In this document: one piece after another, positions 1 to 64,000 of the stretch
Layout of the letters: the number at the start of each line of letters is the position of its first letter
How positions within the stretch are numbered: position 1 is the stretch's first letter
NCBI GenBank assembly: GCA_049513915.1
Contig: JBEKVN010000002.1
Coordinates: 242-64,241, forward strand
Length of the DNA stretch: 64,000 nucleotides
Direction: 5' to 3'
Origin: Candidatus Aminicenantales bacterium
Lineage (GTDB): Bacteria > Acidobacteriota > Aminicenantia > Aminicenantales > Saccharicenantaceae
Notes under the pieces: model-generated
Seen by the model: only the letters and a program-made list of their open reading frames with translations
Database searches by the model: none
Told to the model about the DNA's origin: nothing
Translations under genes and position numbers: made by a program

Positions 1-1011
1 GAGGGCCGAGCGGAGCGCCAGGACATTCGCGGGGGGAGTATCGTAGGCAACGACGCCGCAGCCGAACAGGAGGCCCGGCTGGCCCCGGGTCGCGCCGAGA
101 ATCCGGAGAGCCTCGGCCCGGATTTCCGTGGGGCTTCCCCGGTGGACAAGCCGGGCGTCCACGCTGGCCCGGAACGCCAGGCGCTCCTCCCGGCATCTCC
201 TCTTGAAAGCCTCGAGGTCGGAACCGGCGTCGCAGAGAAGCTGGGTCGCGCCTGTCCGGAGCAGGTCTTCGAGGATGGATGTGGTGTCGCCGCCGATGAT
301 TAGCGGGCGATAGCCGGCGCCCGCCTCAGCGAGAGCGGGCATGACCAGGTCGCGGTAAACGGGCAGCACGAATTCACGAAAGACCCGCGGGGACGCCGCC
401 CCCGGCGAGGCCTTGGAATCGAAGAGGATGACCCCGGCCCCGCCGGTCAGGAAAGCCCGGCCGTAGGCCGCGGTCACCCTCCCGCAGAAATCGAGCAGCC
501 GCCTGACGAATGAAGGGTCGTCCGCCGTCGCCAGTAACAATTTTTCCGTCCCCATCAAGGCGCCGGCCAGCGAGAACGGTCCGGTCAGGGCTCCGCGGAT
601 GATCATGGCCGCCCCGAATTCCTTCTGAAGGCGACGGGCCGCCGCGAGAAAGAGCGGCATCCGCCCGTCCTCCTCAGGGTCGGGGATCCCGAGCTTGCCC
701 AGGGCGCCGGAAGACCCGAGAAGGGGGCCGGTGACGGCGGGGACGTCGTTCGAATCATCGAAATAGCTCACTCGGCAGCCGAGCGCCTCGGCCTCGACAT
801 TGTACACGTCCACCCCGACGACCAGCATATCAGGGTCATAGACGTCGAGCTCCCGGAGCAGGGCCTCGTGGAGGAGGCCCCCGTCGCGGCAAACACGCGA
901 CGGCGTTCGGCCGATGAGGGCCGCCTTGTGTTCATAAACGGCGGGGACGAACGGGGGACGGTCCGGGACCCCGAGAGCATAGGTCCGTTCGACCCGCTCG
1001 CGTTTGGTCAT
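1..1011 (-). CDS. Uroporphyrinogen decarboxylase (URO-D) family / MtaA-CmuA-like methyltransferase-family protein; partial, C-terminus lies beyond the window start
   Basis: Minus-strand ORF with ATG at 1009-1011 that runs off the window start, so it is absent from the track. Manual translation MTKRERVERTYALGVPDRPPFVPAVYEHKAALIGR...VGVDVYNVEAEALGC...LIIGGDTTSILEDL is continuous and resembles URO-D family proteins. Confidence 0.5.
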   Translation of the reverse strand, partial: MTKRERVERTYALGVPDRPPFVPAVYEHKAALIGRTPSRVCRDGGLLHEALLRELDVYDPDMLVVGVDVYNVEAEALGCRVSYFDDSNDVPAVTGPLLGSSGALGKLGIPDPEEDGRMPLFLAAARRLQKEFGAAMIIRGALTGPFSLAGALMGTEKLLLATADDPSFVRRLLDFCGRVTAAYGRAFLTGGAGVILFDSKASPGAASPRVFREFVLPVYRDLVMPALAEAGAGYRPLIIGGDTTSILEDLLRTGATQLLCDAGSDLEAFKRRCREERLAFRASVDARLVHRGSPTEIRAEALRILGATRGQPGLLFGCGVVAYDTPPANVLALRSAL

Positions 1012-1017
1012 GGGTGA

Positions 1018-1641
1018 TCAGAAAAAGATTGTCGCGATCGTATAGACGCCGAACGCGGCCAGGGCCAGCCCCAGGTAAAACAGGATTTTCCGGAAGGTCC
1101 GGGGGCGGATTTTGAACTGCCGCTGGGACACGAACCGGACGAGCAGGAGATACCAGGCGAGCGAGCCCAGCCCGCAGGCCGCCGCAAAGGCAACGGGCGT
1201 CCAGCCGGTGTTGTGGACGAGGTCGTGGCCGGTCATGGTCCCCGCCACGGCGAACCAGAAGATGTACAGAGAAGGATTGGTCACGTAGAGGAGGATGACG
1301 CCCAGGATGGGCCGGTGCGGCGCGGACGGGACCTTATCGCCATCCTGGGGAAGGGTGAAGGTCTTCGAGTCCCTCACGAGCTTGTAGCTGATGATGAGGA
1401 CGACGACGCCAGCCACGGCCTTCATGATGGGCATGACCGACGGGCTGAGGCTGATCTTGATCAGGAAAAAACCCATCAGGGTGACGAGACAGTAGACGAG
1501 GTCAAGGACGGCCGTCGTGATCCCGGCGAGGATGCCGTGGAAATGGTCGCGCTTCAGGGTCTGGGAGACGACGAAGACGTTGACCGGCCCGAGAGGGATT
1601 GCGGCCACGAATCCGATCGCAAGGCCCAGGACGATGAACAT
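1018..1641 (-). CDS. LysE/RhtB-family amino-acid exporter
   Basis: 207-aa polytopic membrane protein (MFIVLGLAIGFVAAIPLGPVNVFVV...), typical in size and hydropathy for the LysE translocator family. Confidence 0.65.
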   Translation of the reverse strand: MFIVLGLAIGFVAAIPLGPVNVFVVSQTLKRDHFHGILAGITTAVLDLVYCLVTLMGFFLIKISLSPSVMPIMKAVAGVVVLIISYKLVRDSKTFTLPQDGDKVPSAPHRPILGVILLYVTNPSLYIFWFAVAGTMTGHDLVHNTGWTPVAFAAACGLGSLAWYLLLVRFVSQRQFKIRPRTFRKILFYLGLALAAFGVYTIATIFF

Positions 1642-1767
1642 GGTGTCCCCAGTTTATAGCAAAACCCTACGCTGGAGTCAACGTGCGGGTAGACGGGAAT
1701 GGCGGGCGGGGATGTATCAGGCGGGCAGAGACATGAGGGGTTATCCGGCTCGACCGGGACGGCCCTC

Positions 1768-2064
1768 TTACATCTTGGCCGAGGCCGACGTCTGGTCGCC
1801 GGCCTCTTCTTCCTCGGACTCGACCTCGATGCCCAGGAGCTTGGCCGTTCCCTCGTAGACCATCTTCAGGGATTTCTTGGATTCCTGAAGCTCGGCCAGC
1901 CGCCTCCGGACCTTCTGGAGCTCCTTCTCGACTTCGTCGTCGAGGTTGTCGAGCTGCCGTCTGACCTCGTCCATCGTCCTCTTATAGAGTTCCTCTTGAT
2001 CCTTGCTCAGACCCATAGCTGACTCCTTTTGTTGATATACACTTTTCTTAGTCATGGGACTCAA
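1768..2064 (-). CDS. Small charged coiled-coil protein, hypothetical
   Basis: 98-aa ORF rich in E/K/L heptad-like segments (ELQKVRRRLAELQESKKSLK). Its start overlaps the stop of the upstream REC-TonB gene (ATGA), suggesting co-transcription. Confidence 0.4.
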   Translation of the reverse strand: MSPMTKKSVYQQKESAMGLSKDQEELYKRTMDEVRRQLDNLDDEVEKELQKVRRRLAELQESKKSLKMVYEGTAKLLGIEVESEEEEAGDQTSASAKM

Positions 2065-4253
2065 TTCTGCCTGGACCGGTTCGCCTTGAATATGACGACG
2101 ACAGGCTTCCAGACTTTAACGTTCACGCCGTCCTTTTTGGCCGGCTGGAACTTCCACTTCCTGACCGCGTCCGCGGCGGCTTTCTCGAGGCCCATGTCGT
2201 CCTTGAGCCCTTTGAGGATTCCGGTATTGATGACGCTCCCTGTTTCGTCGATCAGAGCGTTAACTGTGACCGAGCCTTCCTTGCCGAAGCGGCTGGCCTG
2301 GGCCGGATACAACGGATCGACGGACTTTTGGACCTTGGGCTGTTCATCGGCCGCGGCGAGGTCGACGAGATCCCCGGGATTGGCCCTTGCGGCCGCGGCC
2401 GGCTGGCCCGCGGCGTCGTCGCCGGTTCCGGTCGAGCCCTGGGGCGGTGCAGCCTCCGTCCTGACGGGCGGCTGGCCCTGCACCTGGCCGGCCAGTGATT
2501 CGGCGGACTTTGCGTCGCCGGTTTTGGTTTCGGGCGCTTTGGCATCGGCCTGTTTTGCGTCCACGGGCTTCGCGCCGGGTTTGTCGCCGGCGGCCCCGGG
2601 GATTGCCAGGCGGGAAATATCCAAGCTCCGAGACGGAACGATGGCGTCTTCAGCCGTAGGCAGGGGGTCGGCCGGATGATTCTGGACGGCCTGCGCGCCG
2701 GTCTTGGCTTTGGGGTTCACGGCCTTGAGCTTTTCTTCGGAGAGAGAAGGCAGCGACGCGTCCGGGGTGTTGTCGGAAGCGGCCGACGGGATTACCCGCG
2801 CCGGATTCTTCGGCATATTGCCGGCCGGGTTGCTGACGGGTTTGGGCCTGAGAATGAAGTAGCCCACCACGGCCACGATGACGAGCCCGGCGCCGACGGC
2901 GATGAACGGCGCGGGAGATTTTTTCTTTTCAACCTCGTAGATGTCCTTGAACATCCGGGCCTCGGCCGCCGTGCGCGATTCGTGGGCCAGCGGAGATTCT
3001 TTCGGGGCGGCCTCTTCCTCCGGCACATTCGGCTCGGGCTTCGGTTGCGCTTTTGGCTTGGGCGGTGCGGGGGCCGGCTGGACGGGCTGGGACATGGCCT
3101 TCGGACGGGACTGAGGCTGGGCCTGCGGGGACTTCGGCTTTTCAGCGACGGCCGCGGGCAGGGGGGGTGGAGTGGCCGCTTTCGGCTTTTCCTCCGGCGC
3201 GGCCGGCGGGACCGACGTCCCGAACGGCCTGGGTTTTTGATGAGCGGGGGCCGGCGCCGGGGCAACCGCTTTCGGCTTGTCCGGCGGCGGCTGGGGAGCC
3301 GGGACAGGATGCGGCACGGCTCTGGCCGTCTTCTTCTTTTCGGATTCGAGCCCGAAATCGGACAGCGTGGTCTTCAGGAGCTTATCGATGTCCTCCGCCT
3401 GCTGGTCTTTCTCCGTATGATCGTGCGGCCTCTCGTCGAGTCCGTTCGACACGCTATGGCCGGGCCTCCCGCCTTTCAGCGGTTCGGGCCGGCGGGAGTC
3501 GTCTTTTGTGGGTGCGATGTTGAGCAGGCTTTCGAGCTGGAGATCGTCGCCCAGGACGAACTTGCCGTCCTGCCCGCGTTTGACCTTGGGGATCATGGTC
3601 GACGCGGGCCTGATATCATGGCCAGGCTCCGGCCGGCGATACTCTTCCTTGGCCGGCCTGACGTTGAGGACGCTTTCGAGGCTCAGGCCCTCTTCCATGG
3701 CCGGCCTGTGGCCCGGAGCGGGTCTCGTCCGGGGCGAGTCTTCTCGCGCGGGCCTGACCTCGGGCTGAGGTTCGACGCGGCGCGGCTCTTCCTTGAGGGG
3801 CTTGACCACGGGCACCGGCCCGGGGCCTTCAACCGGTTCCCCGTTTCCCGGCTTGACCTCGGGACCGGGCTTGATGTCGGGCACCGTCAGGACCGCGTGG
3901 ATCGACGCGACGAACTTGAGCATGTCGAGGGGTTTTTCGAAATACTCGGACGCCCCGTACGTCCGGAGGGCCTCCGTCCTGTAGACGCGGTCTTTATAAA
4001 CGCCGGTCATGATGAACACGGGCACCTTCCGGACCGGGTCCTTGGTGATCCGGTCACAGAGCTCGAACCCATGGATCTTGGACAGCATGGCCTCCATGAG
4101 CACGAGGTCCGGCTTTTCGCTCTGGAATTTCTCCCAACCGGCCTGGCCGTCGCCCGCCACCGTCACGTCGAACCCCTCCTGGATCAGGGTCTTGCGCAGG
4201 GCGGCCAGGGAGGCCTGGTCATAATCGATGACAAGAATCTTCTTCATGCCCAT
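2061..4253 (-). CDS. Response-regulator receiver domain fused to TonB C-terminal domain (REC – Pro-rich linker – TM – Pro/Ala-rich spacer – TonB-C)
   Basis: N-terminus MGMKKILVIDYDQASLAALRKTLIQEGFDVTVAGDGQAGWEKFQSEKPDLVLMEAML... is a CheY-like REC domain. A very long P/E/K/A-rich low-complexity region follows, then one TM helix (FIAVGAGLVIVAVVGYFIL). The C-terminus ...GSVTVNALIDETGSVINTGILKGLKDDMGLEKAAADAVRKWKFQPAKKDGVNVKVWKPVVVIF matches the TonB C-terminal fold signature. Confidence 0.7.
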   Translation of the reverse strand: MGMKKILVIDYDQASLAALRKTLIQEGFDVTVAGDGQAGWEKFQSEKPDLVLMEAMLSKIHGFELCDRITKDPVRKVPVFIMTGVYKDRVYRTEALRTYGASEYFEKPLDMLKFVASIHAVLTVPDIKPGPEVKPGNGEPVEGPGPVPVVKPLKEEPRRVEPQPEVRPAREDSPRTRPAPGHRPAMEEGLSLESVLNVRPAKEEYRRPEPGHDIRPASTMIPKVKRGQDGKFVLGDDLQLESLLNIAPTKDDSRRPEPLKGGRPGHSVSNGLDERPHDHTEKDQQAEDIDKLLKTTLSDFGLESEKKKTARAVPHPVPAPQPPPDKPKAVAPAPAPAHQKPRPFGTSVPPAAPEEKPKAATPPPLPAAVAEKPKSPQAQPQSRPKAMSQPVQPAPAPPKPKAQPKPEPNVPEEEAAPKESPLAHESRTAAEARMFKDIYEVEKKKSPAPFIAVGAGLVIVAVVGYFILRPKPVSNPAGNMPKNPARVIPSAASDNTPDASLPSLSEEKLKAVNPKAKTGAQAVQNHPADPLPTAEDAIVPSRSLDISRLAIPGAAGDKPGAKPVDAKQADAKAPETKTGDAKSAESLAGQVQGQPPVRTEAAPPQGSTGTGDDAAGQPAAAARANPGDLVDLAAADEQPKVQKSVDPLYPAQASRFGKEGSVTVNALIDETGSVINTGILKGLKDDMGLEKAAADAVRKWKFQPAKKDGVNVKVWKPVVVIFKANRSRQN

Positions 4254-4506
4254 TTCTCGGGTCTCTCAGGCTCCAATTGTTCCTTTCGCTACCTATTTTT
4301 CATCACCCCCAGGACCGGTCAATCACCCCTTGGGGTGATTTCGTGGAGGATATTCCCCCCCGGGGTGCGAGGAGGGCTCATCATCCGCTTTTCGTGGCTT
4401 GATCGGTCCCCTTCTTTTTGTATAAAATGGGTTCCGATCCCGTTCGCTGGATTCTACGGACGCCAGTCTGTGGAGCTTCAGCCGACGTGAAGGGAGGGCA
4501 TGACAC

Positions 4507-5409
4507 ATGACCGTATCGGACAGGAAAGGTTTCGGCTGGATCCCGGATTTCCCCGACTTCCGGGACTATTCCGAAAACACGAAAGAGGTCAGGGAAATCC
4601 TCGGACAGGCGGGCTCACCGGCGACGGGCACGCCACGCGCCTCGCGGAAAGATCGCGCCGGCTCACCGGCCGCGGTGGACCTCAGGGAATGGGCTTCGGA
4701 GGTCGAGGACCAAGGGTCGCTCGGGTCGTGCACCGCCCAGGCCGGCGCCGGGGTCATCGAGTATTACGAGAGAAAATCGTTCGGACGGCACATCGACGCT
4801 TCGCGCCTGTTCCTTTATAAGGTCACCCGCAATTTGATGAAGATGAAGGGCGACACCGGCGCCTATCTGAGACTGACCATAGGGGCCATGGTCCTCTTCG
4901 GGGTCCCTCCCGAGCAGTATTGGCCCTACACGGACGATGAGGGAGAGTTCGACAAGGAGCCGCCGGCCTTTTGTTACGCGTTCGCGCAGAGCTACAGGAC
5001 CGTCAAATACTATCGCCACGACATGCCCGGGAGCGCACGGCCCCAGGTCCTGGAGCGCCTCAAAACCTACCTGGCGGCCGGGCACCCGGCCATGTTCGGG
5101 TTCACTGTGTATAGCTCGATCGAGCAGGCCGCGGCTACGGGTCGGATCCCCTATCCCTCCGCCCGCGAGAAGATTGAAGGCGGCCATGCCGTGGTCGCTC
5201 TGGGTTACGACGACAAAATGACCATCCAGAACGAGGCCGGCGGCCGGCCGACCAAGGGCGCTTTGCTCATCCGAAACTCCTGGGGGTCCGGTTGGGGGGA
5301 GAAAGGCTACGGGTGGCTGCCCTACGAATACGTCCTCCGCGGACTGGCCGAGGATTTCTGGTCGGTCCTCAAGAAGGAATGGCTAGATACGGGCGCCTTC
5401 AAGATCTAA
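4507..5409 (+). CDS. Papain-like (C1 family) cysteine peptidase
   Basis: Catalytic-site contexts QGSLGSCTAQAG (Cys), GGHAVVALGYDD (His) and NSWGSGWGEKGYGW (Asn/Trp) are present. GGAGGG RBS upstream. Confidence 0.8.
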   Translation: MTVSDRKGFGWIPDFPDFRDYSENTKEVREILGQAGSPATGTPRASRKDRAGSPAAVDLREWASEVEDQGSLGSCTAQAGAGVIEYYERKSFGRHIDASRLFLYKVTRNLMKMKGDTGAYLRLTIGAMVLFGVPPEQYWPYTDDEGEFDKEPPAFCYAFAQSYRTVKYYRHDMPGSARPQVLERLKTYLAAGHPAMFGFTVYSSIEQAAATGRIPYPSAREKIEGGHAVVALGYDDKMTIQNEAGGRPTKGALLIRNSWGSGWGEKGYGWLPYEYVLRGLAEDFWSVLKKEWLDTGAFKI

Positions 5410-5434
5410 ATCATTATCTAGGGAGGTTATCATC

Positions 5435-6157
5435 ATGATGAAACGTTTGTGCGCAATCATCTCTATTTTCCTAGCCCTGGCCGCGGGTGGCATCCTGGCG
5501 CAGGAGAAGGCCGCGGCCCAGGAGACCTCGAGTTCCGTGCCCGAGCTCGAAGCCTTTCATGAAATCATCTATCCGATCTGGCACACGGCATACCCCGAGA
5601 AGGACATCGCCGCCCTGAAGGGCTATGTCCCCCGGATCAACGAGCTGGCGGCGAAGATCTACGCGGCCAAGCTTCCGGGTATCCTCCGGGAAAAGGAAGC
5701 CGCGTGGACGGCGGGTGTGGACAAACTCAAGCAGGCCGTCGACGCCTATAACACGGCGGCCAAGGGAGCCGATGGCCAGGCCCTGCTCAATGCCGCCGAG
5801 GCTCTCCACATGAGGTACGAGACGCTCGTGAGGGCCATCCGGCCGGTCCTCCCCGAAATGGACGCCTTCCATAAGGAACTGTACGTGGTTTATCACCGGT
5901 ACCTGCCGGACAAAAAATGGGACGACGTCCGGAAGGCCGCCCCCGCGATGAAGGCCCTGGCCGACGCCGTGGCCAAGGTCCAGCTCCCGAAGCGGCTCGA
6001 GGCCAAGACCGGGATGTTCAAGACTGCCGCGGCGAGTCTCGTCGAGGCGACCGCCGCGCTCGAAGGCCTCGCCAAGAGCGGCGACGCCGCCGCGCTGGAG
6101 CAAGCCGTCGTCAAGGTCCACGCGAAATACCAGGCCCTGGAAAAGGTCTTCGAATAA
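5435..6157 (+). CDS. Secreted hypothetical protein with an internal ~95-aa tandem duplication
   Basis: Signal peptide MMKRLCAIISIFLALAAGGILAQ. Two homologous halves (FHEIIYPIWHTAYPEKDIAALKGYVPRINELAAKI... / FHKELYVVYHRYLPDKKWDDVRKAAPAMKALADAV...). Strong RBS GGGAGG. Confidence 0.55.
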   Translation: MMKRLCAIISIFLALAAGGILAQEKAAAQETSSSVPELEAFHEIIYPIWHTAYPEKDIAALKGYVPRINELAAKIYAAKLPGILREKEAAWTAGVDKLKQAVDAYNTAAKGADGQALLNAAEALHMRYETLVRAIRPVLPEMDAFHKELYVVYHRYLPDKKWDDVRKAAPAMKALADAVAKVQLPKRLEAKTGMFKTAAASLVEATAALEGLAKSGDAAALEQAVVKVHAKYQALEKVFE

Positions 6158-6176
6158 GCGGGCGGGAACCCCGCGT

Positions 6177-8003
6177 CTACGCTTCCTTAGGGCAGGGGGT
6201 GTGCTCTTCGATGAGCGCCTGAAGGATCTCGAGTTCGTCGGAGTCGAACCAGATCTTTGAGCACGACAGACACTTATCCACCGGCACGAAATACTGATAA
6301 TTGTAGGGTCGGGGCGCCATCCTGTAGCCGCAGGCCGGGCAGGGGACCTCTCCGGTCACCGAGGCGTTGATCTTCCGCCTCTTCGCGGGATCGGCGAGGA
6401 CGTTCTCTTCGAACGCCCGGGCCTTGGCGGCGAGGTCGCCGGAGAATGCGACCTCACGGCGGGCGATGATCCTCTCGACTCCGGCCGCGTCCACGAGTTT
6501 CCCCGTGCATCGCCGGCAAATCCGGATGGCGACGCCTTCATAATACGCTTCGGCGAGGGGAAGCCGGCAACGCGGGCAGAGATTCTGGCGCCCGGGGACA
6601 AGCGGCTTTTTCCTGGCCAGATTCCTGAGGGCGACCCGCACCTGGGGGAATTCCCGGGCTCCGGCTTCGATTCCTTCCTGCGTGTTCTTGACGAGCATCG
6701 ACGCCGAAAACCTCGGGAGGCAGACGAGCTCGCCCATGGTCAAGGGGCCTTCCCATCTTCCGGCCTGTCCGGTTGCGAGGAGCCAGATGCGGGCTTCGTC
6801 GGGGGGGAGGAATGAGGCCTCGGGGGAGGGGGGCCCGCCCGCCGCCCCTGCGCTTGCCGCGGCGGGCGCAGGCCCGTCCGGAGATATCAATTCCCCGCAC
6901 CCCGGGAAGAGCTCGAGTTGGCCTTTCTTGATTTCCTCAAAGGAATGGATGACCCCGCGGGCCTGCTCCCGGAGGTTCACGCTTTGGCGAACCTCGCCGA
7001 TGACCTCGGCCGGGGTTCTGTGCGCCATGGCCGCCAGGATCCCCAGCCGTTTCATGAACGGCGGGTGGGAGTTAAAAATCCTCCCGGCCAGCGTATCCGG
7101 CACATCCTTCGCGCCGGGAGGGACGATGAAGAGGGGTGTATACGTGAGGGAAAAATCCCCGATGAACGAGTTCTTCACCTGGGCCTTGTAGATGGCCCGG
7201 GCCAGGGACTCCGGCGCCCGGCAGAGCTCGACGGCGGCCGCGTCGGCCAGGAGCTCCCGTTCGCGGCTCACCAGCATGCTCAGGAGATGCATGGCGAGCG
7301 CGGAGAGGTCGAGCGCGAAATAAAAGAGGAAGGGCGCCCTTCTCGCTTGGACGCGCCCGCTCCGCTCGGCCCCGGGTCCCGCGAAATCCTCCCGCTCCGG
7401 TTCCAGGGCTTCCTGAAGCCTTTCGAAGACGTTGGCCAGGGAACAGACAAGGGTCAGGTAGAAGGCGTCGCCCCGGGCGATGTGCGCGAGCTCATGGGCG
7501 GCCACGGCTTCGAGCTCGTCGCGCGTCCCGTCGGCCAGGAGGCCCTCCGTGACGGCGACGGCGGGGGTGCCGTCGCCTTCGATCAGGGCCAGGGAATTGA
7601 TGGCGAACGAGGGCAGCACATACCCGTTGACGCGGGGGAGGCCGGCGGCGATGCGGATCCCGTCGAGCGTGTCGAGGAATTGCTTATGATAACGGTCGGC
7701 GGGATCGGGGATCGCAGCCTGAAGCCGCTTGAGGATGTATCGGGGTCCGTTGCGCTTGGCGTCCAGAAAATGAAGGACGGCCACGACCGTCGCGGCGGCC
7801 AGGTCGAAAATCATAAAGCGGACCCAGAAATGCGGCGTCCCGAACGTCCCCCGCGCTAAAAGGAGGCCGAAGCTCAGGACGAGGGCCAGGGCGATGGCTC
7901 CGAGCGCGACGACGTAGAAGGCGATGACGGCGAAAAAGAGGGAGAGGCTCTTGGCCCGCTGGCTTTTCTGGACTTCGTAAAAATCCTTGGGGACCGCGGC
8001 CAT
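6177..8003 (-). CDS. M48-family zinc metallopeptidase with N-terminal TM helices and two C-terminal zinc-ribbon (zf-TFIIB-like) modules
   Basis: HExxH motif in AAHELAHIARGD. N-terminal hydrophobic helices. C-terminal CPRCRLPL...CRRCTGKLVD and CPACGYRMAP...CLSCSKIWFDSDELEIL (the CPxCG...CxxCxxxWxDxxEL pattern). Confidence 0.7.
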   Translation of the reverse strand: MAAVPKDFYEVQKSQRAKSLSLFFAVIAFYVVALGAIALALVLSFGLLLARGTFGTPHFWVRFMIFDLAAATVVAVLHFLDAKRNGPRYILKRLQAAIPDPADRYHKQFLDTLDGIRIAAGLPRVNGYVLPSFAINSLALIEGDGTPAVAVTEGLLADGTRDELEAVAAHELAHIARGDAFYLTLVCSLANVFERLQEALEPEREDFAGPGAERSGRVQARRAPFLFYFALDLSALAMHLLSMLVSRERELLADAAAVELCRAPESLARAIYKAQVKNSFIGDFSLTYTPLFIVPPGAKDVPDTLAGRIFNSHPPFMKRLGILAAMAHRTPAEVIGEVRQSVNLREQARGVIHSFEEIKKGQLELFPGCGELISPDGPAPAAASAGAAGGPPSPEASFLPPDEARIWLLATGQAGRWEGPLTMGELVCLPRFSASMLVKNTQEGIEAGAREFPQVRVALRNLARKKPLVPGRQNLCPRCRLPLAEAYYEGVAIRICRRCTGKLVDAAGVERIIARREVAFSGDLAAKARAFEENVLADPAKRRKINASVTGEVPCPACGYRMAPRPYNYQYFVPVDKCLSCSKIWFDSDELEILQALIEEHTPCPKEA

Positions 8004-8064
8004 GGCGTTTCCGGCATCATACTGAAAAACTTCCGCCCCGGCAAGGTTTTTCGCCGACAGACAA

Positions 8065-8210
8065 CTCGAAAACGAGGACCTAAGAAATCCCCTATAGTTT
8101 TATTGGGGTCGGACCAAACCAACTCATTGATAGACAGCTCGTTACCCCAAAAGGCCTGGCGCTTTTTGGCCTTAAGTCCGTGTTTTCAGGGCTCAAAACG
8201 AGGACTTAAG
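8065..8210. repeat. Composite palindromic repeat locus A: half-hairpin + TTGGGGTCGGACCAA box (inverted orientation) + full hairpin CTTAAGTCCGTGTTTTCAGGGCTCAAAACGAGGACTTAAG
   Basis: Box at 8104–8118. Imperfect 40-nt hairpin at 8171–8210. Half copy CTCGAAAACGAGGACCTAAG at 8065–8084. Intergenic between the M48 peptidase and tricorn genes. Confidence 0.8.
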
Positions 8211-8302
8211 AGAGACCTGTTGTCGGGATTCGTCCTGTGGTATAGTTCCGTACTTATCATGGGTGTCCCGAAAAAACACATGATTCCGGGGAGGAAAAAA
8301 AT

Positions 8303-11300
8303 GAGAAAAGCGTCTTGGGTCGTCCTGTGTCTGATCCTCGTTCTTTGCTGGTCCGGTCCCGTTTGGGCCGTGAACACGAAGGACACGAAATTCCTGACCC
8401 AGCCCGCGGTCAGCGCCAACATGGTCGCTTTTGTCTACGCCAACGATCTCTGGACGGCCGACCTCGACGGTAAGAACGTCCGGCGCCTGACCTCGGACGT
8501 CGGCGTCGAATCGAGCCCGGCCTTTTCGCCGGATGGGTCCCTGATCGCCTTCAGCGCCCAATACGACGGGAACACCGACGTCTATGTCGTCCCCGCGGCC
8601 GGAGGCATCCCGAAGCGCTTGACGTGGCATCCGACGGTCGACATCGTCCAGGGCTTCACGCCCGACGGCCAGTCGGTCATCTTCGTCACGCTACGGGATC
8701 AGCCCGTTCGTTCCTATGCCAGCCTCTACGCGGTCCCCGTTTCGGGAGGCATCCCGACCAAGCTCACGATCCCTTATGCCTACCGGGCGGTTTACTCGCC
8801 CGATGGGAAATACATCGCCTATAACCCGTTCAGTGACGCCTTTCTCCAATGGAAGAATTATCGCGGCGGCACGCATTCGCGCGTCTGGATCTTCAACACG
8901 GCCGACCTGTCCATCGACAAGGTCCCCCAGCCGCCCGGCCGGTCGAACGACGCCGGGCCGATGTGGGTGGAATCGAAAGTCTACTTCCGGTCCGACCGCA
9001 ACGGCGAGTTCAACCTCTTTTCCTATGACCGGGCGACCAAGGACATCAAACAGTTGACGTTCTATAAGGATTACCCGGTCCTGAACGCCTCGGCCGGCGC
9101 GGGGCGGATTATCTTCGAGCAGGCTGGCGCCCTCCATCTCTACGACGTCGCCAAAAATCAGGAACGCCGGCTCTCGATCGGCGTGGCCACCGACCTCCCC
9201 GAGCTCCGTGAGCGGTACGCCAAAGGCTGGCAGTGGATCCGAGGCGGGGCGGTCTCGCCGACGGGCGCCCGCGCCGTGTTTGAATTCCGCGGCGACATCG
9301 TCACAGTCCCGGGCGAGAAAGGCGACCCCCGGGATATCACAAACTCGCCCGGCGTCAACGAGCGCTCTCCGGTCTGGTCGCCCGACGGGGCCTCCATCGC
9401 CTATTTCTCCGACGAATCCGGTGAGTACGAGCTCCACGTCCGGAATCAGGAGGGCAAAGGCGACGTGAAGAAATTCAAGCTCAACGGGGCCGGCTACTAC
9501 GGCTCGCCCTCCTTTTCGCCCGACAGCGGGAAGATCGCCTATGCCGATAACAGCCTGACCCTCTTTTGGATCGACCTCAAGACCGGTGTTCATAAAAAGA
9601 TCGGGGCGGAATACATGTATCAGCCGGGAGGACAGGCCGACATGTCCGCCTCCTGGAGCCCGGATTCCAAGTGGGTCAGCTACACCCTGAGCACGCCGAC
9701 CTTCTTCCGCCGGGTCTTCGTCTATTCGCTCGAGCAGGATAAGTCGTTCCCCGTCACCGACGGGCTGAGCGACGTATCAGAGCCCGTCTTCGACCCGAGC
9801 GGGAAGTACCTTTATTTCTTTGCTTCGACCGACGCCGGACCCTCCCGGCAATGGTTCGACCAATCAAACGCCGACATCCGGGAGACGAGCGCCCTCTATC
9901 TGGCCGTCCTTCGGAAAGACGTAACCAACCCGCTGGCCAAGGAGAGCGATGAAGAGAAGCCCGCCCCGGCCAAGGATGAGAAGGCCCCCGGCGCGAAGGA
10001 CGCCGGCAAGCCGTCCGATAAGGGAACGGCCGTGGTCAAGCCCGGGGAAAAAACCGAACCCGCGGCCAAGCCCGCCGCGGCGGCCGATGCGTTCCGCATC
10101 GACTTCGACGGCCTTGACCACAGAATCGTGACCGTTCCCATCCCGGCCGGGATCTACGGCGGCCTCCAGATCGGAGATACAGGAAAAATCTACTACCTGG
10201 CCGTCGACCTGCCCGCGAACCTGGAGTCGCTGGCCAATCTCGGCAGTGTCGCAGGGGCCGTCCATGTGTATGATCTGGCGACACGCAAGGACGAGGTCCT
10301 GGCTCCGGGCGTCAATGGATTCGTCCTGACCGCGGACAAGAAAAAGATGCTCGTGTTTTCCCAGAATTCGGTCGCCATCGTGCCTTCGGCCGGCAAGCCT
10401 CAGCCCGGCCAGGGACGCCTCAATGTGGAAGCCATCGAGGTGCGCGTCAACCCCGAGGCGGAATGGTGGCAGATGTTCGATGAGGCCTGGAGGGTCAATC
10501 GGGATTATTTCTATGATCCCGGCATGCACGGCGCCAACTGGACGGCCGTAAAAGCGAAATACGCGGGCTTTCTCCCCGACGTCCCGTGCCGGGCCGACCT
10601 CAATCGGCTCATCCAGTGGATGTGCTCGGAGCTCGCGGTCGGCCACCATCGCGTGATGGGGGGCGATTTCCCGAACCAACCCAAGCGCGTGCCGGGCGGC
10701 CTCCTGGGCGCCGATTATGCCGTCGAAAACGGCCGCTACCGGATCGTCAAGGTCTACGGCGGCCTGAACTGGAATCCCGAGCTCCGGTCGCCGCTGACCG
10801 AGCCGGGCGTCGATGTGAAAGCCGGCGAATACCTGCTCGCCGTGAATGGGCGGGACCTCCGGGCGCCCGAGAGCGTCTATGCCCGGTTCGAGAACACGGC
10901 CGGCAAGATCGTCGAGATCATGGTCGGCCCCAACGCGGACGGAAGCGGGTCCCGGACAGTCCAGGTCGTTCCGGTCGCCGACGAAGGAGGCCTCAGGAAC
11001 CGCGACTGGGTCGAGGGCAACCTCAAAAAAGTCCAAGCGGCGACGGGCGGCCGCGTGGCCTACGTCTACGTGCCCAATACGACCACCCAAGGCTATGTTT
11101 ATTTCAAGCGGTATTTCTTCCCCCAGGCCGATAAGGACGCGATCATCGTCGACGAGCGCTTCAACGGCGGGGGATCCGTGGCCGATTACTATATCGACTG
11201 GCTGCAGAAGCCGGTCATCGCCTACTGGGCCATGCGCTACGGGGCCGACCTCAAGACGCCGAGCGCCTCGATCCAGGGCCCCAAGGTGATGCTGATCAAC

Positions 11301-11651
11301 GAAAGCGCGGGATCCGGCGGCGACCTCCTGCCCTGGATGTGGCGTAAATTCGGTCTCGGCAAGCTCGTCGGGACGCGGACCTGGGGCGGCCTGGTCGGCA
11401 TCCTCGGATTTCCCGTCCTGATGGACGGTGGGATGGTCACGGCGCCCAACCTGGCCATCTGGACCGAGGACGGCTTCGTGGTCGAGAACGAGGGCGTCCC
11501 CCCGGACATCGAGGTCGAGCAGACGCCGAAGGACGTCATCGCCGGGCACGACCCGCAGCTCGAGCGGGCGATTCAGGTCGTCATGGACGAGCTGGCCAAG
11601 AACCCGCCCAAAAAGCCGAAGAGGCCCGCGTTTCCGATACGAGTGAGATAA
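8303..11651 (+). CDS. Tricorn-protease-like periplasmic protease (TolB-like beta-propellers + S41-type C-terminal peptidase domain)
   Basis: Signal peptide MRKASWVVLCLILVLCWSGPVWA after a GGAGG RBS. Repeated ...SPDG..IAF/...DIY motifs of TolB-type propellers. C-terminal FNGGGSVADYYIDWLQ...LINESAGSGGDLLPWMWRKFGLGKLVGTRTWGG resembles the tricorn/S41 catalytic domain. The track ORF starts at 8103 but the upstream part is repeat-derived, so the 8303 ATG is preferred. Confidence 0.7.
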
Positions 11652-11667
11652 AAAGAGGAGGAGGGTC

Positions 11668-12597
11668 ATGAACAAACGGATAGGCCTGTTTCTCGCGGCG
11701 TTCTCCGTCGCGATCGCATTCTTCGCCGGCCCCGCCGCGGCGCGCCTTTCGGCCCAATCCCAGGAGAAGCTGACGGTCGAACCCGACCCGTCCTACTCGG
11801 AGAGCGCCATCGCGAGCCGCCGCCATCCCGAGGTCGACACCGATGTCTTTCTCTATATCAACCACTGGCGAAATTCGATTCCGTACGAGGGCCTCGGCGG
11901 CTTTGTCCTGCGCGACATCCTCACGCCCGGCGATCCCGCCAAGCCCGCGAAAAAGGGCGCGGTCCTGAAGTACATCAAGGCCTATGCCCGCGGCCTGCTC
12001 CAGCCTCGCCATAACACGGTTCCGTTCAAAACGGACAAGGAGCAGGTCTTTTTCTATGTCACAGACGGGACCGGCCGCGTCGAAGCCGGCGGCAAGAAAG
12101 CCGTCTTGGATGAAGGGACCGCCGTCTTTGTCCCGGCCGGGGTTTCCTACCGGTTCCTCAATCCGTCCGACCGTCCGCTGGAGATGATCGTCGTCGTCGA
12201 GGAGACGGGGCCCGGTTTCGAACCGAACAAGGAGATTTCGGTCGGCAGCTATCACGACTCCGTGCCGTCGACGGGTACCCATTGGGCCCATATCGGCCAT
12301 GGCCTCGCCTACGACGTGCCGCCGAAGTTCTACAATCCCATGGGCTTCACGACCGTCTCCATCGACAGCTTCGACATGGCCCAGCCCCACTGCCACGGCC
12401 CCGGGACCGAAGAGATCTGGTGCCAGGTCAAAGGCAAGAGCCTGCTCATGTTCGGCAACCGCCTGCTCACCCAGGAACCGGGCGAGGCCTTCCTCGTTCC
12501 CCCGAACAACAAGGTCCCGCACAGCTCCATCAATCCGACGGCCGAGCAGATGCTATGGCTCTATATGGGAAACCGCCACGACCAGGCCAAGAAGTAG
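11668..12597 (+). CDS. Secreted cupin-domain protein
   Basis: Signal peptide MNKRIGLFLAAFSVAIAFFAGPAAA. Two cupin-like segments (GTAVFVPAGVSYRFLN; EAFLVPPNNKVPHSSIN). RBS AGGAGGAGGG. Confidence 0.55.
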   Translation: MNKRIGLFLAAFSVAIAFFAGPAAARLSAQSQEKLTVEPDPSYSESAIASRRHPEVDTDVFLYINHWRNSIPYEGLGGFVLRDILTPGDPAKPAKKGAVLKYIKAYARGLLQPRHNTVPFKTDKEQVFFYVTDGTGRVEAGGKKAVLDEGTAVFVPAGVSYRFLNPSDRPLEMIVVVEETGPGFEPNKEISVGSYHDSVPSTGTHWAHIGHGLAYDVPPKFYNPMGFTTVSIDSFDMAQPHCHGPGTEEIWCQVKGKSLLMFGNRLLTQEPGEAFLVPPNNKVPHSSINPTAEQMLWLYMGNRHDQAKK

Positions 12598-12612
12598 GAC
12601 GGCGAGGACGAG

Positions 12613-14556
12613 ATGATCCATCGAAAAAATAGACGGCCATTCATTTCGGCCGCCGCTGTCGTGATCGCCGCCGGCTTGGCTCTCTCATTCGCCGGATGCC
12701 GTGGCCGGGCGGCCTGGGAAGCGAAAAACGACCGGCTCATTAAGGAACACGCCCTCCAGGGCCGCGTCCGGCACGATATTCTCAAGGCCGGCCTTGCGCC
12801 TAACCTCGAGGCCGGCGCCGTCATGGAGTTCGAGAAGCTCGCCGAAACCGCGATCGCCCCGGGCGTTGCGGCCCGTTTCTACTGGGGGAGAGGCGTTCTC
12901 ATGTCCTGGCTCCGCATGGATCCGGGGGCTGAGGTGCCGCGGGAGACTCTTCCCGCCGAGCGGATCATGGTCGTCCTCAGGGGATCCGTCACGCAACTCG
13001 TCGTCGGCGCCCCCGTGGTCATGATCGCCCGCGACCGGGAGCCCGCCGACGGCACGCACGGCGGGACACCGCGGAACGATTTCGTCTATCTCGAAAAGGG
13101 CGCGGAGAGCGGCCTCAAGGCGGGGCCCGAGGGCGCCTACGTCCTCGAGGTCTATTCGCCGCCACGCTTCGACTACCTGAAGAAAGCCGGCGTGGCCGGG
13201 CTTCCGTCGTCGCATCCGGCGCCATCATTTCCAGTCCCGCCGTCCGTCGAACCCAACAGCGTCTACGACCTCTATGACGTCCAGTTCACGGAGTTGAGCC
13301 CGGGGGCCAACTCACGGCTTGTTTCGGGCCGCGGCGCCCAGCTTTCCTTCATCAGCATGGACCCGGGTTCGGTTTTCGATCTCCACATCCATCCCGAAGA
13401 GCAGATCATGTCCGTCTTCCGGGGGTCGATCGCTGAGCGGATCCTCGATGGCTCGGTGACGATGAAAAAGGGCGACCTGCTGCTCCTGCCGGGGAACATG
13501 GTTCACGGCGGGACGAACGGGCCTGTCGGCTGCGACGGCCTCGACGTCTTCTGGCCGCCTCGTCCCGACTATGCCGCGAAAATGGACAAGCGGCTGGCCG
13601 CGTTCCACGCCATCATTCCGGAGGACGCCAGGATCGAGCTCGTCGCCGACGGGTCGAAAGCGGAGCCCCGCTTCACGTTCACCGAGGGGCCCAGCTGGCT
13701 CGGAGGCAAGCTTTATTTCTCGAGCATGGGCTTCGACCAGGCCTGGAACGGGGACATCAAGAAAAGCGCGGTCTTCGAGATGGGCCCCGATGGAGCGCCG
13801 CGCGCCGTCTCGGCCGGCCGGATGCTGACCAACGGCACCAAGCCGCTCGCGAACGGGAATCTGGCTGTCTGTGACATGTTCGGGCACCGGATCGTGGAAA
13901 TGACGGTCCAAGGCAAGGTCGTGCGGACGATCGTCGAGCGGTATAACGGCAAGCCCCTCGACGGCCCGAACGACCTCGTTTATGACGCCCGGGGCGGGGT
14001 CTATTTCAGCGACCCGCAGTTCACGGCCGACAAGGTCAAGAACCAGCCGGGCAAATGCGTCTATTATCTGAGCCCGATAGGCAAGCTCACGCGGGTCATC
14101 GAGCCCGGAACCTACGGCATGCCGAACGGCCTCGTCCTCAGCCCCGACGGCAAAACTCTCTACGTCAACAATACGTTCGCCGACAAGGCCCATCCGACGG
14201 ACAAGGACAACTTCCTCTGGGCCTACGATGTCCGGGAGGACGGCACGCTCGCTAACGAAAGAAAATTCGCGGAGCTCCGCCTGACCCCGGAAGTTCTCGA
14301 CGCCCGGGAAAAAAGCACGAGCGCCGACGGGATGACGATCGACGAACTCGGCAACCTCTACGTGTGCACTTACGCCGGGCTCCAGATTTTCAACGGCAAA
14401 GGCGAGTTCGTCGGCATCGTCAATTTCCCCGTCTTCCCCGTGAACTGCTGTTTCGGCGGCCCGGACCGCGGGACGCTTTACGTCGTCGGGTATGACAAGG
14501 TCTACATGGTCCGGACCAAAATGAAAGGCCTGGAATACCCGCCCAAGATCCGATGA
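12613..14556 (+). CDS. Lipoprotein with tandem cupin domains fused to a C-terminal SMP-30/gluconolactonase/LRE-like beta-propeller domain
   Basis: Lipobox LALSFAGC. Cupin-like blocks (RIMVVLRGSV; IMSVFRGSIAERILDGSVTMKKGDLLLLPGNMVHGG). C-terminal FTEGPSWLGGKLYFSSMGFD...NGLVLSPDGKTLYV...GGPDRGTLYVVG is typical of the SGL family. Confidence 0.6.
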   Translation: MIHRKNRRPFISAAAVVIAAGLALSFAGCRGRAAWEAKNDRLIKEHALQGRVRHDILKAGLAPNLEAGAVMEFEKLAETAIAPGVAARFYWGRGVLMSWLRMDPGAEVPRETLPAERIMVVLRGSVTQLVVGAPVVMIARDREPADGTHGGTPRNDFVYLEKGAESGLKAGPEGAYVLEVYSPPRFDYLKKAGVAGLPSSHPAPSFPVPPSVEPNSVYDLYDVQFTELSPGANSRLVSGRGAQLSFISMDPGSVFDLHIHPEEQIMSVFRGSIAERILDGSVTMKKGDLLLLPGNMVHGGTNGPVGCDGLDVFWPPRPDYAAKMDKRLAAFHAIIPEDARIELVADGSKAEPRFTFTEGPSWLGGKLYFSSMGFDQAWNGDIKKSAVFEMGPDGAPRAVSAGRMLTNGTKPLANGNLAVCDMFGHRIVEMTVQGKVVRTIVERYNGKPLDGPNDLVYDARGGVYFSDPQFTADKVKNQPGKCVYYLSPIGKLTRVIEPGTYGMPNGLVLSPDGKTLYVNNTFADKAHPTDKDNFLWAYDVREDGTLANERKFAELRLTPEVLDAREKSTSADGMTIDELGNLYVCTYAGLQIFNGKGEFVGIVNFPVFPVNCCFGGPDRGTLYVVGYDKVYMVRTKMKGLEYPPKIR

Positions 14557-14572
14557 TGAAAGGGGAGGGGAC

Positions 14573-15670
14573 ATGAGAACGCGACGCGAGGGCGGATTCA
14601 ATCGCCGGGATTTCCTCAAGGGCGTGGGCCTGGGGGTCTTCGGGGCGGCAGCCCTCGGCCGTGATCTCGTCGCCGGGAGCGCGAACGGGACCGCGGGACT
14701 CGCGGGAAGCCCTCCGGCCGGGGGCCAGGCCGCGCCCGTCCCCCGATGCGGGCGTGGGCTCTACGCGGCGGTTGATGAGACGGCCACGGTCAGCCTGGTC
14801 AAGGGCAACGACCGGAGGGCGATCGTCCACCAGTCGCTCATGGCGATCGAGGACGACGTCTTCGCCGCGATCGGCAATAAGCAGGTGATGATCAAGCCGA
14901 ACGTGTGCGTCGACAAAAAGCCCCTCGCGGTCACCCACGTCGACGCCGTGCGGGCCGTCCTCGACGTTCTGGCGCCCCGCCTGACGTCTCCCATCCTGAT
15001 CGCTGAGTCGGGCGTTTTCAACACATTTGACGGCTATAAGAACAACGGCTACCTGCCGCTCGAGAAGGAGTACAACTGCAAGCTCGTGGACCTGAACGCG
15101 GGGGAGACGCGCTATCACTACGTCCTCAACAAGGACAACAAACCCCAGCCGGTCCGGCTCGTCGCGCCCTTTCTCGACCCAGGCCTGTTCATCATTTCGG
15201 TGGCCCGGATGAAGACGCACAGCGAAGTGGTCGTCACTCTGGCCCTGAAGAACCTGATCATGGCCGCGCCGGTCCAGGATTACAAGAAAAGCGACAAGGG
15301 GTTCATGCACCAGGGACCGTATACGCCCAACCAGATCCTCCATTTCAACCTGTTCCACATCGCCCAGAAGGTTTATCCGGACCTGGCCGTCATCGACGGC
15401 TTCGAGTCCATGGAAGGCGACGGCCCGGCTTGGGGGACGCTCTTCGATTCGCGGGTGGCCATCGCCAGCCTGGATGCGCTGGCCGCGGACGTCGTCGGCA
15501 CCACAGTCATGGGATTCGACGCCCAGAAAATCCTGTACCTTTCGGCCATGACCAAAGCCGGCATGGGGCAAGGAGACATGGCGAAGATCCGGGTCCTCGG
15601 CACGCCCCTCGCCCAGTGCCTCTATAAATTCAAGCCCCACAGGCACGTCGCGGAAATCTACAAGCTCTGA
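14573..15670 (+). CDS. Tat-secreted DUF362-domain protein
   Basis: Twin-arginine motif RRDFLKGVGLGVFGAAALG. Core ...NKQVMIKPNVCVDKKP... resembles DUF362 proteins. GGGGAGGGG RBS. Confidence 0.5.
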   Translation: MRTRREGGFNRRDFLKGVGLGVFGAAALGRDLVAGSANGTAGLAGSPPAGGQAAPVPRCGRGLYAAVDETATVSLVKGNDRRAIVHQSLMAIEDDVFAAIGNKQVMIKPNVCVDKKPLAVTHVDAVRAVLDVLAPRLTSPILIAESGVFNTFDGYKNNGYLPLEKEYNCKLVDLNAGETRYHYVLNKDNKPQPVRLVAPFLDPGLFIISVARMKTHSEVVVTLALKNLIMAAPVQDYKKSDKGFMHQGPYTPNQILHFNLFHIAQKVYPDLAVIDGFESMEGDGPAWGTLFDSRVAIASLDALAADVVGTTVMGFDAQKILYLSAMTKAGMGQGDMAKIRVLGTPLAQCLYKFKPHRHVAEIYKL

Positions 15671-15770
15671 TTCTAATTCGGTGACATATAACTAATTACC
15701 GAATTAGAGAGGAATCGTCAAAAGAGTGACAGGCAGAGAGTTTTGGTATTTAGTTATGTGTCACCGAATT
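15664..15770 (+). promoter_or_regulatory. Leader/operator-like region upstream of the BASS transporter with three ACCGAATT/AATTCGGT boxes able to form alternative pairings
   Basis: TAATTCGGT-(15 nt)-ACCGAATTA hairpin at 15666–15697. A third copy TGTCACCGAATTGTGAC at 15757–15773 is complementary to the first AATTCGGTGACA, and GTCAC…GTGAC is itself palindromic. Confidence 0.35.
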
Positions 15771-15798
15771 GTGACTGGATAATCACAGGCCGGAGAGG

Positions 15799-17100
15799 AT
15801 GATGTCCAAGAGAAAGATATTCCTGGCGGCGTTCCTAGTGGCGGTGGCGCTCCTCGCGGGTTCCCTCATCGCCGGCCTCCGGTCCTGGACGGGGGTCTTC
15901 GCTATCGCGGGGCTCGCGGCCGCGGCCCTTTACGCCATGTCCCATGCCGCGCTGAAAAGCTTCGCCTTCACTCTCTGGGTCTTCGCCTTCGTCGCGGCCT
16001 CCATGTTCCACCCGGCGGCCTTCGGGACGTGGTTCGGGGCCGACCTGCGGATACTGATCGTCCCCCTCATTCAGGTCATCATGTTCGGCATGGGCACCAC
16101 TCTGAGCGCCCGGGATTTCGGGCGCGTCCTGACCATGCCCTGGCCGATCCTGATCGGGGTCGTCCTCCAGTTCACGATCATGCCGCTCGTCGGGTGGGGG
16201 ATCGCGACCGTTTTCGGGTTCGATGCCGAGGTGGCCGCCGGCATCATCCTGATCGGCTCGGTCTCAAGCGGTCTCGCCTCGAACGTCATGTCCTACCTGG
16301 CCGGGGGGAATGTGCCCCTTTCGGTCACGATCACATCCGTCACGACGCTCATCTCGCCGTTCGCCACGCCGCTTTGGATGAAGCTCCTGGCCGGCCGGCT
16401 CATCCCCGTCAACGTCGTCGAGATGATGATGTCCATCCTCAACATGATCATCGTCCCCGTGGTCGCGGGCCTCGTCGCGCACCGGATCCTTTACGGGGAC
16501 GGCGGGGACAGGCCCGGCAAACGAGGGGCGGCGGGGCTGGCTGTCTTGGCCGCCGCTGCCCTGGCCTCCGGCGCCGGAGTGATACTTGTCAAGGCTTCAA
16601 CGTTCGGCGTCTTTGCCCCGCTCAAGGGAGGTCTCGTGCTCGGCTTCTTCCTTGTCGGCTTCGCGGCCGCGGCCCGGTTGGCGGCGGCGGTCTGGCTCAA
16701 AACGCCATCGAATTGGATTGACCGCGCACTTCCTTCGGTCTCCATGTTCGGGATCTGCCTGATCATCGGGATCATCACGGCCCGTTCGCGCAATGAACTC
16801 CTTTCGGTCGGGATGGCCCTCTTCGCCGCCGCCATCCTCCATAACGGCCTCGGGTATTTCCTTGGCTACTGGGGGGCGAGGGCCGCCCGGCTGGATGAAA
16901 GCTCCTGCCGGACCGTGGCCTTCGAGGTCGGGATGCAAAACGGCGGCATGGCCTCGGGGATCGCGATGGAGGTCCTCAAGAGCTCGAGTGCCGCTTTGGC
17001 GCCGGCCATTTTCGGCCCGTGGATGAACATCTCCGGCTCGATCCTCGCCAACTGGTGGCGGCGCCACCCGGCCCAAGGGCCTGGAGGACTTAAGAAATAG
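15799..17100 (+). CDS. Bile acid:sodium symporter (BASS/SBF-like) family transporter
   Basis: About 10 predicted TM helices. Family-typical stretch SSGLASNVMSYLAGGNVPLSVTITSVTTLISPFATPLW. Confidence 0.65.
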   Translation: MMSKRKIFLAAFLVAVALLAGSLIAGLRSWTGVFAIAGLAAAALYAMSHAALKSFAFTLWVFAFVAASMFHPAAFGTWFGADLRILIVPLIQVIMFGMGTTLSARDFGRVLTMPWPILIGVVLQFTIMPLVGWGIATVFGFDAEVAAGIILIGSVSSGLASNVMSYLAGGNVPLSVTITSVTTLISPFATPLWMKLLAGRLIPVNVVEMMMSILNMIIVPVVAGLVAHRILYGDGGDRPGKRGAAGLAVLAAAALASGAGVILVKASTFGVFAPLKGGLVLGFFLVGFAAAARLAAAVWLKTPSNWIDRALPSVSMFGICLIIGIITARSRNELLSVGMALFAAAILHNGLGYFLGYWGARAARLDESSCRTVAFEVGMQNGGMASGIAMEVLKSSSAALAPAIFGPWMNISGSILANWWRRHPAQGPGGLKK

Positions 17101-17229
17101 GCTATTCAACGTAGAGAATTCCTTAAGTCCCTGTTTTGGGGCCCCAAAATGCATAGTTAAGCTCGTTTTGGCGCCCATTTTTTAGTCCAATTGTCGCGGC
17201 ATCAGCGAGTTACCGTGGTCCGACCCCAA
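17084..17229. repeat. Composite palindromic repeat locus B (hairpin CTTAAGTCCCTGTTTTGGGGCCCCAAAATGCATAGTTAAG + GTGGTCCGACCCCAA box)
   Basis: Hairpin at 17122–17161. Box at 17215–17229. A half-copy GAGGACTTAAG forms the last codons (GLKK*) of the BASS transporter gene. Confidence 0.75.
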
Positions 17230-17403
17230 TTCCGGTCCCAATTCCCAGTCAGCTCGCACAAAAGGGAACCTTTCCCTCGGGGAATCCGTATAGAGGGGCG
17301 AGAGATATGAGTGTGCGCCGCGAGATTCCGGCGGAATTCCGGCCCAATCACAGGCGGTCCCGCCTTCATATCCCGCGCGCAATCAAGGATGGAGAGATGA
17401 ATT

Positions 17404-19617
17404 GTGATCTTTTCGCATAAGAAGACCCGGGCGCTCCTCATCGCCTCGCTCGCCCTGTTCTCGGTCTTCGGGGTTCTCCCCTCCGGCCGTTTAGCGGCTT
17501 ACGCCGGCCTCGACACGGTCACGCTCACCAAGACCGACGCTCCGCCCGTCATCGACGGGAAGCTCGACGACCCGGCCTGGGCGACCGCCGTCAAGTTCGA
17601 CGATTGGAAGACGTTCAATCCCGACATCGACAAAGACCCCAGTCAGAAGACCGTGGCTTACCTGACCTATGATGCGAACAACCTCTATTTCGCCGTCCGC
17701 TGCTTCGACACGGAACCGGGCAAGATCAAGGCCGCCATGAGCAAGCGCGACGGGATCGACGCGGACGACATCATCGGCTTCATCCTCGACACGTTCAACG
17801 ACCAGCAGGCCGGCTTCACGTTCATGCTCAACGCCCAGGGCATCCAGGAGGACGGCATGATGAACGTCCAGGGGAACGTGGACAGCGGCTTCGACATGAT
17901 CTGGTACAGCCGGGGCCAAATCGACGACCAGGGCTGGACGGTCGAGGCCCGGATCCCGCTCCAGAGCATCCGCTTCCCGAACAAGAAGGCACTGACCATG
18001 CGGGCCGTGTTCTTCCGGTTCTTCACCCGGACTTCGGAAAAGGCCACCTCGCCCCCGATCAATCCGAACAGTGGGAGCATCATGGGCCAATCCCGGCCGA
18101 TCCAGGTCTCGGGGCTTCACTATAAAAGGGTCGTCGAGCTCCTCCCTGCCGCCACCTACCGGGTCGTCGAGGATGCCCAGGACGGCCGCCTGGTTAAGAC
18201 CGACCAGACGAAACTCAAGGACGTCCTCGGCCTCACGGCCAAGATCGGCCTGACCTCCGACCTCGTTTTCGACGGCGCCTGGAACCCCGACTTCAGCCAG
18301 GTCGAGGCCGATGCCGGCCAGGTCGACATCAATCTCCGCTATGCCAACTATTATCAGGAAAAGCGGCCGTTCTTCCTCGAACGGCAGGACCTCTGGCAGT
18401 TCGGTGCCATGATGGAGGACTCCCCCTTGCAGTCGCTCGTCTACACGCGGACGATCATTGCCCCGGACTATGGATTCCGTCTGACGGGGAAGTTCACCCC
18501 CCGGGACACGATCGCCGCCATTTATGCCCGTGACCACCTCCCCGGCGATACCATCGACGAGCACCCCGATTTCACCATCGCCCGCTACCGGCATTCCCTG
18601 AAGGACGACGGCTATATCGGCGGATTCTATACCGGGCGCGAGGCCGGCCACTGGTTCAACCGCGTGGGCGGGCTCGACGGGCGCTTCCGGCTGAGCCAGG
18701 TCTCGGTCCTCTCGTTCCACGCCTTCGGCTCCATGACGCGCAAGCCGGACGAGGCAGGTCAGGACGTGGGTAGGGCTGACGGGCACGCCCTGTCCGTCCT
18801 CTACGAATATTCGACCCGGAAATGGATCCTCAACCTGGGGTACCAGGATGTCTCCAAGGATTTCCAGGTCGACACGGGTTTCCTGACCCGCACGGGCGTG
18901 CGGAGGATCGGCGACTTCGCCATGTACCAGATTTATCCGAAATCGAAACTCATCCAGAGAATCGAGCCCTTCTACTGGGGCTATCAACTCTACGACACGA
19001 TCTACAACATGTGGGAGACGATGAACCTTTTCGTCCTGCGGTTTTACCTGCCCCGGAACACGCAGGTCCGTTTCGAGGGCATCCTGGCGAACGAAGTCTA
19101 CGCCGCGCACAGGTTCGACCGCAGCGGCTTCGGGTTCCGGATTGAGACCCAGCTCTACAAACAGCTCTACCTCTACGGCAACATCCGGCAATGGGGGAAG
19201 ATTTTCTATGATCCGGAAGCTCCATACCAGGGTGACGGGATATCGTCTCAAGGCGGCGTGCGATACCAGCCTATCGACAAGCTGGACCTTTCGCTCGACC
19301 TGACCTATTCGACGTTTAACAGGCGCTCGGACCGCGCGAACATCTACAGCTATACGATTCTCCGGGACAGAAACGTATTCCAGCTCAACAAGTACCTCTT
19401 CTTCCGCGGCATCGTCGAGTACAATCTCTATTACAAGCGGATGACCCTGGACGGGCTGGTTTCATTCACCTATATCCCGGGCACGGTCTTCTACGTCGGG
19501 TACGGGTCGGCGCTCGAGCGGACGGAATGGGACGGCTCCGCTTACGTGCCGAGCGACCGATTCCACGAGATGCGGCGCGGATTCTTCTTCAAGGTCAGCT
19601 ATCTCTGGCGGCTGTAA
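17404..19617 (+). CDS. Putative outer-membrane protein with N-terminal CBM9/DUF5916-like domain and C-terminal beta-barrel
   Basis: GTG start after a GGAG RBS, then a signal peptide. N-terminal DAPPVIDGKLDDPAWATAVKFDDW...NNLYFAVRCFD is CBM9/DUF5916-like. The C-terminal half alternates amphipathic strands and ends ...FFFKVSYLWRL with an aromatic terminus typical of OM barrels. Confidence 0.45.
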   Translation: MIFSHKKTRALLIASLALFSVFGVLPSGRLAAYAGLDTVTLTKTDAPPVIDGKLDDPAWATAVKFDDWKTFNPDIDKDPSQKTVAYLTYDANNLYFAVRCFDTEPGKIKAAMSKRDGIDADDIIGFILDTFNDQQAGFTFMLNAQGIQEDGMMNVQGNVDSGFDMIWYSRGQIDDQGWTVEARIPLQSIRFPNKKALTMRAVFFRFFTRTSEKATSPPINPNSGSIMGQSRPIQVSGLHYKRVVELLPAATYRVVEDAQDGRLVKTDQTKLKDVLGLTAKIGLTSDLVFDGAWNPDFSQVEADAGQVDINLRYANYYQEKRPFFLERQDLWQFGAMMEDSPLQSLVYTRTIIAPDYGFRLTGKFTPRDTIAAIYARDHLPGDTIDEHPDFTIARYRHSLKDDGYIGGFYTGREAGHWFNRVGGLDGRFRLSQVSVLSFHAFGSMTRKPDEAGQDVGRADGHALSVLYEYSTRKWILNLGYQDVSKDFQVDTGFLTRTGVRRIGDFAMYQIYPKSKLIQRIEPFYWGYQLYDTIYNMWETMNLFVLRFYLPRNTQVRFEGILANEVYAAHRFDRSGFGFRIETQLYKQLYLYGNIRQWGKIFYDPEAPYQGDGISSQGGVRYQPIDKLDLSLDLTYSTFNRRSDRANIYSYTILRDRNVFQLNKYLFFRGIVEYNLYYKRMTLDGLVSFTYIPGTVFYVGYGSALERTEWDGSAYVPSDRFHEMRRGFFFKVSYLWRL

Positions 19618-20204
19618 CACGGAAAAAGGGTCCGTTGAAACCTTTCGCCCGGTCCGGACGTATGAAGAAGTGAGATGAGAAATAGCCAGGAAATGAGGAA
19701 CGGAAGACATCGTGCCAGCCGGCCGAACGCCGTTCGCGTCTCGTTGACCCCGGGAACGTCGGTGTTGGGCCTGATGGCCGCGGCCGTGGAGAAAAAAGTC
19801 CGGGCCGGGGCCGGACTGATCTCGTCGAGGGATTTCCTCTGGCCTGACTATCGGCTGACGCCCGCGCTCGTACACCCGAGCGGCGATGGCTCGGCCCACG
19901 TCCCGGGGCGCGGCCGGTCGTCGCGCCGCGGCTGACTCCCGCCGGTCCGGCCTGACTGCCACCCCGCGAAGCGGCGGATCCTATCCTGGATACCCCGAAA
20001 ATACCTCTGCGCGCCGGCGCATCCTCTCTGTGCTTTAACAATAAGTTAACGACTTCTTGACAAGTCCTTGACAACTCCACCGCCTTAAATGAATATCATT
20101 ATCAGCGAAAGGCGGTCGCGGGTTGGAAACCTGCGGAATTTCCTTTTCAGGGTGGTCTGCAATCCGCCGGCTGTCCGAGATCCTGTGCTCAGAAGGAGGG
20201 AACC

Positions 20205-21947
20205 ATGAAGAAAAGACTCTCGGCGCCATATCATATCGGGCCGGCCGCTCTCGTCTTGGCCCTGGGTCTGTGCGTCTCCTGCATTCCCCTTTATTATAAG
20301 GAATCGATCCAGGCGTCGGGACTTTCCAGCCGGACCATGGAAATCGTGGCCCTGCAGACGAAATCAGGTGAGAAGCTAACCTTCTCCACAAGCTGGCCGT
20401 CTCTCGTCCTGGGCGACAGGATCCTCATCAGCAACCCGAAATCGAGAATGTCGGTCGACCTTCCGCTAGAGAAGGTCAAGAGCGTGACCGAGGAACGGAA
20501 AGATGCTGAAGGAAGGCAAATCGCCGTTGTGGAATCCACGGACGGGTGGGTCTATCGGGGGATTATCAAGAGAGAGGGTACCTCCGTTTTCGTCGACGGC
20601 CGCGGATATCAAAGGGTCATTCCTCTGAGCGACGTCGATCTGGTCTGGGTCCGCAAATTCAATTGGCCCGCCTCGATGGGCGTCACCTTTCTCGCGGAAG
20701 TCGCCGTATCCGTCGGTTTGCTTGCGCTGTTCCCGCCGCGTTCATGCCCGATGGTCTATTCGTTCAACGGGGAGGAATACGTCCGCGACGCCGAACCCTA
20801 CGGCGGGGCCATCTGCCGCGGACTCGAGCGGGTGGAGTGGATCGGCCTGGACAATCTCAAGCCCGAGGGCGGCCGCTATAGACTCCAGCTGGCCAACGAC
20901 CTCGACGAGACCGACCGCACGGACGAACTCAAACTCGTCGTCGTCGACCATGCTCCGGGGCTCACCGTCGTCCCCGACACCACGGGCCGGATAAGGACGT
21001 TCAGCGTCCCCAAGCCGCCGCTCACGGCCGTCGACGCGAAGACCGGCCGGGACATTCTGCCGCTTGTTTCGGAGCGGGACCAGCGTTTCTGGCTCAGCCG
21101 GATGGAGGGGAAGAACCCCCGCCGTAACGGCGACCTCAAGGACGATCTCGTCCTCGAATTCGCCAAGCCGCCGGGCGCGCCCACAGCCAAGTTGCTCGCG
21201 AACGTCTGGAACACGGCTTGGGGAGTGGGCGCGGCCGAGCTGCTCCTCCAGGCCCGGGGCCGGACGCTTCCGTCCTGGCTGGCCGAGATCGACGCCCGCG
21301 GCCCGGCATATTGGTCGATCATGACTTGGTTCGTCCGCGAGGAGATGTTCAACCTCCAGGTCCGGGTCGAGACTCCGTCGGGATGGACAACGAAAGCCCT
21401 CCTCCAAGGGAGCGGCGCCGCCATGGCTAAGGACAAGGCCTACGAGCTCGACCTTCGGGACGTGCCAGGCGACCGCGTGCGGATCGCGCTGACCCCGGCC
21501 TCGGGTTTCTGGATGATCGATTACCTGGCCCTGGATTTTTCCGAGGACGCGCCGGTGCGGGTCACGGAGCTCGCCCCGATTTCGGCCGTCGACCGGAGCG
21601 GCCGCAGCGTCAGCGCGGAGCTGGCCTCCGCCGACGGCAATTACCAGGTCCTGACAGCCAAGGGGGACCGGGCCGAGATCGTGTTCGTGGCGCCTTCCCA
21701 GGATCCATCCTTGGCGCGGGCGGTGTTCGTCAAGGCCCGAGGATACTATGACGTCCCGATCGAAACGCTCTCGGAGCCGAATATCGATGTCGTGCGCACG
21801 TTCGACGTCCCGGGCGAGAGCCTGCGCTACGTCCTCATGCATCACCCCGCCATCGCGGCCGGCGGGCCGGCGTCCGCGTCCAGAAAAAACGGCTCCGTCG
21901 CCGGCGCGGGAGCCGCGGACAGGAACGAGATCCCGAAGAAGCGTTAA
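20205..21947 (+). CDS. Hypothetical lipoprotein (580 aa) with one internal TM segment
   Basis: Lipobox LGLCVSC. Internal hydrophobic helix VTFLAEVAVSVGLLALF. No recognisable catalytic motif. Its stop is 3 bp from the downstream radical-SAM start. Confidence 0.45.
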   Translation: MKKRLSAPYHIGPAALVLALGLCVSCIPLYYKESIQASGLSSRTMEIVALQTKSGEKLTFSTSWPSLVLGDRILISNPKSRMSVDLPLEKVKSVTEERKDAEGRQIAVVESTDGWVYRGIIKREGTSVFVDGRGYQRVIPLSDVDLVWVRKFNWPASMGVTFLAEVAVSVGLLALFPPRSCPMVYSFNGEEYVRDAEPYGGAICRGLERVEWIGLDNLKPEGGRYRLQLANDLDETDRTDELKLVVVDHAPGLTVVPDTTGRIRTFSVPKPPLTAVDAKTGRDILPLVSERDQRFWLSRMEGKNPRRNGDLKDDLVLEFAKPPGAPTAKLLANVWNTAWGVGAAELLLQARGRTLPSWLAEIDARGPAYWSIMTWFVREEMFNLQVRVETPSGWTTKALLQGSGAAMAKDKAYELDLRDVPGDRVRIALTPASGFWMIDYLALDFSEDAPVRVTELAPISAVDRSGRSVSAELASADGNYQVLTAKGDRAEIVFVAPSQDPSLARAVFVKARGYYDVPIETLSEPNIDVVRTFDVPGESLRYVLMHHPAIAAGGPASASRKNGSVAGAGAADRNEIPKKR

Positions 21948-21950
21948 GCC

Positions 21951-23135
21951 GTGAGAACATCAGACTTCACGCCCGGGCTTCCTATCGAGCCCCTCGCGCT
22001 TTCGGCCCGCAATGTGCCGCACGTCACGATTGAGACCAACCGGACGTGCAACATGCGCTGCCGCCTCTGCTACAACCTCGACCGGGAGTATGTGAAATCC
22101 GTCGACGATGTCAAAATGGACCTGGAGACCGCCCTGAGCCTGAGATGCCTGGCCGCCGTGACCCTCCTCGGCGGCGAACCGACGCTCTATCCGGGCCTCC
22201 CGGAGGTCATCAGCTACGTTAAGAGCCGGGGGCTGTTCTGCGCGCTTCTGACCAACGGCCTCAGGTTTCTCGACGGGGACGGGCCCGAAATCCTCGACCG
22301 AATCAAGCAGGCCGGGGTCGACCGCGTCTATATCCACGTCGATTCGGGGCAGGCCCATGTCCATGCGGATATCGAAGCGGCCAGGGAAAGAATGTCGTGC
22401 CTGCTCGAGGCGGCCCTGGTGCCCTTCGCCCTTTCGGTCACGCTATACGGCGGGGACGATGACGAGCTGGCGGCGATTATCCGGCGGTACTCCCGGTTCA
22501 GTTATTTCGAAGGGGTGCTGACGACGCTGCCCCACGATCCTTCCGGCCGGACGGCCCCTCATTCCGACCTGCGGGAGGTCTATGGGGGACTGAAGGCCGG
22601 CCTCGGACTCGAGCCGATATCCTTTATCCCGGCGGACGCCGACGACGGCGACGTTCGTTGGTTGATCTATTTCTACCTCATGAACGCGCGCACCGGCGAG
22701 GCGTTCCCGGTCTCGGCGAAAGTGCAGAGACTGGCCCAGAAGATCTTCCGGTGGGCGCCCGGTACTCAGTTCTTCGCCCAGACCCTGGGGCCGGCCTATC
22801 TTCGGGCGTCCCTCGTCCCGATCGTCCTGGCCGAACTTCTGTTCTCGCCGCGTCGAGCCGTGGCGCTCTACAGGCTCGTCCGCGGGAAAGACGCTGAGGA
22901 CGCCGGGCCGCGGCCGAACGGCGGCGGATTTGCGGGGCTGGGCAACCTCCGGGCCCAGTTCATCACGATCCAGGCGCCGCCCAAGATCGATTTCGCGTCC
23001 GGGCGCGCTTCGATCTGCAGGCACTGCCCGGACGCGACCGTCCGGAACGGAAAGCTCGTGCCTGTCTGCATCGCTGACCTCGTCAGCCCCCTCAACCCCC
23101 TGATGCAGCCTAAGCTGGCCTGCCCAGACATGTGA
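21951..23135 (+). CDS. Radical SAM protein
   Basis: CX3CX2C cluster in ETNRTCNMRCRLCYN near the N-terminus. Additional C-terminal cysteines (CRHCPD...CIADL...ACPDM). GTG start. Confidence 0.65.
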   Translation: MRTSDFTPGLPIEPLALSARNVPHVTIETNRTCNMRCRLCYNLDREYVKSVDDVKMDLETALSLRCLAAVTLLGGEPTLYPGLPEVISYVKSRGLFCALLTNGLRFLDGDGPEILDRIKQAGVDRVYIHVDSGQAHVHADIEAARERMSCLLEAALVPFALSVTLYGGDDDELAAIIRRYSRFSYFEGVLTTLPHDPSGRTAPHSDLREVYGGLKAGLGLEPISFIPADADDGDVRWLIYFYLMNARTGEAFPVSAKVQRLAQKIFRWAPGTQFFAQTLGPAYLRASLVPIVLAELLFSPRRAVALYRLVRGKDAEDAGPRPNGGGFAGLGNLRAQFITIQAPPKIDFASGRASICRHCPDATVRNGKLVPVCIADLVSPLNPLMQPKLACPDM

Positions 23136-23229
23136 ATTCAGTTTCACGCCTCGGAGCGAACCCCGATTGGCTTCGCGGCCGGCATTTGATTTTCCCCACG
23201 TCTACTGATTTAATAGTATCGGAAGGGGT

Positions 23230-24714
<1,485 letters not shown>

Positions 24715-24931
24715 ATAAAATAACCGGAATTTGGCCACCGTTTTTGGCCTTAACTATTTGTTTTTGGGGTCGAAAAAGAGGACTTAAGCTATTCAGCCAC
24801 AGAATATCCGACAAAAAGTATCCCTTATTGCTAGATTCCTTAACTCTTGTTTTTCGGCCTCCAAAACGCGGACTTAAGGCATAAAAAGGCCCCATTTAGT
24901 CGTTTATCTGTATTATTATAAATAAGTTAAG

Positions 24932-24958
24932 TTGGTCCGACCCCAAATCTGCTATAAT
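24932..24958 (+). promoter_or_regulatory. Possible hrpA promoter built on the repeat box: TTGGTC-N15-TATAAT ending 6 nt before the ATG
   Basis: TATAAT at 24953–24958 and TTGGTC (part of the TTGGTCCGACCCCAA box) at 24932–24937. The spacing is short (15 nt), so this is weak. Confidence 0.25.
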
Positions 24959-24964
24959 GCGGGC

Positions 24965-27900
24965 ATGGACAAGCGGGAGGCGGGGCAGACGACGGCCTCG
25001 GGTCATCTCCGGAAGATCCGCGAGCTTCTTGACCGAGCTATGCTCCGCGATAAAGAACAGGCCGTCCGTGCGCTGAGCGTGCTCCAAAGGCAACACGGGG
25101 GAGGCGCGCGGCCCGTGTCCGAGGGGCTCCTCCGCGACCTGGCCGCGCTCGAGGAACGGCTGGCGGCTTCGGCCGGCGAATGTCAGCGCCGGGCCCGCGC
25201 CCGGCCGCGAGTTTCGTATCCGCGCGAACTCCCCATCACCGCGCGCGCCGGCGAGATCATCGAGGCCATCCGCTCGCCCCGCAATCGGGTCGTCATCATC
25301 TCGGGGGAGACCGGCTGCGGCAAGAGCACCCAGATCCCTAAGATGTGCCTCGAGGCGGGGCGGGGGGTCGCCGGGCTCATCGGCTGCACTCAGCCGCGGC
25401 GCATCGCCGCCGTCACCATCGCCTACCGGATCGCCGAAGAGCTGGGTGAGGAGCTCGGCCGCTCCGTGGGCTACAAGATCCGCTTCCAGGACCGGACCTC
25501 CCGTGACGGCTACGTCAAGATCATGACCGACGGCATTCTGCTCGCCGAAACTCAGGGCGACCGCCGCCTCACGGACTATGACACGATCATCATCGACGAG
25601 GCCCACGAGCGCTCCCTCAACATCGATTTCCTCCTCGGCATCATGCGCCGGCTCCTCGACGACCGGCCCGAGCTCAAGCTGGTCATCACTTCGGCGACCC
25701 TGGATACGGAGAAGTTCTCGCAGGCCTTCCGGAACGCGCCCGTCATCGAGGTCAGCGGTCGGCTCTACCCCGTCGAGCTCGAGTACCGCCCGCCCGCGAA
25801 GGACACGGCCGAAGACAAGGACTACGTGGACCAGGCGGTCGAGGCCGTCGAATACATCCGGTGGGACAAGGCGGCCGGCGACATTCTCGTCTTCATGCCG
25901 ACCGAACAGGACATCCTCGAGACGCGCCGCATCCTCGAGGGGCGTAAATTTCCGGATACGGCGGTCCTGCCGCTCTTCTCGCGCCTGCCGGCGGGGCAGC
26001 AGCGCATGGTCTACAGCGTGAGCCGGCCGAAAATCGTCATCGCCACGAACGTCGCCGAGACTTCGCTTACGATCCCCGGCATCCGCTACGTCGTGGACAC
26101 GGGAGTCGCGCGGATCGCCCAGTACCAGCCGGGGACGCGCATCAACAGCCTGCCGATCAGCCCGATCTCGCGGGCTTCGGCGGACCAGCGCAAGGGGCGC
26201 TGCGGCCGCGTCCGGGAAGGGCTCTGCGTCCGGCTCTACTCGGAAACCGAATACGAATCGCGCGACGAATTCACGTCGCCGGAGATCCTGCGCTCGGACC
26301 TGGCCGAGGTCATCTTGAGGATGATCGACCTGGGGTTGGGTCATCCGCTCGAGTTCCCGTTCATCGACCGGCCCGCGGCCAAAACCGTGCGCGACGGCTA
26401 CGAAACGCTCGTCGAGCTCGGCGCGATTTCCAGAAGGGGGACACAATACTCTGTCCCTGAATATGAGCGGTCGGGAAAAGCGGGACAGAGTATTGTGTCC
26501 CCCTTAAGGATAAATGCGCAAGGCCCCGATTGGGCGCTCACCGACAAGGGCCGGATCATGGCCCGGATGCCCCTGGACCCGCGCGTCTCCCGAATGCTCG
26601 TCGAGGCCGGCCGCGAGAATTGCCTCCCCGAGGTCGCCGTCCTGGCCGCCGCCCTGAGCATCCGCGACCCGCGCGAGCGGCCTCCCGAGCTCGCGTCCCA
26701 GGCCGATGCCGTGCACGCCGCCTTCCGTGACCCGAACAGCGATTTCCTGCTTCTCCTGAACATTTGGAACCGCTACCACGGCGATTTTGAAAAGCTCGGG
26801 ACGGTCACCCAGAAGCGCAAGTTCTGCCACGATCATTTCCTCTCGTTCCCCAGGATGCGCGAGTGGGTCTACCTCTATGACGAGATCCGCTCTGTCCTCT
26901 CCGAACAGCACCAGACGCCGGGCAAAACCAAAGGGGAAGTCGGGCCCAAAAATCCGGAAACAAATATTGTGTCGCCGAAAAATAAATTGAAAGCGGAGGG
27001 CAAGGCGGCCGTCGTGCCCCACGCCGATATCTCGCCCGTCCTTTATGCCGCCATCCATCGCTCTATCCTGGCGGGATTCCTGTCAAATATCGCCGCTCTC
27101 AAAGAAAAGCGCATCTACACCGCGGCCAAGAACCGGGAGGTGACCCTCTGGCCGGGTTCCGTCCTCTTCAGCAAGGCGCCCGCCTGGATCGTGGCCACCG
27201 AGGTCGTCAAGACCTCGCGTCTGTTCGCCCGCCAGGCCGCGCGCATCGACCCCGCCTGGCTCGAGGACCTGGGCGGCTCCCTCTGCAAGCGCTCCTATTA
27301 CGACGCCGCCTGGGACCGCGGCCGTGGCGAGGTCGCGGCCAAGGAGCGGGTCACCCTGTTCGGCCTGGAGATCCTTCGCGACCGGCGCGTTTCCTACGGC
27401 CGGATCAACCCGGCCGAGGCGCATGAGATCTTCGTCATGTCCGGGTTGGTTGAAGGAGAGGTGGACGGTCCGCCCGCCTTCCTCCCGCACAACCTCGGCC
27501 TCCAGCACAAGGTCGAGGCCATGGAGGAAAAGCTCCGCCGCCGCGACATCATGATTCCCGAGGCCGAAATCGCCAAGCTCTATTCGGCCCGCCTGCCCGG
27601 AATTTGCGACATCCGGTCGCTTCTCAAGCTCATCAAGGACCGGGGCGGCGACGATTTCCTGCGCTTCACCGAAGACGACCTCATCCTCAGGCGCCCCGAC
27701 GCCGATACGGTGTCCGCGTTCCCCGACACAGTCGAGGTCGCCGGCCGCCCTTTCAGGGCTGTCTATAAGTTCGCCCCGGGCGAGGACGACGACGGCGTGA
27801 CCCTGAAGGTCCCGGCCTCGATCCTCTCCGCCATTCCCGACGGCCGGCTCGAATGGGGAGTCCCGGGGCAGTACAAGGACAAGATCGCCGCCCTGATCAA

Positions 27901-29332
27901 GGGCCTCCCCAAACGGTACAGGAAGCTCCTTGTCCCGGTGGGGGAGAAGGCTGAGACGATCGCCGCCGAGATGCCGCAGGCGCCGGAGGAGGCGCCGCTC
28001 GCGAAGGCCGTGGCGGAGTTCGTCAGGCGCCGGTTCGGGGCGGACATCCCGGCCCGCGAATGGGCCCTGGCCGAAGTCCCGAAATACCTGAGAATGCGCC
28101 TGGCCGTGACCGACCCCGCGACCGGCCGCGTCATTGACACCGGCCGCGACGTCGAGCTCCTGCGGAAAAAGATCGGCGCGGCGGACGAGGCCCCGTCGAA
28201 GGTCGAATCGCCCGCCTGGCAGGAGGCCCGCCGGAAATGGGAAAAGGCGGGATTGACGTCGTGGGTCTTCGGCGATTTGCCGGCCAAGATCGTTGTCGGG
28301 ACATCCCTCACGGCCTATCCCGCGCTCGCGGTCGAGGGCGGCCAGGCTTCGGTTGAAATCCGCCTTTTTCCGGCGCGGGCCGAGGCCGAGGCGTCTCACC
28401 GACTCGGCGTCCGTTGGCTCCTCATGCTGAAATTCGCCAAAGACCTGGGCTTCGTCAGGCGGTATCACAAGATTCCGGCCGAATATGAGCGTGCGGCGGT
28501 GGCCTTCGGAGGCCGCGACGCCGTGGAGCGGGCCATCGAGAGCGCCCTGGCCCGCGAGGTCTTCGAGCGGGACATCCGCACGGATGCGGATTATAAGGCC
28601 TACGAGGCCGAGGTCGGCCGGACGCTCTTCGAGAAGGGGCATGCCCTGACCCAGACGACGCTCAAGATCCTCGAACTCAACCAGGCCCTGCGGACGGAGC
28701 TCGGGAACGGCCGGCCCGCGACCCAGCGGGGGGCGTCAAGAAGGGGTCAAATCTTCATTCTGCCACTTTCCGGAAAGAACGAGCCCCAGAAAAAGTGGCA
28801 GAATGAAGATTTGACCCCTTCTTATTTGTCGCGCGGCCGCGTCAAAGAGCCCGTCGTCCCCGCTTACTTCGAAGAGATCGCGGGCGACCTGGACGAGCTC
28901 CTGCCCGCGAATTTTCTCGAAGTTTATCCGGTCGACAGGATCATCCGCATCCCGCGCCTCCTCGACGCCTTGAAGATCCGGCTGGGGCGCGCCCGGCTCG
29001 ATCCCGAGAAGGACAAGGCCAAGGCCGCTCAGGTCGAGCCCTTCGAATTCGCGTTATCTCAGTTCGAAGCGGAAACCCCGGGCGCCGGCGCGGGGACACC
29101 AGAATTGGGGACACAATACTCATTTCCGAATTACGGTGGGGGAGCGGGGACCAGAAAAACGGAAATTAGTATTGTGTCCCCGAATTTGGAAAAGCGCCGC
29201 GCGGTCGGGGAGCTCCGCCGCATGATAGAGGAGTTCAAGGTCTCCCTTTTCGCTCCCGAGATCAAGACCGTCTTTCCCATCTCGGCCGTCCGCTTGGCCC
29301 GCAAGATCAAAGAGATCGAGGCGATTGTTTAA
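24965..29332 (+). CDS. hrpA: ATP-dependent RNA helicase HrpA (DEAH-box) carrying several in-frame palindromic insertions
   Basis: Motifs GETGCGKSTQIPK, IIIDEAHERS, SATLD and QRKGRCGR, plus an HrpA-type C-terminal region. The track ORF begins at a TTG inside a repeat (24932); the ATG at 24965 (MDKREAGQ...) is preferred. Total length about 1455 aa, longer than typical HrpA because of the insertions. Confidence 0.9.
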   Translation: MDKREAGQTTASGHLRKIRELLDRAMLRDKEQAVRALSVLQRQHGGGARPVSEGLLRDLAALEERLAASAGECQRRARARPRVSYPRELPITARAGEIIEAIRSPRNRVVIISGETGCGKSTQIPKMCLEAGRGVAGLIGCTQPRRIAAVTIAYRIAEELGEELGRSVGYKIRFQDRTSRDGYVKIMTDGILLAETQGDRRLTDYDTIIIDEAHERSLNIDFLLGIMRRLLDDRPELKLVITSATLDTEKFSQAFRNAPVIEVSGRLYPVELEYRPPAKDTAEDKDYVDQAVEAVEYIRWDKAAGDILVFMPTEQDILETRRILEGRKFPDTAVLPLFSRLPAGQQRMVYSVSRPKIVIATNVAETSLTIPGIRYVVDTGVARIAQYQPGTRINSLPISPISRASADQRKGRCGRVREGLCVRLYSETEYESRDEFTSPEILRSDLAEVILRMIDLGLGHPLEFPFIDRPAAKTVRDGYETLVELGAISRRGTQYSVPEYERSGKAGQSIVSPLRINAQGPDWALTDKGRIMARMPLDPRVSRMLVEAGRENCLPEVAVLAAALSIRDPRERPPELASQADAVHAAFRDPNSDFLLLLNIWNRYHGDFEKLGTVTQKRKFCHDHFLSFPRMREWVYLYDEIRSVLSEQHQTPGKTKGEVGPKNPETNIVSPKNKLKAEGKAAVVPHADISPVLYAAIHRSILAGFLSNIAALKEKRIYTAAKNREVTLWPGSVLFSKAPAWIVATEVVKTSRLFARQAARIDPAWLEDLGGSLCKRSYYDAAWDRGRGEVAAKERVTLFGLEILRDRRVSYGRINPAEAHEIFVMSGLVEGEVDGPPAFLPHNLGLQHKVEAMEEKLRRRDIMIPEAEIAKLYSARLPGICDIRSLLKLIKDRGGDDFLRFTEDDLILRRPDADTVSAFPDTVEVAGRPFRAVYKFAPGEDDDGVTLKVPASILSAIPDGRLEWGVPGQYKDKIAALIKGLPKRYRKLLVPVGEKAETIAAEMPQAPEEAPLAKAVAEFVRRRFGADIPAREWALAEVPKYLRMRLAVTDPATGRVIDTGRDVELLRKKIGAADEAPSKVESPAWQEARRKWEKAGLTSWVFGDLPAKIVVGTSLTAYPALAVEGGQASVEIRLFPARAEAEASHRLGVRWLLMLKFAKDLGFVRRYHKIPAEYERAAVAFGGRDAVERAIESALAREVFERDIRTDADYKAYEAEVGRTLFEKGHALTQTTLKILELNQALRTELGNGRPATQRGASRRGQIFILPLSGKNEPQKKWQNEDLTPSYLSRGRVKEPVVPAYFEEIAGDLDELLPANFLEVYPVDRIIRIPRLLDALKIRLGRARLDPEKDKAKAAQVEPFEFALSQFEAETPGAGAGTPELGTQYSFPNYGGGAGTRKTEISIVSPNLEKRRAVGELRRMIEEFKVSLFAPEIKTVFPISAVRLARKIKEIEAIV
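26436..26503. repeat. Perfect 22-bp inverted repeat (GGGGGACACAATACTCTGTCCC … GGGACAGAGTATTGTGTCCCCC, 24-nt loop) inside the hrpA coding frame
   Basis: Read directly at 26436–26457 and 26482–26503. Encodes …SRRGTQYSVPEYERSGKAGQSIVSP… between conserved HrpA blocks (…LVELGAI | LTDKGRIMARMPLDPRVSRML…). Confidence 0.9.
26956..26993. repeat. Degenerate solo arm of the same GGGACAC-type element inside hrpA
   Basis: GGAAACAAATATTGTGTCGCCGAAAAATAAATTGAAAG resembles the right arm of the 29102–29187 element (CGGAAATTAGTATTGTGTCCCCGAATTTGGAAAAG). No partner arm is visible. Confidence 0.45.
28738..28823. repeat. Perfect 32-bp inverted repeat (AAGAAGGGGTCAAATCTTCATTCTGCCACTTT … AAAGTGGCAGAATGAAGATTTGACCCCTTCTT, 22-nt loop) inside the hrpA coding frame
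   Basis: Read directly. Encodes …RGQIFILPLSGKNEPQKKWQNEDLTPSYL… in frame. Confidence 0.9.
29102..29187. repeat. Near-perfect inverted repeat (GAATTGGGGACACAATACTCATTTCCG … CGGAAATTAGTATTGTGTCCCCGAATTT) inside the hrpA coding frame, sharing the GGGACAC core with the RAYT REPs
   Basis: Arms with 1–2 mismatches and a ~31-nt loop. Encodes …ELGTQYSFPNYGGGAGTRKTEISIVSPNLEK… in frame. The first 15 nt are identical to the 26436 element. Confidence 0.85.
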
Positions 29333-29459
29333 CCACGGCCCGAAGCGCACCCCGATCCAACCCGTTTCCGGATGGCGTCCAGGCGGGATTTGAAGTAACA
29401 TGGACGGGCGGGCCGCGCCCGACGCGCCCGATCGACACGGGAGAAACGGAGGGTTCATC

Positions 29460-30992
29460 ATGGGCTCAAGCATGCCGCCAAATCCGCGCTCGAAAAGCTA
29501 TGACCTCGTCGTCGTCGGGAGCGGCGTCGGTGTCACCGTGCTCGAAGTAGGCCTCAAGCACGGCCTCAAGTGCGCCCTCGTTGAATCCGGAAAAATCGGC
29601 GGGACATGCCTGAACCGCGGCTGCATCCCCTCGAAGATTCTGACCGTGCCCGCGGACGTCATCCGCGAGGCGGAGCACGCCCGGAAGATCGGGGCGGGCC
29701 TCCGGTCCGACCAGCCGGATTGGGATCTTGTGGCGCGCCGGATGTGGGACAAGATCGCCGAAAACGAGCAGATGGAGCGGGGTCTGGCCGGAGTGCCGGG
29801 CTTGGACGTTTACCGCGGGACGGGAGAATTCACCGGCGACCTCCAGTTGCGGGTGGCCCCCAACGACGGCTCGCCCGTGGTGGAGTTCACGGCCGCCCGC
29901 TTCGTCCTGGCGACGGGGGCCCGGTCTTTCATTCCCCCGGTCAGCGGTCTCGACGAGACCGGATACGTGACGAGCGAGTCGTTTTTCGGGGCGAAGTTCC
30001 CGCGCGCGCCCTGGAAGAGCCTGGTCATCGTCGGCGGGGGAGTCATCGCCGCCGAATTCGCCCACGTCTTCTCCGCTTTTGGGGCAAAGGTCTCGGTCAT
30101 CGAGATGGAACCGCGGCTCCTGCCGGCCGAAGAGCCCGAGGTGAGCTCGTTCGTGGCCCTCGAGTTCGGGAAGACGATGACGGTCCAACTCGACGCCAAG
30201 GCCGTCGCCGCCCGTCCGGGGACGCACGGCACGAAGGTCGTCACCTTCGAAAACGTGAAAACCGGACAAACGGGCGAGGCCGAGGGGGAGGAGATCCTTG
30301 TCGCCGTCGGCCGCCGCTCGAACGCCGACCTCCTGCATCTCGAAAAAACGGGGGTCAAGACCGATGCCCGCGGCTGGATCGCCGTAAACGAATTCCTCGA
30401 GACAACGCGGCCCGGGATCTGGGCGATCGGCGACGCCGTCGGCGGGTATCAATTCCGGCACAAGGCGAATTATGATTCGGATATCTGCGCCCACAACCTG
30501 TTCGAGACATCGCACGCGAAGGTTCCCGTCGATTATTCGGTCGTCCCCTGGGCGGTCTACACGCACCCCCAGGTCGGCCACGCGGGGATGACCGAGCGGC
30601 AGGCGCTCGAGGCCGGCCACGAGATCTACCGCGCCATCCACCGGTACTCGGACGTGGCCAGGGGATACGCCCTGGGCTACGATGCCGGGGACCCGGACGA
30701 TGGGTTCGTTAAGCTCATCGTGGACAGGTCCCTGCGGATCCTCGGCGCCCACGTCGTCGGGCCCCATGCGTCGACACTCGTCCAGCCCTTCGTTTACCTC
30801 ATGAACGCCGGCTACACGTGCGTCCCTCCGGAGAAGCGGGGCGAGCCACTCATCCCGAAAGAACTGAGGGTCTGCCCCGAGGCGGGCTCCATCATGCCGA
30901 TTTACCGTTCGATGGTCATCCATCCCTCGCTCAACGAGGTCACCGCTTGGGCGCTCCGCGAACTCCATCCGGTGAATTTTAAGACCGGATAG
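29460..30992 (+). CDS. Class I pyridine-nucleotide-disulfide oxidoreductase (dihydrolipoamide dehydrogenase / mercuric reductase-like flavoprotein)
   Basis: FAD-binding GxGxxG (DLVVVGSGVGV). Redox-active disulfide GGTCLNRGCIPSK. Second NAD-binding fold (LVIVGGGVIAAEFA). GGAGGG RBS 8 nt upstream of the ATG at 29460. Confidence 0.75.
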   Translation: MGSSMPPNPRSKSYDLVVVGSGVGVTVLEVGLKHGLKCALVESGKIGGTCLNRGCIPSKILTVPADVIREAEHARKIGAGLRSDQPDWDLVARRMWDKIAENEQMERGLAGVPGLDVYRGTGEFTGDLQLRVAPNDGSPVVEFTAARFVLATGARSFIPPVSGLDETGYVTSESFFGAKFPRAPWKSLVIVGGGVIAAEFAHVFSAFGAKVSVIEMEPRLLPAEEPEVSSFVALEFGKTMTVQLDAKAVAARPGTHGTKVVTFENVKTGQTGEAEGEEILVAVGRRSNADLLHLEKTGVKTDARGWIAVNEFLETTRPGIWAIGDAVGGYQFRHKANYDSDICAHNLFETSHAKVPVDYSVVPWAVYTHPQVGHAGMTERQALEAGHEIYRAIHRYSDVARGYALGYDAGDPDDGFVKLIVDRSLRILGAHVVGPHASTLVQPFVYLMNAGYTCVPPEKRGEPLIPKELRVCPEAGSIMPIYRSMVIHPSLNEVTAWALRELHPVNFKTG

Positions 30993-31059
30993 GAGGGAGC
31001 GCCCGGCCTGAAACGGGAGGCATTGAAGCGCGGATTCTATGAGTTCATAGGAGGTTCGA

Positions 31060-32598
31060 ATGCCCAAGGCCGCTAAATTCACGGTTTTTGCCATCCTCTC
31101 CGGGCTCTGCCTGGTTTCATCGCTGCTCCTAGCGCAGCATCAGACGCCCACCCCGAACGGGCAGACTGCCGTCGATCCCGCCAAACCCCAGACGGGCACG
31201 GCTTCGCTCCGCGTCCTCGTCGACCCGCGCATCGAGCTCATGAGCATCATCTTCCGCCTGGCCGGGAACCAGGAATACAACCAGGGCCGGATCCCGTCCT
31301 ACAACAAGGATGTCGACGCTTACTTCGCCGCGTTCAAGAGCCACGCCGCCGTGGTCCGGGCCAGCGCCCTCCGCGAGTCGCACGGCGTGAGCTTCAACGC
31401 CCCGATGTCCCTGGCGATTTATCTGACCGCGCCGCCCGCTCTCGCCGAGCGCGTCCCGCTCGATCCTCTGCCTTCCGGCGTCGACGAGCGCTGGACCGCC
31501 GCCGATGCCCGCGCCTTCCTGGCCGACCTCCGCTCGTTCGCCCGCGACACGAAATTCGACGCCTTCCTGGCCGCCCATCAAACGCTCTATCATACGAGCG
31601 TCGACGGCCTCCAGCAGGTCATCCGCGAAGCCCGCGTCATCGAGTGGTTCGACGGCTTCTTCGGACGCCGCGCCGCGGCCGACTTCATCATCCCCCTGGG
31701 CATGCTCAACGGCGGCGGAAGTTACAGAGCGAGCGCGCATCTAGCCGGCGGGGCGGAGGAGATCTATTCGGTCCTCGGAGTCTGGGCCATGGACGACAAG
31801 GGCCTGCCGAAATTCGACAAGGGGGTTGCCGGCACGATCGTTCACGAATTCTGCCATTCCTACTCCAACCCGATCGTCGATGCGCACCTGGAGGCCCTCA
31901 AGGCGGCGGGGGAGAAGATTTTCCCGGTGGTCGAGTCCGAGCTGCGCCAGCAGGCGTACAGCACTTGGCAAACGATGATGTATGAATCGGTCGTCAGGGC
32001 CTGCAGCGTCCGCTACGCGCTAGCCACCTCCGGCCTCGGGGCCGCCGCCAGCGAGATCGGCTATAACCGCGAGCGGCTTTTCCTCTGGACCGGCGGGCTT
32101 TCTGAACTCCTCGGCGAATATGAGAAGAACCGCGCCGCTTACCCGACGTTGGACGCGTTTTTCCCGCGCGTGATCACCTTCTTCGACGACTATGCCCGGA
32201 CCGGCCGGGCCGCCGCCGACCTCGCCGCGCTCCGGAAGGAGAAAAGCGCCAGGATGGAAGCCCTGGCGGCGAAGGCGCCCAAGGTTGTCTCGATCTCGCC
32301 CGATAACGGCGCCAAGGACGTCGACCCGGCCCTGGTCAACGAGATTCGCATCACCTTCGACCGGCCGCTCAAGGCCGACCGCATGGCCCTCATCACCGTG
32401 CCCGGCGCCGAATTCCCGGGCTCGCAGGTGAACACGCCCCGCTACGACGCCTCGCGAACGACGCTCACCATCCCCTGCGACCTCAAGCCGGATACGGCCT
32501 ACGGGTTCTCGATGAACTCGGCAGAGCTCCTGGTGATGGCCGACGACCAGGGCAATCCCCTCGTCCCGCTGGTCTATCGGTTCCGAACGAAAAAATAG
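31060..32598 (+). CDS. Secreted putative zinc metallopeptidase-like protein (HExxH) with C-terminal bacterial Ig-like domain
   Basis: Signal peptide MPKAAKFTVFAILSGLCLVSSLLLAQ. HExxH in GTIVHEFCHSY. C-terminal VVSISPDNGAKDVDPALVNEIRITFDRPL is Big/SbsA-Ig-like. Confidence 0.45.
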   Translation: MPKAAKFTVFAILSGLCLVSSLLLAQHQTPTPNGQTAVDPAKPQTGTASLRVLVDPRIELMSIIFRLAGNQEYNQGRIPSYNKDVDAYFAAFKSHAAVVRASALRESHGVSFNAPMSLAIYLTAPPALAERVPLDPLPSGVDERWTAADARAFLADLRSFARDTKFDAFLAAHQTLYHTSVDGLQQVIREARVIEWFDGFFGRRAAADFIIPLGMLNGGGSYRASAHLAGGAEEIYSVLGVWAMDDKGLPKFDKGVAGTIVHEFCHSYSNPIVDAHLEALKAAGEKIFPVVESELRQQAYSTWQTMMYESVVRACSVRYALATSGLGAAASEIGYNRERLFLWTGGLSELLGEYEKNRAAYPTLDAFFPRVITFFDDYARTGRAAADLAALRKEKSARMEALAAKAPKVVSISPDNGAKDVDPALVNEIRITFDRPLKADRMALITVPGAEFPGSQVNTPRYDASRTTLTIPCDLKPDTAYGFSMNSAELLVMADDQGNPLVPLVYRFRTKK

Positions 32599-32634
32599 CG
32601 TGAGCCGGCGCCCGGCCTGAAACAGGAGGCATGA

Positions 32635-33978
32635 ATGAAGCGCGCGATCCTAATCTTGTTCGTCATGACGGGATGGATGGTCCCTGTCGTCCGATCGTCC
32701 CAGGATCCTGCGGGGTTGACGGAGATTACCAAATGGCCGTTTAACAAGCGGGCCGCGGTTTCGTTGACCTTTGACGACAACAGCATCAATCAGTTCCGGG
32801 TGGCCGTTCCCATCATGAATAAGCTCGGCCTTCCCGCCACTTTTCATATCATCACGGGCGACATCTCCGGCTCACGATACCACGGCACGTTTATCGGCCG
32901 CCCGGTCTCGGCGGTCATCCTGGATACGGCTCGCACGCCGACCAACGCGGACAATTTTTTCGAACGGGCCTCCGCGATCAGATACTTGGGACTCCAGGGA
33001 ACACTCGAGTTTCATACCCGTGCCGGCGAGCTCTACGAGCATGGAAAAAGCAACGAAGCTTACCGCCTTATCGACGAGGCGTATGCCAAGGTGCGGCGGG
33101 GCGATTTTCCCCCGGAGCCGGAGTCGCGAGCCAACGCCGACCGGCGGAACGCGATCACCTGGGACGATCTGAAGAAGCTGGCGGCCCGGGGATTCGAATT
33201 TTCGAGCCACACGGTCACGCATCCCCGGCTGGCCGTCCTTGATGAGGCCAACCTGATTTACGAGCTGGACAAGAGCCGGGAGGAAATCCTTAATCATTTG
33301 GGTTTCAAGCACACGTTCACGGTCGAATGTCCGTATGGGACCGAAGACGAGCGCGTCATCAAGTACGCGTTAGCCCGGTATCCGGCGTCGCGCAACCGCA
33401 TGCCCGAAACGTTCCTCGAAGAGCTCAACCGCTCGAGCGAAAAGGACCCAGGCGCCTCCTCGAAGGAGTACGTCCAGTGGCAGAGAGGAGTCCTGACAAA
33501 GACGCCCACGTCGCTGATGAAATCGTGGGTCGACACGGTCGCCGCGCACGGCAATATGTGGCTCGTGCTGGTATTCCACGGTGTCGACGGCGTCGGCTGG
33601 GAACCGACGACGGGTGCGGAGCTCCTGGAGTATTTCAGCTACATCAAATCGAGGGACGACCGGGTGTGGGCGGCGACGTTCGGGGATGTGACCAAGTATA
33701 TGAGGGAGCGGATGCGGAGCACGATCCGGACATCCCGGGAGGGGGACGTGATGGAGGTGGTCTTGCGCCATGATCTCGCGGACGAAAGATATGACCTGCC
33801 GCTCACTCTGAAAACATACGTCCCGGCCGATTGGACCGCCGTGGAAGTGCGCCAGGGAACCGGGTTCACGCGAGCGGCCGCGGAAAAGGACCGACGGGGG
33901 AGCTTCGTCCTGTATCAAGCCCGGCCGAATGCCGAGCCCGTGCGGCTCCAGCGGGCAGCTCGCGGCGACGACAGATAA
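32635..33978 (+). CDS. Secreted polysaccharide deacetylase (CE4 / NodB-homology) family protein
   Basis: Signal peptide. TFDD motif (AAVSLTFDDNSINQF). His motifs (FEFSSHTVTHPRL) characteristic of CE4. Confidence 0.65.
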   Translation: MKRAILILFVMTGWMVPVVRSSQDPAGLTEITKWPFNKRAAVSLTFDDNSINQFRVAVPIMNKLGLPATFHIITGDISGSRYHGTFIGRPVSAVILDTARTPTNADNFFERASAIRYLGLQGTLEFHTRAGELYEHGKSNEAYRLIDEAYAKVRRGDFPPEPESRANADRRNAITWDDLKKLAARGFEFSSHTVTHPRLAVLDEANLIYELDKSREEILNHLGFKHTFTVECPYGTEDERVIKYALARYPASRNRMPETFLEELNRSSEKDPGASSKEYVQWQRGVLTKTPTSLMKSWVDTVAAHGNMWLVLVFHGVDGVGWEPTTGAELLEYFSYIKSRDDRVWAATFGDVTKYMRERMRSTIRTSREGDVMEVVLRHDLADERYDLPLTLKTYVPADWTAVEVRQGTGFTRAAAEKDRRGSFVLYQARPNAEPVRLQRAARGDDR

Positions 33979-34043
33979 TAATCGGCCCAGCTTCTTTTCC
34001 CGGTGTTTTCCTGGCCGGAAGACGTCACTAAGTGCTCGATTTG

Positions 34044-34134
34044 GAGGCCGAAAACATCAAGTTAAGGCCAATAAGGGGAGCGAAAAAGAAGCTTGTTTGT
34101 TTTGTATCAATCAGATAAGTTGGTCCGACCCCAA
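34044..34134. repeat. Composite palindromic repeat locus D (half-hairpin GGAGGCCGAAAACATCAAGTTAAGG + TTGGTCCGACCCCAA box)
   Basis: Half hairpin at 34044–34068. Box at 34120–34134, preceded by the conserved GATAAGT. Intergenic between the deacetylase gene and the vapBC pair. Confidence 0.7.
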
Positions 34135-34152
34135 AAGCTACTGGCGTCCGTC

Positions 34153-34509
34153 CTAATACGCAACATTCAATCGAGCCGCCGTCCTGCTGAGCGTGCGGTC
34201 GAGTGTCCAGAGCGGCGCCCCGGTGATAACCGCAGACGCCAGCAGGTGGACGTCGATGTATCCGAGGCCGATCCCGGCGAGCCGGCGAAGCTCGATAAAC
34301 CTCATCGCCTCTTCGTCGCTCACCGCGGCCGCCCGGGGGAGGGTTTGGAGCAGGTCCAGAATTTCCCTCCGGTTCTTGAGATTCCCGCAAGCCAATTCGC
34401 CGACGATGAACGGATGGGAAAGGACTTCCCCCTTATCGAGCGCCGCCCCGAGCCGGTCATTCCCTTCCCGGAAATGGGCTACCCAAACCGACGTATCGAC
34501 CAGAACCAT
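34153..34509 (-). CDS. vapC: PIN-domain toxin VapC
   Basis: MVLVDTSVWVAHF... with the N-terminal Asp quartet context typical of PIN/VapC. Lies directly downstream of a small antitoxin gene. Confidence 0.8.
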   Translation of the reverse strand: MVLVDTSVWVAHFREGNDRLGAALDKGEVLSHPFIVGELACGNLKNRREILDLLQTLPRAAAVSDEEAMRFIELRRLAGIGLGYIDVHLLASAVITGAPLWTLDRTLSRTAARLNVAY

Positions 34510-34512
34510 ATG

Positions 34513-34707
34513 TCAATCCGCCGCTCTTCGTCTCGGAATGGGGCGTAATCCCTTCTCCGTTCCGCCGAGCTTCGCCAGCCGCCGGCTGCTCTCCAGGGCA
34601 ATCAGCGATTCCAGGCCCTTTCTGACCAGGGATGTTTTTTCCTTAATTCCGGTCATCTCCGCGGCGGTTTTCAGAAGATTGTCGTCGATATTGATGGTCG
34701 TCCTCAT
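34513..34707 (-). CDS. vapB: VapB-family antitoxin
   Basis: 64-aa protein MRTTINIDDNLLKTAAEMTGIKEKTSLVRKGLESL... typical of the small VapB/'DUF2191'-type antitoxins. 3-bp gap to vapC. Confidence 0.6.
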   Translation of the reverse strand: MRTTINIDDNLLKTAAEMTGIKEKTSLVRKGLESLIALESSRRLAKLGGTEKGLRPIPRRRAAD

Positions 34708-34740
34708 ATGTATATATATGCATCATTAATGCATATAAGT
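34705..34740. promoter_or_regulatory. Candidate vapBC-1 operator/promoter: AT-rich palindromes CATATGTATATATATG and TATATGCAT-cattA-ATGCATATA
   Basis: Perfect 9-bp inverted repeat at 34715–34737, immediately upstream of the vapB start (34707, minus strand). Confidence 0.4.
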
Positions 34741-34867
34741 CAAGGGGGTCACGAGACTCCTTCGTTTCTCTTGTAAAGGACGCAGGCTAACGCGCTCCAT
34801 TATCAATTGTTGAAAGAGGCCTACATCCCCCGCCCGGTCATGCTAAAATAGGCGGGAGGTGTCCGAC

Positions 34868-35893
34868 ATGGAGAAGAAACCTTCATCCTGGGCGGCGGCC
34901 CGCGATCAGGCGATCGACGAGTTCCTTGACACGTTCGCGGATTCCCCCGACCGCGACCTCCTGGCCGAGATCATGGTCACGGTCACCCGGCTGGCCCGCG
35001 AGAAAACGGGCCGGGGCGAGCTCAAGCTCCTCACCTCGGCGTTCATGGAACTGCGCTACGCGTTCAAGGTTTTCGCGCCGTTTTCCCATATCCGCAAGGT
35101 GAGCATCTTCGGCTCGAGCCGGACGCCGCCCGGCCATCCCGACTACGTCCAGGCCGAGTCGTTCGCGCGGCTCATGCGCCTCCGGAATTGGATGGTCATC
35201 ACCGGCGCCGGCGACGGCATCATGGGGGCCGGTCAGGCCGGGGCCGGGCGCTCGGGCAGCTTTGGCGTCGCTATCCGCCTGCCCCACGAGCAGCAAACGA
35301 ACGAAGTTATCCTGGCCGACCCCAAGCTCATCAACTTCAAGTACTTCTTCACGCGCAAGATCCTGTTCCTGAAGGAAGCCTCGGCCATCTGCCTGTTCCC
35401 GGGCGGGTTCGGCACGCACGATGAGGGGTTCGAGTCGCTGACCATGATCCAGACGGGAAAGGCCAACCTCATGCCCGTGGTCATGGTTGACGCGCCGGGC
35501 GGCACGTACTGGCAGCATTGGCGGACGTACATCAAGGCGGAGCTCCTCCACAACGGGATGATCGCGCCGGAGGACATGAACCTTTTCATGCTCACCGACG
35601 ACGTCGACAAGGCGGTCGAGGAAATCGCCGGCTTTTACCGCCGCTACCATTCGATGCGCTACGTGGGGCCCAGGCTCGTGCTTCGGGTCACGTCACCCGT
35701 GCCGGCTCAGGCTTTGGTGAAGCTCAACGATACGTACTGCGGGATCGTCACAGCCGGCAGGATCGAGCAGTGCGCGGGGCCGGTCGAAGGGGAAGGGGAC
35801 GAATATCCGGGGATGCCGCGGATCACACTCCAGTTCAACCGGAAAAACGTGGGCACACTCCGGCTGATGGTGAACGAGATCAACCAGGCATAG
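34868..35893 (+). CDS. LOG-family (lysine-decarboxylase-like / nucleotide 5'-monophosphate nucleosidase-like) protein with N- and C-terminal extensions
   Basis: Motifs KVSIFGSSR, ITGAGDGIMGAG (GGGxxGxMG-like) and LFPGGFGTHDEGFE (PGGxGTxxE). GGAGG RBS 8 nt upstream of the ATG at 34868; an alternative GTG lies at 34859. Confidence 0.7.
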   Translation: MEKKPSSWAAARDQAIDEFLDTFADSPDRDLLAEIMVTVTRLAREKTGRGELKLLTSAFMELRYAFKVFAPFSHIRKVSIFGSSRTPPGHPDYVQAESFARLMRLRNWMVITGAGDGIMGAGQAGAGRSGSFGVAIRLPHEQQTNEVILADPKLINFKYFFTRKILFLKEASAICLFPGGFGTHDEGFESLTMIQTGKANLMPVVMVDAPGGTYWQHWRTYIKAELLHNGMIAPEDMNLFMLTDDVDKAVEEIAGFYRRYHSMRYVGPRLVLRVTSPVPAQALVKLNDTYCGIVTAGRIEQCAGPVEGEGDEYPGMPRITLQFNRKNVGTLRLMVNEINQA

Positions 35894-36064
35894 GCCCCCA
35901 TCTCGGACACTCAACCCGCCACTTTTTATGGCAATGAACGGTTTTCTATTTCTTGGATACAGTGACTCACCCAAGAGGCTGAGATCTGAATGACCTTTTG
36001 CCGACATCTAAGGCTTTCGGGCATGCACGTGAGAAAATTCAAAAAATCATGTGTTATAAATAAA

Positions 36065-36096
36065 TGTGGTGAAAAATACAACGATTGTGGTAAAAT
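36065..36096 (+). promoter_or_regulatory. Direct repeats TGTGGTGAAAAAT / TGTGGTAAAAT in the AT-rich region upstream of the wHTH-MNT gene (possible autoregulatory operator and -10 element)
   Basis: Two copies 20 nt apart, directly before the ATG at 36108. TAAAAT could serve as a -10. Confidence 0.3.
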
Positions 36097-36107
36097 TTAC
36101 TACAGCA

Positions 36108-36695
36108 ATGACCAAACCTTTGGAGAAGTTGTTCGGCTCGCGCACAAGGGCAAGGCTCCTGGGCTGGTTTTTCACTCATTCCGGCGAATCTTTTTCCGTT
36201 CGTCAATTGGCATCGATCCTTAGAGACGACCCGTCCAACCTCAGCCGTGAGATGGCCAAGCTCGAGGACCTCGGCATCCTGATTTCGTATAGGGATAGGA
36301 ATCTTAAGAGTTTCCGCGTGAACGAAGGGTGCTCATTTGGGCCGGAGCTGAAAGCCCTTATCCAAAAAACGACCGGCATCATCGGGCGGCTGAGGACCGC
36401 TCTCCAAACCGTCATGGGAATCGATTTTGCTTTCGTTTATGGATCTTTCGCCAAAGGGACCGAGAATGCCGAGAGTGATGTGGACCTTTTGATCGTCGGC
36501 GAGGCCGATTTGGATCCGCTCGACCGGTTGTTCTCCGGCCTGGAAAGGGATCTCGGCCGGACCATCAACTACGTGCTTTATAGCAAACGCGAGTATGAGG
36601 CCAAGAAGGCCAAGAAAGATGCGTTCCTTCAAGAAGTGCTGAGAGAGGACAGGATCCGGGTTATTGGGGACGGCGATGGACCTGAAGCGGCTTGA
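36108..36695 (+). CDS. Winged-HTH fused to minimal nucleotidyltransferase (MNT/Polβ-like); antitoxin-like or AbiE-like component
   Basis: N-terminal ArsR-like wHTH (RARLLGWFFTHSGESFSVRQLASIL). NTase signature FVYGSFAKGTENAESDVDLLIV (GSx10DxD). The ATG at 36108 is preferred over the upstream GTG at 36066. Confidence 0.65.
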   Translation: MTKPLEKLFGSRTRARLLGWFFTHSGESFSVRQLASILRDDPSNLSREMAKLEDLGILISYRDRNLKSFRVNEGCSFGPELKALIQKTTGIIGRLRTALQTVMGIDFAFVYGSFAKGTENAESDVDLLIVGEADLDPLDRLFSGLERDLGRTINYVLYSKREYEAKKAKKDAFLQEVLREDRIRVIGDGDGPEAA

Positions 36696-37107
36696 AACTC
36701 TTGGGCTCATTGAAAAGATCAGCCCAAATAGAAAGCAGGCCTTAACCCAACTTGGAAGGGCTCGGCGCGATCTCCTGACATCTGGCGCGAACCTGTTGAT
36801 TGATGAAGAATGGGCTTATACGATTGCTTATCACGCCATGCTTCGAGCCGGGCGTGCGCTCCTTTTAGCCTATGGATACCGGGCCAAGGGGAAAGACCAG
36901 CACAAAACCGTCGTGGAGTTCTCGGCGACGATACTCGGCCCCGAATTCAGCCGCCTGGCCATAAGATTTAACCAGATGCGCATGAAGCGGCATGCGTTTA
37001 TTTATGAAGCCGAAAAACCCGTATCACGGACCGAAGCAGAAAAATCCCTCAAAAGCGCCGGCGAATTTGTTAGAGAGATTGCCGGCAGAGTGGAGAGGCT
37101 GATTTAG
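36676..37107 (+). CDS. HEPN-domain protein (putative RNase toxin partner of the upstream MNT)
   Basis: About 140 aa, all-alpha. Rx4-6H-like motif in RFNQMRMKRHAFIYE. Overlaps the MNT gene's 3' end by ~20 nt, as TA pairs usually do. Confidence 0.55.
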   Translation: MDLKRLETLGLIEKISPNRKQALTQLGRARRDLLTSGANLLIDEEWAYTIAYHAMLRAGRALLLAYGYRAKGKDQHKTVVEFSATILGPEFSRLAIRFNQMRMKRHAFIYEAEKPVSRTEAEKSLKSAGEFVREIAGRVERLI

Positions 37108-37198
37108 CCTGATAGATTTCCTGAGAAGAGCGATTTCGTAAATGAAAAAAGCGATTCTTCCAAGTGCAGAAAAGGCGAAACTCGGCGTGAGACCCCGA

Positions 37199-37378
37199 TG
37201 CGGGCTTTGCGGGAAAACGAAAAACCTCACGAAAACGGATTGCTGCGGAAGCTGGATTTGTGACGATTCTCACATGTCTGATTGCCCAGACAGCCATCGA
37301 GCACGGGCTTTACCTTCTCCACAACGATGCCGACTTCGGCCGGATCGCCCGCGTATCCGCGCTAAAAATCTGGGAGTA
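37199..37378 (+). pseudogene. Remnant of a VapC/PIN toxin gene (C-terminal ~55 codons only)
   Basis: The frame after an internal stop reads ...KRIAAEAGFVTILTCLIAQTAIEHGLYLLHNDADFGRIARVSALKIWE*, which matches the C-terminal half of PIN toxins (DLLIAA.A...G..LVT.N..DF..I). It has no PIN N-terminus or start codon. The annotated ORF 37142–37438 is in a different frame (Cys-rich, doubtful). Confidence 0.35.
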
Positions 37379-37415
37379 ACCTGTTGTCGCGGTGCGCCAC
37401 CTAAGGACACTCGAC

Positions 37416-37796
37416 CTATCCCAGGCGATAGGGGATAAGGATGAACGGGTGCCTTTTTTCATCGAAATCCTTCGAGTCTCTAGTCACCAGCTTGAGGCCG
37501 CTCCGAAGGGCCATGGCAGCCTGGAGCGCGTCCGGAAGCCTCCAGCCGTTTCTCTTCCTCAATTCGGCGGCCCTCGTGGCAACATCCTTCGTCAAGGGCA
37601 GGCACTCGAACTGCTCGCATAGCTCATAGGCGGCAAGCGTCTCGTCTTCGGTTCCCCCGCATAACACCTCTGCCCGCGTGATCACGGAAATGACGGCCTC
37701 TCCCTCACGTAGCTTCTGAAGCCATTTCGTCGCCTCTACGATTCCCCGGAGATGGTCGATAAGAACTGTCGAATCCAGAAGATAGACCGGCTTCAC
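37416..37796 (-). CDS. vapC: PIN-domain toxin VapC (second pair)
   Basis: MKPVYLLDSTVLIDHLRG...VITRAEVLCG...LVTRDSKDF is a canonical PIN/VapC. Overlaps the upstream antitoxin gene by 4 nt. Confidence 0.8.
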   Translation of the reverse strand: MKPVYLLDSTVLIDHLRGIVEATKWLQKLREGEAVISVITRAEVLCGGTEDETLAAYELCEQFECLPLTKDVATRAAELRKRNGWRLPDALQAAMALRSGLKLVTRDSKDFDEKRHPFILIPYRLG

Positions 37797-38044
37797 GTTT
37801 TACGCTCCCACTCCTTGCGCAGAGCGTCGACATGGTCCCGCGTGTCGCCCTTGACCGAGGTCCAGATTCCGGCCGTTTCGCGGAGGACCCCGGCCAGGCC
37901 TTTCTGGGATTTCTTAAGGCGGTATTCCCTGATCGCGCGGCGGACGACCTCGGCGCTCGAGATCCTGTGACGCCGGCTGTAGCTCTCAAGCCACTTCTTT
38001 TCGTCTTCGGGTATCGATACGATTGTCCTGGTCATGGCGGCCAT
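37793..38044 (-). CDS. vapB: Ribbon-helix-helix (CopG/VapB-type) antitoxin
   Basis: ...MTRTIVSIPEDEKKWLESYSRRHRISSAEVVRRAIREYRL is an RHH fold signature. Alternative starts at 38035, 38044 and 38053 (GTG). Confidence 0.65.
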   Translation of the reverse strand: MAAMTRTIVSIPEDEKKWLESYSRRHRISSAEVVRRAIREYRLKKSQKGLAGVLRETAGIWTSVKGDTRDHVDALRKEWERKT

Positions 38045-38047
38045 CTC

Positions 38048-38084
38048 GATCACCTCACCCTATATATATCAGTAAGGTGATATC
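38048..38084. promoter_or_regulatory. Candidate vapBC-2 operator/promoter: GATCACCT…(TATATATAT)…AGGTGATATC inverted repeat
   Basis: 7/8-bp inverted repeat around a TATATATAT core, overlapping or just upstream of the RHH antitoxin start. Confidence 0.35.
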
Positions 38085-38180
38085 ATGTCAACGCGTTTGC
38101 TCAAAGACCGTTACCGGTGACCGAACGCGCCCGCAGCATGATAGACGCCTCCCGATGGCTTTTTTCTCTCGGAGTGAGAA

Positions 38181-38241
38181 AGAAGGGGTCGTATCTACGC
38201 ATTACGCATTTTCCGCGTAATGCGTAGATACGACCCCTTCT
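38181..38241. repeat. Intergenic perfect 27-bp inverted repeat with AGAAGGGGTC…GACCCCTTCT termini (same terminal motif as the 28738–28823 hrpA element)
   Basis: AGAAGGGGTCGTATCTACGCATTACGC attttcc GCGTAATGCGTAGATACGACCCCTTCT. Lies between the vapB start region and the stop of the glycine-zipper gene. Confidence 0.85.
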
Positions 38242-38249
38242 ACTCCAGT

Positions 38250-38801
38250 TTACCTGAATTCCGGGACGCGGGCCTTTTTTCTGAGGGCTTCGATGGCGGC
38301 GTTGATTTTGTCCGGCGTCTCTCCCCGGAAGTTGTAGACTTTGTCCTTGCTGAGCAAGATCCCGAGTCCGTACCCGGCCCCGCCGCCGATGACCACCCCC
38401 AGCCCGGCGAACGGCCATTGCGTTGATTTGGTGACCGGGATATGGGTTTCGTCGCCCTTTTTCCCCAGGGCAAAACCGATAAAGCCGCCGGCCACCGCGC
38501 CGATAACGAGTGTCAAGGGCTTCAGGGACTCGCGCACGACACCGACCGTATCGATGTCCCTGATCTCCACCGTTCTCTCCCGGGAGCCGACCTGGACGAC
38601 GATTTTGTCCCCGCTGATCCCGATCAATTCGCCCAGGATCGTCCCGGGAGATATCAGGGTCACCCGGACCTCAGCGCCCTGTTGCCGCACAGCCAGGGCT
38701 GCCTGGGGCACTCCGGCCATCATGACGGCCATCCCCGACACGATGAGGCCCAGCCGCATCCGTCGCCAGCTGAAACCCTTAATTTTCGCCCATCCGTTCA
38801 T
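38250..38801 (-). CDS. Exported hypothetical protein with glycine-zipper motifs
   Basis: N-terminal signal/TM MRLGLIVSGMAVMMAGVPQAALA. G-x3-G repeats (VIGAVAGGFIGFALG; GLGVVIGGGAGYGLGILL). Confidence 0.45.
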   Translation of the reverse strand: MNGWAKIKGFSWRRMRLGLIVSGMAVMMAGVPQAALAVRQQGAEVRVTLISPGTILGELIGISGDKIVVQVGSRERTVEIRDIDTVGVVRESLKPLTLVIGAVAGGFIGFALGKKGDETHIPVTKSTQWPFAGLGVVIGGGAGYGLGILLSKDKVYNFRGETPDKINAAIEALRKKARVPEFR

Positions 38802-38887
38802 CGCCGCACCGCCTTCCTATATTCGAGGCCTTATCCATAATCCTCTCGGCGGCCGGCGATGTCAAGAATTGATGAATCCGGGCGTGG

Positions 38888-38996
38888 CTTTAAGTCCGCG
38901 TTTTCGAGGCCCAAAACGAGGACTTAAGGCTTAAAACAGGCTCCAAGAGCGAGCTAACTCTAATTATAGCAATAAGATGATTTGGTCCGACCCCAA
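38888..38996. repeat. Composite palindromic repeat locus E (hairpin CTTTAAGTCCGCGTTTTCGAGGCCCAAAACGAGGACTTAAGG + TTGGTCCGACCCCAA box)
   Basis: Hairpin at 38888–38929. Box at 38982–38996, preceded by AATAAGATGAT. Intergenic between the glycine-zipper protein gene and the hybrid kinase gene. Confidence 0.8.
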
Positions 38997-39097
38997 TAAG
39001 ATATCCCCCCCAATTCCATCTCAAAAGGCGATGGCCCCCCGTGGCCGGTTCCCTGACCATATGGATTGATGGGAAACCCTGTCCGAGGGACGGTTGA

Positions 39098-41383
39098 ATG
39101 AGCACGCGCACGGTTGAATCGAAGGCCCCCGCCGGCCAATTGCCGGAGAGCCGGGAACGATTCTCTTCCATCGTTGAAAATTCGCAAGCGGCGATTTTCA
39201 TCATGGACCAGGCCTTCCGGATCCTCTACGTGAACGGCGAGGCCGCCCGAATCTCGGGATTTTCCCGTGAGGAGATGGCCGGCCGGGATTTTCTGATATT
39301 CGTCGACGCCAAGAGCCTGCCGCTCGTGAGGTACTATCAGAACTGCCGGCAGGGCGGAGAGTATGCCCCTTCAAGTTATGAATTCGTTTTCGTCCGAAGA
39401 GACGGGGAGAGAAGGTTCGTAGAATGCAGCGCCTCCCTGATCAAGAATTCGAAGGGAATGTCCGAAACCGTGCTGCAGCTCCTGGACATCACGGACCGGC
39501 TGCAGGCGGGGGAAGACTTGAAGAGCTCGCATGAGATCTTCAAGATCATTTTCGAATACGCGCCCGATAGCATCTTTCTGATCGACCGGAAAGGGATATT
39601 CATCAACGGCAACCGAATGGTGGAAGAATTGACCGGCTATTCGAGGAAGGAAATCATCGGCAATAGCTTCCTGACGTTGGGGCTTCTGCCCCGCGGTCAA
39701 ATTGTCAAAGCGACCGGACTTCTGGCCAAAAGCATCCTGGGCAAGGCCACCGGCCCGGACGGATTGGTTCTGAGAAGAAAAGACGGGTCCGAGTTTCCCG
39801 TTGAAATCAGCACCTATCCCGTCAAAGTCAACGGCCAAACCATCGCTCTAGGGATCGCCCGGGATATAACGGAGCGTAAGCGATCCGAGGAAAACCTGGC
39901 CAAACACCAGGAAAACCTCTGGAACCTCATCAAGGAGCGAACCAAGGAGCTCGAGGAGGCCAAGCAGGCCGCAGATGCGGCCAACCGGGCCAAGAGCGCC
40001 TTTCTCGCCAATATGTCCCACGAGATCCGGACGCCGATGAACGCCATCCTCGGATTCACCCAGCTCATGCAGCGCGACGAAACGCTGGCCGCCCACCAGA
40101 GGCGGCACCTGGACGTCATCAACAGGAGCGGCGAGCACCTGCTGGCCTTGATTACCGACATCCTGGAAATGTCGAAGATCGAGGCCGGCCGGATCACCTT
40201 GAACCCGACGACATTCAGCCTCCAGTCCCTGCTCACCGACTTGGAGATGATATTCCGGCCGCCTGCCGACGCGAAGAATCTCCATTTCAAGGTGGAATGC
40301 CCGGACGACATGCCTCGCTATGTGGAGGGGGACGAAGGCAAACTGCGCCAGATCCTCATCAACCTGCTGGGGAACGCGGTGAAATTCACCCAGGCGGGCG
40401 GCATCGTCTTGAGGGCGCGGCTGGACCCCGAGGGTCCGGACAAGCTGAGGCTCAGCGCGGAAGTCGAGGACTCGGGTCCGGGCATTCCGGAGAAGGAGCA
40501 GGAAAGCCTGTTCACGCCTTTTCAACAAACCCAGAACGGGCGCCGGATGGGGACGGGTACGGGCCTGGGGCTGGCCATCTGCAGGGAATTTGTCCATCTG
40601 ATGGGAGGGGACATCACGGTCAGCAGCCAGCCCGGGAAGGGGAGCCTGTTCAAGTTCCATGTCCTACTGGGAGAGGGGGAGATTGCCGCGGCCGAAAAAA
40701 AATCGGAATCCTACAGGATCAAGAGCCTGCAGCCCGGACAACCAGCCTGTCGAATCATGATCGTCGATGACGAAGACATCAACGGCGCCCTCGTCGCTCA
40801 GATGCTCGGCAGCATCGGGTTCGATACGGGCCGGGCCGCCAACGGCAAGGAAGCCGTTGAGCGGTTCACGGCCTGGCATCCCCACTTGATCCTCATGGAC
40901 ATGCGTTTGCCGGTGATGGATGGGTGTGAAGCCATCCGCCGCATCAGGGCCGGCCCGGGGGGGGCGGACGTCAAGATCATCAGCGTGACCGCCAGCGCCT
41001 TCGAAGAGAACCGCAGGGAAGCGCTCGAAGCCGGCGCCGACGACTTTCTGGCCAAGCCTTTCCGCGAGGCCGTGCTTTTCGAGAAGGTCAAAAAGCTGTT
41101 GGGCATCGAGTATGTGCTCTTGGAGGACACGACGCCCGAGAAAAACCCGCCCCGCGCGGCCGCCACAAGCGCGGTAACGGCGGAAGTCCTGGCCTCTCTA
41201 CCCAGGGATTTCATCCGGAAGATGCGCGAAGCTGTCATCCAGGCGGACTATGACCGGATGATGGGGTTGATCGGCAGCGTGGAAGGCCACAGCGCCCCCG
41301 TCGCCCAGGTGCTCCGGGGCCTCGTCGAACGTTTCGAATACAAGGAACTTTTGGATCTATTGCAAAAGCGAAGGAGCAACTGA
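39098..41383 (+). CDS. Hybrid sensor histidine kinase / response regulator (PAS–PAS–HisKA–HATPase–REC)
   Basis: Two PAS-like segments. H-box SHEIRTPMNAILGF. N/G boxes LINLLGNAVKFT and GTGLGLAIC. Receiver MIVDDEDING...ILMDMRLPVMDG. Confidence 0.85.
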   Translation: MSTRTVESKAPAGQLPESRERFSSIVENSQAAIFIMDQAFRILYVNGEAARISGFSREEMAGRDFLIFVDAKSLPLVRYYQNCRQGGEYAPSSYEFVFVRRDGERRFVECSASLIKNSKGMSETVLQLLDITDRLQAGEDLKSSHEIFKIIFEYAPDSIFLIDRKGIFINGNRMVEELTGYSRKEIIGNSFLTLGLLPRGQIVKATGLLAKSILGKATGPDGLVLRRKDGSEFPVEISTYPVKVNGQTIALGIARDITERKRSEENLAKHQENLWNLIKERTKELEEAKQAADAANRAKSAFLANMSHEIRTPMNAILGFTQLMQRDETLAAHQRRHLDVINRSGEHLLALITDILEMSKIEAGRITLNPTTFSLQSLLTDLEMIFRPPADAKNLHFKVECPDDMPRYVEGDEGKLRQILINLLGNAVKFTQAGGIVLRARLDPEGPDKLRLSAEVEDSGPGIPEKEQESLFTPFQQTQNGRRMGTGTGLGLAICREFVHLMGGDITVSSQPGKGSLFKFHVLLGEGEIAAAEKKSESYRIKSLQPGQPACRIMIVDDEDINGALVAQMLGSIGFDTGRAANGKEAVERFTAWHPHLILMDMRLPVMDGCEAIRRIRAGPGGADVKIISVTASAFEENRREALEAGADDFLAKPFREAVLFEKVKKLLGIEYVLLEDTTPEKNPPRAAATSAVTAEVLASLPRDFIRKMREAVIQADYDRMMGLIGSVEGHSAPVAQVLRGLVERFEYKELLDLLQKRRSN

Positions 41384-42480
41384 TGAAAATAACCCTCACT
41401 TATCCGGGCAAGCCGGATATTCTCGTCGTGGACGATACGGCCTCGAACCTCCAGCTTCTGACGAACATGCTGAAGGAACGGGGGTACAAAACGCGGCCGG
41501 TGCCCAGCGGGATGCAGGCCCTTCAGGCCGCCTTGAGCGACCCCCCGGACCTGATCCTGCTCGACGTCAACATGCCGCAGATGAATGGGTTCGAGGTGTG
41601 CCAAAGCCTGAAAGCCGACGAAAAGTTGAAGGACATCCCGGTCATCTTCATCAGCGCTCTCAACGAGGTGCTGGACAAGGTCAAGGCCTTCTCGGTCGGC
41701 GGTGTGGACTACATCACCAAGCCGTTCCAGTTCGACGAAGTCCAGGCCCGGGTGGATACGCACTTGAAGCTCCGGCACCTTCAGAAGGAACTTGAGAAGC
41801 ACAACCAGCAACTGGGAAAACTCGTTCAGGCCCAAGTGAAGAAGATCTCGGACACGCAAATGGCGTTGATATTCGCCCTGGCCAAGCTGGCGGAATCGCG
41901 GGATGACGATTCGGGGATGCACCTCGAACGTGTCCAGGCCTTCTGCAAAACGCTGGCCGAAGGGCTGGCCCGGCGCCCGCATTTCGGCGGGCAGGTCGAC
42001 GGGAAATTCATCGAGAACATTTTTCACGCGAGCCCGCTCCACGACATCGGCAAGGTCGCCATCCCGGATCGCATCATCCTCAAACCCGGCAAACTAACCC
42101 CTGAGGAATTCGAGGTGATGAAAACCCACGCCAAGATGGGGGCCGAAAAGTTGGAGGCCGTCCAGCGAAGATTCCCCGGAAACGCACTGCTCGATATGGG
42201 AATCGCCATCGCCAGGTTCCATCATGAAAAGTGGAGCGGGGAAGGTTATCCCCAGGGCTTGGCGGGCGAGGCCATCCCGCTTTGCGCGCGTATCATGGCG
42301 GTCGTGGACGTTTATGAGACCTTGCGGGCGAAGCGCTGCTACAAGCCCGCCTTCACTCATGAAGAGAGCGCGGAGATCATCATCAATTCGAGCGGGACGC
42401 ACTTCGATCCCGAGATCGTCAAGGTCTTTGTCGAACTCAAGGAAGAATTCAGAGCAATACGCGACGGGATGAAGGATTAG
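41383..42480 (+). CDS. Response regulator with HD-GYP phosphodiesterase output domain
   Basis: REC (ILVVDDTASNLQLL...LILLDVNMPQMNG) followed by HD-GYP motifs LHDIGKVAIPD and HHEKWSGEGYPQGL. Start overlaps the stop of the hybrid kinase. Confidence 0.85.
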   Translation: MKITLTYPGKPDILVVDDTASNLQLLTNMLKERGYKTRPVPSGMQALQAALSDPPDLILLDVNMPQMNGFEVCQSLKADEKLKDIPVIFISALNEVLDKVKAFSVGGVDYITKPFQFDEVQARVDTHLKLRHLQKELEKHNQQLGKLVQAQVKKISDTQMALIFALAKLAESRDDDSGMHLERVQAFCKTLAEGLARRPHFGGQVDGKFIENIFHASPLHDIGKVAIPDRIILKPGKLTPEEFEVMKTHAKMGAEKLEAVQRRFPGNALLDMGIAIARFHHEKWSGEGYPQGLAGEAIPLCARIMAVVDVYETLRAKRCYKPAFTHEESAEIIINSSGTHFDPEIVKVFVELKEEFRAIRDGMKD

Positions 42481-42892
42481 CGGCGGGGGGGCTCTTCTCC
42501 GTGGCAGTATTTGTCACGCAGGCGCGGGAATCGACCAGCGAAGCGCAAAGATTTGGCGAATCTGGGCGGAACAAATCTACGCTGTCCCCATTATTTCTCT
42601 TGACATTTGAGGTTTGGATAATTTAGGATTCAAATAACCTTTCTACTTAGAAAGGTCAAGGAAGGGTTGTTTAGTTGGCGGAACCGATCGGCACCGAAGA
42701 AGGGGCAGCACCAATCCTCTCTCTTTTTTATTGTGAAGTGACCTCTGTGCATTGCCCTTTATGTCCCCGACCCTGCATTATCTAAATTTCGGTGCCGGCC
42801 TGCCGCGGTTCTTATGAGCATCTGCGGTAGATGATGTGTGCGTGTTTTCGCCGTCCGCCTGCCTTCAGGCGCCCAAGGGCGGTAGCCTGTAA

Positions 42893-43040
42893 GGAAATTC
42901 GGGACACGGAAATTCGGGACATGTAACAATTCTCTGGAATTGGTACGTGTCCCAGGAATTTCCGTACGTGTCCCAGGAATTTCCGTACGTGTCCCAAGAA
43001 TTCCCGATCTCTTGAACCGGTGCGTGTCACCAGATTTCGT
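42893..43040. repeat. REP array: two inverted copies plus three to four tandem direct copies of a ~21-bp unit (core GGGACAC / GTGTCCC) immediately upstream of the RAYT gene
   Basis: Inverted units GGAAATTCGGGACACG and GAAATTCGGGACATG at 42893–42923. Tandem direct units TACGTGTCCCAGGAATTTCCG ×2 and TACGTGTCCCAAGAATTCCCG at 42945–43007. Degenerate fourth copy TGCGTGTCACCAGATTTCG at 43021–43039. Confidence 0.8.
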
Positions 43041-43052
43041 TATTGAGATAAA

Positions 43053-43733
43053 ATGGCCCGTCTCGCCCGTTCCATCCTCGTTGGCTACCCGCACCAGGTT
43101 ACCCAGCGCGGGAACTACGACCAGAATATCTTCCAGGAGGACGCGGACTACCGGCGCTACCTGGAATGGCTTTGCGAGTCCTCGACCCGGTACTCAACGG
43201 CCATTTGGGCTTATTGCCTGATGCCGAACCATGTCCATTACGTCTGCGTTCCCAGTGCCGCGGACGGGCTGTCCCGCACGTTCAATACCCTTCACATGAA
43301 GTACGCCCAACACGTCCACAGGAAAAAAGGCGTGACGGGCCACCTCTGGCGGGGGAGGTTCCTCTCGTGCATCCTCGACAATCCGAGCGTTTTCGAGGAG
43401 GTCAGGTTTATCGAAAACAATCCCATCAGGATGGGCCTCGTCGAGCGGCCCGAGGATTATCCCTGGTCAAGCGCCAGGAGCCACATCCTAGGCACACCTG
43501 ATCCAGCCCTCGCGGAAGGCTGCTTCCTGAAGGGTGAGGTCCTGGACTGGCGCGCCTATTTGGCGTCGGCACAGAATGAGGGTGTCGTTCGGCGGACCTG
43601 GGAGAGGCTGAAGACGGGGCGGCCTGCCGGGGATGAGGGATTCGTGCGCGGCCTCGAGAAGCTGACCGGCCGCCGGCTCGCGGCGTTGCCGAGGGGAAGG
43701 CCGAGGAAAAACACGGTCGCAGTGATAAAATGA
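43053..43733 (+). mobile_element. IS200/IS605-family Y1 (HUH) transposase of the REP-associated tyrosine transposase (RAYT) type
   Basis: HUH motif in YCLMPNHVHYVCVP. C-terminal IENNPIRMGLVERPEDYPWSSA contains the catalytic Tyr context Y-x-WSS seen in TnpA_REP/RAYT proteins. N-terminal GYPHQVTQRGN. Flanked by its own REP array. Confidence 0.75.
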
Positions 43734-43788
43734 CAACGTTGACGATTGGAAATCATAGCTTTTGGGAACACCTGAAAAGGAGCAGTTG

Positions 43789-44742
43789 ATGAAACGAGCT
43801 TTGGTTTGCGGGGCGGGCGGTTTCATAGGCAGCCATCTCGTCAAGAAATTGAAAAAAGAAGGCTATTGGGTTCGCGGCGTTGATATAAAGAACCCGGAAT
43901 TCTCGCCCACGGCTGCGGATGAATTCATGCTCCTAGACCTTCGGGAAAAGCCTAATGCCGAGAAGGCTCTATCTGGTCCTCTTGATGAAGTTTACCAACT
44001 GGCCGCTGATATGGGGGGCATGGGCTTCATCCATTCAGCGGAGACCGAAATTATGCGCAACAGCGTTCTTATCAATATCAACATGACTCACGCTGCCGCT
44101 GAGGCAAAAATCCCCCGGTATTTCTTTTCTTCTTCCGTTTGCATTTATCGCGATATGCAGCCCGAAGAACCTGAAATGTCCGAGGAAGAAGCCTATCCCG
44201 CTCTCCCCGATAATGAATACGGCTGGGAAAAGCTTTATTCCGAGAGAATGGCCTTTGCCTATGGGCGTCGCTACGGCATGCAGATCCGGATAGCGCGGTT
44301 TCAAAACTGCTACGGAGCGGAAGGCACATGGAGGGGCGGTCGCGAGAAGGCCCCAGCCGCGATCTGCCGCAAGGTCGCCCAAGCCAAAGATGGCGGGACA
44401 ATCGAAGCCTGGGGAGACGGAACGGCTATCCGTTCCTACACCTATATCGATGATATGTTGGAGGGCATTTATCTCCTCATGCATTCGGACCTTAAGGTTC
44501 CCGTGAATATTGGCTGCCCTCAATATGTCTCGGTCAAAGAGCTGATCGACACAGTTGCCCAAGTGGCCGGCAAAAAGGTGCTAATTAAGTGGATTAAGGG
44601 GCCTGTCGGAGTCCAATCCCGCAATTTCAGCAATGCCAAGATCTATTCACTAGGCTGGAAGTCCAAATATTCCCTGAAAGACGGAATCGCTCTCACCTAC
44701 CCCTGGGTTGCAGAACAAGCCAACAAAGCGAAAAAAGGGTAA
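43789..44742 (+). CDS. GDP-mannose 3,5-epimerase (GME)-like NAD-dependent epimerase
   Basis: [18 protein letters not shown]..., [11 protein letters not shown] and [26 protein letters not shown] closely mirror plant/bacterial GME signatures (ADMGGMGFI; [17 protein letters not shown]). AGGAG RBS before the ATG at 43789. Confidence 0.7.
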
Positions 44743-44746
44743 GAAT

Positions 44747-45790
44747 ATGCCCGACAGAAAAAAAGCCCTGATTACCGGAATTACTGGCCAGGACGGCTCC
44801 TATCTCGCGGAGTTCCTGCTTTCAAAAGGATACGAGGTCCATGGAATCGTCCGGCGGTCCAGCTCATTCAACCGGAGCCGGATCGACCATCTCTACGTAG
44901 ATCCCCATCTTCCCGATGCCCGGTTTTTTCTCCACTATGGAGACCTTGCCGACTCCGAGCAGCTCACGGAAATTATCTATAACATTAAGCCCAATGAAAT
45001 ATATCACCTGGCCTCCCAGAGCCATGTCCGTGTCAGCTTTGATCTGTCCGAATACACGGGCGATATCACCGGCCTGGGAACCACGCGCCTATTGGAAGCC
45101 GTGCGAAGGAGTGGGATTCAGACCAAGTTCTATCAGGCGTCGAGCAGTGAAATGTTCGGCAGCGCCCCGTCCCCACAAAATGAAAATACGCCTTTCCAGC
45201 CCCAAAGCCCATACGCCGCGGCAAAGGTCTACGCCTATTGGATGGTCAGGAACTACCGCGAGGGTTACAAGCTATTTGCCTGCAACGGAATCCTCTTCAA
45301 CCATGAATCGCCGAGAAGAGGGGAGACCTTCGTCACCAGAAAAATCACGAGGGGCATAGCGCAAATCCTAGCCAATAAAGAAAAGACCATCTATTTGGGC
45401 AACCTGAGTGCCAGAAGAGACTGGGGTTACGCCCCGGAGTATGTCGAGGTCATGTGGCAGATGCTCCAGCAGGATACGCCTGACGACTATGTCATCGGGA
45501 CGGGAGAGGGGCACTCCGTCGACGAATTCTTAACCGAGGCCTTCAAGTATGTCAATCTCGACCGCCATAAACATGTCGTCATCGAGCCGGCATATTTCCG
45601 GCCTACGGAAGTCCAGGAACTCAAAGCCGACTCAACCAAAGCCAGAAAAAACCTGAACTGGATTCCCAAAATCAAATTCAAAGACCTCATCAAAATCATG
45701 GTTGACGCCGATCTCGAAATGCTGGGGCTCGATCCGCCAGGGCACGGGAAAAAAATCATCCTGGATAAGGGTTTTCAGTGGAAGCTGTAA
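44747..45790 (+). CDS. gmd: GDP-mannose 4,6-dehydratase
   Basis: [46 protein letters not shown]...[13 protein letters not shown] is the canonical Gmd N-terminus. [10 protein letters not shown] active-site Tyr. Confidence 0.85.
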
Positions 45791-45809
45791 GGACCTTACC
45801 CTCGACAAG

Positions 45810-46781
45810 ATGAGCGAAAAAAAAAGGGTTCTCATTACCGGCGCGACCGGCTTTGTCGGCGGGTACCTTGTTCATGCGCTTGAGGAAGAGGGCCCATCTG
45901 AGTTTGAGGTTTTTGGGACGGCTTTTCCCCAGGCCCCCCCGCCTTCCGAACCCCGGATTTATTTCCTGGACCTGCGCTCGGAAAAAGACGTGATAAAGCT
46001 TGTGGGCGAGGTCCAACCCGATTGGGTATTCCATCTCGCGGCCGTTTCCAACGTGCGCAGATCTTGGCAAGTGAGGAGCGAAACGATTGAAACGAACGTC
46101 CTCGGCACCCATAACCTTTTGGAAGCGGTCAGGCAGCTCGCGCCGGCGGCCAGAATGCTTTTCATCAGCTCCTCGGATGTCTACGGCTTCGGGGCGTCTC
46201 CGACTGAAGTCCTGAATGAAGATGCCCCGCTCCAGATTGTCAGCCCCTACGCTTATTCAAAGGCCGCCGGCGAGATGTTATGCGGTTTTTATGAAAAGAT
46301 TGAGAATATCGACATCGTTATCGCTCGGCCTTTCCCCCATACGGGCCCGGGGCAGACTGAGGACTTTGTCTGCTCTGACTGGGCTCGCCAGGTTGTCCAG
46401 ATTGAAAGAGGCGACAGCGCGCCCATACTTAAAGTCGGGAACCTCGAAGGCCGGCGCGATTTCTGCGACGTCCGGGACGTAGTCAGGGCATATGTACTCC
46501 TGCTAAAAAATGGCCGTCGAGGCGAGATCTATAACGTTTGTTCGCGTATGGCCATAGCGCTTAGGGAGGTTCTAGACTTTCTTATCAGAGAAGCTGCCGG
46601 GAATACGCCTATCTCCGTCGAGGTTGACGTAGCTAAGCTCAGGAAGACCGATGTACATTTCCTTATCGGCAGCCATCGAAAAATTTCAGAAGAAACCGGT
46701 TGGTCGCCTCGGATTTCGATTGACCAAACTCTCCGTGATGTCCTCGCTTTCTGGCGGCAAAGATTAGGGGACAGGTTATAG
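45810..46781 (+). CDS. rmd: GDP-4-dehydro-6-deoxy-D-mannose reductase (Rmd-like short-chain dehydrogenase)
   Basis: VLITGATGFVGGYLVHAL. ...ISSSDVYG...SPYAYSKAAGEML...ARPFPHTGPGQTEDFVCSDWARQVVQIE...VGNLEGRRDFCDVRDVVRAYVLLL...GEIYNVCS follows the Rmd pattern (ARPFNHIGPGQ...RDF.DV.DV..AY). Confidence 0.6.
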   Translation: MSEKKRVLITGATGFVGGYLVHALEEEGPSEFEVFGTAFPQAPPPSEPRIYFLDLRSEKDVIKLVGEVQPDWVFHLAAVSNVRRSWQVRSETIETNVLGTHNLLEAVRQLAPAARMLFISSSDVYGFGASPTEVLNEDAPLQIVSPYAYSKAAGEMLCGFYEKIENIDIVIARPFPHTGPGQTEDFVCSDWARQVVQIERGDSAPILKVGNLEGRRDFCDVRDVVRAYVLLLKNGRRGEIYNVCSRMAIALREVLDFLIREAAGNTPISVEVDVAKLRKTDVHFLIGSHRKISEETGWSPRISIDQTLRDVLAFWRQRLGDRL

Positions 46782-46973
46782 ACCAGCTCCATTTCATCAG
46801 ATAACAAAATGGACTTCTTCCCTACGGCAATCCCAGAGGTTGGCATCCGCTGGCCAATCCCCCCAGGCGTGGCGCCCATTCTTTCATCGAAAGATGCATC
46901 CGGGGCTCGGCTGGAAAACGCTGACGTTTACGATTGAGTCGCCCTCTCGGTTAAAGGCGGCTAATAAGCTCAA

Positions 46974-48059
46974 ATGCGAAAAATCCTAGTTACAGGCGGG
47001 GCCGGTTTTATCGGCTCGAATTTCATTCACTATCTACAGCGCTTTGAATCGGATGCATTCATTATCAATCTGGATGCCCTCACTTATGCTGCTAATCTGG
47101 AAAATCTACGTAATTTGCCGGTGCCAAACCGCCACCGCTTTATCGAGGGAGATATCTGTAATCGTGAACTACTGGATCGCATATTGGGAGAGAATGAGAT
47201 CAGTACGATCATCCATTTTGCCGCAGAATCGCACGTCGATCGATCCATTCACGGTCCTGCGAAATTTATCCAGACCAATATTGTGGGGACATTTACTTTA
47301 CTCGATGCCGCCCGTAAAGCCTGGCTTCAGGAAAAAACAGTCCCCGTTGAGCAGGCGCGTTTTCACCATATCTCCACGGATGAGGTTTATGGTTCCCTCG
47401 GCCCCGGCGACGCCGCTTTCACGGAGGCCATGCCATACGCACCCAATTCCCCCTATGCCGCCTCTAAAGCGTCAAGCGATCATCTCGTTCGCGCCTATTT
47501 TCATACTTACGGCCTCCCGGTGACGATCACAAATTGCTCGAATAATTATGGCCCTTACCAGTTCCCCGAAAAATTGATTCCCTTGATAATCTTTAACGCA
47601 TTGAACGGGCGGCCCCTACCTATTTACGGAGACGGAATGCAGGTGCGGGATTGGCTCTATGTCGATGATCACTGTGAGGCAATTTGGCAAGTGGTCCGGC
47701 GAGGCCGATCCGGTGAAACTTATAATGTCGGAGGGAACAATCAACCTCCGAATATCCAAGTCATTAAAGATATCTGCGCTATTCTGGATGATCTTGTGCC
47801 GGATTCCGGCCACGCCCCGCACGACCAGTTATGCTGCTTTGTAGCCGATCGTCCCGGACACGACCGGCGGTACGCGATGAATCTCGAAAAAATACGCCAA
47901 GAGTTAGGCTGGCACCCGAAAGAAAAATTAAAGAGCGGTCTCCTAAAAACCGTGCAATGGTACCTGAACAATCCAGAATGGGTGAAGACGATTGCCGATA
48001 GGCCTGAATATGAAGCTTGGCTGCTTAAGAATTATCAGGCAAGAGGGGTGAAAAAATGA
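46974..48059 (+). CDS. rfbB: dTDP-glucose 4,6-dehydratase
   Basis: [21 protein letters not shown]...[15 protein letters not shown] is a canonical RmlB. Confidence 0.85.
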
Positions 48060-48934
48060 AGGGAATCATCCTTGCGGGGGGGAAAGGAACCCGTCTACAT
48101 CCCCTGACAAAAGCGAGTTCCAAACAGCTTCTACCCGTTTACAATAAGCCGATGATTTATTACCCGCTTTCAATACTCATGCTAGCGGGAATTAGAGAGA
48201 TCCTCGTCATAAGCACGCCCGAAGACCTGCCTCTCTTCAAACGGCTACTGGCGGACGGCAGCCAATGGGGCCTTCAATTTTCCTATGCTGAACAGACAAA
48301 ACCGCGCGGCTTAGCGGATGCCTTGCTGGTTGGCGAGCAATTTATTTCCGGTCAACCGTGCGCGTTGATCCTGGGAGACAACATTTTTTACGGTGCCGGC
48401 TTGCTCACGATCCTGCGTCAAGCAGCGGCCCTCACCGAAGGCGCGGTAATATTTGCCTATCAAGTCAAAGACCCGGAGCGTTATGGAGTCATCGAGTTCG
48501 ATTCGATAGGAAACGCAGTTTCGATCGAAGAAAAGCCCAAGGCCCCCAAGTCGAATTATGCGATACCCGGTATCTATTTTTATGACGAAAAGGCCGTTAG
48601 CTATGCTCACCAACTTCAACCCTCCGGGCGGGGTGAAATCGAGATCAGTGATTTGAACTTCATTTATTTGAAGGCCGGCAAATTGCGTGTGTCTGTTATG
48701 GGGCGGGGAGTCGCGTGGCTGGATGCCGGCACGCATGAATCGCTCCTCCAAGCAGCCAGTTTTGTTCAGACGGTGGAAGACCGTCAAGGTTTAATGATTT
48801 CCTGTCCGGAAGAAATTGCCTTTCGAATGGGTTTTATCGATGAATCAAAACTGCACGTTCTGGCGGAGGCGATGGCCAGCAACAGTTACGGGGCATATCT
48901 TCTAAATTTGATTAAGGCTGAACATAAATATTAG
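48056..48934 (+). CDS. rfbA: Glucose-1-phosphate thymidylyltransferase
   Basis: [39 protein letters not shown] is a canonical RmlA N-terminus. Overlaps rfbB by 4 nt. Confidence 0.85.
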
Positions 48935-49048
48935 CTTGGATTGGAAGGCTGGACCTTTTTATCGTTTTAGGTCCCAGCTTATATCCAGTAGAGCTCAAAA
49001 TGGATCCTCTCCTTTACGTAACTGATTATATATATTGGTGCCTTAAAT

Positions 49049-50488
49049 ATGATGCTTAGGCAAAAAACAATAAGCGGACTCAAGTGGAGTTTTCTTGATA
49101 GCTTTGCTAATCAAGGTTCTCAGTTTATCATTGGAATCATCCTTGCAAGGTTGCTTGTCCCGAGAGATTTCGGTCTCATAGGGATGCTGACCTTTTTTAT
49201 TGCGATATCCCAATCCTTCATCGACAGTGGCTTCAGTCAAGCTCTGATCAGAAAACAGGATTGCAGGCAGGTCGACTTCAACACGGCGTTTTTGTTCAAT
49301 CTTTTGGTCGGGATTATTTTTTACTTAGTTCTGTTTTTCAGTGCTGAATTCATAGCTCGCTTTTTCGGCGAGCCTCAGTTGTTTCAATTGATCAGGGTAT
49401 TGGGCTTAATTCTTTTGATAAATGCATTCGGATTGATTCAGAGAACGCTCCTTACTAAAGAAATCAATTTTAAGCTGCAAACCAAGATATCCCTTATCGC
49501 ATCGTTCATATCGGGAGCTATCGGCATAGGAATGGCGGTTAACGGATTCGGCGTTTGGAGCCTTGCCTATAAAACAATCGCCCAGCAATTAGTCATAACT
49601 TTATTATTTTGGCTCTGGAATAAGTGGAAACCGACGTTGGCTTTCAGTTTTCACGCATTCAAGGATTTGTTTCGGTTCGGCTCAAAACTGCTCGTATCCG
49701 GAATCGTCGATACAACCTACCGGAATATCTATTACCTAATAATTGGCAAGTATTTCTCTGCAGCAGATTTAGGTTATTATGCCAAAGCAGATGAGTTCAA
49801 TAAAATTCCGTCGGAAAATCTTAGCGGAATCATAGGCAGGGTCAGCTATCCAACCCTATCATGCATTCAAGATGACCCCGCAAGGCTAAAATCGGCCTAT
49901 AAGAAACTTATCCAAACTACTGTTTATATTACCTTTATTCTGATGATTGGGCTCGCTGCCACCGCGAAAAAAATAATCCTAGTATTGATCGGAGAACGGT
50001 GGCTGCAGGCTGTGCCGTATCTTCAACTTCTATGCTTTGTCGGTCTGATGTACCCGCTACACGCTTTGAATCTAAACATGTTGATGGTAAAGGGAAGATC
50101 GGATCTGTTTCTGAGGCTTGAGGTAATAAAAAAAATCCTGGCGGTTCCGGTAATCGTTATCGGGATTCTCTTTGGAATAAAAATTATGATCGTCGGAATG
50201 ATAATAAATTCCTTGCTTGCATACTATCTAAACAGCTATTGGTCAGGGAAGCTAATAGGGTATTCGGTTCGAGAGCAAATCGCCGATATTTATTCGCCTT
50301 TTGCCCTGGCGGTAGTAATGGGTATATTAACCTGGCTCGTTGGAACGGTCATAAAAAGCGGGCCTGTGGTTGTTCTAATATCGCAATTGAGTATAGGAGG
50401 TATCGTAATCCTAGTTATTTCGGAAATCACTAAATTGAAACCGTATATTGAATTGAAAAGCATCGTCCTGGAAAGCATAAGAAGATGA
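49049..50488 (+). CDS. wzx: Wzx-type oligosaccharide-unit flippase (MOP superfamily polysaccharide biosynthesis protein)
   Basis: About 12 TM helices. N-terminal KWSFLDSFANQGSQFIIGIILARLLVPRDFGLIGM is typical of Wzx/RfbX proteins. Confidence 0.65.
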   Translation: MMLRQKTISGLKWSFLDSFANQGSQFIIGIILARLLVPRDFGLIGMLTFFIAISQSFIDSGFSQALIRKQDCRQVDFNTAFLFNLLVGIIFYLVLFFSAEFIARFFGEPQLFQLIRVLGLILLINAFGLIQRTLLTKEINFKLQTKISLIASFISGAIGIGMAVNGFGVWSLAYKTIAQQLVITLLFWLWNKWKPTLAFSFHAFKDLFRFGSKLLVSGIVDTTYRNIYYLIIGKYFSAADLGYYAKADEFNKIPSENLSGIIGRVSYPTLSCIQDDPARLKSAYKKLIQTTVYITFILMIGLAATAKKIILVLIGERWLQAVPYLQLLCFVGLMYPLHALNLNMLMVKGRSDLFLRLEVIKKILAVPVIVIGILFGIKIMIVGMIINSLLAYYLNSYWSGKLIGYSVREQIADIYSPFALAVVMGILTWLVGTVIKSGPVVVLISQLSIGGIVILVISEITKLKPYIELKSIVLESIRR

Positions 50489-51630
50489 ATGAAGAAAAAA
50501 AGGAATTGCGGATATTCAAGAAGCCGGTGCTGGTTACAAAACCATATTTGCCGCCTTTGGAAGAGTTTCAGGAATATTTGCGGGACATTTGGGATAGTCG
50601 CTGGTTGACCAACAACGGAAAATACCATAAGGATTTCGAAAAAGCGCTTTGTAATTATCTGGGCGTCAAATACATATCGCTGTTTTCCAATGGAACCCTT
50701 GCCCTCCTCACCGCTCTGCAAGTGCTCAGAATCTCCGGCGAGGTGTTGACCACGCCATTCAGCTTTGTCGCGACGACTCATGCCCTTTGGTGGAACAACA
50801 TTAATCCCGTTTTCGTAGATATTGAACCGGATACCTTTAACCTGGATACAGCTAAGATCGAAGCTGCAATTACTCCAAAAACAACCGCCATTCTGCCTGT
50901 GCATGTTTACGGAAACCCATGCCATGTGGAAAGGATCAAAGAAATAGCCGATAAATATGGATTGAGAGTAATCTACGATGCCTGCCATACATTTGGCGTA
51001 TCCGTTAATGGTATACCGATATTGAACTATGGCGATCTATCGGTCATGAGTTTCCATGCCACAAAAGTCTTCACGACTTTTGAGGGCGGTGCCATTATAT
51101 GCCATAACGAAGCCACGAAAACGAGAATTGATAACTTGAAAAATTTTGGCTTCGCTGATGAAACTACTGTGATCGGTCCTGGAATCAACGCCAAAATGAA
51201 TGAGTTCCAAGCAGCGTTGGGCGTGCTCCAGTTAAAGCATATAGATAGGGCTATTGAAAAAAGAAAAAAGATCGCCTGCCGCTACAGAGAAGGGTTGAAA
51301 AAGATACCAGGGATATCATACTTGCAAGACAAGCCGGAGGTTAGACATTGCTACGCCTACTTTCCGGTTCTGATTAATAAGGATGCATATGGAAGAACTA
51401 GAGATGAAGTATATGAAGAATTGAAACACTACAATATCTATGGCCGGCGGTATTTCTATCCTTTAATCAGTCAGTTTTCAACATACCGAGGGCTGGAATC
51501 TGCGCAGCCCGGGAAAATGCCCGTTGCTGAAGAGGTCGCCCAAGAAGTAATCTGCCTGCCAATATACCCTGAACTACGAATCAAAACCGTAGACCAGATC
51601 TGCCAGGTAATTTCGAATTACTCGTTATGA
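50485..51630 (+). CDS. DegT/DnrJ/EryC1/StrS-family sugar aminotransferase (dTDP-4-keto-6-deoxyhexose 4-aminotransferase-like)
   Basis: LPPLEEFQEYLRDIWDSRWLTNNGKYHKDFEKALCNYLG...SNGTLAL...FHATKV (PLP-lysine context). It follows rfbBA, and no rfbC/rfbD is present. Confidence 0.75.
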   Translation: MNEEKKELRIFKKPVLVTKPYLPPLEEFQEYLRDIWDSRWLTNNGKYHKDFEKALCNYLGVKYISLFSNGTLALLTALQVLRISGEVLTTPFSFVATTHALWWNNINPVFVDIEPDTFNLDTAKIEAAITPKTTAILPVHVYGNPCHVERIKEIADKYGLRVIYDACHTFGVSVNGIPILNYGDLSVMSFHATKVFTTFEGGAIICHNEATKTRIDNLKNFGFADETTVIGPGINAKMNEFQAALGVLQLKHIDRAIEKRKKIACRYREGLKKIPGISYLQDKPEVRHCYAYFPVLINKDAYGRTRDEVYEELKHYNIYGRRYFYPLISQFSTYRGLESAQPGKMPVAEEVAQEVICLPIYPELRIKTVDQICQVISNYSL

Positions 51631-51640
51631 AAGTTTTATT

Positions 51641-51668
51641 GCATATGCGATAAGCATATGGTTCTTGT
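51641..51668 (+). terminator. Candidate intrinsic terminator after the aminotransferase gene (GCATATGC-GATAA-GCATATG followed by GTTCTTGT)
   Basis: 7-bp perfect stem with a 5-nt loop, followed by a T-rich tract, in a 128-bp AT-rich gap. Confidence 0.3.
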
Positions 51669-51758
51669 GCTAAGGACGGTCCCAGCCTGAGGAATGTATA
51701 CAGGCATACCTTTGAAGTACATTAAATAAAGAATTAATAACCTTTTAAACTATCTTCG

Positions 51759-52688
51759 ATGAATGGCGCTCCCTTAGTTAGTGTTTGTATGATCACGTAC
51801 AACCACGAAAACTATATTCGTTCAGCTATTGAGGGTGTCCTTATGCAGAAGACAGCCTTCAAAATTGAACTAGTGATTGGGGAGGATTGTTCAACAGATG
51901 ATACCCGCAATATATGTAAAGAACATGAGCAAAAAAACCCAGCCGTAGTAAAGTTACTTCAATCTAAAGTTAATCTTGGTATGATGTTGAATACATTAAG
52001 AACTCTTGATGCTTGCCGCGGCAAGTACATTGCCATATGTGAAGGGGACGATTACTGGACCGACTCAAGTAAATTACAGATGCAGGTCGATTTATTGGAG
52101 GCGAATCCCGATTATGGATTGGTATTTACTGATGCTTCTCACTATTATGAGCAAAATGATACGTTAATTCCTGCTTACGATAAAACGTTCAGGAGAAAAA
52201 TCCCCACAGGGGATGTTTTGCCTATTCTATTGCAGGGTAATAATCCATACAGAACTTGTACGTCAATGTTCAGACGGAGTTTGATTAGGGAGTATGCTGG
52301 AATATTGACTAAGCACAGATTCAAAATGGGGGATTGGGTATTATGGCTGTTCATTGCCGGGCAAGCAAAGATCGGCTATCTAGATCATCCTACTGCTGTT
52401 TATCGAATTAGAGAGAAATCGGCTTCACACTTTGATGACCTGAAAAAATTTGTTTTATTCCTCAAGAGTAGCTATCAAGCATCAATTTATTTTTCCGATT
52501 ACTACAGACAGCTAGTTAATCGAAGGAAACTGAAGAAGAACTACAGGAATTCCGTTCTGAAATACTGCGTGAATCAGAAACAATTCAAAAAACTAATTGA
52601 GTATTCCGGATGTTTACCCATAGCATTAGTAGCCATTGCGAAGGAGAAACTCCGGAACTTAATTATAGCAGCAAGAAAACACAAGTAA
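51759..52688 (+). CDS. Family 2 glycosyltransferase
   Basis: APLVSVCMITYNHENYIRSAIEGVLMQKT...GEDCSTDDT is the GT2 N-terminal signature. DxD in CEGDDYW. Confidence 0.7.
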   Translation: MNGAPLVSVCMITYNHENYIRSAIEGVLMQKTAFKIELVIGEDCSTDDTRNICKEHEQKNPAVVKLLQSKVNLGMMLNTLRTLDACRGKYIAICEGDDYWTDSSKLQMQVDLLEANPDYGLVFTDASHYYEQNDTLIPAYDKTFRRKIPTGDVLPILLQGNNPYRTCTSMFRRSLIREYAGILTKHRFKMGDWVLWLFIAGQAKIGYLDHPTAVYRIREKSASHFDDLKKFVLFLKSSYQASIYFSDYYRQLVNRRKLKKNYRNSVLKYCVNQKQFKKLIEYSGCLPIALVAIAKEKLRNLIIAARKHK

Positions 52689-53981
52689 ATGATACTATTG
52701 CCCCTAATTACGTTGGTTCTAATATTCTTCCTTTATCAAAAAAAGAACCACTTCCATTTTGGCATAGTAAGCCTAATAGTCATGGCTTATCTAGGTATGG
52801 CTTGCGCCTCATTGGTAGTTGAGCTATCGGGCTTATTCCCAGGAGTTTTTCCTTATGCATTCGAACCCATGGCCTATTTATCGCTTTCGTTCATAATTCT
52901 TTTTCTGGGTTTTTCTGGATTCAAAGACAATAGATTCTCAGCTATTAAACTTGACAATATCTACCTATTTAGGGTGCTTGAGAATATTTTGATAATTGGA
53001 GGTTTCCTTGCCATTGGATTTTTCCTCCCTTTTGCATGGAGGGCTTTGACTGGCGATATTGAACAAAATAGAATTCAGATTGTCTACCAACAAGAGCTAT
53101 TAGGAAGATGGGGGATAATAAATTCCATATTTTCGTTATTGGCAAATTTGTTCATTCTGGCTCAGGTGTGCTCATTCATTAATTTGATGCCTAGGAACGG
53201 GAAAAGAAATATTATTCGCGCATATTTACTGTTATTTAGTAGTTTCTCTTATGTGGTCTATATCTTAGCATATGTTGGGCGCGACGGCGTGATTTTTTGG
53301 ATCATGTCATTCGTATTTTGCTTTATATTTTTTAAAGATTTTCTTATAAAGAATGATTTGCGACGGATAAAGCGCTTATTTATATATATATTACCGGCGC
53401 TTGCCATTCCATTTATCTTAATCTCCGTGGCAAGATTTTCTGAACGCGTGGGTGGTGTGGGGTGGAATATTGTTAACTATGGTGGACAACAGCTAAAAAA
53501 TTTCAATGATAGCTATCCAATTGATGCTCCGATTCTATATGGCAGGTGGGGTTTTCCCGTATTCATAAAAATTGTAGAGAGTACGGGGTTTGGAGTTAAA
53601 GTAGGACCTGAGCCAGTTGAGCGGTCTTATTACTACTTAAACTATGGAGTTGATCCTTGGACTTTTAATACGTTTATTGGAAGTTTGATAGGCGATTTCG
53701 GGAAGATCGGAACGCTAGTATTCCTTTGCTTATTGAGCCTGATTTCGAGGAGCATAACGAAAGAAGTTTCGGCAACAGGTATTTTTAGGTTATCGAAAAT
53801 TGTTTTATTTATTCTGGTCTACCAGATTGTATATTGGGGCGTTTTTTATTTTAGGATGTATTCAGCAAATTATTACGTGCTATTTTTAATTTTACTTTTT
53901 ATTTCGTTCAGAGTAGTGCATTCTTCCCGATGTTCATTTCTTTTTTACAAAACGGCAAAGGCCGATTACAAAGGATTGTGA
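52689..53981 (+). CDS. Polytopic membrane protein, probable O-antigen/oligosaccharide polymerase (Wzy-like)
   Basis: 430 aa, very AT-rich, about 10–11 hydrophobic helices, with a large loop near the C-terminal third. Its position between the glycosyltransferases is consistent with Wzy. No diagnostic motif. Confidence 0.4.
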   Translation: MILLPLITLVLIFFLYQKKNHFHFGIVSLIVMAYLGMACASLVVELSGLFPGVFPYAFEPMAYLSLSFIILFLGFSGFKDNRFSAIKLDNIYLFRVLENILIIGGFLAIGFFLPFAWRALTGDIEQNRIQIVYQQELLGRWGIINSIFSLLANLFILAQVCSFINLMPRNGKRNIIRAYLLLFSSFSYVVYILAYVGRDGVIFWIMSFVFCFIFFKDFLIKNDLRRIKRLFIYILPALAIPFILISVARFSERVGGVGWNIVNYGGQQLKNFNDSYPIDAPILYGRWGFPVFIKIVESTGFGVKVGPEPVERSYYYLNYGVDPWTFNTFIGSLIGDFGKIGTLVFLCLLSLISRSITKEVSATGIFRLSKIVLFILVYQIVYWGVFYFRMYSANYYVLFLILLFISFRVVHSSRCSFLFYKTAKADYKGL

Positions 53982-54510
53982 ATTGGACCAGGGAGTCAGG
54001 GCAAAGGATATTATTGCGTATTAGTCTGCCATATCTTAACAAGGATATATGGTAATGTGAGCGGCGTACGAAAATAGTATGCTCTAACTTCAAAGTGCTG
54101 GGTTGTTCCAGAAGCGGTCAAGGGTGCAAATACGATTCCCAAGATTGTGCCATAAATATAGATTCTTGATTCTTTAATTAGCATTTCTCCAGGAGGCACT
54201 TGGTTTAGGTGATATCTATAGCTTAGCATCTGGCGTCCTTTTTTAGTAAGCGATTGTGGAACACATGGGCCTAAGATTGAGGTGCTGATACCCGGCAGGA
54301 ATGATGTGCATTTTCCAGTGAATGATGCAAGCGCATTGGGTGATTGATTTGTGCGGTTGGTGTCTAATCTGGAGGTCTTAGCAAGGATGGGGCCAAACTT
54401 TTACGGAATCTAGCTATAACCTTCAGCATATGGCAGACGTCTTTCTACAAGCTTTCGACTATGCCCTTCGAGCCAGATCTGCCGATATCAGAAAAAAGAT
54501 TCGTGTTTGA

Positions 54511-55710
54511 ATGGCAACCCAGCCGGCAATTTTACACATAACGCCTCTAGTTGGTAAAGCTTCTTTTGGCGTTGGTCCTGTTGCTTTAAACTTAGCAAAA
54601 AGCCAACAATCACTAGGAAAACGAGCAGATATCTGGTGTCTCGATTCAGAAAGCGAGGCAAGGGTGCTTGAGAGGAATTTTCGTTTGAATAATCAAACGA
54701 TATGCTGCTTTACTATGGTGGGACCTCATAGACTTGGTTATTCCCCGGCAATGGCGCGGGCAATTGTGAAAAAGGCAGACGCCTATGACATTATCCACCA
54801 ACATGGCATTTGGACCGCTATTTCCCGAATAACCAATCGATGGCGGACAATACGCCGCGGACCAACACTGATTTCGCAGCACGGATCTTTAGATGCCTGG
54901 GCGCTCAAGCGTTCGATCTGGAAGAAACGTCTGGCCCTATTGTCATACGAAAGCAGGAATCTGCGTGAAGCCTCCTGCCTTCACGCGCTCTCCGGCCGTG
55001 AAGCCGAGGCTTTCAGAGCATTTGGACTGAGAAATCCGATCGCTGTGATTCCAAATGGCATATCTGAGAGCTGGCTACAAGAAAGTGGAGACCAGAGTTC
55101 AATCCGACGCCGATTTGGGCTATCCATCGAAACCCGTGTCTTGCTGTATCTTGGACGAATCACACCTAAGAAGGGATTGCCTATGCTGTTACGGGCAATG
55201 TCTGCGATGAAAAATCAGCTGGACGCCTGGAGACTCGTCATTGCAGGTGTCGATGAATTCAACCACCAGAAAGAGGTTGAATCACTGGTTAAGCGATTGA
55301 CGCTGGAGCCATACGTTCAGTTTATAGGACCTCTTTTCGATCAAGATAAGCGAGATGCCTTTGCTGCTGCTGATATATTCGTTTTGCCTTCGCATAGCGA
55401 AGGATCGCCCCTTGTTGTCCTTGAGGCTTTGGGCGCCGGCGTGCCGGTCCTGACGACAAAAGCATCCCCCTGGGAAGAACTTTTAACGTGGAGGTGTGGG
55501 TGGTGGACTGAAGGTTCTGCAAAGGGCATTACTGAGGCACTGGAAAAGGCACTGAATAAGCCCAAATGGGACCTGCAGGAAATGGGGCAAAGAGGAAAAT
55601 CTTTAGTGTGTACACGGTATACTTGGAATCAAGTAGCCAAACTAACGATCAAGCTCTATGATTGGCTTCTCGGGCGCGGCGAACAGCCCGATTTTGTAAT
55701 TAAGGACTAA
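54511..55710 (+). CDS. Family 4 (group 1) glycosyltransferase
   Basis: E-x7-E motif region LPSHSEGSPLVVLEALGAGVPVLTT. Confidence 0.7.
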   Translation: MATQPAILHITPLVGKASFGVGPVALNLAKSQQSLGKRADIWCLDSESEARVLERNFRLNNQTICCFTMVGPHRLGYSPAMARAIVKKADAYDIIHQHGIWTAISRITNRWRTIRRGPTLISQHGSLDAWALKRSIWKKRLALLSYESRNLREASCLHALSGREAEAFRAFGLRNPIAVIPNGISESWLQESGDQSSIRRRFGLSIETRVLLYLGRITPKKGLPMLLRAMSAMKNQLDAWRLVIAGVDEFNHQKEVESLVKRLTLEPYVQFIGPLFDQDKRDAFAAADIFVLPSHSEGSPLVVLEALGAGVPVLTTKASPWEELLTWRCGWWTEGSAKGITEALEKALNKPKWDLQEMGQRGKSLVCTRYTWNQVAKLTIKLYDWLLGRGEQPDFVIKD

Positions 55711-55712
55711 CA

Positions 55713-56738
55713 ATGTTCACAGAAAAAACGCTCCTCATCACTGGCGGCACAGGCAGCTTCGGAAACACGGTTTTGCATCGTTTCTTGGAAACGGACATAC
55801 GGGAAATCCGCATTTTCAGCCGTGACGAGAAGAAGCAGGATGAAATGCGGAATGCGCTCAGAGATCCTAAGGTAAAATTCTACCTTGGGAATGTACGCGA
55901 GTACGATAGCATCCTGCCAGCCATGAAAGGGGTGGATCTCGTCTTTCACGCCGCGGCTCTAAAGCAGGTTCCTTCATGCGAGTTCTTTCCCCTGGAGGCC
56001 GTCCGGACGAATACCCTGGGTGCAGAATACGTCATGAACGCGGCGCTCAAGTGCTCCGTCAAAAAGGTGATTGTCCTGAGCACTGATAAAGCCGTGTACC
56101 CGATAAACGCAATGGGAATGTCGAAAGCTCTCATGGAAAAAATGATGGTCGCCAAGGCTCGGGCTTATGGGGACTCTCAAACGATCTTCTGCGGGACGCG
56201 TTATGGCAACGTGATGGGGTCGCGCGGTTCGGTGATCCCTTTATTTATAAGGCAGATCCTCGAAGGCGTGCCGCTTACCGTCACGGATTCCAACATGACT
56301 CGCTTCATGATGTCGATTGATGGTGCCGTCGATTTGGTCACTTATGCGTTTGAGCATGGGAGGCCGGGTGATATCTTCGTCCAGAAGGCGCCTGCAGCCA
56401 CAATAGAAACGTTGACGATAGCATTGTTTAAGATCTTCGATGCGAAGAACGAGATCCGTGTCATTGGGACACGTCATGGAGAAAAGCTCTACGAGACACT
56501 CCTCAACCGGGAGGAGATGGCCAAAGCGGAAGACCTCGGCGATTATTATCGGGTTCCAGCGGACTGCCGGGATTTGAACTATTCGTGTTTCTTCACGGAA
56601 GGCGAACGTAAGATATCCGCTCAAGAGGAGTATAATTCTTACAATACGCGAAGGCTGGACGTTGATGAATTGGCTGAAATGCTTTCCCGGTTGGAAATCG
56701 TTCAGGAAGCTCTAACAACGGGCAGGGTAACAACTTAA
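55713..56738 (+). CDS. fnlA: UDP-N-acetylglucosamine 4,6-dehydratase/5-epimerase (FnlA/CapE/WbjB-like)
   Basis: KTLLITGGTGSFGNTVLHRFLETDIREIRIFSRDEKKQDEMR is almost diagnostic for FnlA/Cap5E. Confidence 0.8.
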   Translation: MFTEKTLLITGGTGSFGNTVLHRFLETDIREIRIFSRDEKKQDEMRNALRDPKVKFYLGNVREYDSILPAMKGVDLVFHAAALKQVPSCEFFPLEAVRTNTLGAEYVMNAALKCSVKKVIVLSTDKAVYPINAMGMSKALMEKMMVAKARAYGDSQTIFCGTRYGNVMGSRGSVIPLFIRQILEGVPLTVTDSNMTRFMMSIDGAVDLVTYAFEHGRPGDIFVQKAPAATIETLTIALFKIFDAKNEIRVIGTRHGEKLYETLLNREEMAKAEDLGDYYRVPADCRDLNYSCFFTEGERKISAQEEYNSYNTRRLDVDELAEMLSRLEIVQEALTTGRVTT

Positions 56739-56750
56739 GCTGGAACGTCA

Positions 56751-57875
56751 ATGCACGTTTTAGTGACCGGCGCCAAGGGGTTTATCGGTCGCAACCTTGT
56801 CGTTGCGCTTCATCGGCGTGGAGGCATCGATGTTCAAGAATATGACCTGGATTCGGCGCCTGAATCGCTAGAGAAAGGGGTCGCCTCTGCCGAGGTTATT
56901 TTCCATCTGGCCGGCGTGAACCGGCCGCAGAAAACGGAAGAGTTCGTCCAAGGAAATGTAGATTCCACAAAGCATCTTTGCGAGGTTTTGCGTCGCCTTG
57001 GCCGTAAGCCCACCCTGATTTATTCTTCATCGACGCAAGCCGTTCTAGACAATCCTTACGGGCAATCTAAGCGAAAAGCCGAAGATATCATTTTGACCTT
57101 TGGGGCAGGAACCGCTGCCAAGGTAGCGGTTTTCCGCCTCCCCGGCGTCTTTGGTAAATGGTGCAGGCCTAATTACAATTCGGTTGTGGCCACATTTTGC
57201 CATAATGTTGCCCATGGCCTGCCGCTCGAAATTAAAGACCCAGCCAAAGAGTTGGATTTAGTTCATATCGACGGTGTCGTAGCTGCGTTCCTTGGAATCT
57301 TAAATGCCCAGGGTAGAGTGGGAACCGATGGCTATTACCTTGTAGAACCTGTTTTCAAGATCACTCTTAATCGTTTGGCACAAATGATTCAAGGATTTCA
57401 TGCGAGTCGGAAGAGCTTAATCGTCCCGGACTTTTCAGATCATTTTGCCCGGTGTCTTTATTCCACATACATATCTTATTTGCCCACGGCCCAATTCTCT
57501 TATCCCCTTGAACAGCGTGAAGATGCAAGGGGTTCATTGGCCGAGGTGCTTAAATCCCCCAATTTCGGTCAGATCTTTGTCTCCCGGACACGACCTGGTG
57601 TCATGCGCGGAAATCACTACCACGATACAAAAGTCGAGAAGTTTGCCGTGCTGGAAGGGGACGCCGTCATCCGATTTCGTCATATCCTGGGTGAAGATAT
57701 CATTGAGTACCCGGTTTCGGGCAGAGAATTTCGGGTTGTGGATATCCCTCCCGGGTACACCCATAGCATAGAAAATATCGGACAATCTGACCTCATTGTT
57801 CTTTTCTGGGCCTATGAAGAGCTTAATCCCGCCGATTCGGACACTTACCCCCTAAACGTTAAGAAGGAAAAATGA
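56751..57875 (+). CDS. fnlB: UDP-2-acetamido-2,6-dideoxy-L-hexos-4-ulose reductase/epimerase (FnlB/CapF/WbjC-like)
   Basis: [20 protein letters not shown] plus a C-terminal cupin-like half. Its position between fnlA and fnlC homologues. Confidence 0.65.
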
Positions 57876-59005
57876 TCATGAAGGTGATGACTGTTGTCGG
57901 CACACGCCCTGAAATTATCCGGCTGTCCCGCGTAATTGCCAATATCGACCGCTACATGACTCAGGTTATTGTCCATACCGGGCAGAATTATGATTACGAG
58001 CTCAATGAAATCTTTTTCGAAGACCTTGGATTACGGAAGCCGAATTACCTACTGGAGGCAGCTGGCTCGTCCGCGAGCGAAACGGTAGGAAAGATCATTG
58101 CCCGCGTCGACAAGGTTCTTGAAAAGGAGCGGCCCGATGCGATGCTCGTGCTCGGCGATACAAATACCTGCCTGGCAGCCTACCCCGCCAAACGGCATAA
58201 GATACCAGTTTTCCATATGGAGGCGGGGAACCGCTGCTTTGATGAACGAGTGCCCGAAGAGATAAACCGCCGTTTGGTGGACCATATCAGCGACATCAAT
58301 CTGCCTTATAGCCAGATTTCCAGGCAATATCTGTTGGCTGAGGGCTTTCCGGCAGATCGAATAATTGTTATTGGTAGTCCCATGTTCGAAGTCCTGTCAC
58401 ATTATCGGCCCAAGATCGAATCGTCAAAGGTCCTTGATACCCTTAAGCTGGTTCCTCAGGAGTTTTATCTCGTCAGCTGTCATCGGGAAGAAAATGTTGA
58501 TTCGGAGCCTCAATTTCGCGGTTTTATTGAAGTTTTAAATCGGCTTGCTGGCGAATTATCCCGAAGGATCATCGTAACCACGCATCCTCGGACAAGGTCG
58601 CGTCTCGAGAAAGAAAAGGCCAAGCTCGATGAGCGAGTCGAATTACATAAACCGTTCCGCTTTACAGATTATGTGAAGCTCCAGATCAATGCGAAAGCCG
58701 TGCTTTCGGATAGCGGCACAATCGCGGAAGAATCCTCGATCTTGAATTTTCCCGCTTTAAACATCAGGGAAGCCCACGAGCGACCGGAAGGGATGGAAGA
58801 GGGAGCGGTGATGATGGTCGGGCTAGCGTGGGAACGCGTTCACGAGGGGCTGACGATTCTGGAGGCGCAGCCTCGCGGCGACAATCGGCTGCTAAGGATA
58901 GTGCCCGACTATGATGTCCTGAACGTCTCGGAGAAAATCGTACGGCTTATCACGAGCTACACCGACTATGTGAATCGTGTGGTATGGAGGAAACCGCTGT
59001 CCTGA
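57872..59005 (+). CDS. fnlC: UDP-N-acetylglucosamine (UDP-L-PneNAc/FucNAc) 2-epimerase, non-hydrolysing (FnlC/CapG/WbjD-like)
   Basis: [17 protein letters not shown]...[26 protein letters not shown] is a WecB/FnlC-type epimerase. Start overlaps the fnlB stop (ATGA). Confidence 0.8.
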
Positions 59006-59026
59006 AGCGGTGCATTCTCCCGACCG

Positions 59027-60253
59027 ATGAAAATCCTGCTTTTAACCCAATGGTACCCGCCTGAACCAGGCGTCTTTTTACAGGAATTAGCTCAGACTTT
59101 ACTGGCTAAGGGACATGATGTTACGGTTCTAACCGGTTTCCCTAACTATCCTTCAGGTAACCTCTATCCGGGCTATCGTCTGCGCCTGTACCAGCGGGAG
59201 ATGTTGGCAGGCGTGCCTGTGATCAGGGTTCCGCTCTATCTGGATCACAGTCTATCCAGCTTCAAACGCGTGCTGAATTACGCCTCTTTTGCTCTTTCCA
59301 GTTCGATTCTTGGGTTTTGGCTGGCGCCTAGACCGAATGTTATTTTTGTTTATCACCCCCCGCTCACAATGGGACTACCAGCGTGGATACTTAGCCGTCT
59401 TTGGCGTATTCAGTTTGTTTACCAAGTTCAAGATATGTGGCCCGAGACTTTGATTGCGACAGGAATGATCAAGAGCCGGCATCTGTTATCGATGACAGGA
59501 CGTTTTGCCCGATGGGTGTACGCAAAAGCCTACTCCATACTGGCAATCTCTCCCGGATTTAGAAAGAACCTTATAGAAAAGGGCGTATCGGCCGAGAAGG
59601 TGCGGGTTATCTCAAATTGGCTGGAAAACGATGTATCCGAAAGAACTGGTCCCGATACAAAACTGGCGCGGAGGTTGGGTTTGGCCGGGCGTTTTAACAT
59701 CATGTTTGCCGGAAATATCGGCGAGGCCCAGGGACTGGAAACAGTCCTCGAGGCTGCAGAGCTTCTTGAAAGTCTCCCGGAAATTCAATTCGTATTTATA
59801 GGTGACGGGATTGCCTTACCGCGCCTGGAGAAAATGGCCGCGACTAAATTAATTTCTAATGTACGTTTTCTTGGGCGCTTTCCCCATAATGCAATGCCCG
59901 GGCTGTTCGCCCTCGCCGACGTGCTACTTGTCCATCTCAAGGACGATCCATTATTCCGAATCACCATCCCCCATAAGATACTGAGCTATATGGGCAGTGG
60001 CAAGCCAATTCTTGCCGCGCTCGCCGGCGATGGGGCAGACCTCGTTACCGCCGCAGGGGCTGGCGTTTCTTGCCCTCCGGGAAAACCAGAAGATCTGGCG
60101 GTGGCCGTGCGAGATTTCCTGAAAATGTCCGCTGACGAGCGCAAGGCGATGGGCGAACGTGGGCTGCAAACAGTGCAAACGCGGTTTAGTCGAGAAGCTC
60201 TGATCGCGAAAATTGAAAAAGTATTAACGCAGGCCTCCAGATCAGAATGCTAA
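59027..60253 (+). CDS. Family 4 glycosyltransferase of the WbuB type (L-FucNAc transferase-like)
   Basis: MKILLLTQWYPPEPGVFLQELAQTLLAKGHDVTVLTGFPNYPSG...FPHK is the WbuB/WbjE-like N-terminus. Directly downstream of fnlABC as in known L-FucNAc loci. Confidence 0.65.
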   Translation: MKILLLTQWYPPEPGVFLQELAQTLLAKGHDVTVLTGFPNYPSGNLYPGYRLRLYQREMLAGVPVIRVPLYLDHSLSSFKRVLNYASFALSSSILGFWLAPRPNVIFVYHPPLTMGLPAWILSRLWRIQFVYQVQDMWPETLIATGMIKSRHLLSMTGRFARWVYAKAYSILAISPGFRKNLIEKGVSAEKVRVISNWLENDVSERTGPDTKLARRLGLAGRFNIMFAGNIGEAQGLETVLEAAELLESLPEIQFVFIGDGIALPRLEKMAATKLISNVRFLGRFPHNAMPGLFALADVLLVHLKDDPLFRITIPHKILSYMGSGKPILAALAGDGADLVTAAGAGVSCPPGKPEDLAVAVRDFLKMSADERKAMGERGLQTVQTRFSREALIAKIEKVLTQASRSEC

Positions 60254-60259
60254 CCATCT

Positions 60260-60880
60260 ATGTATAAGCAGGTTGGCAAAAGGCTATTTGATATTTTTTT
60301 CACGATTCTCGCATTGTGCTTTTTCGCGCCCCTCATGGGTCTGATTGTGCTCTTAGTATGCGTTAAGCTTGGTCAGCCCATTTTATTCCATCAAAGGCGG
60401 CCCGGTTTAAACGAAAAGCCGTTCACCCTTCTTAAGTTCCGTACGATGGCTTCTGCTTGCGATGCGAAGGGCAATGTGCGCCCTGATGCAGAACGGCTGA
60501 CATCGTTTGGGCGCTTTCTGCGTACTACGTCGCTCGACGAATTGCCCGAATTTTATAATGTCCTTCGGGGTGAAATGAGCACAGTAGGGCCACGCCCACT
60601 ACTCATGAAGTACCTTGGTCTCTATACTCCGGAGCAGGCTCGGCGACATAAAATCAAGCCAGGAATCACCGGCTGGGCCCAGATAAACGGCCGGAATGCA
60701 ATAACTTGGGAAGGAAAATTCAAACTGGACGTATGGTATGTAGATCACATATCTTTTTGGCTCGATGTAAAGATTATAGCGTTGACCCTTTGGGCGCTTT
60801 TTAAGCGTAAGGGTATTAATCAACCCGGGCAGGCCACAATGGAAGAATTCCTGGGTGGCATTGCGAATACGAAGGAATAA
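60260..60880 (+). CDS. Polyprenyl-phosphate sugar-1-phosphate transferase (PglC/WbaP-C-terminal-type 'bacterial sugar transferase')
   Basis: KRLFDIFFTILALCFFAPLMGLIVLLVCVKLGQPILFHQRRPGLNEKPFTLLKFRTM...LDELPEFYNVLRGEMSTVGPRPLL is the family signature. Confidence 0.8.
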   Translation: MYKQVGKRLFDIFFTILALCFFAPLMGLIVLLVCVKLGQPILFHQRRPGLNEKPFTLLKFRTMASACDAKGNVRPDAERLTSFGRFLRTTSLDELPEFYNVLRGEMSTVGPRPLLMKYLGLYTPEQARRHKIKPGITGWAQINGRNAITWEGKFKLDVWYVDHISFWLDVKIIALTLWALFKRKGINQPGQATMEEFLGGIANTKE

Positions 60881-60936
60881 CTAAGCTCTATGGTTGCTCT
60901 AAATCTCTCAGGTCGATCATATGGAGGAATAGGATA

Positions 60937-61602
60937 ATGCGCCTGTTTGTTTATTGTGCCGGCGGGATCGGTCGAGAAACGCATGATATCGCCATAAAAG
61001 CCAACTCTCAAAGTCCCCAATGGAGCGAGATCTGTTTTATTGACGATTTCATGGATGCGGGGCAGTTTTATGGAATCCGGCAATTCACGTATGAACAATT
61101 CAAGAAAACTTTTAATCCGGCTGAATGTCGGGTGGTTATCGCCAATGGCGAACCTCGCGGTAGAAGGATATTGGCCGACAAGGTGCGAGGTGATAACTTC
61201 GCCCTCGGAAGCGTCGTGGATCCTACGGCCCGAATTTCCCCTTCAGCTCGCTTGGGCGAGGGCATTGTTCTGTTTCCCAACACCTACATTTCCAGTTGCG
61301 CGGTCATCGGAGACAACGTCCTCGTCAGTATCGGCTCAGCCATTGGGCACGATAGCGTCATCGGTGAAAACGCCGTCGTTTCAACTCTTGTCAGCGTTTC
61401 AGGAAACTGTTCCATCGGAGCTGGCTGCTATATCGGAACTCAGTCGTGCATCAAGGAAAAGGTCTCCATCGGGGAGAACACGATCGTTGGAATGGGATCG
61501 TGTGTGTTCCGTGACGTGGGCGCAGACGTGATCGCCCTTGGCAATCCCGCTCGCGTAGCCAGGGCGAACATCGACCAGAAGGTTTTCGAATCCTCCAAGT
61601 AG
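60937..61602 (+). CDS. Hexapeptide-repeat acetyltransferase of the NeuD/PglD/PglB family
   Basis: N-terminal Rossmann-like MRLFVYCAGGIGRETHDIA. C-terminal left-handed beta-helix repeats (IGDNVLVSIGSAIGHDSVIGENAVVS...). Confidence 0.7.
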   Translation: MRLFVYCAGGIGRETHDIAIKANSQSPQWSEICFIDDFMDAGQFYGIRQFTYEQFKKTFNPAECRVVIANGEPRGRRILADKVRGDNFALGSVVDPTARISPSARLGEGIVLFPNTYISSCAVIGDNVLVSIGSAIGHDSVIGENAVVSTLVSVSGNCSIGAGCYIGTQSCIKEKVSIGENTIVGMGSCVFRDVGADVIALGNPARVARANIDQKVFESSK

Positions 61603-61648
61603 CCAAAGGAATTATGTGGGATTCTGATATACGCGGAGGTTAGCTGTT

Positions 61649-61888
61649 TTGACAAACAGAGAGAAGTATGACCGTGTTTTTATGGAATGCTTTCACCTCG
61701 CAAAAGAAATGCTGAATGAGTCCCTTGTTTACCAATCCGTTCCGACATGGGACTCGGTAGGACACATGGCCATGATTGCAGCGCTCGAGGAACGCTTCGA
61801 GATCATGATTGAAACCGACGATGTCATAGACTTCGGCTCTTACCTCAAGGGTAAGGAGATATTGGCCAAGTATAATGTGGCGATCTGA
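61649..61888 (+). CDS. Acyl carrier protein-like protein
   Basis: 79 aa with phosphopantetheine-attachment context TWDSVGHMAMIAALEERFEI. TTG start 10 nt after GGAGG; the first ATG would give a too-short N-terminus. Confidence 0.55.
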   Translation: MTNREKYDRVFMECFHLAKEMLNESLVYQSVPTWDSVGHMAMIAALEERFEIMIETDDVIDFGSYLKGKEILAKYNVAI

Positions 61889-61890
61889 AG

Positions 61891-63288
61891 ATGGACTTTT
61901 TTGATTCTATAAACGTTTACGGCCCTTCGGCCGCCGTCATGACCGAAGAGGGCCAAGTCGTGTCTTACAGCGACTTCATAAGTTGCGCTGACAAGATTGG
62001 CAAGGCCGTTGATGACCGTTGTGTCATTTTTTGTATTTGCGCAAACAATGTTGAATCTTTGGCGGGCTACATAGGCTTACTCCGACGAAAAGCAGTGCCA
62101 GTTCTCGTTAATCTCAGCACAAACTTGAGCCTTCTTGCTGACCTGCTAAAAGCTTACAGCCCGCGGTATATTTATTTGCCCAGTGGCGCGGCTGGAGGAT
62201 TCCCAGACTGGAAATGCGTATCCACGTTTCGACAATATAGTTTGTTACGTGCTGCGGATGCCATTGCTTATCCCATTCACCCGGATTTGGCACTGCTTTT
62301 GACCACCTCGGGCAGTACGGGCAGCCCCAAGCTTGTGCGCCAGTCATATAGCAATTTAATCAGTAACGCGGAATCTATTGCAAAATACTTGGGCATCGCT
62401 GCCTCAGACAGGCCCATTACCACCCTGCCCATGAGCTACACTTACGGATTATCCATTATTAATAGCCACCTGCTTATGGGCGCAACGATCCTCCTCACCG
62501 AAAGACCGGTCTTAGACAGGGGCTTCTGGCAGTTTCTGAGAAACCATGGCGCTACGACCTTCGGCGGGGTCCCGTATATTTACGAGATGCTAAAAAAACT
62601 CAAGTTCGCGCACATGGATCTTCCTACTCTTAGAATTCTCACTCAGGCCGGAGGCAGACTGGATCCTGAACTTACCCGTGAGTTTGCCGAGATCTGCTCT
62701 GCAAAAGGCATTCGGTTCGTGGTCATGTACGGCCAGACCGAGGCCACGGCCCGCATATCCTATCTCCCCCCGGAATACGCTCTTTCGAAAGCCGGAAGTA
62801 TCGGCGTCGCCATACCTGGCGGCGAATTGTTGCTTATCGACGACAACGGCGGGATCATCGGGGACAGCGATGTCTCCGGCGAGCTTGTCTACAGGGGTCC
62901 CAACGTGATGCTCGGTTACGCCGACACTTATGCCGACTTGGCAAAGGGCGACGAGAACAGGGGCGTCCTCAAGACCGGTGATCTGGCAACGCGCGATGTC
63001 GACGGCTTCTATTATATAGTTGGCCGGAAGAAAAGGTTCTTAAAGCTCTTCGGCAATCGCGTCAATCTGGACGAGGTGGAAAACCTTCTTAAGAGCGCAG
63101 GATATAATTGCGCCTGCGCCGGCAGGGACGATTTAATGGTAATTTATACGTGCGCGGATGACGTTGACTCAATTCGGGAGCACATCCTGCAACACACTAC
63201 AGTGAATCCAAATGGATTCACCGTACGGAAGACATCAATCATCCCCCGCAACGAATCGGGGAAGATACTTTATTCGGCCATCGACTGA
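61891..63288 (+). CDS. AMP-dependent synthetase/ligase (acyl-ACP/CoA ligase-like adenylating enzyme)
   Basis: AMP-binding motif LLTTSGSTGSPKLV. Further motifs YGQTE and GDLATRDVDGFYYIVGRKKRFLK. Confidence 0.75.
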   Translation: MDFFDSINVYGPSAAVMTEEGQVVSYSDFISCADKIGKAVDDRCVIFCICANNVESLAGYIGLLRRKAVPVLVNLSTNLSLLADLLKAYSPRYIYLPSGAAGGFPDWKCVSTFRQYSLLRAADAIAYPIHPDLALLLTTSGSTGSPKLVRQSYSNLISNAESIAKYLGIAASDRPITTLPMSYTYGLSIINSHLLMGATILLTERPVLDRGFWQFLRNHGATTFGGVPYIYEMLKKLKFAHMDLPTLRILTQAGGRLDPELTREFAEICSAKGIRFVVMYGQTEATARISYLPPEYALSKAGSIGVAIPGGELLLIDDNGGIIGDSDVSGELVYRGPNVMLGYADTYADLAKGDENRGVLKTGDLATRDVDGFYYIVGRKKRFLKLFGNRVNLDEVENLLKSAGYNCACAGRDDLMVIYTCADDVDSIREHILQHTTVNPNGFTVRKTSIIPRNESGKILYSAID

Positions 63289-63301
63289 TTGTAGGACAAC
63301 C

Positions 63302-64000
63302 GTGTTCGCCCAGACCAGCCCATTAAATGGGCCGGTGTATGCGCTGGAGAAAGAAAAGAAGGACGCCCTCTTTTCGCAAATGCTGGGAGATCTCACAAGA
63401 AAGCACTATGCCGGATGCGCCGGGTACAGGAAGATATTGGACCTGATCGGGTTCGATGTGGCGAGTTTGACCCGGCCCGAGGATTTCCCGTTCCTGCCCG
63501 TGCGCCTTTTCAAGGAATACGATCTCCTCAGCGTCCCGCGCGAAGAGATTGTCAAGACCATAACATCATCGGGCACTTCGAACCAGCAGGTGTCGCGCAT
63601 CCACCTTGACCGTGAGACCTCGGCCAACCAAACCAAGGCGCTGGCAAGAATAGCTTCTTCGTTTCTCGGGGCGCAACGGCTTCCTATGCTCATTATAGAT
63701 TCCCAGATGGTGATTAAAGAAAGAAGGCAATTCTCCGCCCGTGGCGCCGGCATCTTGGGCTTTTCCATGCTTGGGCGCGACCAATCCTATGCTCTGGACG
63801 AGAACTTGGAGCTGGATATGGAAGGCGTCGCCGCCTTTCTTGATCGGCACCATGGTGAACCGGTGATGCTTTTCGGCTTTACTTACATCATCTGGGCGCA
63901 TTTCCTCTGCGTTCTCAGGAAGCGGGGGGTCAAGCTTGATATAAGCGAGGGGATTATTATTCATGGCGGCGGTTGGAAGAAGCTGGTTGAACAGTCTGTT
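63302..64000 (+). CDS. LuxE-like acyl-protein synthetase family protein (partial, continues beyond window end)
   Basis: Manual translation from the GTG at 63302: VFAQTSPLNGPVYALEKEKKDALFSQMLGDLTRKHYAGCAGYRKILDLIGFDV...TSSGTSNQQVSRIHLDRETS...GEPVMLFGFTYIIW... resembles Pfam LuxE-type acyl-protein synthetases. It is open to the window end, so it is absent from the track. Confidence 0.45.
   Translation, partial: MFAQTSPLNGPVYALEKEKKDALFSQMLGDLTRKHYAGCAGYRKILDLIGFDVASLTRPEDFPFLPVRLFKEYDLLSVPREEIVKTITSSGTSNQQVSRIHLDRETSANQTKALARIASSFLGAQRLPMLIIDSQMVIKERRQFSARGAGILGFSMLGRDQSYALDENLELDMEGVAAFLDRHHGEPVMLFGFTYIIWAHFLCVLRKRGVKLDISEGIIIHGGGWKKLVEQSV

Follow-up and report, generated by a model that had tools for sequence, protein, structure and literature searches.

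A lineage-specific family of TonB-type inner-membrane proteins with a predicted aspartate-less pseudo-receiver in Aminicenantes/Acidobacteriota

Introduction

TonB proteins are the textbook case of a protein with essentially no cytoplasmic part. FecR-type anti-sigma factors, which also cross the inner membrane once, tie an outer-membrane receptor to a cytoplasmic partner. Published work states that a cytoplasmic domain is generally missing from TonB proteins (PMC8262864), and identifies SHLS, a Ser-x3-His-x6-Leu-x3-Ser motif, as the conserved, essential contact of TonB and TolA with ExbB/TolQ (PMC12215075). In the Agl-Glt gliding machinery of Myxococcus xanthus, the TonB-C protein GltJ has a large cytosolic region that includes a disordered linker with a short binding motif, one transmembrane (TM) helix and a flexible periplasmic region, and its partner AglZ joins a receiver to a Pro-rich sequence and a coiled coil (PMC11135422).

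Pseudo-receivers are domains that are computationally recognised as receivers and in which key catalytic residues are absent. DD2 is non-acidic in ~80% of bacterial cases, Glu at the acceptor D position is known in plant PRRs and Ascomycota Rim15p, and the working mode of the bacterial representatives is an acknowledged open question (PMC12632262); the word 'TonB' is absent from that review. Here we analyze a gene in a 64-kb stretch of DNA (the window) whose product is a lineage-specific TonB-family inner-membrane protein of Aminicenantes/Acidobacteriota.

Results

A conserved single-ORF architecture

The gene and the parts of its product lie as follows.

2061..4253 (-): whole gene, 730 aa, with pseudo-receiver, disordered linker, TM helix, spacer and TonB_C (ORF list, Pfam and NCBIfam matches)
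3885..4253 (-): predicted pseudo-receiver (REC fold), residues 1-123 (Pfam PF00072, AF2, Foldseek, alignments)
4221-4223 (-): Tyr11 codon, in place of metal-binding DD2
4092-4094 (-): Glu54 codon, in place of the phospho-acceptor Asp
2916..3884 (-): cytoplasmic disordered Pro/Glu/Lys/Ala-rich linker, residues 124-446 (composition, pLDDT)
3624-3686 and 3480-3542 (-): two lineage-specific linker repeats, L.LES.LN..P.K[DE][DE].RRPEP
3357..3410 (-): conserved amphipathic linker helix, residues 282-299, core '..EDIDKLLKTTLSD' (AF2, conservation)
2844..2915 (-): single TM helix, residues 447-470 (hydropathy, AF2, column profile)
2382..2843 (-): periplasmic Ala/Pro/Lys/Asp-rich disordered spacer, residues 471-624 (composition, pLDDT)
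2079..2381 (-): TonB C-terminal domain, residues 625-725 (PF03544, TIGR01352, phmmer, pLDDT above 90)
2304-2309 (-): YP of the conserved P-x-Y-P-x-x-A motif in TonB_C

The 730-aa product and P0001, named 'TonB family protein [Candidatus Aminicenantales bacterium]', are 100% identical, and a sequence search for homologs returned 274 matches. At E<=1e-30 the family counts 140 representatives; it is present in 48 GTDB species genomes, and every named member comes from Aminicenantes/Acidobacteriota. We conclude that REC-TM-TonB_C proteins form a large, previously undescribed family specific to Aminicenantes/Acidobacteriota.

An earlier note, made from the sequence, had described the fusion of a receiver through a long linker and one TM helix to a TonB C-terminal domain as unusual, and this architecture proves real and conserved, with the same uninterrupted ORF layout in >230 homologs from independent assemblies. 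Two of the checks that it proposed agree: Response_reg and TonB_C both score above their Pfam cutoffs, and a database search for the same architecture recovers >100 clusters at 50% identity. Its estimate of about 450 residues ahead of the membrane is close to the 446 that we count, and its P/E/K-rich disordered linker of ~330 aa and Pro/Ala-rich periplasmic spacer both stand on composition and pLDDT.

That note had also named a frameshift joining two genes as an outcome that would undo this picture. A few MAGs do have the gene broken into two ORFs inside the Pro-rich linker (L020, L037, L047 and L043), as might be expected if a response regulator gene and a TonB gene had been joined by a frameshift or a mis-join in assembly or annotation. 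However, these split ORFs are exceptional and resemble indel errors in a repetitive, GC-rich linker, whereas a single ORF with the same layout is kept by the >230 homologs, which come independently from various studies and assemblers. GC3 is also uniform at 0.80; a receiver part on its own would be left without an output domain, and a TonB part on its own would carry ~320 aa of disordered sequence ahead of its TM helix. Because so many independent homologs keep the uninterrupted layout, we regard the frameshift fusion as ruled out and an artefact of any kind as barely credible.

A receiver fold with Glu at the acceptor position

Response_reg (PF00072) matches residues 6-118 with E 2e-19 and 70.1 bits in a Pfam search (cutoff 30.2 bits), the AF2 model shows a (beta-alpha)5 fold at pLDDT ~90, and Foldseek returns target TM-scores of ~0.9 to Spo0F, DivK and MicA. 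The CheY-like fold of the earlier description therefore stands, but its conserved Asp does not: the Asp in the quoted string DLVLMEAML is D49, at the start of beta3 and not in the acceptor column, and phmmer alignments with PhoP, ArlR and RpaA place E54 on the acceptor Asp and Y11 on DD2.

This substitution runs through the family. Glu54 is kept in 117/117 close homologs, and the acceptor column of ~120 divergent REC-TM-TonB_C representatives likewise holds Glu, with Ser or Ala in a few. Among the REC-bearing proteins in the top 150 representatives at 50% identity, the acceptor residue is E in 129, S in 3, A in 1 and D in 5, and all 5 Asp cases are soluble multi-REC proteins without TonB_C. 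DD1 (D10) is retained and DD2 is Tyr or Phe in nearly all members. The switch residues Thr83, Tyr104 (K-3) and Lys107 are also retained, with T83 and K107-P108 invariant.

Given Glu54 at the acceptor and Tyr11 at DD2, the N-terminal domain is, as judged from its sequence, an aspartate-less pseudo-receiver and not a phospho-switch; it fits the published definition (PMC12632262), and with Asp replaced by Glu and DD2 by Tyr/Phe neither phosphoryl acceptance nor Mg2+ binding would be expected. It follows that no cognate histidine kinase is expected either, and the search for one that had been suggested becomes moot: none is syntenic with the gene in the 64-kb window or in related loci with gene tables read, and the sole histidine kinase in the window, a hybrid one, lies 35 kb away and is paired with its own REC-HD regulator.

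Could the protein nevertheless be a genuine response regulator, with TonB energy transduction turned on and off as a cognate histidine kinase phosphorylates its Asp? The strong Pfam match, the three preserved switch residues and the presence of a hybrid histidine kinase in the same window would fit. We consider this very unlikely in view of the acceptor Glu (in few members Ser or Ala) and the Tyr/Phe at DD2 (PMC12632262), the missing synteny of any kinase in related loci with gene tables read and the fact that the distant window kinase already has a regulator. The phosphorylation-controlled role proposed in the earlier note falls with these two substitutions, which hold across the family.

Linker, membrane helix and spacer

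In the AlphaFold model the linker (residues 124-446, ~320 aa; P 20%, A 11%, E 10%, K 10%) stays below pLDDT 50 outside one helix; across the family it is poorly conserved, with lengths between ~30 aa and ~330 aa or more. The exception, helix 282-299, is both the only helical element and the best-scoring stretch of the linker (pLDDT blocks 67-81 in AF2). Its D290 is invariant, and conservation is at least 90% at I289, L293, K294, L297 and A298; an HMM of the helix matches about half of the divergent representatives, and the L045, L050 and L051 proteins show motifs of a similar kind.

One strongly hydrophobic segment follows at about 447-470 (Kyte-Doolittle 2.66; AF2 helix 449-467). Small residues abound in this segment (AVGAG..A..G), and a conserved L-R-P-K comes next. 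The Ser-x3-His of SHLS was found in the TM helix of 0/120 divergent and 0/116 close homologs, with E. coli TonB positive as a control. The absence of SHLS is a point that the earlier note missed. Beyond the membrane, the spacer (~155 aa; A 21%, P 13%; pLDDT below 50) is long enough to cross the periplasm.

The TonB domain and the motor question

TonB_C (PF03544) matches residues 647-722 with E 1.6e-16 and 60.9 bits in a Pfam search (cutoff 24.6 bits), and TIGR01352 tonB_Cterm scores 50.6 bits against an NCBIfam cutoff of 27.1. By phmmer the domain matches Vibrio TonB2 (2k9k, 1e-9) and E. coli TonB (1xx3, 1u07 and 2gsk, 2e-5), and its 'DPLYPAQA' aligns with 'QPQYPARA' of the latter; an invariant G-D-L motif (627-629) lies ahead of the YP motif, and pLDDT exceeds 90 in AF2. 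The C-terminal TonB assignment is thus borne out. Of the proposal that the protein acts at the outer membrane under phosphorylation control, the first half is plausible through TonB_C, with its YP motif and homologs of solved structure, and the second is not supported.

As the earlier note had remarked, exbB and exbD are not adjacent. Profile searches of the whole 64-kb window turned up neither ExbB/ExbD/TolQR nor a TonB-dependent receptor, and no exbB/exbD adjoins the gene in related loci with gene tables read.

A coiled-coil partner downstream

Two further features lie beyond the end of the gene.

1768..2016 (-): partner gene, 82 aa, one long coiled-coil helix (residues 5-61) and an acidic tail (AF2, heptads, synteny)
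2023-2028 (-): Shine-Dalgarno sequence of the partner, AAGGAG

The partner helix has pLDDT above 95 in AF2, and its heptad a/d positions are hydrophobic in 6/7 and 7/9 cases. The most likely start is the ATG at 2016, 44 nt past the TGA stop of the TonB gene at 2061-2063. A small coiled-coil ORF is therefore present downstream, as had been claimed, but the translational coupling claimed with it is not borne out: a separate ATG 44 nt on and a Shine-Dalgarno sequence of its own make the two genes operonic and closely spaced, not overlapping.

In every Aminicenantes locus that reaches far enough, the partner is the next gene downstream, at 75-99% identity, and homologs also trail the divergent L050, L054, L055, L057 and L058 genes. 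It is far better conserved than the TonB-type gene and follows it in almost every lineage. The partner family comprises about 1,570 clusters, none bearing a characterized name, and Pfam/NCBIfam searches, the AF2 model and the heptads gave no DNA-binding, sigma or anti-sigma signature. The earlier note did not recognize the partner as the best-conserved, co-inherited part of the module. Co-inheritance and conservation are what suggest an interaction between pseudo-receiver and coiled coil.

A predicted operator upstream

The upstream region contains the following elements.

4295..4340 (-): conserved promoter/operator (promoter-like match, upstream-region conservation)
4321-4340 (-): operator inverted repeat, AATCACCCC-AA-GGGGTGATT
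4317-4322 (-): TTGACC, -35-like hexamer abutting the inverted repeat
4295-4300 (-): AAAAAT, -10-like hexamer
within 4295..4340 (-): third copy, GGGGGTGA

Conservation of the operator element extends to 34/38 distinct upstream regions. Each locus has a single copy of its palindrome (L041 has two), only upstream of the TonB_C gene, including in L055, L057 and L059, the last two of which share it despite having different upstream neighbours; no other copy was found in the window or in the ~700 kb of loci searched. The gene is predicted to be expressed from a promoter with this dedicated palindromic, putative operator, which the earlier note had missed.

Neighbourhoods, variants and competing readings

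In sister lineages, this gene stands at the head of BtuFCD/BtuB-type import clusters. It precedes Peripla_BP_2/FecCD/ABC_tran in L053 and L056, and on the P0329 contig it precedes the same trio together with a Plug/beta-barrel receptor and Cob_adeno_trans. The ABC operon of L054 lies behind a cobalamin riboswitch (75 bits). Btu-type ABC operons occur in L053, L054 and L056, and L053 and the P0329 contig each encode a TonB-dependent transporter. Within the clade of the window, peptidases, LysE and URO-D surround the gene and no transport genes lie nearby.

The reading that we favour, tentatively and with somewhat less than even confidence, is that of a TonB-type coupler to the outer membrane whose cytoplasmic interaction module is constitutive. 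TonB_C would bind the TonB box of outer-membrane TonB-dependent transporters, whose substrates may be of corrinoid or siderophore type because the gene heads BtuFCD/BtuB clusters in sister lineages. The pseudo-receiver would serve as a permanently 'on-like' protein-interaction module that probably uses its invariant alpha4-beta5 face to dock the coiled-coil partner, the cytoplasmic side of an ExbB/TolQ-type motor, or both; such docking could stand in for the missing SHLS contact, or could regulate or localize the TonB protein, and no histidine kinase would take part. Counting against this reading are the absence of Ser-x3-His from the TM helix in 236/236 members, the lack of adjoining exbB/exbD in the window and the related loci examined, and the transport-free neighbourhood of the window's clade.

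Several relatives depart from the standard layout. A Ser/Thr kinase domain (Pkinase) sits between pseudo-receiver and TM helix in L050, L054, L058, P0285, P0322, P0358, P0363 and P0370, and in another variant PEGA replaces TonB_C; the cytoplasmic module thus stays constant and the periplasmic domain can be exchanged. These variants resemble signalling or anchoring proteins more closely than energy transducers, a further point against the favoured reading. They lend some weight to an outside-in device in which TonB_C serves as a periplasmic sensor of ligand-loaded outer-membrane receptors, whose TonB boxes are exposed, or of some other envelope cue, and acts through the TM helix on the pseudo-receiver. 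The latter would bind or release the coiled-coil protein, or the fused Ser/Thr kinase would be activated in the variants that have one, and the outcome, by analogy with FecA-FecR, might be altered gene expression or enzyme activity.

The receptor-kinase layout of the Pkinase variants speaks for such signalling, as do the family-wide absence of the SHLS motor-coupling motif and the lack of an adjacent exbBD. A highly conserved small cytoplasmic partner and an operator that travels with the gene would suit an autoregulatory loop, for which the adjacent B12/siderophore-type import operons would be logical regulatory targets. Yet the partner is a plain acidic coiled coil lacking DNA-binding or sigma/anti-sigma signatures, the conserved module encodes no transcription factor, and a single TM helix with a 320-aa disordered linker, as in the window's protein, is a poor conduit for conformational signals. 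Inward signalling is not known for TonB_C domains. We therefore judge outside-in signalling unlikely. The fuller proposal, that these proteins and their partner are a previously unrecognized trans-envelope signalling system in which TonB_C reports receptor occupancy or envelope state toward the cytoplasm through a phosphorylation-independent switch or a fused Ser/Thr kinase, seems to us rather doubtful; if true, it would offer an alternative to FecR/ECF-sigma cell-surface signalling that is independent of ExbBD coupling.

Finally, the short-form member L057 adjoins an LptD-like outer-membrane gene. Together with the PEGA variant and the lack of transport genes near the gene in the window's clade, this would fit a structural trans-envelope tether or scaffold like Myxococcus GltJ/AglZ, with a pseudo-receiver and coiled-coil platform joined to an outer-membrane or cell-wall complex for localization, envelope organization or surface motility and not for uptake. 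The overall plan of GltJ is the same (PMC11135422), and one of the stronger PDB sequence matches is to the FrzS pseudo-receiver (E 6e-12), but this resemblance is no stronger than that to ordinary receivers. Pfam finds no ZnR or GYF domains, neither the window nor the loci with gene tables read contain Agl/Glt, MglA/MglB or TolQR-like genes, and several lineages hold the gene in Btu-type uptake clusters. We consider a purely structural role improbable.

Discussion

Whether or not the preferred reading of a TonB-type outer-membrane coupler proves correct, the family unites TonB_C with a predicted pseudo-receiver, a domain whose mode of action in bacteria is an open question (PMC12632262). It could provide a sequence-defined system for probing the role of a membrane-tethered Glu-type pseudo-receiver, and it prompts one to ask whether TonB_C domains can function when the canonical SHLS/ExbB contact is missing. 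Uncultured Aminicenantes/Acidobacteriota abound in sediments and peat, and the family also bears on the organization of their corrinoid or siderophore uptake. Labelling such proteins 'response regulators' would falsely suggest two-component control.

Among known systems, the likeness to FecR is conceptual only and matters for the signalling alternative: the periplasmic part of FecR differs, being TonB_C here, and Pfam/NCBIfam searches gave no FecR, zf-HC2 or sigma-factor match in protein or partner. With GltJ the analogy is one of layout, homology being limited to TonB_C; the cytosolic domains of GltJ are ZnR and GYF where this protein has a receiver-like domain, and in Myxococcus the receiver and coiled coil reside in one separate soluble protein, AglZ.

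The pseudo-receiver shares with plant PRRs, Rim15p, FrzS and AglZ a REC HMM match without the catalytic residues, with plant PRRs and Rim15p the Glu at the acceptor, and with most bacterial pseudo-receivers a non-acidic DD2, and it retains T, K and the K-3 aromatic residue together. Its fusion with a TM helix and a TonB_C domain sets it apart from the pseudo-receivers described in PMC12632262.

The closest comparison is with TonB itself. Like E. coli TonB and Vibrio TonB2, the protein is a single-pass inner-membrane protein with a Pro-rich periplasmic spacer and a C-terminal TonB_C bearing the YP motif, and in sister lineages its gene sits inside BtuFCD/BtuB-type uptake clusters. Unlike TonB, it has a TM helix without Ser-x3-His/SHLS and no adjacent exbBD, it places ~446 cytoplasmic residues, a folded domain included, ahead of that helix, and in almost every lineage it is accompanied by a small coiled-coil partner encoded downstream.

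A Glu-type pseudo-receiver fused to a TonB C-terminal domain

The protein considered here joins a receiver domain to a TonB C-terminal domain.

2061..4253, minus strand: TonB-family open reading frame, 730 aa

An earlier note, made from the sequence, had proposed this fusion, and the observation was essentially right. Both Pfam domains score well above their curated cutoffs: Response_reg at residues 6–118 (70.1 bits against 30.2) and TonB_C at residues 647–722 (60.9 against 24.6), with the NCBIfam tonB_Cterm model also above cutoff. The protein has one strongly hydrophobic segment (~447–470), a cytoplasmic linker that is 20% Pro with plentiful Ala, Glu and Lys, and a periplasmic spacer with 21% Ala and 13% Pro. 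An AlphaFold2 model from a 116-sequence family alignment is confident for the receiver fold (pLDDT ~90) and for TonB_C at 628–725 (pLDDT above 90); it places the transmembrane (TM) helix at 449–467 and the linker's one helix at 282–299, and the rest of the model falls below a pLDDT of 50. A PDB fold search with the whole model returned receiver matches only, and Foldseek likens the receiver part to Spo0F, DivK and MicA (target TM-score ~0.9). The TonB_C sequence aligns to Vibrio TonB2 (2k9k, E 1e-9) and E. coli TonB, the P-x-Y-P-x-x-A motif included.

The receiver is where our reading departs from the earlier note, which took DLVLMEAML as an acceptor-Asp context and, centrally, proposed phosphorylation control. 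The acceptor Asp is missing from that string. In phmmer alignments against B. subtilis PhoP, ArlR and RpaA, 'PDLVLMEAML' is paired with 'PDLIVLDVML', which puts Glu54 at the phospho-acceptor Asp, and 'VIDYDQ' is paired with 'VVDDEE', which puts Tyr11 at the second, metal-binding Asp (DD2) of the acidic pair after β1. When the query and 116 full-length homologs are aligned with MAFFT, E54 is conserved in 117 of 117 sequences, T83, K107, P108 and H61 are invariant too, and D10 and D12 are almost invariant (116/117). Plant PRRs and fungal Rim15p likewise have Glu at the acceptor position, and ~80% of pseudo-receivers lack an acidic DD2 (PMC12632262); judged by its sequence, the domain fits bacterial pseudo-receivers as the literature defines them (PMC12632262). 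Given the Glu54/Tyr11 signature, control through histidine-kinase phosphorylation of an Asp is unsupported, the earlier note's central interpretation is wrong, and there is no reason to expect a cognate kinase. Throughout the segment from the β4–α4 loop to the end of β5 (83–108), conservation exceeds 90% at each position in the Aminicenantes family, a pattern that marks the usual α4–β5–α5 effector face as a probable docking site.

The window also holds a PAS-rich hybrid histidine kinase (HisKA-HATPase-REC) followed by a REC-HD (HD_5) response regulator, their stop and start codons overlapping (39098–42480, plus strand). We considered this pair as a regulator of the TonB gene and rejected it, because it is self-contained and is not syntenic in homologs.

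A 21-aa motif, L.LES.LN..P.K[DE][DE].RRPEP, occurs twice in the disordered cytoplasmic linker (3480–3542 and 3624–3686, minus strand), and the copies look lineage-specific because the C-terminal halves of both fall in columns gapped in most homologs. The existence of kinase-bearing relatives prompted us to consider the linker as a degenerate kinase domain; no Pkinase signal appeared, either with Pfam or with phmmer using the kinase of one such relative (L050), and the idea was rejected.

Family size and distribution

A first search returned 274 homologs, and almost all of the best 120 carry both Pfam domains under no source name beyond 'TonB family protein'. When 1.84 billion representatives were searched exhaustively, the layout of receiver, one TM and TonB_C was seen in ~120 of the top 150 proteins, all with the signature D-[YF]-[DE] ... 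E ... [TS] ... [YF]..K save a few exceptions with Ser or Ala at the acceptor; five matches with a true acceptor Asp are soluble multi-receiver proteins lacking TonB_C. At E ≤ 1e-30 there are 140 representatives at 50% identity. The gene is present in 48 GTDB species genomes, all of them MAGs, labeled Aminicenantes, Aminicenantales, Aminicenantia, Saccharicenans, Acidobacteriota or with placeholder names; names recovered for divergent clusters are Aminicenantes, Saccharicenans and Acidobacteriota, plus one uninformative '[bacterium]'. NCBI places Aminicenantales within Candidatus Aminicenantota.

So many independent homologs are uninterrupted that a frameshift fusion of two genes is ruled out. 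In a few MAGs (L020, L037, L047 and L043) the gene is split into two open reading frames inside the Pro-rich linker, most likely by indel errors in this GC-rich repetitive region rather than by real gene fission.

A small coiled-coil partner and a dedicated operator

The TonB gene is followed by a small gene that travels with it.

1768..2016, minus strand: small partner gene, 82 aa

The earlier note described this coiled-coil gene as translationally coupled to the TonB gene. It is present and operonic, but the two do not overlap, because the partner most likely starts 44 nt past the TonB stop codon with its own AAGGAG Shine-Dalgarno. A terminator scan found no convincing terminator between them, the number of sites equaling the shuffled expectation. 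Wherever an Aminicenantes locus reaches far enough, the TonB gene is followed by an 81–82-aa partner, and between loci with TonB proteins only ~40% identical the partners are 75–99% identical. Partner homologs also stand behind very divergent members with otherwise different neighbors, of 948 aa (L050), 932 aa (the kinase variant L054), 390 aa (the short form L057) and 1,166 aa (L058), and behind a Saccharicenans member (L055). The partner is modeled as a single 57-residue helix (pLDDT above 95) whose heptads are regular, and it has an acidic tail. Pfam and NCBIfam scans of it gave only sub-threshold coiled-coil noise; some homologs bear a precomputed PF28159 tag, for which the Pfam scan had no match. 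None of the ~1,570 clusters from a profile search has a characterized name, and the source names 'gas vesicle protein' and 'replicative DNA helicase' on partner homologs are spurious.

An operator-like element precedes the TonB gene.

4295-4340, minus strand: operator-like palindrome AATCACC-N6-GGTGATT plus promoter, abutting the -35 hexamer of the TonB gene
L059 7893-7912: palindrome copy
L057 2970-2989: palindrome copy

Of 38 distinct upstream regions, 34 keep the full element, AATCACC-N4-GGGGTGATTGACC-N6-GGGGGTGA-N2-AAAAAT. Nearly every related locus has a single copy of the palindrome (L041 has two), invariably ahead of this family's gene, and neither the rest of the window nor ~700 kb of loci contains another. 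It also lies upstream of the family gene in L055, L057 and L059, the last two with different upstream neighbors. An Rfam scan of the window gave zero matches, so no riboswitch lies upstream of the TonB gene.

TM helix and variant architectures

In canonical TonB the TM helix carries a Ser-x3-His-x6-Leu-x3-Ser (SHLS) motif, whose Ser-x3-His is the conserved, essential contact of TonB/TolA to ExbB/TolQ (PMC12215075). Ser-x3-His is missing from all 236 family TM helices examined. No exbB, exbD or tolQR was found across the 64-kb window, which bears out the earlier report of no adjacent exbB/exbD, or within 8–10 kb of the family gene in the related loci examined. Both absences argue against a canonical energy transducer.

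Several lineages carry kinase variants of 866–1,166 aa, in which a Ser/Thr kinase domain sits between pseudo-receiver and TM (receiver + Pkinase + TM + TonB_C).

L050 367-3213: kinase variant
L054 8001-10799: kinase variant
L058 8001-11501: kinase variant
Proteins P0285, P0322, P0358, P0363 and P0370: kinase variants

Some have Ser or Ala, not Glu, at the acceptor position, and they may be either paralogous or orthologous. A 602-aa relative (L051 4804-6612) combines a Glu-type pseudo-receiver, one TM and a similar acidic amphipathic linker motif with a PEGA end in place of TonB_C, and in L052 a related true receiver (Asp) lies within a soluble TPR protein. What stays constant across these variants is the cytoplasmic module. 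The main rival to a TonB-type coupler, an outside-in signaling device, draws on the kinase-bearing paralogues, the exchangeable periplasmic domain, the missing motor-coupling motif and the dedicated operator; we consider it unlikely.

Genomic neighbors and transport context

Neighbors in the window's clade include an M48 peptidase, a 240-aa secreted repeat protein, a C1 peptidase, LysE and URO-D, a synteny that holds within Aminicenantes and not in divergent lineages.

5435-6157, plus strand: 240-aa protein with an N-terminal hydrophobic signal-like segment and two ~100-aa repeats (FHEIIYPIWHTAYP... and FHKELYVVYHRYLP...)
6177-8003, minus strand: M48 peptidase with N-terminal TM segments and fused C-terminal TFIIB-type zinc ribbons
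8103-11651, plus strand: 1,182-aa Tricorn-like protease with PD40 repeats, Tricorn C1, PDZ and Peptidase_S41, syntenic in related genomes

The 240-aa protein, syntenic with the TonB gene throughout Aminicenantes, resembles cytochrome b562 weakly and below threshold only, and most Aminicenantes loci keep the M48 gene upstream of the TonB gene, two to three genes away. At the far end of the window (43053–64000), GC3 falls from ~0.8 to 0.4–0.6. This segment opens with an IS200-like Y1 transposase (43053–43733), holds a polysaccharide-biosynthesis cluster (epimerases/dehydratases, flippase, glycosyltransferases and sugar transferase) and is probably a horizontally acquired island.

In three sister lineages (L053, L056 and L054) the family gene heads or abuts Peripla_BP_2/FecCD/ABC_tran import operons. 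In a fourth (the contig of protein P0329), the same operon is followed by a Plug/beta-barrel TonB-dependent receptor and a cob(I)alamin adenosyltransferase.

L054 11085-11212: cobalamin riboswitch RF00174 (75 bits), between the small coiled-coil gene and the Peripla_BP_2/FecCD/ABC_tran operon, adjoining the kinase-bearing family member

This setting, the canonical TonB_C and the length of the periplasmic spacer support a TonB-type role at outer-membrane receptors, for which the spacer is long enough (~155 aa in the window protein and still ~110 aa in the short form of 390 aa). We tentatively favor a lineage-specific TonB-type coupler whose cytoplasmic pseudo-receiver would be a constitutive interaction module, its chemistry being independent of phosphorylation. 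TonB_C would bind the TonB boxes of outer-membrane transporters, and candidate partners of the pseudo-receiver are the coiled-coil protein, the helix in the linker and/or an ExbB/TolQ-type motor at its cytoplasmic face, where docking could stand in for the missing SHLS contact.

Comparison with known systems

TonB_C domains, pseudo-receivers and coiled coils are known already, and automatic pipelines tag both domains of the fusion. Their combination here (Glu-type pseudo-receiver, disordered linker, non-SHLS TM and TonB_C, with an obligate small coiled-coil partner, a dedicated operator and conservation across a large clade) appears undescribed: literature searches, full text included, on fusions of REC with TonB, on TonB in Aminicenantes and on TonB_C combined with response regulators returned no description of this architecture. 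A third possibility, a structural tether of the GltJ/AglZ kind, is improbable; no ZnR, GYF, Agl/Glt or Mgl components of that system were seen in the window or the related loci examined. GltJ nonetheless has the closest studied layout, with a 377-aa cytosolic region, a disordered linker with a binding motif, one TM and a TonB-C domain, and its partner AglZ is a receiver, Pro-rich and coiled-coil protein (PMC11135422).

Follow-up and report, generated by a model that had tools for sequence, protein, structure and literature searches.

The window analysed here, a 64-kb stretch of a Candidatus Aminicenantales MAG, carries six full-length units of ~108 nt at five intergenic loci, all of them inside its first 39 kb and separated from one another by 5-9 kb of housekeeping genes. 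Each unit runs from an imperfect ~40-nt hairpin through exactly 54 nt of free sequence to a terminal box, TGGTCCGACCCC; in the window copies the hairpin is of the type CTTAAGTCC...GGACTTAAG, with the box 54 nt downstream on the same strand. The features are as follows (box positions from pattern matches, E values from nhmmer).

8103-8210, minus strand: copy A, a full solo unit (box 8103-8117, hairpin 8171-8210; E 7e-16), between the divergent genes for an M48 peptidase (6177-8003, minus) and a tricorn-like protease (8301-11651, plus)
17083-17094, no strand assigned: 12-nt remnant (GGAGGACTTAAG) of the hairpin of a partner that copy B has lost
17122-17229, plus strand: copy B, now solo (hairpin 17122-17161, box GTGGTCCGACCCCAA at 17215-17229; E 2.5e-13)
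17225-17245, plus strand: junction micro-duplication after box B (CCC AATTCCGGT CCC AATTCC)
24655-24690, minus strand: 12-nt repeat at the junction, present three times and reading CCGACCCCTAAC on the element's own strand (run 24, period 12, start -8)
24681-24788, minus strand: copy C1, left arm of a head-to-head doublet (box 24681-24695, hairpin 24748-24788; E 2.3e-13)
24839-24946, plus strand: copy C2, right arm of the doublet (hairpin 24839-24878, box 24932-24946; E 1.7e-16), with the start codon of hrpA (24965) 18 nt further downstream
34027-34134, plus strand: copy D, solo, with a degenerate hairpin (34029-34067; box 34120-34134; E 1.6e-13), flanked by a gene for a polysaccharide deacetylase and by the 3' end of a gene for VapC (PIN)
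38889-38996, plus strand: copy E, solo, with the best-preserved hairpin (38889-38928; box 38982-38996; E 2.5e-14), ~100 nt upstream of a hybrid histidine kinase gene (39098-41383)

The box TTGGTCCGACCCCAA, with up to two mismatches allowed, is matched six times in the window against 0.2 times in dinucleotide shuffles, none of 100 of which reached six, and a profile built from 100 copies of other genomes recovered exactly the same six, all full length (E 1e-13 to 1e-16), and no others. The five loci with common hairpin and box modules described in an earlier sequence-only reading are thereby confirmed, as are the spacing of about 50 nt (54 nt in fact, same strand) and the orientations, four plus, one minus and both at locus C. 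What does not hold is the division into two separate modules; the unit is instead a single element with sharp edges, information content falling to zero right outside CTTAAA at one end and TGGTCCGACCCC(aa) at the other across 99 distinct copies from many taxa, and its spacing is constant, with an identical length in 109 of 133 copies. Conservation is much stronger in the terminal 12-nt box than in the remainder, and the ‘(G)ATAAG(A)T’ said to precede it reduces to a weak consensus.

How well do the hairpins fold? As DNA, those of copies E, C1 and A are well formed (z versus shuffles -3.0, -1.9 and -1.6, respectively), whereas those of B, C2 and D stay at shuffle level (D at z 0), which qualifies the ~40-nt hairpin described earlier for all loci; family-wide it is weak, the middle six pairs being only ~45-55% paired. 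Discrete boundaries and a constant length across phyla would suit a structured non-coding RNA gene or cis-regulatory RNA, with hairpin and box in one conserved fold, and the covariation score of 0.171 does lie above all 500 shuffles. However, pairing amounts to 64.1% against 62.0% in shuffles and has its source in the conserved palindromic blocks CTTAAA/TTTAAG and TTTT/AAAA, RNAalifold gives no consensus structure for 150 copies, and Rfam returns no match at gathering thresholds (for locus C, 24600-25050, Rfam 15 yields only chance-level matches at E up to 10). The RNA-level structure conservation that had been proposed as a check thus comes down to weak covariation. A second candidate helix (CCnAAAA/TTTTnGG) was rejected, being 48.7% paired and its motif partly coding for the ...FW of a transposase tail, and ARAGORN finds no tRNA or tmRNA fragment; the motifs are hence not parts of an annotated tRNA or Rfam RNA. 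Units, moreover, can face either way with respect to genes and form inverted pairs that enclose a transposase gene, and their conservation is partly that of the coding sequence for the transposase C-terminus (see below), so that an RNA is a very improbable explanation.

Recurrence of the motifs in relatives, the other point raised by the sequence-only reading, proved widespread. Units with sharp edges and constant spacing occur in MAGs and in isolates whose labels span many phyla, and three loci (L123, L124 and L140) hold four to eight unit copies each. At 17 of 117 genome loci the hairpin side is adjoined by a Y1 protein of a single family, and at 12 of these 17 the gene is enclosed on both sides by inverted units, with 713-867 nt between them. 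The complete element accordingly consists of an inverted pair of units, whose hairpins face inward and whose GGGGTCGGACCA…TGGTCCGACCCC termini face outward, on either side of the gene for one protein of ~263 aa, and measures ~0.93-0.95 kb in the best-sampled subfamily. The variant found in the window, with the GGACTTAAGG hairpin, encloses a homologous gene at four of 23 metagenome loci (e.g. L125, 5322-6336). The right-hand hairpin codes for the last ~15-25 codons of the transposase gene. Gene-less head-to-head doublets with spacers of 5-100 nt are frequent, and the pair at 24681-24946 is the window's example; no transposase gene was detected in the 64-kb window by tblastn for the Y1 gene. A co-distributed RAYT-type enzyme, which had been suggested as something to look for, therefore exists in other genomes, where inverted unit copies bracket a RAYT-like Y1 transposase. 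Also supported is the earlier description of the repeats as REP/BIME-like, here a dispersed family, and as likely substrates of a mobilising enzyme.

The ~263-aa protein scores 27.7 bits against Pfam Y1_Tnp (PF01797; cutoff 23), its only Pfam domain, with no helix-turn-helix (HTH) tail detected, and 71.3 bits (E 7.7e-20) against the NCBIfam equivalog for REP-associated tyrosine transposases (NF047646), which is under the 80-bit cutoff. In its HUH motif N59 and H62 never vary and H60 is conserved to at least 90%, and its tyrosine motif, Y121---N125 M126, is invariant in 20 sequences, with M where class 2 has P. An AlphaFold model of moderate quality (pLDDT 68.6) has its closest PDB match in 4ER8_A (E 1.3e-5, TM 0.62 target-normalised), the E. 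coli RAYT with bound REP hairpin, followed by the ISDra2 and IS608 TnpA structures, so that a RAYT-type HUH fold is predicted. At least 7,843 protein clusters match the transposase, many of them on contigs of ~1 kb, as expected from a multicopy IS that breaks assemblies; the family is very abundant in anoxic-sediment metagenomes and occurs in MAGs labelled as many bacterial phyla and in one labelled archaeal. On plasmids, no homologue above 34% identity was found. At one further locus (L080), a different Y1 protein with a weak HTH_1 match lies beside one unit copy.

Could the same arrangement have been produced by another kind of mobile element? Doublets with identical outward termini resemble MITEs, and miniature inverted-repeat derivatives of a DDE transposon, such as Tn3-derived TIMEs, come to mind because of a likeness between the terminus GGGGTCGGAC and the inverted repeats of the Tn3 family with their initial GGGG. 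Those repeats start with GGGGTC, and the family produces 5-bp target duplications. No target-site duplication is present at 35 doublets and complete elements, 27 of which show zero matching nucleotides and eight a chance-level match of 1-3 nt, and the sole recurrent gene between the ends is that of a Y1 HUH protein instead of a DDE transposase; a DDE origin is therefore extremely unlikely. SINE-like, target-primed retrotransposition was considered because partial copies have a common 3' end, and was ruled out because no reverse transcriptase recurs nearby, the recurrent gene being that of the Y1 HUH enzyme.

Comparison with relatives indicates what became of the copies in the window. Locus B is a full doublet in L147 and L148, to the right arm of which copy B is orthologous; the left arm, complete in both relatives, lacks ~115 nt in the window, and the 12-nt remnant at 17083-17094 now codes for the final residues (…GGLKK*) of the SBF transporter ORF (15799-17100). 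The copy at 17.1 kb, solo to all appearance, is what remains of a doublet after the loss of one arm. The interior of the locus C doublet shares only 37-66% identity with that of L146, whereas the flanks are 91.7% identical and the 4-fold sites 79%; the 24.7-kb doublet has therefore been replaced since divergence from this close relative. The window copies are thus mostly old and vertically inherited, with at least one site turned over recently. L142 retains a box-only remnant upstream of hrpA, as does L149 at locus B, and L146 has tandem boxes; copies decay by deletion, from doublet to solo unit to box-only remnant. That the box outlives the remainder of the unit is a new result.

The persistence of so well conserved a 12-nt box without its unit could instead mean that the host selects for it. 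Does selection then, irrespective of their origin, maintain the units at operon boundaries because they terminate transcription, act as insulators or bind a host protein? Every one of the six copies is intergenic, and all but one of their boxes are aimed at the start of the downstream gene. Nevertheless, a consensus scan of 16.9-34.4 kb, which covers B, C and D, detected neither a sigma-70 promoter nor an intrinsic terminator on the copies; no T-run follows the hairpins, half of which fold no better than shuffles; and the flanks past the box are unconserved across the family, implying no fixed promoter geometry. The interior of the locus C doublet, moreover, was replaced regardless of its sequence. 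The conserved TTGATAT motif was considered as an inward-facing extended -10 promoter (TGnTAnnnT), an idea dismissed since only 9 of 162 copies have it, and a sigma-54 promoter and an integron attC site were rejected from sequence because spacing and motifs misfit and the copies are 5-9 kb apart, with housekeeping genes in between. The terminator role once proposed accordingly finds no backing at B, C and D, and intergenic position carries no weight for the insulator role, because it is what would be expected of tolerated insertions. Changes at neighbouring genes, such as altered 3' ends, would then be side effects of insertion with no designed function. Host selection as the reason for the units is on the whole unlikely.

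Short tandem duplications at the junction of box and flank, found in ~18% of copies, are a further new result. At locus B the number of AATTCC(C) units differs between relatives, from none in L149 to two in L148 and the window and three in L147. At locus C the repeats at 24655-24690 consist of the box tail plus 4 nt; translated, they give the (RVRG)x3 with which the ORF for aspartate ammonia-lyase (23230-24714) ends.

Which known system do these elements resemble most? TIRtrons, described by Di Nocera (2013; PMC3733652), are RAYT-like (TIRYT) genes with long flanking TIRs, accompanied by dispersed single, dimeric and clustered TIRs, and Quentin et al. (2018; PMC6006769) treat them as TnpA_Y1 subclass 2.1. 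The likeness is close: long TIRs, not REPs, flank a RAYT-like Y1 gene (at 12 genome and four metagenome loci, all outside the window) and overlap its 3' end, and TIRs are dispersed as single, dimeric or grouped copies, the window holding four solo units and one dimer. The motif GGGGWSAS, which most but not all of the published TIRs (26 examples) have in common, agrees with the terminus GGGGTCGG, itself beginning with GGGG, at seven of eight positions, position 7 being G rather than A. There are differences too. The present TIR has two parts, a block with the hairpin and the 12-nt box at the terminus, joined by a fixed 54-nt free linker; subclass 2.1 has a C-terminal HTH (Bac_DnaA_C, HTH_23 or HTH_28), whereas the 263-aa protein has none detectable by Pfam; and class 2 combines Y---NP with NH[x]H or DH[x]H, whereas here the HUH is present with Y---NM (PMC6006769). 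Neither cross-phylum spread nor junction micro-duplications appear in PMC3733652 and PMC6006769. No relevant paper on the box sequence and no report of experimental work on TIRYT/TIRtrons was found; across open-access PMC and bioRxiv, just two papers contain either term.

The REP/REPIN-RAYT systems (REPtrons) of Gammaproteobacteria share the enzyme fold, with 4ER8 the closest, the inverted repeat copies flanking the gene, the intergenic gene-less inverted doublets (REPIN-like), the decayed singlets and the long vertical inheritance. They differ in that their repeats measure 20-40 nt against ~108 nt here, in that the present protein is under the NCBIfam RAYT cutoff, and in that theirs is a single-copy domesticated gene whereas this transposase behaves like a multicopy IS, with thousands of clusters. 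Classical REP/BIME sequences are 20-40-nt palindromes with a GTAG/CGTC tag, neither form of which stands at the hairpin foot of the unit consensus, and exceed ~100 copies per genome, compared with six copies in 64 kb of this host. IS200/IS605 elements (IS608, ISDra2) likewise have a Y1 HUH transposase, hairpins near the ends and no target-site duplication; unlike the present elements, with their inverted copies of one unit, they lack terminal inverted repeats and have distinct left and right ends, and their enzyme of ~150 aa carries Y---Q, the present one having an extra C-terminal half of ~120 aa.

Taken together, we put at roughly 85% the probability that the six repeats are non-autonomous ~108-nt TIR copies of a small, IS-like, TIRtron-type element, mobilised by a RAYT-like HUH/Y1 (TIRYT) protein. 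By homology with the TnpA of IS200/IS605 and with RAYT, the enzyme would recognise the hairpin on single-stranded DNA, would cut and rejoin at the outer boundary just past …GACCCC, and would mobilise the element itself or, in trans, doublets that lack the gene, with no duplication of the target site. A more speculative possibility, which we hold to be rather doubtful, is that these proteins form a very large branch of HUH/Y1 transposons with an undescribed mode of action, in which the box attracts further insertions and nicking at the junction seeds duplications. The size would follow from at least 7,800 protein clusters in MAGs labelled as many bacterial phyla and one labelled archaeal, and locus C with its turnover and L146 with its tandem boxes suggest that the box may be an insertion hot spot in vivo; such nicking-seeded duplications would rewrite the 3' ends of genes (AspA, SBF) and promoter-proximal DNA.

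The unit, then, is a known and barely studied kind of bacterial selfish DNA and not a new regulatory system. A conspicuous repeat family in the genome of an uncultured member of the Aminicenantales is thereby explained as transposon debris, and labels such as regulatory element or RNA gene should consequently be avoided in its annotation. For the TIRYT-type elements the analysis gives a definition at the level of sequence, comprising the unit, its boundaries and the autonomous form, and the invariant 12-nt terminus, the fixed 54-nt spacing and the junction-specific micro-duplications offer handles on how RAYT-like enzymes process DNA.

The 15-nt box TTGGTCCGACCCCAA matches the window six times at no more than two mismatches, as against 0.2 matches in dinucleotide shuffles, which reached six in 0 of 100 cases. 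On the same strand as each box lies an imperfect hairpin, built as CTTAAGTCC-N-TTTT-loop-AAAA-N-GGACTTAAG, the box beginning exactly 54 nt downstream of it, and the alignment of the six regions holds over ~110 nt. The copies of this unit in the window are:

8103-8210, minus strand: copy A
17122-17229, plus strand: copy B
24681-24788, minus strand: copy C1
24839-24946, plus strand: copy C2
34027-34134, plus strand: copy D
38889-38996, plus strand: copy E

C1 and C2 stand head to head with their boxes outward, and all six copies are either intergenic or trim the final codons of a gene. A profile made from 100 copies and run on the window recovered these six and nothing else. Just outside the box of copy A, 8068-8084 (GAAAACGAGGACCTAAG) aligns at 15 of 16 nt (AAAACGAGGACCTAAG) with the 3' half of the unit hairpin; it is probably a piece of a further copy and went undetected in the profile search.

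The same unit recurs in other taxa. The pattern AAAA-N7-TTAAG-N45-65-TGGTCCGACCCC matched at least 117 stretches in a set holding one genome per species, where ~6 matches are expected by chance. Among the matches listed are metagenome-assembled genomes labelled Desulfobacterales, Syntrophales, Geobacteraceae, Woeseiaceae, Chromatiales/Thioalkalivibrio, Scalindua, Terriglobia, Aminicenantes, Eubacteriales, Bacteroidales, Fibrobacter and Oceanipulchritudo, the isolates Alloalcanivorax and Desulfuromonas, and one short contig binned as Thermoplasmata, for which mis-binning is possible. This 3.7-kb contig (L044) carries two tandem units at 1597-1819, nearly identical to those of another scan locus, L086, and represents either cross-domain transfer or else a mis-binned short contig. 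Length is identical in 109 of the 133 pattern matches among those listed, and in 99 distinct copies the information per column falls to zero directly upstream of CTTAAA and directly after TGGTCCGACCCC(aa), which defines the unit as a sharp-edged element of ~106-108 nt. The 100-copy profile gave 254 hits in the 117 listed loci; 52 of 162 distinct full-length copies fall outside the original search pattern, and these independently bear out the box as the most conserved part of the unit. The finding is real, and the sequence-only reading was essentially right in proposing a REP-like repeat family here.

A mobilizing enzyme of the RAYT type had been proposed as well, and this too is essentially borne out by a Y1 gene lying between inverted units in other genomes. 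When ORFs within 3 kb of units were clustered, and two unrelated Y1 subfamilies that had co-clustered were taken apart, a single ORF family proved recurrent near the units of the 117 listed loci, directly abutting their hairpin side. Its ~263-aa protein (MARANRHYIPGYVWHITHRCH…SNHIHLL…GAFWEDRYHATAV…YIDLNMVRAG…) is present in 17 listed loci, and in 12 loci an inverted pair of units brackets the gene, boxes outward and 713-867 nt apart; elements of the main group measure 928-941 bp (e.g. L081, 71-1011, and L067, 733-1660). The ORF enters the right-hand unit, so that the hairpin block also encodes the C-terminus of the transposase (…PYGANFTSKNGLLRSQNTYYWDDIG*), which explains part of the sequence conservation there. 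The protein scores 27.7 bits with Pfam Y1_Tnp (above the cutoff of 23) and 71.3 bits with the NCBIfam REP-associated tyrosine transposase model (under the cutoff of 80); a PDB sequence search found nothing. Its AlphaFold model (pLDDT 68.6, pTM 0.70) best matches the E. coli RAYT-REP complex 4ER8 (E 1.3e-5), followed by the TnpA proteins of ISDra2 and IS608, and across 20 diverse homologues there is little or no variation at the HUH residues and at Y121/N125/M126. The protein family is a very large one, of at least 7,843 clusters at E <= 1e-10, named at source ‘putative transposase’, ‘transposase’ or ‘REP element-mobilizing transposase RayT’; most members are 263 aa long and many lie on ~1-kb contigs, as expected for a multicopy IS. 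No close homologue was found in plasmid records. Unrelated Y1/RAYT-like genes also occur near units (L080, 3484-4528; L007, 6409-7069; L042, 5545-6106), several TnpA_Y1 subfamilies thus coexisting in these genomes; in one such gene type, NHFHLL…NRYKS, which resembles subclass 2.1 of Quentin et al., the C-terminal tail matches HTH_1 weakly, at a score below threshold.

The unit variant of the window itself has a cognate autonomous element. A metagenome scan with the window-type hairpin arm and box (GGACTTAAGG-N45-60-TGGTCCGACCCC) returned 23 loci, most of them with head-to-head doublets (two inverted units without a gene) whose spacers measure ~30-40 nt, and with at most eight units in 13.7 kb; in four of the 23, a homologous Y1 gene (45-52% identical) lies between two inverted units. 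One of these metagenome loci, L125, is laid out as follows:

5322-5335: left box
~5528-6274: Y1 gene, ending within the right hairpin
6322-6336: right box, then a junction repeat

The two arms of the L125 element share only 65% overall identity, and identity among the six window copies is 59-74%, which places the constraint on hairpin blocks, box and spacing, and not on the linker.

What, then, is the history of the copies in this lineage? The SBF transporter encoded in the window has a 100% identical NCBI counterpart in a metagenome-assembled genome labelled ‘Candidatus Aminicenantales bacterium’. At locus B, the relatives L147 and L148 (88-89% DNA identity) possess a complete doublet, whereas in the window the left arm is gone through a deletion of ~115 nt, a 12-nt hairpin remnant persisting at 17083-17094; the right arm is orthologous in both relatives at 80-87% identity, which is roughly neutral. 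In the more distant relative L149, all that remains is a decayed copy whose box reads GAGGGCCGACCCCC. The insertion is therefore old, and ‘solo’ units are doublets that have decayed. Locus C is the aspA|hrpA site, and the closest named relatives of the window AspA belong to Acidobacteriota/Aminicenantes. L146, which shares 91.7% identity with the window across 5.4 kb (79% at 4-fold sites), also has a doublet at this site, whose interior is only 37-66% identical to that of the window as against 88-94% at the outer junctions, and whose termini bear their own variant GGCCCGACCCC at both ends; a second, resident box stands 8 nt to its right, and the flank of this box is the same as in the window. 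In L142-144 (AspA identity 86%), the aspA-hrpA spacer is just 86 nt long, without hairpin or linker, and retains GGTCCGACCCC upstream of the hrpA TATAAT. The simplest reading of these sequences is that doublets would have been inserted or replaced independently beside an older box remnant; it is conceivable, if less simple, that the doublet interior has been changing faster than neutral. Independent insertion or replacement would imply activity of the family later than the separation of these lineages.

The junction between box and flank carries short duplications. Exact periodic runs of at least 8 nt (period 8-14) lie directly outside the box in 29 of 159 distinct copies, compared with 2 of 159 in the same test on the hairpin side (Mann-Whitney p = 1.3e-6). 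They begin 0-8 nt within the box, so that each repeat joins the final 1-8 nt of box sequence to 5-10 nt of flank, as exemplified by window copies C1 (CCGACCCC-TAAC, three times) and B; at locus B, close relatives have 0, 2, 2 and 3 AATTCC(C) units. Longer duplications (the last 22-42 nt plus flank) occur in the scan loci L099, L103 and L031. We suggest that this junction may be a fragile site, for instance through repeated nicking by the transposase, which would give rise to microhomology-mediated duplications that could then expand by slippage. At 24640-24714, the aspartate ammonia-lyase ORF (23230-24714) ends in …GGRRVRGRVRGRVRGRTKLGYCK*, a tail encoded by the C1 junction repeats and box; since alignments to homologues cover just 95% of the query, the enzyme seems to have had its C-terminus rewritten by the insertion.

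Single-strand ‘peel and paste’ transposition by HUH/Y1 elements is established for IS608 and ISDra2. No target-site duplication was found at 35 doublets or complete elements (0/35), an absence that fits movement of this kind and speaks against a DDE-type MITE, even though the GGGGTC start is Tn3-like. Family-wide, the hairpin depends on the conserved palindromic blocks CTTAAA/TTTAAG and TTTT/AAAA; its six central pairs are only ~45-55% paired across the family, overall pairing is 64.1% versus 62.0% in shuffles, and RNAalifold predicted no structure for the family copies. Folded as single-stranded DNA, copies E (z -3.0), C1 (z -1.9) and A (z -1.6) form the hairpin, and B, C2 and D do no better than shuffles. 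The hairpin is best regarded as a likely DNA recognition element of moderate stability, comparable to IS200/IS605 ends and REPs, rather than as an RNA structure. Neither a tRNA gene nor any Rfam family at gathering scores was found in the window, and when locus C was scanned against Rfam at a permissive threshold, all matches were at chance level. The insulator and terminator roles once proposed for the repeats are without support.

[quoted passage not shown] 2013, PMC3733652); that paper, with 26 published TIRYTs, gives GGGGWSAS as common to many of their TIRs and reports moderately abundant TIR repeats, single, dimeric or clustered, in some genomes. Most TIRYTs belong to TnpA_Y1 subclass 2.1, whose members have a C-terminal HTH (Quentin et al. 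2018, PMC6006769). Within open-access PMC and bioRxiv, the two terms were found only in these papers. The window family resembles TIRtrons in gene arrangement, dispersed copies and GGGG terminus, but differs in its bipartite TIR of fixed spacing and in its terminus, GGGGTCGG; its protein, unlike those of subclass 2.1, has no detectable HTH, and its Y motif, Y---NM, also departs from TIRYTs. Unit size and the missing GTAG tag exclude a classical REP, and the presence of TIRs excludes IS200/IS605.

Other repeats accompany the units in the window. Within hrpA (24965-29332, plus strand) are three palindromic elements of ~82-91 nt that leave the reading frame intact (26429-26510, 28738-28823 and 29099-29189) and are RPE-like intragenic MITEs; in the alignment to E. 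coli HrpA, 27 additional aa of the window protein separate residues 477 and 479, and ~35 additional aa separate residues 1253 and 1256. L146, a close relative, lacks the first element (8 nt there as against 92 nt in the window), which makes this element an in-frame insertion polymorphism of 84 nt. Of the three elements, two start with GGGGACAC, fitting GGGGWSAS, and the third has perfect 32-nt arms (AAGAAGGGGTC…). An intergenic, perfect 27-nt inverted repeat at 38181-38241 (AGAAGGGGTCGTATCTACGCATTACGC, 7-nt loop) is of the AGAAGGGGTC type, as inside hrpA, and lies within a ~800-nt stretch missing from the related metagenome loci L133 and L138. Between the DUF362 and SBF transporter genes, a 29-nt inverted repeat of 90% complementarity (15675-15770; AATTCGGTGACATATAACTAATTACCGAA / …) could serve as an operator or represent a further small palindromic element; the intergenic counterpart in L147 and L149 contains, on its other strand, a match to one 30-nt arm at 93% identity. 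Beside copies D and E are toxin-antitoxin-type genes (34153-34707, 36066-37107 and 37416-37796), comprising vapC (PIN) with vapB, a nucleotidyltransferase/HEPN pair and a second PIN gene, the region of the last being 89% identical to L133 and L138, both with a unit nearby. Past ~42 kb, G+C falls from ~63% to 38-52% over a co-directional gene run (42000-56000) that may be an acquired gene cluster; no unit copies were found in this part, which includes three tandem 21-nt repeats at 42943-43005 (GTACGTGTCCCAGGAATTTCC).

The window family belongs to the known, poorly studied TIRtron kind. Closer study could be rewarded by how large and widespread the family is, by its invariant terminus, by the turnover at its sites and by the duplications at its junctions.

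Follow-up and report, generated by a model that had tools for sequence, protein, structure and literature searches.

Intragenic REPs were catalogued by Di Nocera, De Gregorio and Rocco (2013, BMC Genomics 14:522; PMC3733652), who reported them from several phyla, with nucleic-acid enzymes enriched among the proteins that carry them. One such protein is the HrpA of Opitutus terrae (Oter_0009), with two REPs at residues 662-668 and 1241-1248 (PMC3733652, Additional file 3). The same work describes the TIRtron/TIRYT class, whose TIR repeats share the motif GGGGWSAS, occur as dimers and have their best-defined group in the Acidobacteria (PMC3733652). The elements RPE-1 to RPE-10 are palindromic mobile repeats that persist in frame in Rickettsia proteins (Ogata et al. 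2000, 2002, as reviewed in PMC10969869).

Here we describe the hrpA gene of a Candidatus Aminicenantales bacterium, located in a 64-kb stretch of DNA (the window), which holds three intact hairpins and one decayed copy, all read through in frame. The hairpins are very probably non-autonomous elements of the REP/REPIN type, that is, doublets of inverted units inserted in four HrpA loops and mobilised by a Y1 transposase. In-frame persistence of REPs is known but uncommon, and it is unusually concentrated in hrpA here. The original prediction for this locus had invoked the Rickettsia pattern and considered it rarely reported elsewhere. Its point about in-frame persistence stands, but the elements are better placed with the GGGGWSAS repeats of the TIRYT class than with the RPEs; and intragenic REPs, although uncommon, have been on record since 2013, including the O. 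terrae HrpA pair (PMC3733652).

An intact hrpA gene with four palindromic insertions

The gene and its insertions are as follows.

24965..29332, + strand: hrpA, ATP-dependent DEAH-box RNA helicase HrpA (from the ORF list, TIGR01967, Pfam, PDB match and orthologue start)
26429..26510, unstranded: E1, family A REPIN-like hairpin with cores GGGGACACAATAC / GTATTGTGTCCCC
26933..26993, unstranded: E2, decayed family A element, left arm gone, right-arm remnant AATCCGGAAACAAATATTGTGTCGCCGAA
28738..28823, unstranded: E3, family B hairpin, AAGAAGGGGTCAAATCTTCATTCTGCCACTTT / reverse complement, 22-nt loop
29099..29189, unstranded: E4, family A REPIN-like hairpin, arms of 30 nt at 87%

By its sequence, the gene is a bona fide and intact hrpA. 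The protein matches TIGR01967 over its full length with 1184 bits (equivalog cut-off 723), contains the Pfam domains DEAD, Helicase_C, HA2_C, OB_NTP_bind and DUF3418, and has E. coli HrpA as its top PDB match (E=2e-249). The helicase motifs are invariant across the orthologue alignment, and the helicase core, the HA2/OB portion and the DUF3418 C-terminal region are all intact. The open frame spans 24932-29332, with 1466 codons from a TTG, or 1455 codons from the ATG at 24965, which is the start shared with the orthologues (these begin MD(K/T)RES) and agrees with the length of about 1455 codons proposed originally. A frameshifted or pseudogene hrpA, which by the original prediction would count against it, is not seen: the frame is intact.

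E1 has 29-nt arms at 26429-26457 and 26482-26510 (93%), of which 26436-26457 and 26482-26503 pair perfectly as a 22-bp core. In frame it encodes ...RRGTQYSVPEYERSGKAGQSIVSPL..., a segment of the winged-helix wing with ...LVELGAI before it and LTDKGRIMARMPLDP after it. The E2 remnant, a solo right arm at about 26949-26976 (extending to 26993), is 68-81% identical to the other arms, and its core at 26962-26976 carries 2-3 mismatches (the motif search matches it at 3 mismatches); it encodes ...PETNIVSPK..., within the loop that ends helical bundle HB1, ahead of the OB fold. The arms of E3, at 28738-28769 and 28792-28823, are 32 nt long and 100% complementary, and the element encodes ...RRGQIFILPLSGKNEPQKKWQNEDLTPSY..., which falls in a loop of the Hook domain. 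E4, with arms at 29099-29128 and 29160-29189, is read as ...PELGTQYSFPNYGGGAGTRKTEISIVSPNL... in the loop that precedes the Hook domain's C-terminal helices.

The palindromes noticed at the outset all reappear in this list: the perfect 22-bp pair at 26436-26503 within the longer E1 arms, the perfect 32-bp pair at 28738-28823 as E3, the near-perfect pair at 29102-29187 as E4, and the degenerate solo arm at 26956-26993 as the right-arm remnant of E2. E1, E2 and E4 make up family A in hrpA, with GGGGACACAATAC as the invariant 13-nt core; this core separates an outer from an inner stem segment, both of them variable yet complementary between the arms, and the loop is free to vary.

Folding, run on RNA as the original prediction had advised, found the three intact hairpins very stable, at -53.1, -56.9 and -44.3 kcal/mol for E1, E3 and E4 (z of -9.2, -12.7 and -6.9, respectively; 0 of 200 shuffles), and no unusual folding in the E2 remnant or in two control hrpA segments. 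An Rfam scan of 24000-30000 returned nothing beyond sub-threshold miRNA-precursor matches on the perfect hairpins, and no known RNA family.

The elements also stand apart in composition, with a GC content of 0.47-0.55 against about 0.65-0.75 elsewhere in hrpA. Their arms use the A/T-ending codons ACA, CAA, ATT and AGT, against a third-position GC of about 0.82-0.86 for the gene. Since the inserts are stop-free and their length is a multiple of three, they would be translated as disordered loop decorations of 20-30 amino acids that leave the helicase intact; we infer translation from the open frame and from the conservation of the remaining protein.

Location of the insertions in the HrpA fold

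On the E. coli domain map, the insert sites correspond to the winged-helix wing (E1), the HB1 loop (E2) and two Hook-domain loops (E3 and E4), and E1 falls in a gap of the E. coli HrpA alignment. An AF2 model of the N-terminal 850 amino acids, which with a mean pLDDT of 52 gives coarse topology only, places E1 and E2 in coils, that of E1 lying between two short strands. E3 and E4 lie in AF2 coils with pLDDT<50, at model residues 450-497 (flanked by confident helices) and 576-606, respectively. The inserts are thereby modelled as extra surface loops of HrpA, as foreseen in the original prediction, with the alignment gap, the domain map and the AF2 coils in agreement.

Presence, absence and turnover among orthologues

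Each of the four sites is filled in some and empty in other Aminicenantes orthologues (75-92% identity) with the flanks aligned, the outcome expected of insertions. E1 is absent from P0002, P0005, P0007, P0011 and P0012 and present in P0003, P0004, P0006 and others; E3 is absent from P0003, P0011 and more distant orthologues; E4 is absent from P0011, P0014 and P0016 and present in many others. At the exact E2 site, decayed in the window, a complete family A hairpin is found in L002, L003, L005, L006 and L246. Some close orthologues (P0005, P0012 and P0014, for example) lack all the inserts, which are also missing in E. coli HrpA and in HrpA orthologues at about 60% identity.

The filled sites differ in content as well. 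The inner stems and loops of E1 in the window and L002 cannot be aligned with those of L005 and L006, though the site is identical; in L001, a family B subtype is nested in E3 or replaces it; decayed copies are known at E2 in the window and L004 and at E4 in L003; and in other lineages, hairpins of other repeat families occupy the same HrpA loops. These alignments show vertical inheritance of the filled sites within one Aminicenantes clade, with turnover by loss, by decay (E2 in the window) and by same-site replacement by another subfamily (E1, and E3 in L001). Of the four events first proposed for this gene, the four sites remain, but they are not four recent insertions: E3 and E4 at least are old and vertically inherited, and at the E1 site one subfamily has taken the place of another. 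The hrpA inserts allow neither a clean target-site duplication nor an empty-site junction to be defined, since their flanks are rich in AATT and are palindromic too, and since empty and filled alleles differ beyond the element in fast-evolving linkers.

Conservation at the nucleotide level

Inherited family A copies differ at 0.7% in their cores, a figure whose low value is exaggerated by ascertainment (arms were found via an exact 12-mer match), whereas 4-fold sites differ at 30%, stems at 26% and loops at 46%. The difference between cores and 4-fold sites points to nucleotide-level maintenance of the cores. Inside the cores there are zero varying third codon positions, while the third base of the Pro codon just outside varies among C, G and A, and at E4 the orthologous loops have diverged by about 31% with the cores unchanged. 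The family B arms of E3 behave similarly, with 0-2 of 62 nt differing among four genomes in which 4-fold sites differ by 28-38%. Such maintenance could reflect either repeated re-insertion or gene conversion from genomic repeats, or selection on the hairpin.

Dispersed copies and the associated transposase

Family A was scanned for with two-arm and extended-arm patterns, as the bare 13/14-mer is too unspecific. Species-representative genomes of many phyla, a cultured Sphingomonas isolate among them, yielded whole elements in at least 118 stretches, and many phyla share the very same 13-nt core. The Aminicenantes-type arm occurs at no fewer than 120 metagenome loci, which contain 143 elements (53 pairs and 90 solo arms). 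Nearly all the cross-phylum copies are intergenic once spurious high-GC frames are inspected. Among the 143 sampled elements, verified in-frame copies number two, both in hrpA, which is one locus of the at least 120; no verified in-frame copy was found outside hrpA in this set. Together with the loop placement and the concentration of hairpins described below, this count supports the original suggestion of a hotspot or tolerance in hrpA.

Long ORFs running across cross-phylum and metagenome copies were not accepted as coding, on the grounds of low-complexity translations from high-GC frames, of a codon-position GC signature that differs between the two sides of the element, or of a stop and a fresh start flanking it in the six frames. 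The intergenic repeat copies also explain spurious calls of tiny ORFs. A peptide-profile search with GTQY...SIVSP in a database of 5.8 billion proteins returned 12 tiny hypothetical ORFs and missed the HrpA positives, so that it is uninformative on other hosts. In a full-text literature search for the core strings, no paper was found to contain them.

Inverted family A arms bracket an ORF of 224-237 amino acids in L194, L214 and L239, and partially in L223, and homologues of this ORF (42-54% identity) are likewise bracketed in L093, L103, L111 and L117. The flanked ORF matches Pfam Y1_Tnp with 42 bits (cut-off 23); the best NCBIfam match of the flanked transposases is NF047646, REP-associated tyrosine transposase, at 55-63 bits, under its 80-bit cut-off, and the HUH and catalytic-Tyr motifs were recognised by eye. 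The one gene that inverted family A arms were seen to enclose, at seven loci, encodes a Y1/HUH transposase.

Family B proper was found only at the E3 site of hrpA in 1.75 Mb of fetched sequence; outside the gene, nothing beyond related termini was found. Its status as a repeat is suggested by presence and absence among orthologues, by the related termini (at 38181 in the window and in L205) and by the nested subtype of L001.

Repeats elsewhere in the window

The window has GGGGACACAATACTC in three exact matches and one with a single mismatch, all within hrpA. Allowing up to 3 mismatches raises the count to 9, where 1.2 would be expected and none of 100 shuffles gets that far; for AAGAAGGGGTCAAATC the count is 5, with 0.7 expected. 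Only 10 inverted repeats in the window reach 20 nt with arms no more than 150 nt apart, and the five longest true hairpins of the window are all REP-like; three of these five lie inside hrpA, which makes up 6.8% of the window (binomial estimate, P about 0.003). Outside the gene, the following features are relevant.

15675..15770, unstranded: intergenic REPIN-like hairpin of a related type, core GGTGACATATAAC / GTTATGTGTCACC, AATTC outer stems
38181..38241, unstranded: intergenic hairpin sharing the family B terminus AGAAGGGGTC, perfect 27-nt arms
42890..43040, unstranded: REP array directly upstream of the window RAYT (from sequence and inverted repeats)
43053..43724, + strand: Y1/HUH tyrosine transposase of RAYT/TIRYT type, 223 aa

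The first hairpin (29-nt arms, 90%) lies between an ORF ending at 15670 and one starting at 15799, and the second sits just downstream of the minus-strand ORF 38250-38801. The array consists of three tandem AGGAATTTCC-GTACGTGTCCC units with inverted partners, followed by one GGTGCGTGTCACC unit that is also conserved upstream of the RAYT of L006. Its core, GGGACACGTAC, is one step from the family A core and has three exact matches in the window, all in the array. A larger MITE-like element with GGGGTCGGACC termini was also observed just upstream of hrpA.

The window transposase, with HUH (NHVH) and Tyr (RFIENNP) motifs identified by eye, is 74% identical to the Y1_Tnp gene of L006 (tblastn/blastp) and matches Pfam PF01797 with 33 bits (cut-off 23); its best NCBIfam match is again the REP-associated tyrosine transposase, at 63.5 bits and under the 80-bit cut-off. 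It shares 40-42% full-length identity with the family A-flanked RAYTs, which makes it a paralogue, and it lies beside a different REP type. No transposase of the family A type was found within the window, and for this reason the mobility of family A in the present-day host genome, proposed by analogy, is putative.

Relation to known repeat systems

Family A shows the features of REPs in being made of dispersed short palindromes, mostly extragenic at the stretches and loci counted above, and in having inverted repeats that flank a Y1/HUH gene, for family A in other genomes. The GGGGWSAS motif is matched by GGGGACAC in family A, by GGGGTCAG in the family B subtype of L001 and by GGGGACAG in the hairpin at the E4 site of L245, and GGGGTCAA of the window family B fits it at 7 of 8 positions. 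As the arms flank a Y1 gene of the RAYT/TIRYT type and the core fits this motif, the elements are best described as REPIN-like doublets. The GTAG/CGTC tag of classical REPs is absent; the core GGGGACACAATAC / GTATTGTGTCCCC has GTAT instead, inside the stem. The central claim of the original prediction, that REP-like mobile palindromes lie in frame between conserved HrpA blocks, is supported by the orthologues, the dispersed copies and the flanked transposase.

REP/RAYT and IS200/IS605 elements have been shown experimentally to be mobilised through single-stranded DNA. By analogy, a RAYT/TIRYT-type Y1 transposase would mobilise the present elements in the same way.

As in TIRtrons, inverted GGGGWSAS repeats flank a Y1/HUH gene and are dispersed, often as dimers. 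Unlike TIRtrons, a moderately abundant class for which the paper gives no intragenic TIR copies, family A has in-frame copies in hrpA and a 13-nt core that is identical across many phyla; its transposases are set beside the TIRYTs by description. The elements also resemble REPIN-RAYT systems (Bertels & Rainey 2011, PMC3116915; bioRxiv 10.1101/2021.07.10.451892). In these, inverted doublets form long hairpins that are dispersed mostly outside genes, number from tens to hundreds and flank one Y1 gene; the systems are passed on vertically and persist for long. In contrast to REPIN-RAYT systems and REPtrons, family A has no GTAG 5' tag, its transposase scores under the NCBIfam cut-off, and its core is shared across phyla and not lineage-specific.

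The catalogued intragenic REPs are a parallel for the host gene: as monomers or dimers in frame they encode up to about 20-30 amino acids, sometimes two per ORF, and the pair in O. terrae HrpA lies at residue numbers close to those of E2 and E3. However, the O. terrae REPs belong to the families GTAG-18/19 and to the phylum Verrucomicrobia, while here up to four or five sites per gene are involved, with presence and absence followed across a clade and core conservation measured. RPEs share the in-frame persistence at positions compatible with the fold. As described in PMC10969869, they are about 100-150 bp long, sit in many unrelated genes, come without an identified transposase and are known from Rickettsia and relatives, whereas the present elements, which we set apart on this description, are 60-100 bp, Y1-associated and mostly intergenic, and intragenic almost only in hrpA.

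Alternative explanations

The alternative that survives best, although we consider it unlikely, is that REPs land preferentially in HrpA, perhaps under selection, with unrelated repeat families colonising the same few loops independently in Aminicenantes and in the Verrucomicrobia. The hairpins, 24-32 bp each in the mRNA, would then be kept for use, either as a pause or collision sensor that sets the HrpA level by feedback, or as loops that tune how the Hook domain binds the ribosome. In E. coli, HrpA separates collided ribosomes and contacts the mRNA where it enters, and its Hook domain touches the collided ribosome, which is in keeping with such a role. The rarity of in-frame copies (two of 143, both in hrpA), the location of three of the five strongest window hairpins in the gene and their extreme stability are consistent with this idea, as are the reuse of the same loops by different repeat families in other lineages and the two hrpA REPs of an unrelated phylum, the Verrucomicrobia. 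Nevertheless, many close orthologues are without one or several inserts and some, such as P0005, P0012 and P0014, are without all of them, so no insert is required, and E2 has decayed in the window genome. The cores and the whole family B arms are indeed invariant while neutral sites change by about 30%, but the cores are also invariant in intergenic copies across phyla, so that a function specific to hrpA is unnecessary to explain them. Di Nocera et al. further hold that insertion in many unrelated proteins speaks against constraint (PMC3733652).

Less probable still is a MITE origin, in which the hairpins would be deletion derivatives of insertion sequences with a DDE transposase (Tn3-family TIMEs, for example), mobilised in trans and leaving duplications. 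The terminal inverted repeats do start with GGGG, as in those TIMEs, GAATT on both sides of E4 could be a 5-bp duplication, and the larger MITE-like element lies close upstream of hrpA. Yet the flanking AATT bases covary between the arms across genomes, and since they covary as a stem they are not target duplications, which rejects a TIME/MITE with GAATT; matching direct repeats are missing at other copies, and the gene enclosed by family A arms at seven loci is Y1/HUH and not DDE. Tn3-type inverted repeats end in ...TAAG, and family A arms have no such ends. DDE-type MITE membership was rejected on the covarying flanks, the inconsistent direct repeats and the enclosed Y1 gene.

That the segments are ancestral linker peptides or assembly or sequencing artefacts, with incidental palindromes, is effectively refuted: all the sequences are metagenome assemblies and the segments lie in low-complexity linkers that are hard to align, but the same elements occupy the same sites in independent ENA and JGI assemblies, the identical DNA motif recurs in the genome of an isolate and at hundreds of sites outside hrpA, the arms keep A/T-ending codons in a gene of high third-position GC, and E. 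coli HrpA and the orthologues at about 60% identity do not have the segments.

Significance

With the hairpins taken as REP/REPIN-type elements, the locus offers a clear multi-site case of selfish DNA hairpins absorbed into a conserved enzyme without breaking it. For annotation, the repeats explain the range of HrpA lengths, from about 1290 to 1670 amino acids, and the tolerance of HrpA loops for insertions of 20-30 residues is a guide for engineering or tagging this ribosome-rescue helicase. A REP-like family with a 13-nt core identical across phyla and tied to a clade of Y1 transposases is tractable for work on TIRYT/RAYT recognition. If the hairpins do serve the gene, stable stem-loops in the mRNA of a collision-rescue helicase would amount to feedback control of HrpA synthesis. 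More generally, the bias of intragenic REPs toward nucleic-acid enzymes becomes experimentally approachable through their concentration in hrpA, the reuse of its loops and the maintenance of the cores.

Palindromic elements in the hrpA reading frame

By sequence, the product of the long reading frame is unambiguously assigned to HrpA: it scores 1184 bits against TIGR01967 (cut-off 723), carries the Pfam domains DEAD, Helicase_C, HA2_C, OB_NTP_bind and DUF3418, and has E. coli HrpA as its closest solved structure (E=2e-249). The orthologue start gives the 1455 codons of the original prediction, and repeat finding recovered the palindromes claimed within the frame, as three hairpins and a solo arm (E1 to E4).

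Features of the window (no strand is assigned to the repeats)
24932-29332, plus strand: hrpA ORF as listed; orthologue start, ATG at 24965
26429-26510: E1, 29-nt arms (93%), perfect 22-bp core
26949-26976: E2, solo right-arm remnant
28738-28823: E3, 32-nt arms, perfect
29099-29189: E4, 30-nt arms (87%)
15675-15770: intergenic hairpin, among the window's five strongest
38181-38241: intergenic hairpin, among the window's five strongest

Besides these two, the five strongest of the 64-kb window comprise three hairpins inside hrpA. The hrpA elements are GC troughs (0.47-0.55 vs about 0.65-0.75 in the remaining gene), and two seed motifs exceed expectation in the window (9 matches vs 1.2 for motif 1, 5 vs 0.7 for motif 2), with counts that no shuffle attains. 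Folding of the arms, proposed as a check, gave RNA energies of -53, -57 and -44 kcal/mol for E1, E3 and E4 (z of -9, -13 and -7); the E2 remnant and two control hrpA segments folded ordinarily.

A protein search placed the window in Candidatus Aminicenantes (Acidobacteriota), with HrpA orthologues of about 1290 to 1670 aa. When 29 orthologues were aligned, the flanks were alignable and, as predicted, each of the four segments was missing from some close relatives and present in others. At the E1 site, for instance, proteins P0002 and P0005 read ...GAIRRED(T/S)-WALTD..., and the window reads ...GAISRR-GTQYSVPEYERSGKAGQSIVSPLRINAQGPD-WALTD.... On this comparison the segments are insertions, not ancestral HrpA protein.

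Codon alignments built from the DNA of six orthologous hrpA loci (L numbers) distinguished two element families, A at E1, E2 and E4, and B at E3. A complete E2 hairpin occupies exactly the same position in L002, L003, L005, L006 and L246, while the window keeps a decayed right arm only. In L001 an entire hairpin, of a different family B subtype (GGGGTCAGGTCTAC...), takes the place of the E3 right arm. This nested or replacement event (L001 8794-8940) consists of the usual family B left arm and then the complete perfect hairpin GGGGTCAGGTCTACTTTCTTCCA / TGGAAGAAAGTAGACCTGACCCC; the subtype's terminus recurs in L205 at 3032, and its peptide, EGVRSTFFQ...KWKKVDLTPS, marks a fifth site in HrpA, near residue 1127, in proteins P0004, P0010 and P0013.

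The inserts were mapped by alignment to E. coli HrpA, using the domain boundaries of the HrpA-disome cryo-EM paper (PMC11419001). E1 sits in the winged-helix domain, within its wing (native residues 476-486, approximately). E2 comes at the end of the HB1 helical bundle directly before the OB fold (about residues 607-614), and E3 and E4 both occupy loops of the Hook domain at the C-terminal end. In an AF2 model of the last 655 residues (mean pLDDT 77), long coils of low confidence occur just twice, at model residues 450-497 and 576-606. These correspond to ORF residues 1261-1308 (E3) and 1387-1417 (E4), each flanked by long confident helices. In the poor N-terminal model (mean pLDDT 52), both E1 and E2 are coils, the former flanked by two short strands and the latter by two helices. 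Domain map and modelled coils together show the inserts as decorations of loops, in line with the surface-loop placement originally proposed.

Sequences flanking hrpA

The fumC-hrpA spacer (24650-24947; cf. L001 4741-5001, L002 2467-2563) is filled by a MITE-like element of about 270 bp, bounded by the termini GGGGTCGGACCAAATTAGG / ...TTGGTCCGACCCC and containing a 41-nt direct repeat (24748-24788, 24838-24878). Three tandem 12-nt units at its left end (GTCGGGTTAGGG, 24650-24690) lengthen the fumarase ORF with the tail ...GRRVRGRVRGRVRGR...; tail and element also occur in L001, the tail is absent from L002 and L006, and L002 retains the right terminus only. The hrpA ATG is preceded, at a distance of 6 nt, by a perfect TATAAT (24953-24967; CTGCTATAATGCGGGCATGGAC, kept in L001 and L002). 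A Shine-Dalgarno sequence would not fit in between, which suggests a leaderless hrpA mRNA. Toxin-antitoxin pairs (PhdYeFM antitoxin, PIN, VapB) lie directly downstream of hrpA in L002, L003, L004 and L006, with four consecutive pairs in L006. On the minus strand of the window, a 126-aa ORF (37416-37796) is putatively PIN-like by eye.

Architecture and distribution of the two families

The family A consensus is AAATT-GGGGACACAATAC-(C/T)(A/C)ATTTCCGAATT, a variable GC-rich loop, and AATTCGGAAAT(T/G)(A/G)-GTATTGTGTCCCC-(G/C)AATT, read in HrpA as GTQY(S/Q)FPN...SEISIVSP. Family B consists of AGAAGGGGTCAAATCTTCATTCTGCCACTTT and its reverse complement on either side of a loop, with the peptide RRGQIFILPLSGK...KWQNEDLTPSY. 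A search for entire family A elements (GGGACACAATAC, 30-60 nt, GTATTGTGTCCC), with each species represented by a single genome, yielded at least 118 stretches. Hosts among the matches listed include Omnitrophota, Alpha-, Gamma- and Deltaproteobacteria, Planctomycetes, Clostridia, Actinomycetes, Elusimicrobia, Spirochaetota, Acidobacteriota and others, with a cultured Sphingomonas isolate among the carriers. The listed cross-phylum copies share an identical 13-nt core and are nearly all intergenic; long ORFs across them were rejected as coding, being spurious high-GC frames. Tiny hypothetical proteins with GTQY...SIVSP (P0121-P0132, 37-85 aa) are gene calls on intergenic family A hairpins, and such database entries are likely spurious ORFs.

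Around the core, the stems (outer 7-9 nt, inner 7-10 nt) vary in sequence between genomes and keep their arm-to-arm complementarity. In many copies the outer segment also pairs with the inner segment of its own arm, forming a small stem-loop per arm with the core as loop (in L034, GAGTTTCG-GGGACACAATA-CGAAACTC). Invariant core, covarying stems and per-arm stem-loop potential identify the architecture as that of a REP doublet, or REPIN. Rfam holds no family matching the element, and full-text search found no occurrence of the core strings in the papers it covered.

Nesting or tandem arrangement is seen in many intergenic copies (L011, L013, L028, L042, L080, L091, L094, L113, L117, L118), where a complete hairpin has an additional arm inside it or next to it. 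Resident copies may thus attract further ones, which would account for the re-use of sites in hrpA.

Associated transposases and element type

A second scan, of metagenome contigs with the Aminicenantes-type arm (GGGACACAATACNNNTTTCCGAA), found at least 120 loci with 143 elements. In L194, L214 and L239 (partially in L223), left and right arms lie 780-860 bp apart and enclose an ORF of 224-237 aa with the motif string MPRIARVVIPxCPHHxIQRGNR...NHVHL...RYxERNPVRA. The protein matches Pfam Y1_Tnp (IS200-like) above threshold; its top NCBIfam match, "REP-associated tyrosine transposase", scores below the model cut-off. Alphaproteobacterial, Sphingorhabdus, deltaproteobacterial and unclassified MAG homologues (42-54% identity) are likewise arm-enclosed. 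In L194 (2107-2778) and L214 (346-1017, minus strand) the ORF terminates within the right-hand arm, which encodes the C-terminus ...RKRGRKKSE(N/M)SIVS in the same reading as SEISIVSP in HrpA. The window itself has a related gene:

43053-43724, plus strand: Y1 transposase paralogous to family A enzymes (40-42% identity)

This gene is preceded by a sister-repeat array with core GGGACACGTAC, and is 74% identical to an L006 gene sited 8 kb downstream of hrpA.

In TIRtrons a tyrosine transposase gene (TIRYT) lies between inverted repeats sharing GGGGWSAS; these repeats form dispersed families in dimer arrangement, and the best-defined transposase group is that of Acidobacteria (Di Nocera et al. 2013, PMC3733652). 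Family A arms enclosing a Y1 transposase show the same arrangement, GGGGACAC fits GGGGWSAS, and the elements match the TIRYT/TIRtron subclass of REP-RAYT systems. They behave like intragenic REPs and Rickettsia palindromic elements (RPEs), both known from the literature. The RPE-like pattern originally proposed holds for in-frame persistence; the elements themselves are probably not RPEs. Its rarity elsewhere holds only in part, as intragenic REPs have precedents, including in Opitutus terrae HrpA. Classical GTAG/CGTC REPs were rejected because the tag is absent, and DDE-type MITEs because target duplication is inconsistent and the partner is a Y1 enzyme.

Age and maintenance

The seven hrpA genes compared show 18-42% difference at 4-fold degenerate sites. 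Divergence across the 13 complete orthologous family A elements is 26% in the flanking stems, 46% in the loops and 0.7% in the cores (4/572 comparisons, all one substitution), the last figure being subject to selection of arms by exact 12-mer match, since decayed copies exist (E2 of the window and L004, E4 of L003). Family A copies in hrpA are bimodal, either intact or decaying. Family B arms differ at 0-2 of 62 nt among four genomes.

The E4 loops align without indels and have diverged by about 31%, the neutral rate, which argues that these copies descend from one old insertion, with cores unchanged since. Third codon positions are invariant within the cores, and immediately beyond them the Pro codon ends in C, G or A; the constraint would then act on nucleotides and not on the peptide. 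At the identical E1 site, inner stems and loops of the window and L002 (TCTGTCCC/GGGACAGA) are unalignable with those of L005 and L006 (CAATTCCGAATT...), suggesting that another subfamily took over the site rather than that the resident copy drifted. The four sites originally proposed in one gene stand; the insertions do not all date from recent times, as at least E3 and E4 are old and E1 shows a replacement. Core upkeep would draw on the repeat population, by re-insertion or gene conversion, or would come from selection on the hairpin.

We found no earlier description of three aspects: the 13-nt core shared across phyla, the multi-site pattern that this one gene shows throughout the clade, and the nucleotide-level maintenance measured in inherited coding copies. 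The overall reading of REP-like mobile palindromes in frame in HrpA is upheld, refined in family assignment, insertion age and precedent.

hrpA as a recurrent target

Only 2 of the 143 sampled metagenome elements are verifiably in-gene and in frame, both in L146, the sample's single hrpA locus. Under a relaxed filter an open frame spans 48 elements, with codon-position GC signatures that mismatch across the element; the three best candidates were rejected, the six-frame view placing each between a stop codon and the next start. Together with the concentration of the window's strongest hairpins in hrpA, this bears out the predicted hotspot or tolerant target.

Longer HrpA orthologues carry extra repeat-derived segments in the same loops and at two further sites near residues 833 and 1127, of a family B subtype (EGVRSTFFQ...KWKKVDLTPS) and of family A in another frame (GDTIPIS). 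The HrpA proteins P0085 and P0087 have a distinct signature, RYQVP...VPGT, with palindromic, GGTACC-rich DNA. In the more distant hrpA of P0087 (L245 3001-7974) such palindromes lie in the same loops as the E elements, for example CGGTACCTGGTACCAATGGCACC / GGTACCGCCGGTGCCAGGTACCG at 5681-5727 (peptide RYQVP...VPGT), with a hairpin ACGGGGGACAGGCGCC / GGCGTCTGTCCCCCGT at the E4 site (7760-7810). This gene holds 12 of the 15 GGTACC sites of its locus, and the palindromes may represent another repeat family. For O. terrae HrpA, Additional file 3 of Di Nocera et al. 2013 (PMC3733652) records one REP at residues 662-668 and another at 1241-1248.

HrpA is a rescue factor for collided ribosomes and engages mRNA where the message enters the ribosome (PMC11419001), which makes it conceivable that stable hairpins in its own mRNA serve in feedback; such a role is improbable, however, as many orthologues are without inserts and E2 is decayed in the window genome. 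In-frame copies sampled only there, further families in the same loops and the O. terrae REPs thus make hrpA a recurrent sink for palindromic repeats, for which permissive loops, insertion bias or selection are candidate reasons.
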